This document shows, one piece after another, positions 1-37,793 of a stretch of DNA of 37,793 bases. The stretch spans positions 1 to 37,793 of the IMG/VR virus record IMGVR_UViG_3300038492_000435; one strand, given 5' to 3'. Under the pieces are notes generated by a model. It made no database searches and was not told the DNA's origin. It worked only from the letters and a program-made list of their open reading frames with translations. The stretch comes from a virus. Its lineage: Duplodnaviria; Caudoviricetes. A program made the translations under genes and the position numbers. The stretch's first letter is position 1; every line of letters starts with the position of its first letter.

Positions 1-100
1 CTGAGACTGCCCCTCCTCTGGTTGCGGCTGCGCTGGTTGTCTTTGCTGTGCTGCAAGATCTCTAGTTCCAATAGCTCGTCTAGCAGCGGACTCTTGGGTT
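1..100. repeat. Terminal direct repeat, left copy (assembly circularisation overlap)
   Basis: 1-100 matches 37694-37793 except position 99 (t) versus 37792 (c). The repeat lies inside one continuous minus-strand ORF. Confidence 0.97.
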
Positions 101-363
101 GCCTTAGCGCGCTTCTCATTGAGCAGCATCTCAATGTATTGCGCTGCCTGGCGTTGAAGATTGGGAAGGCCAACGGTAGCTTTTCCCACTTCACTCACAA
201 TTTGGGGAGCTGTCATCTGAGACGTGTCTATCTCGGATAGTCGGTCAAGGGCAGATTGAGCAAGCTTGCGCTCTCCAAGAAGGTTCAACGCATTCGTTAG
301 ACCTGAACCAAAAGACTGGCCAATTTCTGCACCTGGATCAAATTTAGGGAGTATCGTTACCAT
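1..363 (-). CDS. 5' part (codons 1-121) of a ~480-aa putative ejection/DNA-transfer protein that continues across the contig junction into 37693..36614
   Basis: Manual translation from ATG at 363 (SD GAGGT upstream): MVTILPKFDPGAEIGQSFGSGLTNALNLLGERKLAQSALDR...QPQPEEGQSQ. There is no stop, and it is in frame with track ORF 36614..37687. It sits between other ejection-like genes. Confidence 0.85.
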   Translation of the reverse strand, partial: MVTILPKFDPGAEIGQSFGSGLTNALNLLGERKLAQSALDRLSEIDTSQMTAPQIVSEVGKATVGLPNLQRQAAQYIEMLLNEKRAKATQESAARRAIGTRDLAAQQRQPAQPQPEEGQSQ

Positions 364-372
364 TTTTACCTC

Positions 373-1008
373 TTATGATAATCCGCCAAGGGCTAGGGAA
401 ATATCCTGTTGCATTGGTCCGGCTGCTCCAGCGCCTTTCGTCATTGCTGGTGAGCCACCAAGTCCCGATAGAGCACTTAGAGCACCGTACTGAGATAGGC
501 CTTGACCAGCTCCACCTAGTAGACCGCCAAGAAAACCTTGTTGTGGCTGCTGGTATACCGATTCAAACGTGGGTTGCATGCTTTGGCCAAGCAATCCTTG
601 AAGCTGACCAAGTGCATTTTGCTGAAGTCCACCGCGAAGAGAGGCCAGTTGCTCGGTGAGCTCCCTACCTGCCTGAGCTAGAGACTGGTTTAAAGCTGAA
701 GAGCTTTGAGCTCCATGCGTTCCAGCCCCTGCTAACCTTTCCATGATTCCAGGAACAACCTCTTGTTGAAACTGCCTTTTGTATGGAGCCTCGAACTTTG
801 CGAAAGCGCTTTCGTCTCCAGAAAGGAGCTGCTGGAGCATCTCTAATCCAGATGTTGTGGGGCCCTGGACGTTTCCAAGAAGGCTGCTAAATAGATTCTG
901 CTGCTCAGGAGTAAGACGGCTGACTTGCTCGAACTTCCCCTTTTTCCCTCCTAAAGAGCCGAGTCCTCCTAAAACTCCACCTAGTGCTAACATTGTCACA
1001 GGGTCCAT
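373..1008 (-). CDS. Gly/Gln-rich putative ejection (DNA-transfer/pilot) protein
   Basis: 211 aa with a Gly-rich hydrophobic N-terminus (LALGGVLGGLGSLGG), Q-rich helical middle and Gly-zipper C-terminus. SD GAGGT. It occupies the position of P22 gp7-like genes after the tail genes. Confidence 0.65.
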   Translation of the reverse strand: MDPVTMLALGGVLGGLGSLGGKKGKFEQVSRLTPEQQNLFSSLLGNVQGPTTSGLEMLQQLLSGDESAFAKFEAPYKRQFQQEVVPGIMERLAGAGTHGAQSSSALNQSLAQAGRELTEQLASLRGGLQQNALGQLQGLLGQSMQPTFESVYQQPQQGFLGGLLGGAGQGLSQYGALSALSGLGGSPAMTKGAGAAGPMQQDISLALGGLS

Positions 1009-1035
1009 AAATACCTCACATTTTTTTTAATCGTA

Positions 1036-1557
1036 CTACACACTCTCAATATACTCCAATACAACATAGGCCGTTGTATACCCCGTGTAATCTGCGGTAG
1101 TCACGATATTGACATTGGTTGCGTCCACATTCAGTTCGACGTGATTACCTGCCGTATCTACAAATGGCAGTGGGATAAATGAAGTGCTAGGATCTGTGGC
1201 CACTCCATAGATCCGAGTGAATACCGTATTCGACGACACTGTAATTCCATGGGCAACGGAAGTCGTTGTGTTATTGGGGAGTGTGCCGAAATTCACGACC
1301 GTTCTTGAACCGTACCTGTATTTGTTGACGTCTCCAGGGGTGAACCAAGCTTGTCCATTTACGGTCTCTGAAACGTTGACTCCAGACGACAATGTTGCAT
1401 CTTGGTACGTGGCAATCTCTCGAGCGTTAATCGCCTCTGCTATCTTTAAAAGATAGTCCGTCAAGATCAGCTGCGCCTCACCCCAGTCTCTCGGGATGAT
1501 GATATTAGGAGGAATGAAAGGACCAACGGATTCTGTAGGCTCAAATGTACTAGTCAA
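1036..1557 (-). CDS. Putative virion structural/tail protein
   Basis: 173 aa with a beta-rich T/V/N C-terminal half ending VVLEY. It overlaps the stop of the nozzle gene. Confidence 0.6.
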   Translation of the reverse strand: MTSTFEPTESVGPFIPPNIIIPRDWGEAQLILTDYLLKIAEAINAREIATYQDATLSSGVNVSETVNGQAWFTPGDVNKYRYGSRTVVNFGTLPNNTTTSVAHGITVSSNTVFTRIYGVATDPSTSFIPLPFVDTAGNHVELNVDATNVNIVTTADYTGYTTAYVVLEYIESV

Positions 1558-4273
1558 CGAGTCTACCTCCTGATTCTGCCCAGATGATCAGTGCATCAAT
1601 CAAAACATCGCTATTTGCAATGGAAGGGGTGAAGAGTTGTCTCTCGTCCAACTTCAGCTCGAAGTTGAAAAACTGAGCATCTGTTGGGCAAAAGAACCTG
1701 TGCCACTCCTTATTTTTGTTAGTGATTGAAAACTGCTCTTCCTGGGTAGAAAAAACCTTGTTAAAGAAAGCATCGGCGACCTGATTTACAGGCTCTGTAT
1801 CATTGTAATCGACGTAGATATCTGCCGTGATCTCTCCGTTGCTTGTCTTCTGAGCAAGGAAGTCAATGTGCCCAAGGAAAGTCTTTTTCCCTCCCTGGAT
1901 AAAGTTGAAGTTCTTCGACTTCGCCTTGAATCCCATGATGCGCTCAATCACGCCACATCCTGAGTACGTTCCTGCTGCTACCGTCTGAGGAACTAGGTTC
2001 GCATCTAGATTCTGAATGGCCCCGGCGGACGAGTACGCTGTGAAGCCGGTGGAGTCAATGTCTAGGGTTACTGAGTTACCACTCACGGCAACAACTAAAC
2101 CATTTCGGCCATTGATCTCGGTCATCCCTGTCACCTGGTCGATATACCAGTGTTGCCCCACCTGGAATGTATGGCCCGATGCTGTTACCACCGCCTGGGC
2201 TGCCTGGGTAATAGCCGTGATCGTTGTCCTAGGCTTCGTCTGAAGTGTGATGTTGTCTGCATCTGTCACATCAACGGCAAAGATTCGGTCATTGAGCTCT
2301 GAGGATCCTTCACCAACGATATCCTTGATCTTGATGTAGACTGTGGGAATTGAGTCGCTTCCTGTATCGGATGTTAGACCATGATTAGGCACCTCGAGAG
2401 ACACAGGTGTGCCAGCTGTCACATCCTTGATGAAAAGGCTTTCGTCGTTCGACTCTTTCTGAAACAACACCTCAACAAACCCCTGTTGGTTTCCTGCAAT
2501 GATGTTCGGAAACTGGCTTTGTAGCTTTGCGGTTACCCAAGAAAAGTTAGCGGCTTCCCATGTTGTTTCTGTTAGGTCGGCCCAAGTGATATCGTTGAAA
2601 CGCTGATACTCTCCGAAGGCTGTAAAACCATCCGTGAAGATGGCCCATGTCTTATTGTGATAGTTGAACACTAGAAGCCTGTCAGGATATGTGGCCGACG
2701 TTGATGCATCTGGAAACGTCCAGTAAACTAAACGCTCGTAGAAGTCTCGTATTCCGTGTACGCGGAGAGGGCCATCAGAGCCCCGATTGTGAATCTGAAA
2801 TACCTCATCAGGGATGTTCTCATCAATGCGCTCTACGCTGTTGCCATTGCAGGAATTGATAGACTTGTCTCCTACAGACAAAACGCCTTGGTCAAAAGCT
2901 ACCATGCTAAAGGTCGACTCACTTCCCAGCTCGCGGTTGATGCGTTCCCACTGGAAAGGAAGGATTTCGTTACCGGTGTAGCGTAGAACCCAGGTTGATC
3001 GCTCGAATCCAACGACAAGGGTGTCTCGTATGTATTCGGCACTGATGATGTGCTCGTTAGTGGGACAGTCCACATATCCACCACGCCCTTTCACATCGGA
3101 AAGCCATTCATTTGCAGCTGTTGGTGCTGTGCCTGCCGCTACTGAAGTAAATGGGGCCCCATTCTGCGACCATCGAGCTCGCTGTGGGTATTGCAACGCT
3201 CCAGATAATCCACTTCCTGTTGAGCCCTCAAACGTGTTTAGCGCGACCATCCTACCTTTGTAGGGTAGGATGATACGACACTGAAAAAAGGAATTTGTGC
3301 TGTCTACTACAGGTGCCAGGTCATGCCATAATGTGCCATCATAGATACGAATTGGATCTCCGGATGTTCCCGAAAAGTTCGTTGTCCAAAAGTACTGGGC
3401 ATTATCTGAAGTCTGCCAGTAGTTCACCGACCAAAAGAAATCCGAGTCTACTCCAGTCCAAATTGTCGGAGGAGAAAGCTCATCGAATTTATTTGACGTG
3501 TTGTTGAACTTGTAGGCGTAGCGTGTATCAAAGGCAACTGTCTGCTCGGCATTGATGGCATCCAAATTCCTCTGAGGGAGGCCCATCACTGGAAGTCCAG
3601 GGAAATAACCAATCGTGAGAGTAGTGGCCACCGATGCTGTTGCTCCGGTAATGGTGATAGCTCCTGTGGCATAGTTGATTGTTCCAGTAGCTGACGCATC
3701 CCCTGTAAGCGTCCCGTCGCCATTGTCGGTGATTGTCTCCCCGTCAATTGTCATCTCAAAGCTACCACATTCCAGACTTGCATCAGGCTCTTGTGTACTC
3801 AACGATCTATCCGAATACCAGAATCCGCCAGATGTGTACGCACTTGGACCAGCTTGGGTTACTTCAAAGGTAGTCGCTGTCACGTTAGCTATCGTATAGG
3901 TGTTGCCATTCAACTCTGTTGTTCCTACGACTCCGCTGATAGCTACCTCGTCACCGTTGCTAAGTCCGTGCGCGAAAGGTGTCGTAATCACAACTGTAGG
4001 AGCACCACCAATATTGATGGCTGAGATGTACCCTGAAATAGTGAGGAGGTTGAAACTCCAAGGTGACGATCCAGAAGTGAGATAGGCAACCCCCTCAAAA
4101 ATCCTTCGAAGCCTGCCAAGCAGGTCATAGCCAACACGTCTCCTAAGCCTTCCCCTCCACTGATAGATATTCTCTAAATCCTGATATGCATCGTCGGCTA
4201 AAACAAAGGCATCTCTATCTTTGACGAGGCCCTCTTTCTGGTAGGAGATAGCTGTGGGTACGTATTTACCCAT
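1550..4273 (-). CDS. Tail nozzle / packaged-DNA stabilisation protein (P22 gp10 / T7 gp12-like) with inserted FCCH-like beta domains
   Basis: Likely start MGKY at 4273 (TAATG coupling), 907 aa. Beta-propeller-like segments (RARWSQNG, LVVGFERSTWVL, LVYWTFP, LLVFNYHNKTWAIF). FCCH-like motifs AHGLSNGDEVAISGVVGTTELNG and GHTFQVGQHWYIDQVTGMTEING. Confidence 0.75.
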   Translation of the reverse strand: MGKYVPTAISYQKEGLVKDRDAFVLADDAYQDLENIYQWRGRLRRRVGYDLLGRLRRIFEGVAYLTSGSSPWSFNLLTISGYISAINIGGAPTVVITTPFAHGLSNGDEVAISGVVGTTELNGNTYTIANVTATTFEVTQAGPSAYTSGGFWYSDRSLSTQEPDASLECGSFEMTIDGETITDNGDGTLTGDASATGTINYATGAITITGATASVATTLTIGYFPGLPVMGLPQRNLDAINAEQTVAFDTRYAYKFNNTSNKFDELSPPTIWTGVDSDFFWSVNYWQTSDNAQYFWTTNFSGTSGDPIRIYDGTLWHDLAPVVDSTNSFFQCRIILPYKGRMVALNTFEGSTGSGLSGALQYPQRARWSQNGAPFTSVAAGTAPTAANEWLSDVKGRGGYVDCPTNEHIISAEYIRDTLVVGFERSTWVLRYTGNEILPFQWERINRELGSESTFSMVAFDQGVLSVGDKSINSCNGNSVERIDENIPDEVFQIHNRGSDGPLRVHGIRDFYERLVYWTFPDASTSATYPDRLLVFNYHNKTWAIFTDGFTAFGEYQRFNDITWADLTETTWEAANFSWVTAKLQSQFPNIIAGNQQGFVEVLFQKESNDESLFIKDVTAGTPVSLEVPNHGLTSDTGSDSIPTVYIKIKDIVGEGSSELNDRIFAVDVTDADNITLQTKPRTTITAITQAAQAVVTASGHTFQVGQHWYIDQVTGMTEINGRNGLVVAVSGNSVTLDIDSTGFTAYSSAGAIQNLDANLVPQTVAAGTYSGCGVIERIMGFKAKSKNFNFIQGGKKTFLGHIDFLAQKTSNGEITADIYVDYNDTEPVNQVADAFFNKVFSTQEEQFSITNKNKEWHRFFCPTDAQFFNFELKLDERQLFTPSIANSDVLIDALIIWAESGGRLVD

Positions 4274-4905
4274 TATTGGAACCTCCAGACAATGACACAC
4301 GCCCTAGTGAGGCCGGTGACTAGTGTGTTGTTTTGGTTCTTAAAATCCACCTGTAAGCTTCCTACCTTGACGATATCACTGTATGTAGCTGAGTTTGTAG
4401 GCTGTCCGATTACAGGATTGCTAGAGTTATCGAATCCACTACATGACCAAAAGTAATTGGTATCTGGTGCGTTGTTTGTGAAGTTAACAATAAAACGTGC
4501 GCTCCCTGGAGTCGGGACGCTTACAGATGAGACATTTAAGGCTGTACCTTGGATGGCCCCCAGTGAATCAAAATTCACAGCGGCAAATGGAAGCATACCT
4601 AGGTAGAGGGCACCATCTTTTGTCATCTGAAAGGCGGTGCCGTTGCTTTCTGGACGACCGTAAATCTCTGTATCACCAGAGTCATCCTTGGTATAAAGAA
4701 GGTGCTCATCTGCCTGAGATTCTGGGTCGTCAGCCTGTTCCACGAAGGTGATGAATTTGTGCTTTCCCTTGTCACTTGATCCATCATTGAAAGCCACATG
4801 ATTCACAGCGAACTGCGTATTTAGCTGTCCGAAGTTAGTGAGTAAATCACTCTGACTATCTGACAGAATATCTCTGGGCTGAGGAATTGTTGGGTCAAAT
4901 GTCAT
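4273..4905 (-). CDS. Putative tail/virion protein, paralog of 4905..5639
   Basis: 210 aa, TAATG-coupled on both sides. Shares the N-terminal pattern P.P.D..S.SQ.D...NF...H......G.H...TFV.Q with its neighbour. Confidence 0.65.
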   Translation of the reverse strand: MTFDPTIPQPRDILSDSQSDLLTNFGQLNTQFAVNHVAFNDGSSDKGKHKFITFVEQADDPESQADEHLLYTKDDSGDTEIYGRPESNGTAFQMTKDGALYLGMLPFAAVNFDSLGAIQGTALNVSSVSVPTPGSARFIVNFTNNAPDTNYFWSCSGFDNSSNPVIGQPTNSATYSDIVKVGSLQVDFKNQNNTLVTGLTRACVIVWRFQ

Positions 4906-5639
4906 TACGTCACCGTCCAGGCTTGAAATTGAATATAAATCGCATTTGTTTGGGCTCCTGTGCTTGATGAACTCATCGGCATCCCTCGTAAGGCAAATGA
5001 TGTTGTCGTCACGGTGCTTGCATATGCTGCGTTGTTTCTTGGTTGCATGTATACGGGACTGTTATTCCCACCGATATTAAAGCTCTGACATGCCCAAACA
5101 TAGTCCGCTGTTGGCAGTGCATTCGTGAATGCTATATTCCAGTCGGAGTATTTATTGATCCCGTTCACAAGGGCCTGATTAGGTGTGACACTTGTGACAT
5201 TCATGCTAATCGGGACTTTGACAATTGTGCCATCTCCATTAACTTGCTGTTGTTGGAGTATGTTCCCCTGGAAATCAAAAAGCACGAATGCTCGTAGCAC
5301 TAGACCATTGGCGGTTAGTCTTCCCTGGTCTGTCACCTGCACCTCTGTCCCGTCACTAGGCTGCCGATAAAACGCCTCTGCGTTACTTGAGACGTTCTTG
5401 GAATACAGAGCAATTTCATTTGCACCAGTTGAGGGGGCTGCTCCCTGTTGGACAAATGTTACCTTGCGATGGCCTCCTCGTTTGTCAACATCTGAGAAGT
5501 TCAACGGAATGTGATCACCCTCATTGTCAGCAAACGGTCGACCCCAGATATTACTAGCCGTGTCAAAATTAGCCTGGAAGTCAATTTGACTCTGACTGAT
5601 AAAGTCTCCACTAGCTGGGACTGTAGCCTTATAGACCAT
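4905..5639 (-). CDS. Putative tail/virion protein, paralog of 4273..4905
   Basis: 244 aa, TAATG coupling, shared N- and C-terminal motifs (FTNALPTADYVWACQSF versus FTNNAPDTNYFWSCSGF). Confidence 0.65.
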   Translation of the reverse strand: MVYKATVPASGDFISQSQIDFQANFDTASNIWGRPFADNEGDHIPLNFSDVDKRGGHRKVTFVQQGAAPSTGANEIALYSKNVSSNAEAFYRQPSDGTEVQVTDQGRLTANGLVLRAFVLFDFQGNILQQQQVNGDGTIVKVPISMNVTSVTPNQALVNGINKYSDWNIAFTNALPTADYVWACQSFNIGGNNSPVYMQPRNNAAYASTVTTTSFALRGMPMSSSSTGAQTNAIYIQFQAWTVT

Positions 5640-6622
5640 TAAGACCCTCCAAACTGACGATTGCCAACAGGATATTGGAGCTGATCGGTGTAAATCGTCG
5701 CTGTGCGCTGATTGGCTAGCTCTGTCGCTGTGCGATTAAGGACTAGGCTTTCTTGTCTTTCGAATGCTGGCATGATATTTTGGATGCTTTCCATATCCTG
5801 TCTGTCTTCAAGTACCTTTATAGCTGCTCCAAAAGCGATGTACTGCCACCACTGTTGGACATCTGGCGTGTTCGTACCTGCATTGTTATTTGCGCTGAGG
5901 AGCTGTGACGGCTTTTGATACACCTCAATCGACACCTTGTACACCTTGTCCGGAACGGGCCTTAGAATGAAGTAACTGTTGAAAAACAGGCCGGCTGTTG
6001 GTCGGTTAGCTTGGTACGCCACATAACGAGTGATGATGCTCTCCGAGGCTGGGATTGCACTGGTGAACGTAAGAGCGCTCACAGCGCCTGTGACGTAGTT
6101 TATTTGTCCGAGGACTGTTGTATTGTCTGAAGCGTCAATAAGGTCTCCTAACGTCTCTGAACCTGCTTGAGGAGAATCGTAAGCGGTCTGAGTGTCACCC
6201 GAGGTGTCTACAGCGCTAACTGTGACCTCTCTCTTTAGGACTGGCGTTGATGAGAGCGTAAAGGAATAAGGGCCTGCCGTTCCGTCTCCCGATGGCCCAG
6301 TGTATTGGGTTGTCGTCTTCGGATAGATCCGGAAAAACTCCTCTTGAGATTGGGAGTAGAACGACTGGTACCCATCGATGTAAAGCGGTGGGAGCGCTGC
6401 TGTGTAAAGGTCTGTGTCAAAGTCGTATCTGTCTTCATTTGCCACCGTCCAGAATTCATAGTTGCTATGCAGATTCCAAATCTTTAGATGGGCAGGGAGA
6501 TCAGCCTCGTAGAAAGTATCAATGTAGTGTTCGAGGTCTGATTCACTTAACTGATTTGGGGAGGGAGAAGCTGTAAGCCTTCTAACCTTTCTCTTGATAT
6601 CATCGAGTGTGGAGCTTGCCAT
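5639..6622 (-). CDS. Putative head-tail adaptor protein
   Basis: 327 aa. Helical N-terminus (TLDDIKRKVRRLT), LRPVPDKVYKVSIE motif and C-terminal WWQYIAFGAAIKVL are typical of podovirus adaptors. It lies upstream of the nozzle gene. Confidence 0.7.
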   Translation of the reverse strand: MASSTLDDIKRKVRRLTASPSPNQLSESDLEHYIDTFYEADLPAHLKIWNLHSNYEFWTVANEDRYDFDTDLYTAALPPLYIDGYQSFYSQSQEEFFRIYPKTTTQYTGPSGDGTAGPYSFTLSSTPVLKREVTVSAVDTSGDTQTAYDSPQAGSETLGDLIDASDNTTVLGQINYVTGAVSALTFTSAIPASESIITRYVAYQANRPTAGLFFNSYFILRPVPDKVYKVSIEVYQKPSQLLSANNNAGTNTPDVQQWWQYIAFGAAIKVLEDRQDMESIQNIMPAFERQESLVLNRTATELANQRTATIYTDQLQYPVGNRQFGGS

Positions 6623-6951
6623 TATGTCCCCGTAATGCTTGTTTCATTATCTGTTGTTCCTGTGACCGGCCACACCTGCGCTGCTGTAAATGCCGGAGGC
6701 TCCGAGGGAGCTGAAAAGGCAGCTAACAGCGAAGTGTCGAGATCAACAGTGATTTGATCATCGGCAGGGACGGCTAACACTGTAGCTCTCGCATACTCAA
6801 CTGACATCCCATAAGCACTTGGCACAAGAATCCGAACAATCAACCCTACCGTGTAACCGTGATCCTCGGTCGTAGTTAGCACAGCGCTAGTTGCATTGCT
6901 AACAGCCGAAAGAAGTCTCCGACGAGGTTGGAAGTTCGAGAGTATCGTCAT
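6622..6951 (-). CDS. Small virion protein, single FCCH-like domain
   Basis: 109 aa with VSNATSAVLTTTEDHGYTVGLIVRI...YGM...ITVDLDTS. ATGA and TAATG coupling. Confidence 0.6.
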   Translation of the reverse strand: MTILSNFQPRRRLLSAVSNATSAVLTTTEDHGYTVGLIVRILVPSAYGMSVEYARATVLAVPADDQITVDLDTSLLAAFSAPSEPPAFTAAQVWPVTGTTDNETSITGT

Positions 6952-7505
6952 GCCACCGCAAAAAGAGTGCTTTCAAAATTCATTCTAGATCGAGTTTTTC
7001 CCTTCACATCTAGAGTGGGCTTTCCCTGTGAATCCAATACATGCGAGTGCACTGGAACATTACAGTTCTGGTTAAGGTGTCTTGCTACTGATAGAGGCAC
7101 CTCGTATGTCTCACCATCGTACATGGTATACCACTGAACCGGATCCCACTTGTACTTTCGAAAGCAGAATCTCACACAGCCGCCTGCTGGCTCCATGCAT
7201 CGGAATACGCCCTTGACTAGGCGACTTTCCTCTTTCCACATACGATATACTTTATCGTCATCTGGAGAGTCCGCTCTAACCTGGGCTTGGACTTCTTTAG
7301 CCTTCTTCCACTGAACGAACTCCGCAACATCCTCATCTGAAAAATCAAACTTTGTCGTTTGTTTCTCAACTTTTGGCGCTTCCGTTTCCGTTTTAGCTAA
7401 TACCTCTTCTTCTACCTTCGGAGACTTCTCCACTTCTTGAGAACTCTCTTGAGGCTTCACAGGTATATCTAGCTCTTCTTGAATTAGCTTATTCTTTTTA
7501 CTCAT
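6948..7505 (-). CDS. Hypothetical phage protein of the head module
   Basis: Likely start MSKKN at 7505 (SD AAGGA). Acidic disordered N-half and globular C-half (KYKWDPVQWYTMYDGETYEVPLSVARHLN). Confidence 0.75.
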   Translation of the reverse strand: MSKKNKLIQEELDIPVKPQESSQEVEKSPKVEEEVLAKTETEAPKVEKQTTKFDFSDEDVAEFVQWKKAKEVQAQVRADSPDDDKVYRMWKEESRLVKGVFRCMEPAGGCVRFCFRKYKWDPVQWYTMYDGETYEVPLSVARHLNQNCNVPVHSHVLDSQGKPTLDVKGKTRSRMNFESTLFAVA

Positions 7506-7521
7506 ACGTTTCCTTTTCATT

Positions 7522-7551
7522 AAAAAAACCGAGGGGGCTGAGCCCCCCCGA
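7522..7551 (-). terminator. Rho-independent terminator after the capsid operon
   Basis: Minus strand CGGGGGGGC-TCA-GCCCCCTCG, then G and T7, just after the stop of 7558..8523. Confidence 0.85.
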
Positions 7552-7557
7552 AGGTCA

Positions 7558-8523
7558 TCACTCAGCTAGCGAATAACCGCTTGCCAACGCTTCCCAATAT
7601 ATCACGTCGTTATTGCTACCGGCAGGACCATCCGCACCAGCACCAAGCTCCATGACAATTTGAGCTGTGTTGTCAACTGAACCGCTCAACACCGAAGCTG
7701 CATCGCCAACAGGAACAATATGGGCAGGGGTGACCCCAGCGGCTGCCACTGCACTTGTTGGGAACGCAAACGCTGAGAAAGCGCTTGAATCGATGTCTAG
7801 AGTGATGGTGTTGTTAGCAGTGCTAACAGCTGAAATTTCTCCGATGAGCCCCTCAGCTTCCACCATTCCGTAATCGGCCATTCCTTCGATCCTAACCTTT
7901 TCACCAACGGATAGACCATGAGTTACCGCCAGGGTAACAACCATCGACGCTGCCGCTGTTGCTCCAGTGATCCGATTGACCTGTGGAGAATAGATAGGAT
8001 TATTAGGGACTTTTCTAACGAAACCAGCTGTTGCAGCTGCTGCAAAACCTGAAGCATCCAAATAGGAAAGCTCAAAGCTATTTGCTGCTACGTTTCCAAT
8101 TGTGAAATCGTATCCAGCAATCTGGAGCATGCTAGTTGTACCGTAGATACGAATACGATCACCATTGCTGTAACCATGGCCGGTTACAGTCACAACAGCT
8201 GGATTTGCCGCCGTCACATCTGTTCCAGATGTGGCTTGAGCTGCACCTAGAGCCTGGTTAGACTGGTCGATGCGTGTAAATCCGCCGGAGGTGATCACTT
8301 CGAGATCTAAGGCGTTAGAGGCGTTTTGCTTTGTGTACATGAACCCAGCACCATCAGCAAAACCACGTTGCCACTTGAATTCGCATCCGCGACCAGTGGC
8401 TTGCGTTGTTGCTGCTTGTGTGTAGTTCTTGACCTTGAAGATATCAAAGTCTGAACGCAAAGCAATTTGCTTAGCGGTCCCGTCGCTAGTGAAGGAGCCA
8501 GATGCTACTAGTTGTTCAGCCAT
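7558..8523 (-). CDS. Putative capsid decoration/cement protein with two FCCH-like domains
   Basis: 321 aa directly after the MCP, strong SD (GGAGAAGGA). Repeats VTAANPAVVTVTGHGYSNGDRIRI and ATAAASMVVTLAVTHGLSVGEKVRI. Confidence 0.7.
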   Translation of the reverse strand: MAEQLVASGSFTSDGTAKQIALRSDFDIFKVKNYTQAATTQATGRGCEFKWQRGFADGAGFMYTKQNASNALDLEVITSGGFTRIDQSNQALGAAQATSGTDVTAANPAVVTVTGHGYSNGDRIRIYGTTSMLQIAGYDFTIGNVAANSFELSYLDASGFAAAATAGFVRKVPNNPIYSPQVNRITGATAAASMVVTLAVTHGLSVGEKVRIEGMADYGMVEAEGLIGEISAVSTANNTITLDIDSSAFSAFAFPTSAVAAAGVTPAHIVPVGDAASVLSGSVDNTAQIVMELGAGADGPAGSNNDVIYWEALASGYSLAE

Positions 8524-8533
8524 GTCCTTCTCC

Positions 8534-9484
8534 TTATACGCTTAGGGTTGTTCTTAGATTGATTACCCATGCATCGTTTGTGATGCGTGGGACTTCAGCA
8601 AACTTGTAACCAACGCTGGCGTTCAGAGCTAAAGGACCATCGTAGATAGGTGGCCGATAGATGAATTGAGCGCTGTACCCGTCTTGCTCGATGCAGCAAT
8701 AGGCTTCCATACCTGCGACAAAGCAGTTGTAAACCTCAGCTCCATTAAGAGACGCGTTTGCATCGCTAGACCCAATTGACGATAGAAGCCATCGGGTGTT
8801 TGAAACCGAACCCCACTCCGGACGAAGCACGCGATCTTGGTTTGGGTACTGAGCTTTAGGAATAAAGCCCGTTACCTGCTCAAGATCTCCGATTAGGTTA
8901 GTGCTTGCCATCACAAAGTACGAGTCTCGGATGGGGGCTGTTCCGAACTTGTCGTCACCTTCGATGCTGTCGGAGATTGTGTAGGCATCAGCCGAAGCCA
9001 ATGTTCTAATCACAACGTCCACATCTGAACGTGCCAACTCAGTTGGGTTATCCCCGTTTGTACCACCTACAGCATTGATGAAGGACGCGGTTGCGGCCAA
9101 CATGTTGCGTGTAAGCTCGTCCTCAGTTTGTCTGAGAGAGACACCGAGACGCTGTACAGCCTCGTTAAGTACTGGGTCTTGGTTTTGAAGAGTGACTTGC
9201 TCGTTGAGAACCACATAGGTTCCGTAGAAATCCATCTTCGCATCAATGTCAATAGCTGTAAGCTGTTGAGCTGGTGGATAAACGCCCGAATTCCCGAGAG
9301 GCACTGTAGCAGTGTTCAAAGGGTTGTAACGTCTCATCCGTAGATCCGTACCACCATTCCTTGGCATGTTTTTGAGCATGGCAGGAATTTTGTGAATCAT
9401 GTACGGAGTAGGCACCGATAACAGCTTGTAGCTGAAGCTTTGCTGTACTGGTGCTGGCAGAGTGGTGCTTGTAGTAATCGCCAC
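8534..9484 (-). CDS. Major capsid protein, N4-gp56-like family
   Basis: 316 aa, GTG start with SD AAGGAG. Motifs MPRNGG..LRMRRYNPL, FYGTYV.LNEQV, EWGSV...RW, GPLALNASVGYK. Position after the scaffold gene. Confidence 0.9.
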   Translation of the reverse strand: MAITTSTTLPAPVQQSFSYKLLSVPTPYMIHKIPAMLKNMPRNGGTDLRMRRYNPLNTATVPLGNSGVYPPAQQLTAIDIDAKMDFYGTYVVLNEQVTLQNQDPVLNEAVQRLGVSLRQTEDELTRNMLAATASFINAVGGTNGDNPTELARSDVDVVIRTLASADAYTISDSIEGDDKFGTAPIRDSYFVMASTNLIGDLEQVTGFIPKAQYPNQDRVLRPEWGSVSNTRWLLSSIGSSDANASLNGAEVYNCFVAGMEAYCCIEQDGYSAQFIYRPPIYDGPLALNASVGYKFAEVPRITNDAWVINLRTTLSV

Positions 9485-9489
9485 TTGTT

Positions 9490-9506
9490 CGCTCCTTGTT
9501 GGAGCG
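9490..9506 (-). promoter_or_regulatory. Hairpin sequestering the MCP Shine-Dalgarno
   Basis: Minus strand CGCTCC-AACAA-GGAGCG. The 3' arm is the SD, and the hairpin begins 6 nt after the scaffold stop. Confidence 0.5.
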
Positions 9507-9512
9507 GACTAA

Positions 9513-10295
9513 TTACCCTTTCTTAGCGCAAGCGACCGTTTCGGCATAGAGCTGGCGTTTCAACTCTGCTGTTAGACCATTAGCAAAAGCGTCTGCTTTA
9601 GCTAGTGGGCTATCTGCCGCAACAGCCCCGAGGGTCTTAGGCTTATTGGCGTTCTGCTGCATCTGCTGTTTTGCCGCTTGTGCTTCTTGAGCTTGCTCCA
9701 CACTAGGGAGGAATGCCTTGATGTACTTGTATGCTGCAACTGCTTTTGCCTCTTCATCGCCAATCTGACTAAGCGCTTGTGCAATTTCGGGATCCATAGC
9801 CCGCAATTGTTTCACGTTATCCTCAGTCACCACAGCGTCAAAATCTGCATAACGGCTCTTAATACGATCCGGAATAGATTCCTTTCTCTTCCTTGCGTCG
9901 TACTCTTCTATAGCCTTACGTACGCTAGCTTCGCTTGTCTTGGCCGCAATCTTGTTCCCAAGCTCTACCGCTTGTTCAACTGTCAATACGTCCGAGAGAT
10001 CGTAGCCAGCTAAGATATCCTCTTCCGGCTCAGGTTCTGGCGCTTTTGGCTGATTAGCCTTCAGCATCATCTCCTGAAACGCCGTGAGCATCTCTTTCTG
10101 TTGCGAATTCTCACGCTGTAGCTGCTCAGTCTTTTCGCGCAAAGCTCGGAAGTTTAGCTCTTGGTCTGAAGGCTTAGCCTCTTCAACCTGTTGCTCTCCT
10201 TCCTGGGCCTGCTCGACTTCCTGAGCAATACCCATTTCCTCAGCCATTGGAGCGGCGGCCTCCTCAATTACGCCCGATTCTTGTGCTTCGGTCAT
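9513..10295 (-). CDS. Capsid scaffolding protein
   Basis: 260 aa, acidic, E/Q/A-rich coiled coil, immediately upstream of the MCP. Confidence 0.85.
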   Translation of the reverse strand: MTEAQESGVIEEAAAPMAEEMGIAQEVEQAQEGEQQVEEAKPSDQELNFRALREKTEQLQRENSQQKEMLTAFQEMMLKANQPKAPEPEPEEDILAGYDLSDVLTVEQAVELGNKIAAKTSEASVRKAIEEYDARKRKESIPDRIKSRYADFDAVVTEDNVKQLRAMDPEIAQALSQIGDEEAKAVAAYKYIKAFLPSVEQAQEAQAAKQQMQQNANKPKTLGAVAADSPLAKADAFANGLTAELKRQLYAETVACAKKG

Positions 10296-10382
10296 AAGTC
10301 CTTTTGGCGTTGCGAGCGCCGTTACAGCATTAGTTAAATTCTGACCTCGTAACGCAGAGGTGCGAATCAGAATTTTGACTTA
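10296..10382 (-). promoter_or_regulatory. Structured 5' leader of the scaffold gene (candidate cis-regulatory RNA)
   Basis: Perfect 9-bp inverted repeat 10336-10344/10367-10375 enclosing a CCTC/GAGG stem. Second hairpin GGCG/CGCC (10306-10320) next to the SD. Loop and linker are complementary (10349-10354 versus 10320-10325). Confidence 0.55.
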
Positions 10383-10460
10383 ACATATAATTAATGCTTT
10401 TTTTTGCATAGGTGTTATCCTAAAATTTTTACGGTTAACGATTAAAATTTTCGAGGAACA

Positions 10461-10775
10461 ATGAGAGTCGTAAGTTACAAGAAGCCCGATACAGAGGGAT
10501 CAATACTGGCTTTTGTAAGCCTAGAGATCGAGCAATGGAAGATGATTATTCATAACTGCAAGCTAATACGGACCAAGAATGGCCATACTTTTGTGTCACT
10601 TCCTCAGTATTCTCAGGAAGTGAATGGGGAGCGTAAGTACTTCCCATATGTGGAATTTAGCAAAGAAGCTGACAAGCGATTTCAAGAAGCTGCTAAAAAA
10701 TCGATTAATGACTATGCTCTAAAGCATCAGAGGCAAACCTCCCCTCAACCAACGCAACAAGAAATTCCGTTTTGA
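10461..10775 (+). CDS. SpoVG-family nucleic-acid-binding protein with an SSB-like C-terminal tail
   Basis: 104 aa. LAFVSL...IIHNCKLIRTKNGHTFVSLPQ...ERKYFPYV matches the SpoVG pattern, and it ends QQEIPF. SD GAGGA. Confidence 0.8.
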   Translation: MRVVSYKKPDTEGSILAFVSLEIEQWKMIIHNCKLIRTKNGHTFVSLPQYSQEVNGERKYFPYVEFSKEADKRFQEAAKKSINDYALKHQRQTSPQPTQQEIPF

Positions 10776-10798
10776 TGGCTCCAATCATTGCTTTTTCC

Positions 10799-11269
10799 TT
10801 AGGATTTATCATCTTCTTCAGCGTCTTCACCTTCGGTATTTATCTCGCAAAACTCGAATGAGAAACCAATCTCCTCTAAGAATGGATAGCATTTTTTTAG
10901 CCTCTCTAGGGAATGCATGCGACTTCCATCATGTCCAAGGCTGACATGGGGACGCTGGCAATATCTCCATACTGTGAGGGCTTTTCCATCAGCTAGGCAT
11001 GAACTAAGTTCATTTTCGTCGAAGGCACGAGCTCCATGGTCGAAACCTCTGCGGAAAGAGTCCTCCATGATACACGCGATGAGGACAAGCAACTCTTCCC
11101 TGTCCTCCGTAGAGATCGCTTCCAGTATGTCACTAGGTATCCCATCCATAATAGCGTTGCCACATTCCACGGATAGGTGTCTTTCAATATCAACCATCTT
11201 CGCACCACAAAACGCTTTGTCTCTCCATAACATTCGCGGCTTTGTCTGCTGCCTCGACTGATTGCTCAT
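10799..11269 (-). CDS. Hypothetical protein (start uncertain: 11269 or 11197)
   Basis: Part of track ORF 10799..11350. ATG 11269 has SD GGGGA, while ATG 11197 overlaps the stop of 11190..11408. Contains SFRRGFDHG. Confidence 0.65.
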   Translation of the reverse strand: MSNQSRQQTKPRMLWRDKAFCGAKMVDIERHLSVECGNAIMDGIPSDILEAISTEDREELLVLIACIMEDSFRRGFDHGARAFDENELSSCLADGKALTVWRYCQRPHVSLGHDGSRMHSLERLKKCYPFLEEIGFSFEFCEINTEGEDAEEDDKS

Positions 11270-11408
11270 AGGCTTCCCCAGGTCGGTTCGGATTATAATT
11301 TTCGTGGATATGCTGTCCACGATAGTAGGAACAAAGGCCACAACATCCACAAGCCTGAAGGAGTATAGAAACAGGAAGAATTCTAAGGAACGATAACACT
11401 TGGGACAT
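11190..11408 (-). CDS. Possible small lipoprotein (72 aa)
   Basis: MSQVLSFLRILPVSILLQAC-GCCGLC: short hydrophobic stretch plus lipobox-like LQAC. It bridges 11383..11910 and ATG 11197. SD is poor. Confidence 0.35.
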   Translation of the reverse strand: MSQVLSFLRILPVSILLQACGCCGLCSYYRGQHIHENYNPNRPGEAYEQSVEAADKAANVMERQSVLWCEDG

Positions 11409-11910
11409 CCTTTTTAGAAGCTTTAGCAAACTTTGCGTATGGGCTTCCTTTCTCGTCTACTAGATCAGTGGAATTGTGCTCAAAACGCCTATGAAAGAAC
11501 CGATAGAGTTTGTCATTAACGAAATCTAAGACGAACTGTAGAAGATCCGGGCATTGTCGTGCCGAGTTCTCAATATCCTGAGCCATGAAAACACCTGTCG
11601 ATTCGTCAGGAAGAGTCCATAGGAATTCTAAATCACCAGTAATAGGAGTGTAGCGCCAAACAGTCTGATCCCACTGTGGAGTTGGCAAACTTTGTCGCCC
11701 AATGAAGTACCGACGTATGACATTCTCCATGAGCTGTTCTTTCTTTACATGTACCACGATGAAATATGGAGAATTCCAATCTTTGTGGTTCTCTACGCAT
11801 TTTTGAATCTCTTGGAAATACTCCTTATCCACTTCTCGTTGAGTATCGATGATCCCCTGTTTTGTGTCCGGATTGGATAATCTCTTATGAGCCTCTTTCC
11901 CTACTGTCAT
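11383..11910 (-). CDS. Hypothetical phage protein of the head module
   Basis: 175 aa, SD AAGGA, own promoter candidate, motif PTPQWDQTVWRY...LEFLWTLPD. Confidence 0.8.
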   Translation of the reverse strand: MTVGKEAHKRLSNPDTKQGIIDTQREVDKEYFQEIQKCVENHKDWNSPYFIVVHVKKEQLMENVIRRYFIGRQSLPTPQWDQTVWRYTPITGDLEFLWTLPDESTGVFMAQDIENSARQCPDLLQFVLDFVNDKLYRFFHRRFEHNSTDLVDEKGSPYAKFAKASKKDVPSVIVP

Positions 11911-11931
11911 TGTGTGTCCTTTTTATGTAAC

Positions 11932-11960
11932 ACGATACCATATTTAACGCTTTTTGTCAC
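11932..11960 (-). promoter_or_regulatory. Sigma70-like promoter for 11383..11910
   Basis: Minus strand GTGACA-17 bp-TATCGT with TG extension (TGGTATCGT), directly after a terminator. Confidence 0.55.
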
Positions 11961-11971
11961 AGTCTTATAGC

Positions 11972-11999
11972 AAAAAAAACCCAGGTCCGAAGACCCAGG
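11972..11999 (-). terminator. Rho-independent terminator
   Basis: Minus strand CCTGGGTC-TTCG-GACCTGGG followed by T8. Confidence 0.85.
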
Positions 12000-12008
12000 C
12001 AAGGATTG

Positions 12009-12200
12009 CTATCTACGACCTTTGTGCTTCTCATCCATGATAGAATAAGGAACCACTTTGCTGTCTAAATGGCTCTCCGGAGAATGATGTTTCTCATGCT
12101 TCATCATAGCATCCGTAAGCTCTCTAGACATGGGAAGCTTAAACCCCTTCCCATATTCTGGACCACTTTTGAAGGCCGGTAGCTTATATTTTTTAGCCAC
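12009..12200 (-). CDS. Small K/H/M-rich protein
   Basis: 63 aa, GTG start with SD GGAGGT, begins MAKKYK. Confidence 0.75.
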   Translation of the reverse strand: MAKKYKLPAFKSGPEYGKGFKLPMSRELTDAMMKHEKHHSPESHLDSKVVPYSIMDEKHKGRR

Positions 12201-12209
12201 TTTGACCTC

Positions 12210-12404
12210 CTAGTGTCTGCCACCAGGCTTTTTCATCATCTGTCGGTGGTTGTCTTTAGCCAACATGTCGATTCCTTCTCGACTGTCATTGTACTTTTCT
12301 GGTCCACCGTACTCAGCTTTTGGGTACTCTTTCATCACCACTTCACGTGGCATGTTAGCGAACCCTTTTGACATCTTGTCACCATGATACTTTTTCTTAG
12401 CCAT
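12210..12404 (-). CDS. Small K/M-rich protein
   Basis: 64 aa, SD AAGGAG, MAKKKYHG...FANMPREVVMKEYPK. Directly after the portal gene. Confidence 0.8.
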   Translation of the reverse strand: MAKKKYHGDKMSKGFANMPREVVMKEYPKAEYGGPEKYNDSREGIDMLAKDNHRQMMKKPGGRH

Positions 12405-12451
12405 TGCTTACTCCTTGGTAAAACGGGAGGCTAGTCCCAGGTTTAAAACCC

Positions 12452-14536
12452 CTAATACCCATAGGGAGATTGGTCAGAAAGCTGGAATGCCTGTGGCATC
12501 GCTTCCTCTTCTCTCTGTTCAGCCACGGCTAAAGGTGCCTCGGAGGGCTCGCTTTGGCTGGCTTCTTTTAGCATTTGAATGATTTGTACCAACTGTTGGA
12601 TTTGATTTAAATCAATTCCTTGAAGTTCCTTAATTGTTTTCGCCATGGAAAGCGCTGCATCCTGTCTGTTCTCTCTGGACTGAGATAGACGCTCTACTGC
12701 TAGTGCTCTGTTCTCCTGGACACGTGATATCCTCTCAACTCCCAGTCCTTGGTTAGCTACAGCTTTTGCCTGTAGGTCGGAAATCTGAGCCTCGAGAACC
12801 TGCATTTGTGTTGCCATCTGCTGTTGGGCGATCTGTTGCTGAGCTTGGCTTTCCTGCTGCATCGTTGCGACGAGCTCGTCTTTGTCTTGCAGCGTAGCGG
12901 CCTGGATGATGCGTGAATCTGGGATAGGTAGACCCATCTCTTTGAGGTGAATGAGCTGTTGAAACTCCATCTGGCGTTGCGTGGTGGTGTTAACCCCTTC
13001 CTCAATGCGAATATCGTAGTTGAGCCACACCTTGTATTTGAACTCAGGGGAAGGCTGTTCGCCTAAGATTCGCCCAATTTTGCCGATTCTATAGTTTTTT
13101 CGCATGGTTTCCACCATCATCTCCCCGAGAAGCTTCTGACTAAAGTCGAGCTGGTCAAAGAGAGTCTGGAGTGTTGTCAGTCCAGCCCCTTGGCGTAGCA
13201 TGGAGAGGATGCCAGCTTTATCGTCGTCTGCCGTACCTAGCAGCTCCTCATTTACTCCGCTAATTTCCTGAACTTCCCTACCTAAAATCTCAGAGAGCTG
13301 AATCATAGAGGGGGGGATGTCTGCCGGTGGAATCCTTTCCACATCTGACATGTCCTTGCCATCTTTGATAGCTAACCCTTTCCCTTGACCACTTAGGAAA
13401 ACGTCGTTTGGATTTACCAACGAACCAGGCTTGTACTTGTATCCGCTGTTGATTTGAGACTCGAGAATGTCGAGCTCAATCACCTTCCGACGATTATAGA
13501 GGAACTGACTGTCACGAAGTCCACGGACAACCCCTTGAACCCTCCAGGGAAAATAGGGAATGTTAGGCTCATAGTACCCAATGAAAGGCACGAAAGGATA
13601 TCGGTCGATCCCCATAGGATTTGGACCATCATAGACCACTTTACCCTCTACGCTAAGAGCGACCTTGACAGTCGGAACGATTCTTTGTCTTGTTGCTACT
13701 CCAGGATAAGACAGTAAAAACTGTTTTAATCCTTCTTCATCTCCCTGCCACTCAATAGACAAGCCAATGTTCAAGTCCTCAACGAATGTCGCCATACGTG
13801 TGTCGCGATACCAGTACTCATCGTAGGAGAGGAGGTTTGTCATCCCATAGTTGTAACTCTCCGCCATGAACTGGAACTTTCCATCTCTGTTTCCACGGGG
13901 TTGGATCCCATCTAGAAAGTCCTCCATGTCTTCGGGCATGATCGACTTTAGCGCATCTTTGCTTAGCCACTGCCTTCTCCATATAAAGTTGCAGTCGGAG
14001 AGGTCACGTTTCTTAAAGTAGGGGTCGATGAGAAAGGAATTGTAAGGGACGTGATCGAGTTTGATATCTCCGCTGATTCCGTCTTGAGTGTAGTCAATCC
14101 ACATGTTGAGCAGGCTCATCCCCGTCGTGACAGCCCCGTGCTCAAAAGCCTCGCTAATCATCTCATCAGCGTTGGCTTTCTTCATCGTATGGAACAGTAG
14201 CTTACTCCACTGACTGCTCCCAACGTCGTCGTTATGCTCCACGGGTACGGCTACCGTGCTCTTACGATTGCGCCGCTGGTACCCAGTAATGAGGTTACAT
14301 ACACGTCGAATCCTGTTGAAATAGAATTGCTTTCTTCTGAAAGCTGGGAGATTCCCATAGTAGTCATCAAATTGAGCTTGGTCCCCCACCTTGAACCTAG
14401 TGTCAATGTCAGCCTCTGACCAAAAAGCCTGGTTGATGGTGACCGCCTGAGAATAGGTTTCGTCCATCATCTTTTTGATAGATCGGTTTTCACCCTCAGT
14501 GTAATAGTTCTCAGACGTTAGGTTTGTAACAAGCAT
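12452..14536 (-). CDS. Portal protein, P22-like
   Basis: 694 aa with FNRIRRVCNLITGYQRRNR, YPFVPF, GVVRGLRDSQ..YNRR, ISGVNEELLG and a Q-rich C-terminal barrel. It follows terL. Confidence 0.92.
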   Translation of the reverse strand: MLVTNLTSENYYTEGENRSIKKMMDETYSQAVTINQAFWSEADIDTRFKVGDQAQFDDYYGNLPAFRRKQFYFNRIRRVCNLITGYQRRNRKSTVAVPVEHNDDVGSSQWSKLLFHTMKKANADEMISEAFEHGAVTTGMSLLNMWIDYTQDGISGDIKLDHVPYNSFLIDPYFKKRDLSDCNFIWRRQWLSKDALKSIMPEDMEDFLDGIQPRGNRDGKFQFMAESYNYGMTNLLSYDEYWYRDTRMATFVEDLNIGLSIEWQGDEEGLKQFLLSYPGVATRQRIVPTVKVALSVEGKVVYDGPNPMGIDRYPFVPFIGYYEPNIPYFPWRVQGVVRGLRDSQFLYNRRKVIELDILESQINSGYKYKPGSLVNPNDVFLSGQGKGLAIKDGKDMSDVERIPPADIPPSMIQLSEILGREVQEISGVNEELLGTADDDKAGILSMLRQGAGLTTLQTLFDQLDFSQKLLGEMMVETMRKNYRIGKIGRILGEQPSPEFKYKVWLNYDIRIEEGVNTTTQRQMEFQQLIHLKEMGLPIPDSRIIQAATLQDKDELVATMQQESQAQQQIAQQQMATQMQVLEAQISDLQAKAVANQGLGVERISRVQENRALAVERLSQSRENRQDAALSMAKTIKELQGIDLNQIQQLVQIIQMLKEASQSEPSEAPLAVAEQREEEAMPQAFQLSDQSPYGY

Positions 14537-14600
14537 TCGACTGACCTGGGTATAAGAGTTGTATGCTAATTTTTATTACATAATTTTCGTTTGCTGTGAA

Positions 14601-15908
14601 TCAAAAAAAGCTTCCTGATAAGGCGTGTGATGGCTCAATCGGATCTTGGAAGAAAGCAGGCAGCTCTTGTTGTACTCCCATCACCTTGTTGTACTCCCTA
14701 TCTAGATCATCAGAGGTAACACTATCCCCAAGCTCTGCCTTAAGATGCGTATAAAGCGCGTACCGCAACCCGTCAAGTTGGTGATCGAATTCCTTAATGG
14801 GCTTGTCCTCTCCTCTCTCGGAAACTTTCGAGTCCCATCGATAGGTTTGAAATTCACGGACAGCATTACGGCAGTTACTGCACACCTTGAACGTGCCGTT
14901 GCTGAGTAGCTGGCTCGTAAATCGGATTCCATTGAGTACGTCGTTATCCGCATCGGCTATACTTGAGACACCCTGTCTAAACATTTCATTCTTGAAGCTA
15001 AGAGCGGAGGGGTCGATGTAGATCGCTTCGACATTGTATCCCTTGATGAAGGCCACTAGATCTTCTGCGTACTCCGTATCAGTCTTCTGGCGGTTCAACT
15101 TCTTGCTGTCGTAGTGGTATTCCTTTTCCATCCACGCATTGGGGAAATAGCGAGGGTTGTAGCCTATTAGACTGAATGTGGTGGGGTTGCTAGTCCCGTA
15201 GTCCACACCTACAATGTAATATTTAGCTGGGCCAGGCGGCGTGGCTATGACGTGTAACTCCTCATCAAAGAAATCGTAAACCGTTCCTTCTGCAAGTACC
15301 CATTCTCCGTCTATGTATCTCTTGTACCATAGCCCCTGGTACTCCTTCTTGAGCTCCGTTATGAATGACTCTGTTAGGGAGGGATTGTCAGACAGCCTAA
15401 ACTTGAACATCGTCTTATCGAGTTCAGGATTATCCAAGAACTCCTGCTTGAGCCAGTGAAAGGGGCTGTCAGGGTTAGTAGTTGCGAATAGCTGCGCACC
15501 AGGCTTTGAAAGACGAGAAAGGAGCATGCGAAAGAAGCTCTTCGGGATTAGAGTAGCTTCATCCACATAGGCTATGGCGAGTGTTGAACCACGTATGCGG
15601 TTTTGAGCTCTCTCGTCGTTGGCACCTACGAGGTATACAGTGCGGTTGAATAGCTTTATCTGTGTCGTCTTAGGAGTTGGGATTGGTATGCCCATTAGAG
15701 GACACATTTCGCTAAGGATGTTTCTTTGTAGAGATTCCCTGGAGACACCAATAATCATAGCATCCCCCTCGGGTCCGGCTTGGATAGCTCTGATGAGCCG
15801 GATGATTGACATGAAGGTCTTACCCGACCTGACGGACCCCTCCCAGAAATTGAGGCGCTTTGTGGATTTTATGTATGACTCAATCTGTTTCGGGCTGAAG
15901 TTCGGCAT
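14601..15908 (-). CDS. terL: Terminase large subunit, PBSX family
   Basis: Walker A EGSVRSGKT, Walker B IAYVDEA, ATTNP, nuclease motifs GVDYG, IDPSA and DHQLDGLRYA. Likely start MPNFSPKQ at 15908. Confidence 0.95.
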   Translation of the reverse strand: MPNFSPKQIESYIKSTKRLNFWEGSVRSGKTFMSIIRLIRAIQAGPEGDAMIIGVSRESLQRNILSEMCPLMGIPIPTPKTTQIKLFNRTVYLVGANDERAQNRIRGSTLAIAYVDEATLIPKSFFRMLLSRLSKPGAQLFATTNPDSPFHWLKQEFLDNPELDKTMFKFRLSDNPSLTESFITELKKEYQGLWYKRYIDGEWVLAEGTVYDFFDEELHVIATPPGPAKYYIVGVDYGTSNPTTFSLIGYNPRYFPNAWMEKEYHYDSKKLNRQKTDTEYAEDLVAFIKGYNVEAIYIDPSALSFKNEMFRQGVSSIADADNDVLNGIRFTSQLLSNGTFKVCSNCRNAVREFQTYRWDSKVSERGEDKPIKEFDHQLDGLRYALYTHLKAELGDSVTSDDLDREYNKVMGVQQELPAFFQDPIEPSHALSGSFF

Positions 15909-16335
15909 GCTTCTCTTGGATGTGGTCGTGTACATCGTTCATGAGAGACACGAGTTTAGCATTCGCTTCCATCTCTGCCATCTTCTTGGCCTTCTCTACC
16001 ATGGTGATCTCTTCACGCTTCATGTCGAGGATATGCTCTTTTACATCGTCGAGGTATTTGGGTATCAGTGTGGCAGAATACCACTTATCGAGTTTGTCCG
16101 TAATGCCTTGTTTTAAGAGCTTTACACCCAAAATATGTTTTGCTTTCTTGTATAGGTCCCCGAATTCGTCTGGTCTTCTTTGTGCTGTCTTCTTACAAAA
16201 GTTTATCGGAAGATCTTTTTCTATTTCGAATTCTGAGATGTGAAAGGCGTCATTCCCCTTTGACCACTCAACGAGCTCCCTACCTATTCTCTCAAGATCC
16301 TCAGGGCTCCATGTTCTTGGCCTTCCAGCTCCCAT
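15880..16335 (-). CDS. terS: Terminase small subunit (putative)
   Basis: 151 aa with N-terminal GRPRTW and an HTH-like segment. Immediately upstream of and overlapping terL. Confidence 0.8.
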   Translation of the reverse strand: MGAGRPRTWSPEDLERIGRELVEWSKGNDAFHISEFEIEKDLPINFCKKTAQRRPDEFGDLYKKAKHILGVKLLKQGITDKLDKWYSATLIPKYLDDVKEHILDMKREEITMVEKAKKMAEMEANAKLVSLMNDVHDHIQEKHAELQPETD

Positions 16336-16353
16336 TATTGACCTCTACTTGCC

Positions 16354-16653
16354 TTATTTGGCTTTTTTAAGACTAGGATACTTCTTAAGAACTGCTTTGC
16401 GAATGCCAGCAGGATTCGGGGCATTATGAGCGTAAGCCAATGCAGCACGTGCGCGCTTCTTCGTATTAATGGGGTATGACCCCTCCGGCGCGCCCCCAGA
16501 TTTTCCAGCGAAATCAGATTTTGCCACTCTCTTGTACTCGCCGACATTTGAGCCGCCCGCCTTCTTCTTGAGCTTTGCCTCTGTTCCACGCTTTACCTTA
16601 ATCCCTTTCCCGATAGTGACTTTTTTGCTGTCCTTAGCCTTCTTCTTCTTCAT
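16354..16653 (-). CDS. Highly basic Lys-rich protein
   Basis: 99 aa, SD GAGGT. Core FAGKSGGAPEGSYPINTKKRARAALAYA is flanked by K-rich tails. Confidence 0.8.
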   Translation of the reverse strand: MKKKKAKDSKKVTIGKGIKVKRGTEAKLKKKAGGSNVGEYKRVAKSDFAGKSGGAPEGSYPINTKKRARAALAYAHNAPNPAGIRKAVLKKYPSLKKAK

Positions 16654-16677
16654 GAGTACCTCAAATCATTGTTTAAC

Positions 16678-17040
16678 TCAATATTCATCGTCTGGGGCCT
16701 GTAAAGGATGGCATGTGAGGTGTCCAAAACCTGTGATACCTTTCTCAATCTTTAGCCGAGCTTTATACGGGATGGCATCTTCTGTGATAGGGAACTTCTC
16801 ATAGTCCTCGATGTAAAACACCGAGTCCTTTCTTGATTCTACCATGTGAAAAAGGTTCTCTATGTAGTAAGCCACGTCATGCTCATATACCTCCACTACG
16901 TCGCCCTTCTTATGAAGCTTGAAATACCCATCCTTGGGCAAGCGATAGACGACTGAGGTGTTTTCATATTCGACCTCAAAGTCAAGATTACCTGGCTCAC
17001 GTGCTTTGACGATTTTAGATGTTGATGAGCTTGTCACCAC
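16678..17040 (-). CDS. Hypothetical protein
   Basis: 120 aa, GTG start overlapping the upstream gene, SD GAGGGG. Confidence 0.7.
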   Translation of the reverse strand: MVTSSSTSKIVKAREPGNLDFEVEYENTSVVYRLPKDGYFKLHKKGDVVEVYEHDVAYYIENLFHMVESRKDSVFYIEDYEKFPITEDAIPYKARLKIEKGITGFGHLTCHPLQAPDDEY

Positions 17041-17263
17041 GCCTTATCCCCTCTAAGAGGTACTTAAATGCCTGCCCAACATCATCATCTGTTGGATATG
17101 GCAAATTAACCAGGTTCCCATTCTCCATGAAACAAATCGCTGGATCAGGAACCCCATCCGGATAGTCTGTGGGGTCACCATTGTTGGTATCGATAAGCCA
17201 TATCTTTGAACACTGATCCAGGTTGTATATCCTTTCCCTGTTTCCCCTATGAATAAGCCACAT
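17015..17263 (-). CDS. Hypothetical protein
   Basis: 82 aa, starts 2 nt after the stop of 17266..17403. Confidence 0.7.
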   Translation of the reverse strand: MWLIHRGNRERIYNLDQCSKIWLIDTNNGDPTDYPDGVPDPAICFMENGNLVNLPYPTDDDVGQAFKYLLEGIRRGDKLINI

Positions 17264-17265
17264 AC

Positions 17266-17403
17266 TTACTTACTCGCTTTTTTCTTCGGAGCAACTTTCT
17301 TGGGGAGCTTCTTGCCCTTGGGGGTGTGCTGAGCAAACTTCTTCGCTACTTCCGGCTTCTGGCTGTACAGGTACTTCCTCTGACTTGACGACTTGAAGGG
17401 CAT
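17266..17403 (-). CDS. 45-aa basic micro-protein overprinted on 17270..17563 (not in the ORF track)
   Basis: Manual translation MPFKSSSQRKYLYSQKPEVAKKFAQHTPKGKKLPKKVAPKKKASK*. SD AGGAAG upstream. 15 K/R versus 1 acidic residue. Confidence 0.8.
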   Translation of the reverse strand: MPFKSSSQRKYLYSQKPEVAKKFAQHTPKGKKLPKKVAPKKKASK

Positions 17404-17563
17404 CGCAATCGCTTCCTACTTCTAGATAATCCCACTTTCCAGCAGGGACGATGTGACGCACGCCCGCGCCTTCTTCCTCATGAAATAAGAGTGTTCCATT
17501 CTGGAAAGTCAGACCTTTAGCTTGGATTACGTGCTTTTCCCCACCTACGAATACAATATACAT
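17270..17563 (-). CDS. Hypothetical protein; C-terminal ~44 aa overlap the micro-protein in another frame
   Basis: 97 aa. The first ~50 aa look like a small beta domain and the tail is low-complexity acidic. Confidence 0.65.
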   Translation of the reverse strand: MYIVFVGGEKHVIQAKGLTFQNGTLLFHEEEGAGVRHIVPAGKWDYLEVGSDCDALQVVKSEEVPVQPEAGSSEEVCSAHPQGQEAPQESCSEEKSE

Positions 17564-17566
17564 TTT

Positions 17567-17899
17567 TTACACCTGTTTTACAATTTCAATTTCAATATGA
17601 GGGTACAATTCCTCTACCATCTTTTTTTTAGCTTTGAACTCTGCCGTTTCCATCCCTTTACAGTCAACCACTCTAACACTTCCATCCTTCCAGAATTCGA
17701 TGAAGTCGGCGCGATAGGTCACGCAACCAGGGAGGTCGAATAGGGGTTGCCGTAGAAACATGAGGAGCTCTCCCGACTTCTGGAGGGCTTTTAGCTTAGC
17801 GTAGTACCTCCCCTCGAGCTTGGAGGGGAATTTAATGCCGTCGCGCTCGACTGGTTTAGCCCCAAATTTATGCTGTAGCCTTCTAGTGAACTTAGCCAT
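17567..17899 (-). CDS. DUF1064-family PD-(D/E)XK nuclease
   Basis: KFGAKPVERDGIKFPSKLEGRYY, YRADF, VVDCKG, EFKAKKKM. Confidence 0.88.
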   Translation of the reverse strand: MAKFTRRLQHKFGAKPVERDGIKFPSKLEGRYYAKLKALQKSGELLMFLRQPLFDLPGCVTYRADFIEFWKDGSVRVVDCKGMETAEFKAKKKMVEELYPHIEIEIVKQV

Positions 17900-17960
17900 A
17901 CACCTTTATCGTCTGATAACTTATCTACTCATTTTATACCAACTCTTACCAAATCGGTTT

Positions 17961-18197
17961 TTAGGATTGTGGCCCTTCTGGTAGAGGCATCCAGCTCTCC
18001 ACATATCCCAAAACGGGACGAGTAGCGTCCACCTGTAGACTGTACCATTCTCCTCCTGACCACATCCCTGCATACACCATCATATCCTCCTCAGTGGGAA
18101 ACGACTTGAAAGACCCATACACTAGAACAATCTCCATGTACCCTGGAATCTTTTCATGTATGCCTATCCATTGCATTCCTACTTTCCGTTTCTCCAT
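17961..18197 (-). CDS. DUF551-like protein
   Basis: QWIGIHEKIP...VLVY...VESWMPLPEGP matches the W....LP / WMPLPEPP pattern. Confidence 0.8.
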   Translation of the reverse strand: MEKRKVGMQWIGIHEKIPGYMEIVLVYGSFKSFPTEEDMMVYAGMWSGGEWYSLQVDATRPVLGYVESWMPLPEGPQS

Positions 18198-18607
18198 AGC
18201 TTATTTTCGAGATACTGTGCTCTATCAGCGAAATACGCGGCTTCCTTCACATAGTCTTTGCTCTGCACAAAGTGGATGTAAGAACTTCCAGCAATTCTCC
18301 CGAGAGTACCTAAGCAAGCTCCTACGACGATTGAGTAAGGCCTTAGACCTGCAAAACCTGCAATGGCTCCCTCAATGGCTCCCACGGTCGCGTCACGGAC
18401 ATCGATATCTGTGATAAGCTTCGCCTCTTCTTCGGCCTTTTCCATGAAGATGTACATCTTTTTGATGCATAGATGGATCTCTAGCCAGATCTTATCACGC
18501 TCTTCCTTGGTGAGCCCCTCCTCATGCCAGTACCCTTCGGCATCGAATCCTTTTTCCATATCTATGGGGCACGAGAGTAAAGCAGCCCCGATTGCTAATT
18601 CGATCAT
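18179..18607 (-). CDS. Putative membrane/lipoprotein with glycine zipper
   Basis: Likely start MIELAIG at 18607 (ATGA coupling). N-terminal AALLSC and GAIEGAIAG...GACLGTLG zipper. Confidence 0.7.
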   Translation of the reverse strand: MIELAIGAALLSCPIDMEKGFDAEGYWHEEGLTKEERDKIWLEIHLCIKKMYIFMEKAEEEAKLITDIDVRDATVGAIEGAIAGFAGLRPYSIVVGACLGTLGRIAGSSYIHFVQSKDYVKEAAYFADRAQYLENKLWRNGK

Positions 18608-18753
18608 GCTACGCTCCACAGAATTTGTATGAGGGTGTAGGCAGTTCCGATCAGCACTGTGTCTCTAATCGCTTGCTTAACCGGCACGATTGAGGTGGCT
18701 GCTAACGTCCCCTCTGTGACACATAAGCCAAATAAAAAAACTAACGTATGCAT
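18604..18753 (-). CDS. 49-aa hydrophobic protein (not in the ORF track)
   Basis: MHTLVFLFGLCVTEGTLAATSIVPVKQAIRDTVLIGTAYTLIQILWSVA*. SD GGAGG and ATGA overlap with the next gene. Confidence 0.7.
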   Translation of the reverse strand: MHTLVFLFGLCVTEGTLAATSIVPVKQAIRDTVLIGTAYTLIQILWSVA

Positions 18754-18786
18754 GTAGCCTCCAAATGTAAAGCGGCTTTACATTGC

Positions 18787-19125
18787 TTATCTGAGGCACC
18801 AATGCCATTTTTTTGATTCTTCATCAAAAAATACACCGTCCAACTCCTTATGAATTTCTCCATTTGCTTCAATCTCTACCCCTTCTACCATAACATATTG
18901 TCCTAGCCATTCGAACTTTCTATATGCCTCGATAGCTTCCTCAATGGGTTGTATACTCTCCAAAACAGACATCCCTATGCTAACCGCATGTTCAAGTGCC
19001 ATTTCAAGGCATTCCTCCTTGCTCTTACCTACACCAAGAATTGTCATTTCGCCCTCTTCGTCATATTCCCTTTTGAATACGGCTACGAAAGTCCCATCAA
19101 TCTCTATGATTTTTGTTCTATCCAT
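18787..19125 (-). CDS. Hypothetical acidic protein
   Basis: 112 aa, SD AGGAG. Confidence 0.7.
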   Translation of the reverse strand: MDRTKIIEIDGTFVAVFKREYDEEGEMTILGVGKSKEECLEMALEHAVSIGMSVLESIQPIEEAIEAYRKFEWLGQYVMVEGVEIEANGEIHKELDGVFFDEESKKWHWCLR

Positions 19126-19162
19126 TATTGATATAGCTCCTAACTCTTTTAATATAACTCAC

Positions 19163-20113
19163 TCAGCCATAGGATATTTTATAAATACACGGCAATTTTT
19201 TCTCTATGTAATCTTTTAATTCATTTAAGCAATACGGATTGTCCAAATCGAATATTTTTACTTCCCGAGCTCCATCCGTGGAGATCTCCACATACTTGTT
19301 GAACATTTCAACCATCACATTTATCCCATTGGCCACTTTGGTTTTCTTCCCAAGGATCTTTGAGAAGGCTTTCCTAACTTTTTCCTTGTTGGTGGTGACG
19401 ATATCATCTGGCTCTTTTGGAGTCGGCATTTCTGGTTGGACCTTGCAAGCCCACTTCAAAGTCTTCAGGAAGGTGGTTTTTATGACCGTGGCTGGGTTTT
19501 TGCAGTACTCCAAGGCATGTACCACAGCCTTCTCCTCAAAATGCTCTGTAAGCCACTCTTTTTCGCTTCTTGGGATATCCTCATTTTCTAGACACGAAAA
19601 AACAGCAGCAGCATCGCCGTCAGGCGGTGCCAAATCCCTACATGGCATCCAACCTGAGTAGTCTTTCGGTTGCGAATCTGGGGGGGGGCTGTTGTTGTTT
19701 TCATTCTTAATTACAGTATCATTCTTGTTAGGGCCTGGTTTTACCGAGGTCGGTGATTTACCGATATCAGGAAAACCGCCGTTTCGGTGAAATTTTTTGA
19801 ATTCCTCTGGGGTGATAGGGTCTTCAAAGAAATTCCACTCCCATCCTTTGAGCTGCCCCGTCTTCTCATCTCTCGTTTTCAAACGGTATAGGTAACCGTG
19901 CTCCTCAAGCTCTTTAATCCCCGAATCAAAGGACGTTTCACCGTCCGATGCGTGTTTCATAAGTTCCTCTTTATAGAAGGTCCAGCTTTCAGGGCGTGAG
20001 AAGGCAACGGTGAGAATTCCTTTAGCCTTCCAGCTCAATCTCGAATCAAAGGCGATACTCTTGCTGAATCTTACGAATGGGTCGGATTTACGGTGTGAAT
20101 GGCAAATTGTCAT
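19163..20113 (-). CDS. Replication initiator protein (N-terminal winged HTH, lambda O-like organisation)
   Basis: 316 aa with DSRLSWKAKGIL...RPESW...GIKELEEHGYL. Internal P/G linker over iteron-like repeats. SD AGGAG. Confidence 0.85.
   Translation of the reverse strand: MTICHSHRKSDPFVRFSKSIAFDSRLSWKAKGILTVAFSRPESWTFYKEELMKHASDGETSFDSGIKELEEHGYLYRLKTRDEKTGQLKGWEWNFFEDPITPEEFKKFHRNGGFPDIGKSPTSVKPGPNKNDTVIKNENNNSPPPDSQPKDYSGWMPCRDLAPPDGDAAAVFSCLENEDIPRSEKEWLTEHFEEKAVVHALEYCKNPATVIKTTFLKTLKWACKVQPEMPTPKEPDDIVTTNKEKVRKAFSKILGKKTKVANGINVMVEMFNKYVEISTDGAREVKIFDLDNPYCLNELKDYIEKKLPCIYKISYG
19691..19800. other. Candidate replication origin inside the initiator gene
   Basis: Three tandem imperfect palindromes built on ACCG...CGGT or a variant at ~17-bp spacing (19740-19791), beside an AT-rich stretch (19691-19730). 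Confidence 0.55.
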
Positions 20114-20143
20114 GTCTTTTTCTCCTAAAAGAATGATTGGAGA

Positions 20144-20173
20144 TTGAAGACAAAACCGCGTCTGGTGTATATT
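20144..20173 (+). promoter_or_regulatory. Promoter for a candidate antisense RNA
   Basis: TTGAAG-18 bp-TATATT, pointing away from the rep start into its leader. Confidence 0.5.
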
Positions 20174-20179
20174 TAGACT

Positions 20180-20292
20180 TAAGCTTCAAGAGTTACTCCG
20201 ATTTAAATCCCTCACACTCTTGAACTAATCTTTATTTAGCGAAGACTAGTTTGTCTTATGAGGTCCCCCGGTTCGCTGGGGGGCTTTTTTTT
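20180..20292 (+). ncRNA. Candidate ~110-nt counter-transcribed RNA opposite the rep leader
   Basis: Promoter upstream, 9-bp perfect stem 20185-20193/20216-20224, small hairpin 20242-20257, plus-strand terminator. No plus-strand CDS nearby. Confidence 0.5.
20263..20292 (+). terminator. Rho-independent terminator (plus strand)
   Basis: GTCCCCCGG-TTCG-CTGGGGGGC followed by T8. The G-U pairs work only on the plus strand. Confidence 0.85.
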
Positions 20293-20357
20293 GTTCGAAC
20301 CGTTTGCTATCCTATCCTTTACAAGACGTTTCCGTCATCGCAAAAGTTATTTTTAAT

Positions 20358-20936
20358 CTAGTGCCCCTGAACTCGCTGGTTCACATCGTAATCTAGACCT
20401 GGTTTCACTTTGTCAAATCCATCATGGGAAAGAACAACTGAGTCCTCCATCTTGAAAAAGTGCGGACACCACCAAAAAATCATGTATGTCCTATTCGGAA
20501 ACCATAGGCTCAATTCGGATGGCTCATGAATCTTGAAAGCCACCTTGTTCTCTATGCAATAGTCATTCCATGTAAATAGGCACTCCTCATCTGGTAGATC
20601 GTACGGCTCCGTTAGGACAAAGAGAGGCCATCGGTCCCCTTTACGTCGCCACATCGTTGTATGATCAAAACCTTGTAGGTAGGTGCCCCTTGTCCCTTTC
20701 ATGTGGTGAGTTAGTCCACTTAGTCCGTAGCTGCAACCTGACCTAATGAATCCTGTTTTATCCATCCACTTGACATAGCGACAATTTTTCTCACTCCCTG
20801 AAACATCGCAATACTGTGCATCAGTGTTTATGTTTCCATATCTTTCATAAAAGCTATGTTTATTATCAGCTTTCACCCTGACAGAGCCATATTCTTCGTT
20901 ATTACTAAATCTAAAGCTCATTATGTTTTTACTCAC
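20358..20936 (-). CDS. Hypothetical protein
   Basis: 192 aa, GTG start with SD GGAGGG, motif FDHTTMW...PLFVLTEPY. Confidence 0.75.
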   Translation of the reverse strand: MSKNIMSFRFSNNEEYGSVRVKADNKHSFYERYGNINTDAQYCDVSGSEKNCRYVKWMDKTGFIRSGCSYGLSGLTHHMKGTRGTYLQGFDHTTMWRRKGDRWPLFVLTEPYDLPDEECLFTWNDYCIENKVAFKIHEPSELSLWFPNRTYMIFWWCPHFFKMEDSVVLSHDGFDKVKPGLDYDVNQRVQGH

Positions 20937-20957
20937 AATTTCCCTCCATATAGGGAT

Positions 20958-21281
20958 CTACCCCCCAGAATATGGGGAGCTCCCCCCCTTATTATATTTT
21001 TTCCCTGGGTAGGTCGGATACCCCCAGTCTCTTGCCTCTGTGACTACCGTGATACGCTCGCACCATTCACATCTTGATTTGTACATGCTACACACATGGT
21101 TCTCTCTCATATGGCCACCATTCTTTAGGGCACACGTCTTGCAAATCAGGTTGGGATAGCTATTAGTAAAAAGGGTCTTCCTCTCCTCGGTATTGGTGGG
21201 GCAGCTATCTAGAGGGTCGTCTAGCATCTCTATCCATAACCTTTTTACCCAGTCGATTGTTTTCCTCAATAATGTCTTCAA
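20958..21281 (-). CDS. Small Zn-finger-like protein (start may be 21227)
   Basis: CKTC...C...CEWC...RDWGYP. Confidence 0.65.
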   Translation of the reverse strand: MKTLLRKTIDWVKRLWIEMLDDPLDSCPTNTEERKTLFTNSYPNLICKTCALKNGGHMRENHVCSMYKSRCEWCERITVVTEARDWGYPTYPGKKYNKGGSSPYSGG

Positions 21282-21501
21282 TTGGCTTCCCTCCCTGTTT
21301 GCGTTCTCTGTTGATTTCCTCTCGAGCTTTTTCCCTCTGACGATTATTGATCCTATCCTGGTCCATACAGTTTAGCCTGTCCATGCATTGGACAAGAATA
21401 AGCATATCGTCGTTGCTTCTTGACTTCAGCCACCTCTCTTTTGCCCTATCATAGGCGGCAACTGAGTTCTGGTATTCTTCTTCTTGAGGGATCCGCTTCA
21501 T
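21205..21501 (-). CDS. Hypothetical charged helical protein
   Basis: 98 aa in the Cro operon. Confidence 0.6.
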   Translation of the reverse strand: MKRIPQEEEYQNSVAAYDRAKERWLKSRSNDDMLILVQCMDRLNCMDQDRINNRQREKAREEINRERKQGGKPIEDIIEENNRLGKKVMDRDARRPSR

Positions 21502-21522
21502 GCAACATAGTTGTTTGCCTGA

Positions 21523-21801
21523 TTACGTATCTGATTGTAAACCTTTTGCTTTCAGGCATGGGGATCCCCCCTTAGATTCTTCGGGCCAGATGGCTTCGCA
21601 GCGACATACATCGCCATTTGTGGCCTTCTCCACCTCTAGGGCATAGCGTCGGCTCATACGATGTTTTCCGCCGAGCACCTTGTAAAGGCTAGCGGCTGCC
21701 ATGCCGATGCTTTTTGCAAACTTGTACGGTGCAATATTGTTTTTGACTAACCAGTCCTTTAAGATCATTTCATCCTCCTTGGTAAGGGTGAGATGATACA
21801 C
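21523..21801 (-). CDS. Cro/YdaS-like HTH regulator
   Basis: LKDWL...YKFAKSIGMAAASLYKVLGG...ALEVEKATNGDV...WPE. First gene left of the divergent region. Start may be the ATG at 21769. Confidence 0.85.
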   Translation of the reverse strand: MYHLTLTKEDEMILKDWLVKNNIAPYKFAKSIGMAAASLYKVLGGKHRMSRRYALEVEKATNGDVCRCEAIWPEESKGGSPCLKAKGLQSDT

Positions 21802-21804
21802 AAG

Positions 21805-21853
21805 TTTCTCTTTTTTGTAACACTTTTCTCTTGCGCAGCTTTCTCTTTTTTGT
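21805..21853. repeat. 14-bp direct repeat TTTCTCTTTTTTGT x2 (candidate operators)
   Basis: Copies at 21805-21818 and 21840-21853. The second fills the promoter spacer. Confidence 0.7.
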
Positions 21854-21859
21854 TATAGT
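21831..21859 (+). promoter_or_regulatory. Early sigma70-type promoter
   Basis: TTGCGC-17 bp-TATAGT with a TGn extension, followed by SD AAGGAGGT. Confidence 0.75.
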
Positions 21860-21881
21860 TGTCACCACAAAGGAGGTAGCC

Positions 21882-22001
21882 ATGAATCCAAACTTTGATT
21901 GGTGGGAAGACATGCTTTTCGATGCATACATGAGAGAAAGTACAGAGGAAGAACTTGAGCAAGATGATCTAGAGGAGGGAGAACTTGAAGAAGCTAACTA
22001 A
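21882..22001 (+). CDS. 39-aa highly acidic peptide, candidate DNA mimic (not in the ORF track)
   Basis: MNPNFDWWEDMLFDAYMRESTEEELEQDDLEEGELEEAN*. SD AAGGAGGT, first ORF after the promoter, overlaps the bet start. Confidence 0.85.
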   Translation: MNPNFDWWEDMLFDAYMRESTEEELEQDDLEEGELEEAN

Positions 22002-22725
22002 AGAAGCCATTGAATTCATAAAGAAGCAGTACGCTGGGAGGTTCTCAGATGCTGATATTGAAAACATCATGCACCTGGTGGAATCCTACGACTTAGACCC
22101 TACGCAAAAACACTTCTACGTCATGCAGCGTGGGGGGAACGTGTGCATTCATCTAGGCATAGACGGATTCCGACTGATTGCTGAACGAACAGGCAAATAT
22201 TGCCCCGGCTCAGATACTCAATTCGTCTACGATGATAAAGGCGCTTTAGTCGGTGCCAAGGTCTTCGTGAAGAAGCTCACATCAGATGGCACGTGGCATG
22301 AGGTCAGTGCTACAGCTCTCCTTCGGGAGTATAGCACTCGAAAAGCTCTCTGGAACACTATGCCTCATGTGATGATTGAAAAATGTGCTGAGGCACGTGC
22401 TCTTCGTAGGGCTTTCCCTGCCCAGCTTGGTGGGATGTATTCCGAAGAAGAAATGCAGCAAGCTAAAACTACTAACTCCCAGATGATAGACCCTCCTGAG
22501 TCTACTGATAGAGGAAAGGATGTTTCGACCTCCCCAATCATCAGTGAGAAAACATGGGATACCCTGAATGAGTATCTTAATGGACATGATGACCTCCGCA
22601 AGCAATTGTGTGATCTATGTCAAACTACTGATTTAAGCCAAATAACCGAATATCAATTACCGGCGGTGAGAAAGTATGCAAAAATGTATTTTAAGAAATC
22701 AAGCACTTCCGAGCAGGAAGGTTAG
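21985..22725 (+). CDS. bet: Single-strand annealing recombinase, Bet/RecT family
   Basis: LDPTQKHFY, GIDGFRLIAERTG.Y, W..MPHVMIEKCAEARALRRAFP..LGGMYSEEEM. TTG start with SD GAGGAGG. Confidence 0.93.
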   Translation: MKKLTKEAIEFIKKQYAGRFSDADIENIMHLVESYDLDPTQKHFYVMQRGGNVCIHLGIDGFRLIAERTGKYCPGSDTQFVYDDKGALVGAKVFVKKLTSDGTWHEVSATALLREYSTRKALWNTMPHVMIEKCAEARALRRAFPAQLGGMYSEEEMQQAKTTNSQMIDPPESTDRGKDVSTSPIISEKTWDTLNEYLNGHDDLRKQLCDLCQTTDLSQITEYQLPAVRKYAKMYFKKSSTSEQEG

Positions 22726-22878
22726 GAAATCGGCGTGTCTCACCAATCCTACACCAGTGAGACACGCTGTAGAGGTTAATGCAACCATCTATCAACTTCC
22801 TCCATTTTGTAGCATAGGGGTGGAGAAAGGAGACACGGTACGGTACAACACTTACACTATTGAATACAAGGAGGATGT

Positions 22879-23160
22879 ATGTTGATGCTGTTTACACAAT
22901 GGGGTGATTACAATCTCGAGAACTTATCTAGGATAGATATATACTTTGCTCCTCACAAGGGGCTGTATGAGTGTTATATTTGCTTGGATAGCTTCAAGCA
23001 CTTGCTCTACGCCTTTCAAAGCGAAAAAGACGCTCACAGGTTCAGTCGGAGTATGCGAGAGGTCATAAGGGATAAGATGTTTGAAATAGATCCAGGTGAC
23101 TATATGAGCATTGATCTGAATACAGAGATAAATAAACAACTTGATAAATTGATGAGGTAG
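22879..23160 (+). CDS. Hypothetical protein
   Basis: 93 aa, SD AAGGAGG. Confidence 0.75.
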   Translation: MLMLFTQWGDYNLENLSRIDIYFAPHKGLYECYICLDSFKHLLYAFQSEKDAHRFSRSMREVIRDKMFEIDPGDYMSIDLNTEINKQLDKLMR

Positions 23161-23162
23161 CC

Positions 23163-24050
23163 ATGATCAAAGCAGGAATCGCGCAAAACTCCGACCTATG
23201 GAGACACTGGAGGAACCACCATATCGGAGCATCGGATGTTCCTATCATCATAGGTAAGTCAAAGTGGTGCTCTGCCTATGAGCTTTGGAAGCAAAAGGTT
23301 GGATTCTCGGAAGGTTTCAAAGGAAATTGGGCCACAGAGCGTGGGCAGCGTCTTGAACCAATGGTGTTGAGCCTAGTCAATGACCGGTACAATCTACAGG
23401 CTGAACCGGTCGTTGTTGTTCATGAAGAACTCGAGTGGGCATCGGCTTCTCTTGATGGACTGGACGAAGAAAAGGGAATCATCGTAGAAATCAAAGTCCC
23501 TGGTCTTGCTGACCATCAGAAATCTGAACAAGGAGAAGTTCCTGAGCACTACTATCCACAAGTGCAATGGCAACTTTTTGTGACAGGGCTAGAGGTATGT
23601 TACTACGTGTCCTATTACGAAAATGACTTTGAACTAGTAGAGGTCGAGCGTGATGACGCTTACATCAAAGACGAGCTCCTGGAGCCATGTGCTGAGTTTA
23701 TGCGCTGTGTCAAAGAGCTTGACGAGCCACCCAAGTCTGAAGACGATTTCACTACGATTACTGACCCAGCTTTTCAGGAATACGCGAGGAAGTGGCTAGA
23801 GACGAATGAGATGCTTCACCTTTACAAGGATAAAGAAAACTATTACCGTAACAAGCTCCTTGAGTTCACGGATGATGGCAATTGCGAAGGGTACGGAGTG
23901 CGTATCACCAGGATAGAGAGAAAGGGCGCTATTGACTGGCAGGCTTTCCTTAAGAAGATAGAGGAAGCTCACCCCGAAGTGCTGAAGGAAATCGATCCTG
24001 AGAGCTTTAGAAAGGAGCAAATTGGATACCCGAAGGTTACTGCAAAATGA
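23163..24050 (+). CDS. YqaJ / lambda-exonuclease family 5'-3' exonuclease
   Basis: QNSDLW..WR...IGASD, RGQRLEP, ASLDG, EIKVP, YYPQVQWQL. Confidence 0.93.
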   Translation: MIKAGIAQNSDLWRHWRNHHIGASDVPIIIGKSKWCSAYELWKQKVGFSEGFKGNWATERGQRLEPMVLSLVNDRYNLQAEPVVVVHEELEWASASLDGLDEEKGIIVEIKVPGLADHQKSEQGEVPEHYYPQVQWQLFVTGLEVCYYVSYYENDFELVEVERDDAYIKDELLEPCAEFMRCVKELDEPPKSEDDFTTITDPAFQEYARKWLETNEMLHLYKDKENYYRNKLLEFTDDGNCEGYGVRITRIERKGAIDWQAFLKKIEEAHPEVLKEIDPESFRKEQIGYPKVTAK

Positions 24051-24292
24051 ACGATGATCTACATATTACATTGGATGATCCAGTAATAGAGGTTGCTTCT
24101 GAACCTGAAGCTTTTGTCTTTATTGGTGAGATAGACGGAGAAGATAAAGAGCTAATTACCATGAGCGAACGGGGAATCGAATTCCATAGGGGTAATTTTA
24201 AGAACTGGACTCCGGATGACTTTGCTGAGGAGGTCATGAGTATATTAGAGTCTGGTTATCACATAAAATTTTGTAGGAATGGTAACCATTAA
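24047..24292 (+). CDS. Small acidic hypothetical protein
   Basis: 81 aa, ATGA-coupled to the exonuclease. Confidence 0.7.
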   Translation: MNDDLHITLDDPVIEVASEPEAFVFIGEIDGEDKELITMSERGIEFHRGNFKNWTPDDFAEEVMSILESGYHIKFCRNGNH

Positions 24293-24354
24293 AATTTCAA
24301 TTGAGTGCGTTGTAAAAATTTTATTTTGCATTGTTTTAGGAAGCGAAAGAATTT

Positions 24355-25227
24355 GTGGATTACGGAATACCTGTGCATGAGATCGTAGGGGTCGACGATA
24401 TTGAATACACAAAGACCTATCGAGAGTGGGAGTTTTCTAGAGAAGACCCTAGAAGGGATGTTGAGGAACGTCTAGTTAGTGAGGTAGTTTGGAAACATTT
24501 GAACAGCCTAGATGGAATGGAACGTGACTTTTTGGTGGATCGTGAGATCAACCTTAAGTACTACAAGGATTGTGCTCCGAAGTACAACCTTTCAGGTGAA
24601 AGAGCACGTCAAATCATATTAAAAGCACTCCGCAGGCTGAGACATCCTAAGCACCTTCGAATCTTTGAGATGGTTCTCTATGGCATTGACGGGCAAACCA
24701 TAAAGGAAAGAGAGAAACGGGAAGAAGAGATGCGCCGCGCACGCTATCTACAACAAGCAAAGGAGGAAAAGGAAAGAGAGAAGATCCGACAAGAACAGCG
24801 TGGATCGCAGAGAGAAGAGCTAGAAAGAGAACGCGAAGAACGCCACAGAGAATACCTAAAAGCACGAGAAGAGGAAGCTAAGGAGTGGCGAAAGGAACGA
24901 AAACGATATTTAGCAAAAGTTAGGGAACCGACTAAATTTGCAAAAGAGAAGCTTGAGTTTGAGCTCCCTCCCTACCTTGATTGGCCTGAAAGAGCACAGC
25001 ATTTCCACTTCAACATTGATAAATATGAGTGTGCTCGACATGGAGAGCCAATATTTGCCGTAGATGGGATAGTAATGGTTCTACATCCACATAAATTCTA
25101 CTCAATTCATCATCTAGATGAGTGGGCTTTCCTTGTAGAGAAATGCGGAGCCAAGCGAATCCAATTTAAGAATTATAGTTACAATCAAGAATCATGGAAC
25201 GTATTCCAATATGTCACATGGAAATAA
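24355..25227 (+). CDS. Protein with stand-alone sigma70 region-4 HTH, charged helix and C-terminal domain
   Basis: NLSGERARQIILKALRRLRHP resembles RpoD region 4.2 (RERIRQIEAKALRKLRHP). An E/R/K-rich segment follows. Confidence 0.8.
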   Translation: MDYGIPVHEIVGVDDIEYTKTYREWEFSREDPRRDVEERLVSEVVWKHLNSLDGMERDFLVDREINLKYYKDCAPKYNLSGERARQIILKALRRLRHPKHLRIFEMVLYGIDGQTIKEREKREEEMRRARYLQQAKEEKEREKIRQEQRGSQREELEREREERHREYLKAREEEAKEWRKERKRYLAKVREPTKFAKEKLEFELPPYLDWPERAQHFHFNIDKYECARHGEPIFAVDGIVMVLHPHKFYSIHHLDEWAFLVEKCGAKRIQFKNYSYNQESWNVFQYVTWK

Positions 25228-25230
25228 ATT

Positions 25231-25260
25231 GGGTGAGTCGCCCTCTAAAGCAACCCACCC
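25231..25260 (-). terminator. Hairpin/terminator between convergent operons
   Basis: Minus strand GGGTGGGTTGC-TTTAGAGG-GCGACTCACCC (11 bp with G-U), followed by AATTTATTT. Confidence 0.6.
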
Positions 25261-25285
25261 GTCTATTCGAAGGGATTACCCGGTT

Positions 25286-25513
25286 TCAAAAATTAGATTC
25301 CGGCGAATCCGGCGTTAAATCTACAGAAATACCCGTTTGATTCTCAAGCTGTTTCTCAACGATCTCCTCAAAGATGTTATCATCCTTAAGGCCAGCTTGT
25401 CGGTTTAACCATGAGCAGCATTGGCAAACGACTCCTAGAGCAAATACCGCTATCATGGTGTACCACGCCATTTCAATTCCCCATGCTATCTTATCAACAG
25501 TTTCATCGAACAC
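25286..25513 (-). CDS. Small membrane-anchored protein, last gene of the late operon
   Basis: 75 aa with one hydrophobic segment, then DDNIFEEIVE...TGISVDLTPDSPE. Confidence 0.75.
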   Translation of the reverse strand: MFDETVDKIAWGIEMAWYTMIAVFALGVVCQCCSWLNRQAGLKDDNIFEEIVEKQLENQTGISVDLTPDSPESNF

Positions 25514-27576
25514 TAGAACGCCTGGTAAATTGTGTCAAACTGGAGTCCATCCCCCGACGCAATATCTGGGAACGTCATCACATCCGTTCCTCCCTCTAAA
25601 TACATTTGAGCAATGTATACCTGATCCGCTGCTGCTGCTCCCGACACCATGGTACGCACATTTGTTGAGTCTGCTGTATGCCTCCCGAAATTCACAGCCT
25701 GTTGAACTGTGATCGGTGCATAGGGTAATACAGGCTGTAAATCCGCTGTCCCCGTACCCACTACGTCGGCATTCTGACCGTCAAACTGATAACGCACCAT
25801 ACCGCTTTTCAATATTGTGTAGCGCATATTGTTAGAAGCAAACTCAGGCTCGGTATCTGTGCCATCTGCGAGGAAAAATGTTCCACTGGCGGCTCCCTGA
25901 ACCCCTTCTGGCATAACAAAAAGTGTTTGTTCATGGAATTGCCCTATCCCATCCGCATTTGAAAGCGTTTGCACTGTCCAGTCGTCAGAGGAAGACATCT
26001 GCATGCGAAATGACCCGACACATAGGCATGGGTTTTGATCCCACTCTGTTTCTGTGATGTTCTCAAGACTCCAAAAATCCCTCTGGGCATCCGCAACAGC
26101 GTCATCCGGTGCACCTATGTTAGCCGCTGCCGGTGAGGTTGTATTGGCAGGGCTCCGTGAGATCATGAACTGAATCGCATTCTCACTATCATTTAGCACT
26201 GCATAGAGGAAAAACGGAATGTCCTGTGCCCAAGCAACACCAGTTGTCAGACCAAAGAGGTTATTGATGATCTGGGAAGATCCAGCGTCGTCGATGAAAT
26301 CCTGGTCTGCCGTTACGTCCACGGTAACAAGATACCCTGGGCTACTTTTGCTTTGAAGAGTGACTTTAGCAACATTGGAACTACTTAGGGCTGTTCCATC
26401 AGCACTTGTCACCGTGAACGTTCCAGCATTGTAATTGATCCCGAGGTTAGTCACTCCTGGCATCGAGGGAAGCGCTGCGGAGGTCAAACCCACGTATCCG
26501 TTGGAATCAACTGAAAAGAGCGTATTATTAAAATGGCACACGCCGCTGTCAGTGGCAGATGTGCTTGATACCGCACTTGCATACTGCACTTCTACGTTTA
26601 GCGTGTTAGCGGCTCTGGAATGCGTTTCTATAGGCACGCTATGGGCTGCAACAGACGCTCCCTGTATTGTGACCTGTCCTGTTCCTGCTGGGAGCACGGG
26701 GTCTGTTCCAGGTCCCGTATTAGCATCGACAGCGATTTGGTCAACGGCTAGTCCTCCACCTGAAAGCTGAACAAATCCGTTAGCATCCACCGTGAACATG
26801 CTATTGTCAAACGAGCATACCCCAGCGTCGTTACTATTTGCCGGTGTCGCTGCTACTGCTGAAGCAAGTTGCACCTCGATATTGTAGGCGTTAGCTGCAC
26901 GGCTGTGAGTCTCAATAGGCACAGAGTGATTTGCTACAGCTGATCCGGAAACAGTAATCTGACCAGAAGCATTCGGCAGCACAGGGTCTGTTCCAGGCCC
27001 CGTATTAGCATCAACATTCACCTCATCAATTGCCGGTCCTGAACCCCCTGCGAGGGTCACATATCCATTTGCATCTACTGAGAAAGCTGTGTCGTCGAAA
27101 GAACAAACTCCAGCATCTAAAGAGTTGCCAGGGGTACCGGTTCTAGCCGCGGCAACCTGGATCTCAACATTGATGGTATTCAGAGCACGGCTGTGGGTCT
27201 CAATAGGCACTGTGTGGTTTGCTACCACTGCGCCCTGAATCGTTACATCTCCAACCCCGTCCGGATCCACAGGGTTTACACCTGGGCTCGTCACATCATC
27301 TACTGTGAAAGTGTCCGCTCCGGGCCCAGCCCCTGAGTAATCTATGCGTCTCCATGTGGCATTACCCGAGCCATCAAACTTCACAAGCTGCCACGCTTCT
27401 CCTTCTTCTCCCGTAGAGGGGTTGAAGGAAACACGCCAGATTGTCATCAACGCATGTTGAGTATCCGATGTAAGTGGGCGGCGTTTTGCCTCAATAACAG
27501 GAACTAGAGAGTATTTAGGCCCAGCGTAGCGGTTGGGCTGCAAATTTTCAGGAGGAACTCCCAAGCGTCTAACCAT
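25513..27576 (-). CDS. Tail fibre / receptor-binding protein with three ~95-aa tandem repeats
   Basis: 687 aa. Repeat ...H(S/T)VPIETHSRA.N..N.E.Q...GVC.F....F.VD.NG.V.L occurs three times. C-terminal domain is paralogous to 28097..29332. Confidence 0.8.
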   Translation of the reverse strand: MVRRLGVPPENLQPNRYAGPKYSLVPVIEAKRRPLTSDTQHALMTIWRVSFNPSTGEEGEAWQLVKFDGSGNATWRRIDYSGAGPGADTFTVDDVTSPGVNPVDPDGVGDVTIQGAVVANHTVPIETHSRALNTINVEIQVAAARTGTPGNSLDAGVCSFDDTAFSVDANGYVTLAGGSGPAIDEVNVDANTGPGTDPVLPNASGQITVSGSAVANHSVPIETHSRAANAYNIEVQLASAVAATPANSNDAGVCSFDNSMFTVDANGFVQLSGGGLAVDQIAVDANTGPGTDPVLPAGTGQVTIQGASVAAHSVPIETHSRAANTLNVEVQYASAVSSTSATDSGVCHFNNTLFSVDSNGYVGLTSAALPSMPGVTNLGINYNAGTFTVTSADGTALSSSNVAKVTLQSKSSPGYLVTVDVTADQDFIDDAGSSQIINNLFGLTTGVAWAQDIPFFLYAVLNDSENAIQFMISRSPANTTSPAAANIGAPDDAVADAQRDFWSLENITETEWDQNPCLCVGSFRMQMSSSDDWTVQTLSNADGIGQFHEQTLFVMPEGVQGAASGTFFLADGTDTEPEFASNNMRYTILKSGMVRYQFDGQNADVVGTGTADLQPVLPYAPITVQQAVNFGRHTADSTNVRTMVSGAAAADQVYIAQMYLEGGTDVMTFPDIASGDGLQFDTIYQAF
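26490..27320. repeat. Intragenic tandem repeat, ~285-288 bp unit x3 (boundaries approximate)
   Basis: 26693-26727 versus 26978-27012 match at 33/35. 26897-26922 versus 27185-27210 match at 25/26. Confidence 0.85.
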
Positions 27577-27847
27577 TATTCGGCCTCCTAAACTCTGCCT
27601 TTGCTTTCTTAATTCTAGCTTCGTCGCCGCTGTCTAGCTCTTCACAAAACCAGCTGTGGTGAGATTTAAGAAGCTGAAGGCGCTTTCTCATCTTCTCCAA
27701 CTTCTCTTTATCGTCTTCGAGAAGTGCCTCAACTACTTCCCATATCTGATAGTCGCGGTTCAATCCGAGCGTATTCTTTGCTTTTCTCTTTATGCTTTCA
27801 TTATCCATTGGAGACCTAAAACTCATAAATTTATAGGATAGGATCAT
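27569..27847 (-). CDS. Small helical protein between fibre genes (possible chaperone; start may be 27808)
   Basis: 92 aa, charged, overlaps both neighbours. Confidence 0.55.
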   Translation of the reverse strand: MILSYKFMSFRSPMDNESIKRKAKNTLGLNRDYQIWEVVEALLEDDKEKLEKMRKRLQLLKSHHSWFCEELDSGDEARIKKAKAEFRRPNNG

Positions 27848-28097
27848 AATCCGCTTTTACTGATGCAACGACTTTCTGTCTTGCCGCATAATCTGGAGCC
27901 TTGTCCCACTCATCTAAAAAATGCTGTATTGCAGCTTTCTTCTTATCAGCTTTTTTTTTCGCAGATTCCATCATTGAAGCATCAACTTCTACATTACCCT
28001 TGTTCCACATTTCACCTTCAGAAAATGTGTTAAACATACTTTTTAATCTATCTGAGAATTCATCTCTATCACTAGCTGGGTCAGCATATATGTCCAT
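27831..28097 (-). CDS. Small helical protein, possible tail-fibre chaperone
   Basis: 88 aa, TAATG-coupled to 28097..29332, SD AGGAG. Confidence 0.65.
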   Translation of the reverse strand: MDIYADPASDRDEFSDRLKSMFNTFSEGEMWNKGNVEVDASMMESAKKKADKKKAAIQHFLDEWDKAPDYAARQKVVASVKADYDPIL

Positions 28098-29332
28098 TAT
28101 GTTCTCCTCATATAATACTGGAGATGAGCGCGCATTTGACGAGAACCATTGGTGAAGTCCCCATTCTGATTAAAAGTGCTAGATGAGGTTGTCCCTTGGT
28201 AAGCCGTAGCGAATCGAGCAGCTGAATCAATCTGAGCAATGATATGCCATGTGCCAGATGGCGTCTGCATAATGCCAGTTCCAACATACGACCCTAGATT
28301 GGCAGAAAATCCCTGCCAGGGAAGTGTCATCCAGCTTGTGACGGAACCTGATCCATCTGTACCACCGTCGCCCTCGGTGATATAATCCACTGTCACTAGG
28401 GCATCGCGGTCTACCCAATAATTCACTGTAGTTGTGGAGAATACTGGTGCCGTTCCCCCGTTGGCCTGTATATGTGTACCTGAAGACGCTCCCATCACCC
28501 CTGTCGGGAAGGTGAATATCTCTCCGCCATGAAAGTTACCAATACCATCCTTTCCTGCTTGTAGAGATTGCACTGTCCAATCATCTGCGCCACCTGGTTG
28601 GGTGAAGCGCATTCGAAAACAACCTATAGGAGCACATGAGGCATTGTTATAATTGGAAGCAGTCACCGAATCCATGATGAACATGGAATACCCTTCATCT
28701 GCTACAGCACTAGATGGAGTCCCGATTTCAGCTGTCACCGGACATCTAGAAAGGTTTGGCATCCTAACCACAGCGAAAACAGGATTTGTATCACTTGTGT
28801 CCGCACATGCATATAGCCAAAAGGGAATGTCATTGGCTCCCCAGTCATCTCCAGTAGTGACACCAAATAGATTGTTGACGATGTCGGAGGTCCCTGCACT
28901 GTCATCAAAGCTACTGTTAGATGTGATCTCGTGAAGGACGATCTCTCCAGGTGTCCCAACACTCTCTAGAGCTACCCACCCCTTATTCGTAGAACTCAGA
29001 GAGTTCCCATCAGCGCCCTGAACCGTAAACGTCCCTGACGAGTAAGCGATTCCAATATTCTTAGTCCATCCATGATAGAGGCGTGTCCTATCAGCCACAG
29101 CAACGTCAGCGGATGTTACAAGAAAATCGTTTTCGTCAAAGGTCGCAACACCCTTAGTGCTAGATGTAGCGTTTATCCCGGCAAACGTAGGGTTTCCACT
29201 TACTCCATCACCATTAGTGATCTGAATCCCTGTACTTGCTGTCGCTGTAAGTGTTCTTCCTGAAAATGTCCCTGACCCATCGTAAACAGCTACGCCAGAT
29301 GAAACAAGATTGATCGCATTAACAGTCGCCAT
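28097..29332 (-). CDS. Tail fibre / receptor-binding protein
   Basis: 411 aa, G/T/S-rich. N-terminus is shared with 29336..30187 and the body with the C-terminal part of 25513..27576. Confidence 0.75.
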   Translation of the reverse strand: MATVNAINLVSSGVAVYDGSGTFSGRTLTATASTGIQITNGDGVSGNPTFAGINATSSTKGVATFDENDFLVTSADVAVADRTRLYHGWTKNIGIAYSSGTFTVQGADGNSLSSTNKGWVALESVGTPGEIVLHEITSNSSFDDSAGTSDIVNNLFGVTTGDDWGANDIPFWLYACADTSDTNPVFAVVRMPNLSRCPVTAEIGTPSSAVADEGYSMFIMDSVTASNYNNASCAPIGCFRMRFTQPGGADDWTVQSLQAGKDGIGNFHGGEIFTFPTGVMGASSGTHIQANGGTAPVFSTTTVNYWVDRDALVTVDYITEGDGGTDGSGSVTSWMTLPWQGFSANLGSYVGTGIMQTPSGTWHIIAQIDSAARFATAYQGTTSSSTFNQNGDFTNGSRQMRAHLQYYMRRT

Positions 29333-29335
29333 TCA

Positions 29336-30187
29336 CTAAAACCTATCCGAGGTGAGTTGCTGATACACAAGAGCAAAGTCAGCAAATAGCTGTCTCTCTG
29401 TCGTACCAGCGGATTTCACAATTCTAAAATATGGACCTCCGCAGCTGGATGCAGCACTTGGGATATTCGTCGAGGTGCTTCCTTCTGAAGACTGATCAAT
29501 AAAGAATTCAACAGATGTTCCTCCAGCGTTCACCTCAAACTCTAGAAGCGTCCAGGTATTGGCTACGGGAGCTGTGCTTGTGTTGATATCTGTATCCGTA
29601 CTCGAGGAACGGCATCTACAGATCCAGTTTCCTGAGTTTGCGCTGTGAGTATAATAGAAGTAGATCCCGTTTGCTTGGGTCGACCCTTCATTGTCCGCAT
29701 CTGAGCATCCTACATCGATTACAAATGTATCTGTCCCGTCTGAGAGGGCATTGATTTTGATCAGGAAGGCACCACGGATAGGACCATTCCCAGGTCGGAA
29801 GCCATATCGTGTCGACTTCATCATTGCCTTGGCGCTAGCATTCGTAGACGTATGGAGCTTTATTGTCCCATAGTGGCCATTCTCATTCTGGTCATATAGA
29901 ACTGCTCCACTACTTGAGCTCCTAAGGTTCCACCCTGTAGTCATGGCCGCATTGGTACCTAGGAAGTCTTCCCAGATGTAAATCGTATTGTTGGGCTCAC
30001 TCCATCGTGGAATACTCCCAAAAGTCATGAAAGAGCCGATGTTCGGAGCCGAGATTGTGGAAAGGGTATTGGCTCCCGTCCCATAAATCATATCACCCGA
30101 AGCTATGGTTGTTCCTGAGAAGCTTCCTGCACCATCGTAGACTACAACTCCATCACTGCTTAGATTAATCGAATTGATGGTTGCCAT
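29336..30187 (-). CDS. Putative receptor-binding protein with lectin-like beta-sandwich C-terminal domain
   Basis: 283 aa. MATINSINL..GVVVYDG.G.FSG N-terminus, then WEDFLG...GIYFYY...NW....R...VEFFID...TNIP. Confidence 0.7.
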   Translation of the reverse strand: MATINSINLSSDGVVVYDGAGSFSGTTIASGDMIYGTGANTLSTISAPNIGSFMTFGSIPRWSEPNNTIYIWEDFLGTNAAMTTGWNLRSSSSGAVLYDQNENGHYGTIKLHTSTNASAKAMMKSTRYGFRPGNGPIRGAFLIKINALSDGTDTFVIDVGCSDADNEGSTQANGIYFYYTHSANSGNWICRCRSSSTDTDINTSTAPVANTWTLLEFEVNAGGTSVEFFIDQSSEGSTSTNIPSAASSCGGPYFRIVKSAGTTERQLFADFALVYQQLTSDRF

Positions 30188-30194
30188 TTTTTCC

Positions 30195-31700
30195 TTAGGT
30201 TACTGTGGGGTTTCCGATTGAACTTAGTACAACAAAATCCGTATTGGCAGTGATACACACCATCTCAACAGAGTCGTATGTGGCTGTAGAGTCTAAACGT
30301 CCCGTGGCTCCTGTTGTAGTGTCTGAAGATCCAAAGTGAATTACCTGAGAGGCGTTCTGGGCTATGCGCCAACCTCCGGCCCCTTTTCCTGTCACTCGTA
30401 CTACATCCCCGACTGCGGCGGTTGATGGCATTGTGAGAGTAACTAAGGCAGCATTGTTAGCAATGTATCCATTGTTAACCGCCATCGTGGCTGAGGTTCC
30501 CGTTTCCTCATTCCATGTAATTCCTCCAGTTACTGTGGAGTTAATGGTAATCGACCCAGCGGCATTCACGATGCTTATGCCTGTTCCAGCTGTCAAAGTA
30601 GAAAGAACGGGATCAACTCCAGTCGATCCTATGAGGACTTGTCCATTTGTTGGTTGGGATGTAGCTGTGAAGGCACTCGTTCCAGATCCAAGGAGGATTC
30701 CCCCATCTGTGAAGGTCCCTGCGCCGGTTCCACCATTGGGAACGGTCAGGGCATTCGTTAGGGTGAATACTTGGGAGCTATCGAAATATGCCGCCTGTGT
30801 ACCACCCGTTGTAAATGAAAGCTCATCTACATTAGAGCGGTACATTCCTGTATTTGTATCATTTACAAAAGAGTAATTAGGTGCTGTATTACTTGGGCTG
30901 TTATTATTTAGGTAGAATCTACCTGTGGAACCGGCGGTAATATTTGTATTGGCTTGTAGACCTGTGCTTGTGACCCACATACGTGTCCCACCGCCAGCGA
31001 TGAGCGCCATTGAATTAGAGCTCGCCCTGGCTATTCCTGTATCTGGGTCAGATGTGAATCGTATGATAGGATCGTTAAAGGCTCCGTCAGCTAAGTTGAC
31101 GTAACCAGTGGTGGTCATATCCACGATTCCAGTCACGTTATCGGTGTCGTCAATGATAACTGAACTATCTTGGATTACATCTCCACTTGCTCCGTCCCAG
31201 CGAGCAATCGCATTGTCAGTACTGCTTCCGGCAGATGTGACGTTGGTAGATCCTGACCCTAGAACTGCAATCGTCTGACGAGTCGGGGTGCTGTCCGTGA
31301 AATAAAGGTTGGTTCCATCAAACTCGATAGCTCCAGCCTCGGGAGAGGTTAAATTCGTACCTGCTGTTAGCTTAATTGGAGCTGTGCTAGCTGCCGCTGT
31401 TCCTGCCTGTATATGAAGAGAAGCCGATGGGCTTCCTTGCCCAATTCCTACCGCGTCTCCATCTGCGTCGACAATTAATGTATCAGTATCGACCGTTAGG
31501 ACTGTTCCTGTTGACCCGTCAATAACAAGTGAGGTAACACCTGTCATATTGTCGGAGTCATCTAAAATGACACCAGAATTCTGTATTAACTTCCCTGTTG
31601 TGGAATCGAACCGCACCACCGCATTATCTGTGGCTGATGCGGGTCCTACTACATCTCCACTTCCACCGCCCCCACCTGAAGTTGTGAAAAACTGACTCAT
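30195..31700 (-). CDS. Tail fibre protein
   Basis: 501 aa with a duplicated TDNA..R(F/W)D...G..IQ.S.VI.DD.DN.TG module, repeated D.(D/N)TG motifs, VPNGGTG, and C-terminal TLTMPSTAAVGD. Confidence 0.8.
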   Translation of the reverse strand: MSQFFTTSGGGGGSGDVVGPASATDNAVVRFDSTTGKLIQNSGVILDDSDNMTGVTSLVIDGSTGTVLTVDTDTLIVDADGDAVGIGQGSPSASLHIQAGTAAASTAPIKLTAGTNLTSPEAGAIEFDGTNLYFTDSTPTRQTIAVLGSGSTNVTSAGSSTDNAIARWDGASGDVIQDSSVIIDDTDNVTGIVDMTTTGYVNLADGAFNDPIIRFTSDPDTGIARASSNSMALIAGGGTRMWVTSTGLQANTNITAGSTGRFYLNNNSPSNTAPNYSFVNDTNTGMYRSNVDELSFTTGGTQAAYFDSSQVFTLTNALTVPNGGTGAGTFTDGGILLGSGTSAFTATSQPTNGQVLIGSTGVDPVLSTLTAGTGISIVNAAGSITINSTVTGGITWNEETGTSATMAVNNGYIANNAALVTLTMPSTAAVGDVVRVTGKGAGGWRIAQNASQVIHFGSSDTTTGATGRLDSTATYDSVEMVCITANTDFVVLSSIGNPTVT

Positions 31701-32032
31701 TAGCCCCTCTTCAGTGTGTAACCAGTTTCATAGAGTGTTCCAGCGCTTGCGCTTCCCTTAACGAAAAGCTCTCTGCCTGCTGGCCATGCTGCGCGATTTC
31801 CGGTTGCATTGGCTTGAATGTCTAATATGAAGAACCCACCGGATGGGATAACATCGTGATCTGTTGACCCATCGTAGCTGATCGTGACATCTTCAGATCC
31901 CCCGTTGTACATCTTATAGACGATGAGATCATCTGAGAATCCACCAGACGATACAACTTGATAAGATCCAGTTAACGTAGATGTGTCGAAGGTGTGCATC
32001 TCGACAGGATCGATTTTGTTTTTATCTGCCAT
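31700..32032 (-). CDS. Small beta-sandwich virion protein, paralog of 33191..33514
   Basis: 110 aa, TAATG coupling, shared F....LT..(Y/F)Q...F.......N...IP/FP.G.....D pattern. Confidence 0.65.
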   Translation of the reverse strand: MADKNKIDPVEMHTFDTSTLTGSYQVVSSGGFSDDLIVYKMYNGGSEDVTISYDGSTDHDVIPSGGFFILDIQANATGNRAAWPAGRELFVKGSASAGTLYETGYTLKRG

Positions 32033-32458
32033 CTAGTCCCTCACACAGTACCCAATGATGGTAATGAAAATATCGTCATCATCTGTCTTTACAAGCACCC
32101 ATTTCCCTGCCGTAACGATGATGCGTAATCCAGTGATATCTCGACTGGTATTTTTAGGCATTTCCATCGTCATTATTGTCTTGTCGACTGTCGTAGTATC
32201 GGGGGTGCTTCCCTCATAAACCACCACTGTTGCATCTGAGGCCCCAACGTTCTTATTGGCATACACCAAGATACCTGTGATGACAAAACGTTGGGTGGAA
32301 ATAGGGGGTACCAGGTCATATCCAGTATTAACCACGTCCGCCGTAGCATTGTAGGACTGTGAATATTCTATATCCCCAACTACAAGCTCCCCCCTAGACG
32401 TAACTTGAGCGACGGTTCCGTTGCCGGCTCCGCTATTTATTAATACTTTAGCGACCAT
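32033..32458 (-). CDS. Putative virion protein
   Basis: 141 aa, N-terminus similar to 32458..33039. Confidence 0.65.
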   Translation of the reverse strand: MVAKVLINSGAGNGTVAQVTSRGELVVGDIEYSQSYNATADVVNTGYDLVPPISTQRFVITGILVYANKNVGASDATVVVYEGSTPDTTTVDKTIMTMEMPKNTSRDITGLRIIVTAGKWVLVKTDDDDIFITIIGYCVRD

Positions 32459-33039
32459 TAATCCGACGATGAAACTGGTTTCAGATGTACCACTAGTGCC
32501 GCATAGGCTTTTATAGATCCTGAACTAAGTTTAGGATCGATTTTTATGGCGACCGACTGCCCTTTAGGCACTGAAAATACTAAAGACGCAAACAGTCTTG
32601 TATTTTGGGCCTGGTATAAAAGTACAATGTCGTCCCCACCAGTAATGGTGCCCCCACTCTTTCCGGCATACGCATCCGCTGAAATCGTTTTAGCCGAACC
32701 GAAATTCCTATTCTGATTCATGCTTACTGCTGTCGCATCCGAGATCAGGTCACCCCCCGTTGGATTACGTATAATGGTGACTTCACCTATATCAGAGACG
32801 GTACCCGATCCCTGACCCACGGCAACTGCATCTACTACAGCATCAACATCCTCATTATTTTTAAAATAGAGGAGCGTCCCTGCTGCCGTAAACGTAATGT
32901 TCCCACTATTAATGTTGTAAGCATCTCCGCTCTCGACGGCGTGTTCTACTTCTGTTTCATTAATTGACTGTACATGTAGACGATTTGTTTCATCTACCTT
33001 GACCTTGTATCCTGATCCTTTTCCATCTTCAATGATCAT
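32458..33039 (-). CDS. Putative virion protein
   Basis: 193 aa, begins MIIEDGKGSGYKVKVDETNRL. TAATG coupling on both sides. Confidence 0.65.
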   Translation of the reverse strand: MIIEDGKGSGYKVKVDETNRLHVQSINETEVEHAVESGDAYNINSGNITFTAAGTLLYFKNNEDVDAVVDAVAVGQGSGTVSDIGEVTIIRNPTGGDLISDATAVSMNQNRNFGSAKTISADAYAGKSGGTITGGDDIVLLYQAQNTRLFASLVFSVPKGQSVAIKIDPKLSSGSIKAYAALVVHLKPVSSSD

Positions 33040-33194
33040 TATTCCTCTCCAACGATTCTTTCTAACATTTCTTTAATCTGTCTGACTTCCTCTAAAAGTT
33101 GAGCGAGGTAATCATTGTTCTCTAATGCCTTTCGATAGGCATTGTTTTTATCCTCTGATTCTTCCTGTGAAGGAAGTACACCACCGCCGCTCAT
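33039..33194 (-). CDS. 51-aa coiled-coil protein (not in the ORF track)
   Basis: MSGGGVLPSQEESEDKNNAYRKALENNDYLAQLLEEVRQIKEMLERIVGEE*. Fills the gap exactly with ATGA and TAATG overlaps. Confidence 0.8.
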   Translation of the reverse strand: MSGGGVLPSQEESEDKNNAYRKALENNDYLAQLLEEVRQIKEMLERIVGEE

Positions 33195-33514
33195 TCGTCT
33201 AATACCGCCATTATGTAAATGGTTCCTGTACCCGATCCGTCGTCAGATCTAACCCGTAGCTGAGCATTCTTTTGAGCCAATGCCTTTCCTCGGACATTCG
33301 TTCCTAGATCTGTCACCTCATCAATCGTTATGATTGATCCAGCTGGAAATCGGAAATTACTCTGATTATCTGTTATGAAAATCCCTCTATTCGATTCATT
33401 CATCACGATAAATTTCACTACTGGAGCTTCAAAAGGCGTTCCGAATGGTTGGAAATTCCGCGTTAGCTGATCGCTGTTGAACGAGAGAAGAATTGTTTTT
33501 GCAACGTTGCTCAT
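33191..33514 (-). CDS. Small beta-sandwich virion protein, paralog of 31700..32032
   Basis: 107 aa, ends GSGTGTIYIMAV. Confidence 0.65.
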   Translation of the reverse strand: MSNVAKTILLSFNSDQLTRNFQPFGTPFEAPVVKFIVMNESNRGIFITDNQSNFRFPAGSIITIDEVTDLGTNVRGKALAQKNAQLRVRSDDGSGTGTIYIMAVLDE

Positions 33515-33562
33515 CTAGTACCGAATGGGGGGCGACACGACAACCCCCCACCCCTGATTCAT

Positions 33563-34699
33563 TTAGTTTTGACGAATGATGTGATACATCACAATCGAAA
33601 CATCATTGGTCTCTGTGCTTCCGGGAGATGCAGCTTGTACGGCTGTAATTGTGAAGCTTGTGGCCGCTGAGATCGAATAGGTCAGATGACCAATCGCTGT
33701 GGAGCTATTCACATCCTGACGCTGGATAAATATCCTATCCGTAGCAGCAATGTTTGTGTTCGCAACTGTTACTGTCCCGGAGCTTAGTGTGGCTGTTCCG
33801 ATAAAGTCGGTGACAGCACCACCATTCATTTGCAACTGGGTAGCAACTGCGCCGAGAACCAAATTACCTTTGTTAACGGTGACATCTCCGGCTTCAGCCA
33901 TCGTAAGCAGCGGATCTGTCCCAATGTCGTTATCACCGCAAATGAGCAGGTCATCACTACCTGAGGCGTTATCAATCCCCATGCTGTAGTTTTGTCCGCC
34001 AGAAATTTGAAATCGAATACCTGGGTTACCACTGGATGTACCGCCAACCGCTGCCTCAAAGAACGCATCACTTGCTGCATTTGTGTTATCGGAGTTTGTT
34101 ACTTGAAGGAGAACCTCCGCGCCTGCTGCACTTCGGCTTTCCACCAAATTCCCTGTGAGGAGATTCACTTGACCATCTGAGTCGATGTTAAACTGATCCG
34201 TTCCTCCACTATCTTCTACAATGAAGAAATTAGAGCCTGCCGCATCTCCGAGTTGGACGATGATATCCTGGCTTGCAGCTGCGTTGATGTTAAGATCTGC
34301 TGCTGAAGCTGTGTAGATCGGAGATGTGACACTTGTGGCAAGTGAAATAGCCGCATCTAGGTTAAATGTGATTGTGCTTCCGGCACCGGCGGTCGTGATA
34401 TTCGTTCCACCTGCTAGAGTAATATTTCCACCGGAAGGAGAAAGAGCCCCACCGCTGTCACCTGTTAGCGTATCTACATCTGAAGCACCTGGAGAGGCTA
34501 GGGCCCAGGTTGCAGAGCCTGCGGCGACATTAGTGAGAACCCAGCTTTGATTATTGCTACGGTCTACCCATAGCGTACCGATAGGATAACGACGATCTGT
34601 TGTCGCAGGATTACGCTGGGCAATGATGTTTTTAGGTCTGTTGACTGGATTGACACCTAGATAGCTATCAGGGTCTTGGCCATTTCCATTGATCGACAT
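33563..34699 (-). CDS. Tail fibre/spike protein
   Basis: 378 aa. N-terminal YLGV......I...RNP..TD..Y..GTLWV anchor, TLTGDSGGA motif, C-terminal GTATLSSGTVTVANT. Confidence 0.75.
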   Translation of the reverse strand: MSINGNGQDPDSYLGVNPVNRPKNIIAQRNPATTDRRYPIGTLWVDRSNNQSWVLTNVAAGSATWALASPGASDVDTLTGDSGGALSPSGGNITLAGGTNITTAGAGSTITFNLDAAISLATSVTSPIYTASAADLNINAAASQDIIVQLGDAAGSNFFIVEDSGGTDQFNIDSDGQVNLLTGNLVESRSAAGAEVLLQVTNSDNTNAASDAFFEAAVGGTSSGNPGIRFQISGGQNYSMGIDNASGSDDLLICGDNDIGTDPLLTMAEAGDVTVNKGNLVLGAVATQLQMNGGAVTDFIGTATLSSGTVTVANTNIAATDRIFIQRQDVNSSTAIGHLTYSISAATSFTITAVQAASPGSTETNDVSIVMYHIIRQN

Positions 34700-34765
34700 G
34701 GGAAACTACTCCTACCATGTTAAAATTTGAGATATACCAGTGATAACATGGGAAGGGGTAATAAT

Positions 34766-34903
34766 CTACTTTTTCTTTGTCTTCTTTGACTTTCTCTTGC
34801 GACGCTCTTTTTGGAGCTGTTGAAGCATTTCGGTCATCTGCTGACGGTTAAGTTTTTCCAGTCTCTTACGGAAAATTTCTATTGAGTTTCCTTTATCCGC
34901 CAC
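34766..34903 (-). CDS. 45-aa basic micro-protein (not in the ORF track)
   Basis: GTG start with SD GAGGGA. MADKGNSIEIFRKRLEKLNRQQMTEMLQQLQKERRKRKSKKTKKK*. Overlaps the stop of 34893..36617. Confidence 0.65.
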   Translation of the reverse strand: MADKGNSIEIFRKRLEKLNRQQMTEMLQQLQKERRKRKSKKTKKK

Positions 34904-36617
34904 CTCTGTCCCTCGCTTTTTCTACGACTCTACGCCGAATTTCGGTTTCCTTCCCACCTTTGTAGCGCCTTCCAGATTTACCTTGAGATTTAGCTTTTTT
35001 GATTTCCTGACTGATCTGCTTTGTGACTGCAAAGATCATCTCTTCAAGCACATCATCTGGGATATCCTGTAAAGCTGCCTCTGTCTTCTTAAGGTCTTCC
35101 TTGCGTGTCGCTGCTTTTGAGCGCAACACAAGGTCTTCGAAGTTGTCAACGTACTGAGTGACAGCAAATACCTTGTCAGCATCACGGACCTTTAGAAGGT
35201 CTTCATCCTTCACATATTTCTCAGAAATTGCACGGTAAGGATAGAGAGCATCACCGTTTTCATCCTTCGCCTTGATGAACTTGTCGAATGCATGGCCAAT
35301 GCTAGGGTTCTTACCAGTGAACCAAGCACGGAACATGTTTTCACCGCGCGTTACAGCCTCTCCGCTTCCCTTTAGGACCTCTTCAATGGCACTTTCAGGA
35401 ACATCGAAATACTCATACATCGCCCCTTTCTTCCCTACTCCAGATGGGGCAAACAAAGTCTGAAGCTTTTGCTCTTTTGGATCGTAGTCGATATATCGGA
35501 TGTTAGACGACTTGAGAGCTTTTAATGGCTTTACATCTCGGCTTAGGCCTTCACCTCGAGGTCCAGTATCGATCTTCCCAATTGAAGAGACAAAATCATG
35601 GATATCTTTGCCTCCCGTTCCAATGTAAAGCGGCTTTACATTACCTTGTTCAAGTTCCTGAACTGCCTCCTGTTCTAGCTTGCTCTCTGAAGGAATGGGA
35701 GGGGGCCCTTCCACTTCGCCCTTTTCCCCCTCCTCTCCTTCTCTGACTTTTCTCTGAGCCTCCTGGATGATCTCAAGAATCGGACGGCCTTCCTGATCTT
35801 CAATAGACTTCAGCCTGTCCTTTCGGAAATTCTGCTCTAGCCCTCTCTTGATTGTATAGGGATCATCGACCTGTCTTAGCCAGTCATCAATAACCCTCCC
35901 ATACCTTGCACGCAACAATTCTAAGCTCTTTTCTGGAGTTCCTCGTGGAACCTCCTCAACCTGAGCTTCAACCTTGGCTTCTTCCATAGGCTGACCAGGC
36001 GCCTGGGTGACCACCTCATCAGCTGCTAGCTCCTGCTCATCTCCTGGCTTTACATCCTTGACCTCTCCGGCCTGTATTGCTGCTAAGAGCTTAGGAGCCT
36101 GCGAAACTGCTGCTGCTGTACCTCCAGCCTTGATTAGGCTTTTGAGCCAATCAGAGAGCCCCATTCGGCCACCTTGTTCAACGTGCTGATTGTATCTCTT
36201 GAGGAGGTCGTTATACCCAGTAAAACCACCAGCGGCTCCAGCAAGCGCACCTACTGGACCTCCCGCAAGTCCTCCCGCCGCTGCCCCCAAGCCAGTCGAA
36301 AGGATCCTCCCAGGATCCAAAACCTCGGAGATTGCATCTTTCTGCTCATGCTCGGCCTCGAACTGCTTTACAGATTCAGGGCGCATATCTCCCATAACTT
36401 TTAAGGCACGCTCATACGATGGAACGCCCTTCTTTTGATGTGTTCCTAGGGTCGTGTCCATGCCCTTCCCTAGGAAGTCCATGATCTCGTCAGCTGTATA
36501 GCCAAACGCCATGGCATTCTTAATCTTGTCAGCAATCTTAGGACTCATCTTTGAAAGGAACTCTATAACGTCCTTTGCTGAGTGGCTTGCTAGTCTGAGA
36601 TTCGTAAATGGGTTCAT
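34893..36617 (-). CDS. Putative ejection/internal virion protein with a KTSC domain
   Basis: 574 aa. Gly zipper (GLGAAAGGLAGGPVGALAGAAGG) and KTSC pattern SSNIRYIDYDP....L...F.......YEYFDVP...SIGHAF..FIK. Confidence 0.75.
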   Translation of the reverse strand: MNPFTNLRLASHSAKDVIEFLSKMSPKIADKIKNAMAFGYTADEIMDFLGKGMDTTLGTHQKKGVPSYERALKVMGDMRPESVKQFEAEHEQKDAISEVLDPGRILSTGLGAAAGGLAGGPVGALAGAAGGFTGYNDLLKRYNQHVEQGGRMGLSDWLKSLIKAGGTAAAVSQAPKLLAAIQAGEVKDVKPGDEQELAADEVVTQAPGQPMEEAKVEAQVEEVPRGTPEKSLELLRARYGRVIDDWLRQVDDPYTIKRGLEQNFRKDRLKSIEDQEGRPILEIIQEAQRKVREGEEGEKGEVEGPPPIPSESKLEQEAVQELEQGNVKPLYIGTGGKDIHDFVSSIGKIDTGPRGEGLSRDVKPLKALKSSNIRYIDYDPKEQKLQTLFAPSGVGKKGAMYEYFDVPESAIEEVLKGSGEAVTRGENMFRAWFTGKNPSIGHAFDKFIKAKDENGDALYPYRAISEKYVKDEDLLKVRDADKVFAVTQYVDNFEDLVLRSKAATRKEDLKKTEAALQDIPDDVLEEMIFAVTKQISQEIKKAKSQGKSGRRYKGGKETEIRRRVVEKARDRGGG

Positions 36618-37793
36618 TGTACCAACGTGTTGAGGGCTTCCATTACGGTTCTGTCTTCTGTCATGATTTCTAAGATAGATGGTCGCGTATTTTCCATCAT
36701 GTACGATTGCTCTCGGTTTTGGTGAGGCTGTAATCTCATGCCCTTCGTCACCTCATCGATGATTTCGTTTGCTTCTCTATCCGAATACCCCTTTTCTAGG
36801 ACTAACTTTGTCTTCAAAAGTAACAGCGAATCAGATGGCTTGAAACTCTCTCTTAGAGAGGCAACAGCCTCTTCCTTGTTGTCTTCAAACAGTCCTCGAC
36901 GGTCTGGAAAAATCCCAGGTCTCTCCATTTTTAGCTCCATTCTAGGAGCCTTCTTAAATCCTGATTCTAAAGCTTCGCTAAAGGGTTGGACAATTCCAGT
37001 CGCTTCACGTCTAGACCATCCTGAATTCATCAAAGTAGACTTCAAAAGCTCTCTATCTTCATCGGTGTTTCCATATTCTCTTAGGTGGCCGGTTGCCCAT
37101 TTTCTAGCTTGTTGGAATCTTTCCTTTTGGTTCCCCCTTATAATAGGTCGGAAGTTCTTCTGCGCCGAGGTTGCTATATCATTGATCTTTCGCTCAATCT
37201 TACGACCTGCCTCATTCCATAAAGCTTGTTCACTTTTTCCTCTGTTCTCTGGTTTTGCTCGTTCTTGCTCAAACAAATTTACAGAGATTCGGTTCCATTG
37301 CTCAGGGTTCCCAGCTACACCATTCTTTTCTAACAACTTTGATGTTTTATCAACCACATCCGCTGCGACCTCTTTTTCAAGCTCCCTCTGTGCAGCTCTT
37401 TCAGCATTACGCTGCTGAGCCATTTCGATCTCTTGCTGGCGCATACGAATTAGCTGGTCTTCGGCACGTTGCTGAGCCTGATTGGCTCCTGCTACGTCTC
37501 CAACTTCAAGAAAAGGTGCTCTAATCTGATCGATTGCCTGGGGAGACAAAAAATACTGACCGACCTCCATGGATTCTGACTGAGGAATCTGACGCAAGTC
37601 TCTTGGCTGTGGCTCTTGTCCTGGCATTCCCCGTTGCATAGCTGCCATCGCTTGAGGTTGGCCTAAAGCTTGCTCTCCTTCACCCAAAAATTGCTGAGAC
37701 TGCCCCTCCTCTGGTTGCGGCTGCGCTGGTTGTCTTTGCTGTGCTGCAAGATCTCTAGTTCCAATAGCTCGTCTAGCAGCGGACTCTTGGGCT
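36614..37793 (-). CDS. 3' part of the ~480-aa putative ejection protein that starts at 363
   Basis: Open frame runs from the window end to TGA at 36614. Helical and Q/E/R-rich. ATGA-coupled to 34893..36617. Confidence 0.85.
   Translation of the reverse strand, partial: AQESAARRAIGTRDLAAQQRQPAQPQPEEGQSQQFLGEGEQALGQPQAMAAMQRGMPGQEPQPRDLRQIPQSESMEVGQYFLSPQAIDQIRAPFLEVGDVAGANQAQQRAEDQLIRMRQQEIEMAQQRNAERAAQRELEKEVAADVVDKTSKLLEKNGVAGNPEQWNRISVNLFEQERAKPENRGKSEQALWNEAGRKIERKINDIATSAQKNFRPIIRGNQKERFQQARKWATGHLREYGNTDEDRELLKSTLMNSGWSRREATGIVQPFSEALESGFKKAPRMELKMERPGIFPDRRGLFEDNKEEAVASLRESFKPSDSLLLLKTKLVLEKGYSDREANEIIDEVTKGMRLQPHQNREQSYMMENTRPSILEIMTEDRTVMEALNTLVQ
37694..37793. repeat. Terminal direct repeat, right copy
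   Basis: 99/100 identical to 1-100. Confidence 0.97.

Follow-up and report, generated by a model that had tools for sequence, protein, structure and literature searches.

A complete podovirus-type phage genome, probably of environmental Chlamydiota, in which no endolysin or integrase was detected

The chlamydial phages described in two published accounts are Chlamydiamicroviruses, of the Gokushovirinae within the Microviridae (PMC4589997, PMC5010888), in agreement with the statement in the original prediction that characterised chlamydiaphages are ssDNA Microviridae. Genes of tailed phages have been reported from environmental chlamydiae: a prophage gene group lies on plasmids of Protochlamydia massiliensis and Criblamydia sequanensis, and a terminase gene in an island of P. 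naegleriophila, which indicates that tailed-phage DNA gets into these bacteria (PMC7846284, PMC5010888). CRISPR spacers of environmental chlamydiae are reported to have no database matches (PMC5010888). Because the described phages are tiny and single-stranded and the spacers lack matches, the identity of the agents infecting environmental chlamydiae has been left open.

The window, that is, the whole stretch of 37,793 nt analysed here, is a complete podovirus-type dsDNA phage genome, probably of a phage infecting environmental Chlamydiota, with no detectable endolysin or integrase. Whereas Chlamydiamicroviruses are ssDNA circles of 4.5-5 kb, the window represents a 37.7-kb tailed dsDNA phage, and neither a small ssDNA genome nor a microvirus capsid was found in it, as judged by size and profile searches. 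The Protochlamydia and Criblamydia plasmid genes, set beside the window by description only, differ in being remnants with a tail tip protein L, of the long-tail type, and no free virus genome is described in those accounts.

Portal, adaptor and capsid families are common to the window and P22/SU10-type podoviruses with an N4-gp56-family capsid (Bacillus phage Page group, Pseudoalteromonas vB_Pun_Y3 and Xanthomonas DES1). The major capsid protein (MCP) gave 25 matches in INPHARED, all 21-26% identical, and none of these was a cultured member of the window's family. N4-like phages (Schitoviridae) carry a virion RNA polymerase on a genome of about 70 kb; the window, in contrast, has 37.7 kb, a largest ORF of 916 aa and no RNA polymerase match, which places it outside that group. 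We found no paper describing such phages.

Genome form and gene content

The two ends of the window overlap (1..100 versus 37694..37793), with 98 positions exact; at base 99, the single differing position, run X1 shows the base of the other end. An ORF remains open through the junction, from 309 to 1 and on into 37693 to 36614. The genome is thus closed, as originally predicted, with a circular unit length of 37,693 bp, and the overlap arises as an artefact of assembling a circle and does not prove that the physical molecule carries a terminal repeat. An HK97-class capsid, a portal and a terminase, all identified by profile searches, place the window in the Caudoviricetes. For the tail there are a weak SU10 adaptor match and weak matches to phrog_584 (in the FCCH stretch) and phrog_167 (E 2.6e-4), with no tail tube or sheath family among the profile matches; judged from its genes, the phage is probably of the podovirus (short-tailed) type. 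Its gene content comprises virion, packaging and lambda-like replication and recombination genes (Table 1). No integrase was detected by Pfam or PHROGs, PF00589 being absent, and no RNA holder is listed.

Table 1. Features of the window, with the evidence for each assignment
Positions	Strand	Feature	Evidence
1..309 (5' part), continuing 37693-36614	-	Junction-spanning gene, ~492 aa, likely ejection protein	Role suggested by position
373..1008	-	Gly/Gln-rich conserved protein, likely pilot/ejection	Match in 15/16 relatives; role putative
1036..1557	-	Conserved 173-aa protein, likely virion	Conservation among relatives
1550..4300	-	FCCH-domain protein, 916 aa, likely tail nozzle	PF16190 E 3.5e-17; 16/16 relatives; nozzle role putative
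4273..5639	-	Pair of tail-region paralogues, 210 and 244 aa	Sequence comparison
5639..6622	-	Head-tail adaptor, SU10-like	PF24175 E 0.0055, weak; 16/16 relatives
6622..8523	-	Three conserved proteins, 109/190/321 aa, DUF7243/FCCH-like	Profile searches, conservation
8534..9484	-	MCP, N4-gp56 family, uninterrupted	TIGR04387, 140.5 bits vs cut-off 60
9513..10295	-	Likely scaffold protein	Position and conservation
10461..10775	+	SpoVG-like, acidic C-tail ending PF, likely ssDNA-binding	E 1.6e-5, under cut-off; role putative
11383..11910	-	Conserved protein of 175 aa without a recognised lysin fold	Predicted fold
12452..14536	-	P22-type portal	PF16510 E 2e-76
14601..15935	-	Terminase large subunit (TerL), PBSX family	Profile searches
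15880..16335	-	Likely terminase small subunit	Position; 29% to gene upstream of TerL in G289 prophage
17567..17899	-	DUF1064 nuclease/resolvase	Pfam, PHROGs
19163..20113	-	Replication initiator	phrog_4707 E 5e-26
21523..21801	-	Cro-like regulator	Pfam, PHROGs
21985..24050	+	RecT-like annealase and YqaJ exonuclease	Pfam, PHROGs
24355..25227	+	Sigma-70 region 4 protein with a coiled coil	Profile matches under cut-offs
25286..25513	-	DLTP protein, probably a lipoprotein; lysis/envelope candidate	Role putative
25513..34699	-	Tail fibre/spike and small beta-rich virion proteins	PF22237, PF24146, phrog_697, phrog_31660
34893..37693	-	Two large proteins, likely for ejection: one of 574 aa with a KTSC domain, the other the 3' part of the junction-spanning gene	

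The predicted gene set is present: the N4-gp56 MCP (TIGR04387), the FCCH protein, the SpoVG-like ORF (under cut-off) and the DLTP membrane protein, which is the last late gene and the only ORF of the window with a strongly hydrophobic segment. The use of sigma70-type promoters was not borne out, the 21 sites counted in 9400-26000 being at chance level (25.0 +/- 5.2 in shuffled sequences).

Search for a wall-cutting enzyme

Neither an endolysin nor a holin was detected in the window with Pfam and PHROGs on 54 ORFs and NCBIfam on 46. Nor did profiles detect a muralytic domain in the large likely ejection proteins (34893..37693) or a lysin in the cluster representatives for 16 relatives; as a control, the lysin scan was applied to 10 partial loci of unrelated viruses and picked up peptidoglycan domains in 2. 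The conserved 175-aa protein was folded (pLDDT 82), and its best structural matches, to ADF/cofilin domains, reached Z 4.3, with none above 5; this likeness of a predicted fold is too weak to use, and no lysin was among the matches listed, which does not in itself exclude one. Two conserved unknowns, searched as profiles against the PDB, gave no match under E 0.1, and the ESM Atlas gave no usable match for two ORFs. A weak Pgp3_N match (E 4.6e-4) in the fibre of a relative was set aside when a PDB search gave it no backing. The reported absence of endolysin, amidase and muralytic domains therefore holds at the profile level, and no standard endolysin turned up among the hypothetical proteins, one of which was folded. 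The "peptidoglycan-poor" character ascribed to the host is not supported as a general property: peptidoglycan has been isolated from Protochlamydia (PMC10591338), and Chromulinavorax, a member of the Babelota, is reported to have a complete mur pathway (PMC6561590).

Relatives in bacterial genomes and an integrated copy

The capsid family of the window comprises 2,448 proteins. In GTDB the MCP was found in 20 MAGs, among them 4 Chlamydiota and 2 Babelota, which upholds the link of this gene set to MAGs of Chlamydiae and Babeliales made in the original prediction; against background shares of about 0.3% and 0.13% of genomes, the enrichment is about 60-75-fold. The 13 of 20 matches that fall in unrelated taxa, including 3 archaea, show that MAG binning, which depends on composition, is noisy. 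The other taxa are scattered, with no lineage repeated and with phage-sized contigs. An apparent prophage (L091) in a 546-kb Actinomycetota contig, the sole long contig from a free-living taxon, proved to be a chimera: the phage (41% GC) is cut inside genes at both ends, the left flank has about 72% GC, and the right flank (61% GC) has a composition outside that of 28 host chunks. Close relatives integrated in free-living taxa, which would have spoken against the original prediction, did not turn up among these matches. We conclude that this is a large uncultured family whose hosts are likely chlamydiae and Babelota, bacteria living only inside other cells.

Integrated relatives in Chlamydiota had been named as something to look for, and a distant one was found at a chlamydial dif site. 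It is a prophage of 35,739 bp (41,986-77,724) in a Chlamydiota contig, G289:C1. Its capsid and portal are 25% and 31% identical to those of the window, the gene order is similar and the branch long; by these comparisons it is a remote relative of the window. Its GC content is 0.435, versus 0.456 and 0.449 in the flanks, which carry kdsB-pyrG-ruvX and PPi-PFK; the flanking PyrG is 66-82% identical to that of three Chlamydiota MAGs, versus 53% and 44% for controls. Two dif-like 28-mers mark the edges, the left one being the only exact dif match in the G289 genome, and KOPS-like motifs are distributed 5:1 on the left and 2:5 on the right. Because the prophage lies between two dif-like sites and no integrase (PF00589) was found on the contig, it likely used the host XerCD. 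An empty-site genome, sought through the right flank gene, was not found, that gene occurring in 1 of 26 (G289 itself).

Integrative mobile elements that exploit Xer (IMEX), such as CTX-phi, TLC-phi and VGJ-phi, have no integrase of their own and integrate at dif through a dif-like attP (PMC9226527). Flanked by two dif-like sites where the host dif lies, and lacking an integrase, the G289 prophage resembles these elements, and XerC/XerD-dependent integration may be inferred by analogy, although the IMEX named are Vibrio phages, filamentous or satellite, whereas the G289 element is a tailed phage of 35.7 kb. The window likewise has no integrase of its own, but it also lacks a dif-like attP (best score 10.9; shuffles 9.8-16.9). 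The dif motif occurs in 137/151 Chlamydiota, 15/71 Babelota (exact matches; 42/71 with one mismatch allowed) and 0/121 Pseudomonadota genomes, and also in one Ignavibacteria MAG. In each of G003, G004 and G256 the motif matches twice: once on a non-phage contig, once on the phage contig. Of 80 long loci in IMG/VR that the motif retrieved, 16 carry two or more genes of the window's family and 61 carry none. Close relatives of the window have the motif in 2 of 15 cases exactly and in 4 of 15 at one mismatch.

Host and proposed mode of release

The starred portal clade containing the window (7 rows) has no MAG-binned member; it includes L002/L184 (MCP 91%), which carries the dif motif. A starred subclade of 14 rows includes a Babeliales-binned contig, and by both composition measures its tested members (6/6) lay nearest to Babelota; the window lies outside it. 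The tetranucleotide correlation of the window is 0.63 with Chlamydiota, 0.38 with Babelota and 0.36 with others. The Markov-normalised values are weak (0.41, 0.32 and 0.38), and that measure puts Chlamydiota first in only 7 of 15 phages outside the Babelota clade. Portal tree and composition together set a Babelota-like subclade apart from the window, which leans chlamydial. The DLTP profile matched 8/401 Chlamydiota and 1/261 Babelota, the latter marginally. Matches on the long chlamydial contigs G175:C3, G189:C5 and G307:C27 were rejected as weak or isolated, since no other family gene or dif lies nearby. The predicted link of this gene set to intracellular bacteria is supported by MAGs, the prophage at a chlamydial dif site, dif-like sites on closer relatives, DLTP and composition; for this exact genome a chlamydial host is probable.

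A Babelota (Dependentiae) host, likewise obligately intracellular, seems to us quite improbable. The MCP is held by 2/251 Babelota genomes, the Babelota dif is similar to the motif, and the 14-row subclade looks Babelota-like; the window, however, is not within that subclade, both composition measures favour Chlamydiota over Babelota, the DLTP protein is almost missing from Babelota, and no integrated copy was seen there. We also doubt, though with less conviction, that a free-living bacterium of water or sediment is the host of the window's clade and is lysed by an enzyme too divergent for profiles, the chlamydial links belonging to other branches or to co-binning. The many GTDB matches in other taxa, the depth of 170-500 in a small aquatic run (high for a phage of a rare host), the many unrelated phages with the dif motif and the low yield of the lysin control are consistent with such a host. 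Against it, the other taxa are scattered and on phage-sized contigs, the one long contig is chimeric, no family contig exceeds 40.1 kb among the best 80 metagenome matches, and the L002 motif is absent from the Pseudomonadota genomes. Very improbable as host is some other prokaryote that is wall-poor or host-associated, be it one of the Legionellales, a PVC relative, one of the Patescibacteria or an archaeon. The GTDB matches include MAG titles for one Legionellales, one Planctomycetia and three archaea, and the lack of a lysin is compatible with archaea, but these matches are single, scattered and on short contigs, the XerCD-type dif motif and the sigma-70 region 4 domain are bacterial, and the integrated relative sits in Chlamydiota.

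Family members with a dif-like site would integrate at, or resolve dimers through, the host XerCD, and the window phage, having no such site, would be lytic or kept as an episome. Release without a classical lysin could proceed by weakening of the envelope, for which the small DLTP protein, a likely lipoprotein, is the leading candidate, at the time when the bacterium or the eukaryotic host cell bursts. The simplest route into the eukaryotic cell would be attached to extracellular elementary bodies or carried within them, rather than as a free virion. We incline, by a narrow balance, to a broader reading: a widespread podovirus family (thousands of capsid variants) specialised on the two phyla of obligate intracellular bacteria that infect protists, with distinct branches for Chlamydiota and for Babelota, the endolysin dropped family-wide and XerCD/dif replacing the integrase in many members. 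If true, Chlamydiota would have here their first tailed dsDNA phages, and genetically intractable environmental chlamydiae a natural DNA-delivery route, with relevance to gene flow into chlamydiae. The family offers marker genes, a hypothesis of dif-based integration and a candidate endolysin-free release route, and makes testable how a tailed phage gets to a bacterium within a eukaryotic cell.

In nine loci whose capsid genes are split, Rfam gave no intron model. The portal was found in 1 of 73 Parachlamydiaceae, and YqaJ in 3 of 39 members of the family of G003, on short contigs.

Genome closure and gene content

The window is a single virus record of 37,793 nt whose ends overlap by 100 nt, 98 of them exact. 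At position 99, a mismatch, sequencing run X1 carries the base of the other end, and an ORF stays open through the end-to-end junction. The unit is thus a circle of 37,693 bp, as the original prediction of a closed genome had it. Matches to Pfam, PHROGs and NCBIfam identify packaging and head genes (TerL, a P22-type portal and an N4-gp56-family major capsid protein, MCP), tail genes (fibers, an FCCH protein and an adaptor with weak similarity to SU10) and replication and regulatory genes (a replication initiator, a Cro-like regulator, RecT and YqaJ). No integrase was found among the window ORFs (54 by Pfam and PHROGs, 46 by NCBIfam), PF00589 likewise being absent. Replication would proceed through the initiator and RecT/YqaJ, and the phage may be lytic or episomal. 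The SpoVG-like protein and several homologs have an acidic C-terminal tail ending in PF, a motif of ssDNA-binding proteins that suggests this function here. The sigma70-type promoters proposed earlier occur at chance level (21 sites versus 25.0 +/- 5.2 in shuffled sequence). In run X3, which comes from another study and is labelled with an organism, 11 short stretches match window positions 1-19000 at 99% identity or more, at low depth.

Coordinates of features in the window and in loci of its relatives
Locus	Positions	Feature	Observation
Window	11383-11910	175-aa core protein	Best weak fold matches mostly ADF/cofilin domains (Z 3.4-4.3)
Window	18764-18784; 35622-35642	21-nt near-palindrome, identical copies	One intergenic, one within a 574-aa gene
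Window	25286..25513 (-)	DLTP protein	Predicted lipoprotein
G289:C1	41,986-77,724	Prophage, 35,739 bp	GC 0.435; flanks 0.456 and 0.449
L138 (G289 prophage)	7560-8309; 3289-4089	Terminase as two ORFs	Separated by ~3.4 kb that include small genes
L119; L143; L296; L114	3089-4237; 11269-12444; 7290-8504; 14877-15491	C1q-like fiber tips, Kelch-repeat protein, outer-membrane beta-barrel	Two fiber tips in Chlamydiota MAGs
L134 (G175:C4, 223-kb chlamydial contig)	18626-19324	Lone MCP remnant (38%) and terminase fragment	Amid BTB, U-box and DUF4116 genes

Lysis genes and release

The predicted lack of a lysin was borne out at the profile level: endolysin, holin and spanin were undetected in the window (54 ORFs by Pfam and PHROGs, 46 by NCBIfam). 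Sixteen relatives contribute 795 ORFs, with 391 clusters lacking a window homolog. Among the ORFs scanned, mostly one representative per cluster (150 + 81 by Pfam, 58 + 126 by PHROGs), no muralytic, holin or spanin family was seen. A rough control set, 116 ORFs of unrelated viruses taken from 10 partial loci, yielded 2 with peptidoglycan domains (GH108, 3D). A conserved 175-aa protein has a confident predicted fold matched only by uncharacterized phage proteins. Release would dispense with a classical endolysin. The DLTP gene is the last late gene and encodes the sole strongly hydrophobic segment among 52 window ORFs; 90 of 120 homologs carry a loose lipobox, and as a guess its product is a candidate release factor. 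The peptidoglycan-poor host of the original prediction cannot be assumed, given that peptidoglycan was isolated from Protochlamydia (PMC10591338) and a full mur pathway is described for Chromulinavorax (PMC6561590).

The capsid family and its probable hosts

The window is a genuine phage genome, complete, and its family is large and undescribed. At E <= 1e-10, 2,448 proteins are related to its capsid; matches also lie on 499 IMG/VR stretches, and the 25 in INPHARED are at 21-26% identity. A structural core is common to 16 near-complete relatives. The MCP genes of nine relatives (L086, L090-L093, L095, L096, L098, L099) are interrupted at recurring codons by insertions of 200-1100 nt, likely group I introns, with zero Rfam matches.

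A GTDB scan for this family gave 21 loci in 20 MAGs, titled Chlamydiota (4), Babeliales (1), Legionellales (1) and scattered taxa (13, three archaea among them); one more, L094, is titled Pseudomonadota, and its contig matches genome G525 of the Babelota sample. Over an estimated ~635 Chlamydiota (46 of 73 Parachlamydiaceae being present in a 400-genome sample) and 261 Babelota among 199,900 genomes, these counts are enriched ~60-fold and ~75-fold, in agreement with the link to both groups proposed earlier. For 20 of the 21 loci the contig does not exceed 40.6 kb, so that they provide binning links only; the sole longer one, L091, was rejected as a chimera of three compositions with cuts inside genes. 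Profile searches matched 8/400 Chlamydiota (plus one unscored) and 2/251 Babelota, and the best 80 of 602 metagenome matches include no contig above 40.1 kb. DLTP profile matches fell in 8/401 Chlamydiota, three on long contigs without phage context, and 1/261 Babelota (E 9e-4, with stops).

The window is probably a phage of an environmental chlamydia, for which the evidence is good at the family level and moderate at the genome level; elementary bodies might carry it into the eukaryotic cell. A free-living host, with a lysin too divergent for the scans, is unlikely. A Babelota host is less likely still. In a quick portal tree (64 rows, SH-aLRT support only), the window and L184, a close relative, fall in a 7-row starred clade in which no member comes from a MAG. 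Another starred clade, of 14 rows, includes a Babeliales contig and several oddly binned ones, none of them marked with the dif motif described below. Composition was compared with 15 Chlamydiota, 10 Babelota and 17 other reference stretches by two measures. By both, Babelota gave the highest correlation for all six members tested of the 14-row clade, two of which are unbinned. Each of the 15 phages tested outside it, the window included, favors Chlamydiota over Babelota in GC-normalized composition (window 0.63, 0.38 and 0.36 for Chlamydiota, Babelota and others); the Markov measure ranks Chlamydiota first in only 7 of these 15 (window 0.41, 0.32 and 0.38). Any other host is very improbable. 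The 1.1-Mb genome of relative L088 has a Babelota-like composition.

Phage-like particles have reportedly been seen by electron microscopy in chlamydia-like organisms. The literature covered, mostly outside subscription papers, yielded no article on a tailed phage infecting either Chlamydiota or Babelota. Published findings include chlamydial microviruses, a terminase in an island and CRISPR spacers without matches (PMC5010888) and prophage genes on two plasmids (PMC7846284); CRISPR is treated in PMC8242063 and 10.1101/2023.03.17.533158.

An integrated relative and dif-like sites

Contig G289:C1 (137,359 bp, Chlamydiota sample) carries a prophage distantly related to the window (MCP 25%, portal 31%), with homologs in similar order of Cro, YqaJ, the DLTP protein, fibers, FCCH protein, adaptor, MCP, portal, TerS and DUF1064. 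It is flanked by PPi-PFK, ribH-ribBA and kdsB-pyrG-ruvX. PyrG of this contig is 71%, 66% and 66-82% identical to that of three Chlamydiota MAGs, versus 53% for Actinomycetota and 44% for Babeliales; G289 RecA matches four Chlamydiota at 80-85% and four others at 62-69%. The prophage also encodes a SocA-like antitoxin and other toxin-antitoxin-type genes. Its boundaries are two 28-mers with a common 17-nt core, laid out like a dif site. KOPS-like motifs point toward the site (5:1 left, 2:5 right), with no clear flip in GC skew. No tyrosine recombinase is encoded on this contig; G289 has two strong matches, both on different contigs. Integration through host XerCD may have occurred as in IMEX, mobile elements with Xer-based integration (PMC9226527). 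An empty site, sought by way of the gene on the right flank, was not found; the sole match in 26 was G289 itself. A dif site was predicted in 14/14 Chlamydiae (PMC3025954).

The motif GTCYGATAA-N6-TTATGT occurs in 137/151 Chlamydiota, mostly as a single copy, in 0/121 Pseudomonadota and in 15/71 Babelota (42/71 with one mismatch). The left prophage boundary is the only exact match in G289, and in each of the genomes G003, G004 and G256 the phage contig carries one match and another contig a second. Of 120 motif-bearing IMG/VR loci taken, 80 had long flanks: 16 with at least two window-family genes, 3 with one and 61 with none. Two of 15 close relatives carry the motif exactly and four within one mismatch. 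The window lacks it (best score 10.9, versus 9.8-16.9 in 30 shuffles); L002/L184 (MCP 91%) has it. On L449, a short Parachlamydiaceae contig (G365:C59), an exact motif lies ~400 nt from the DLTP gene.
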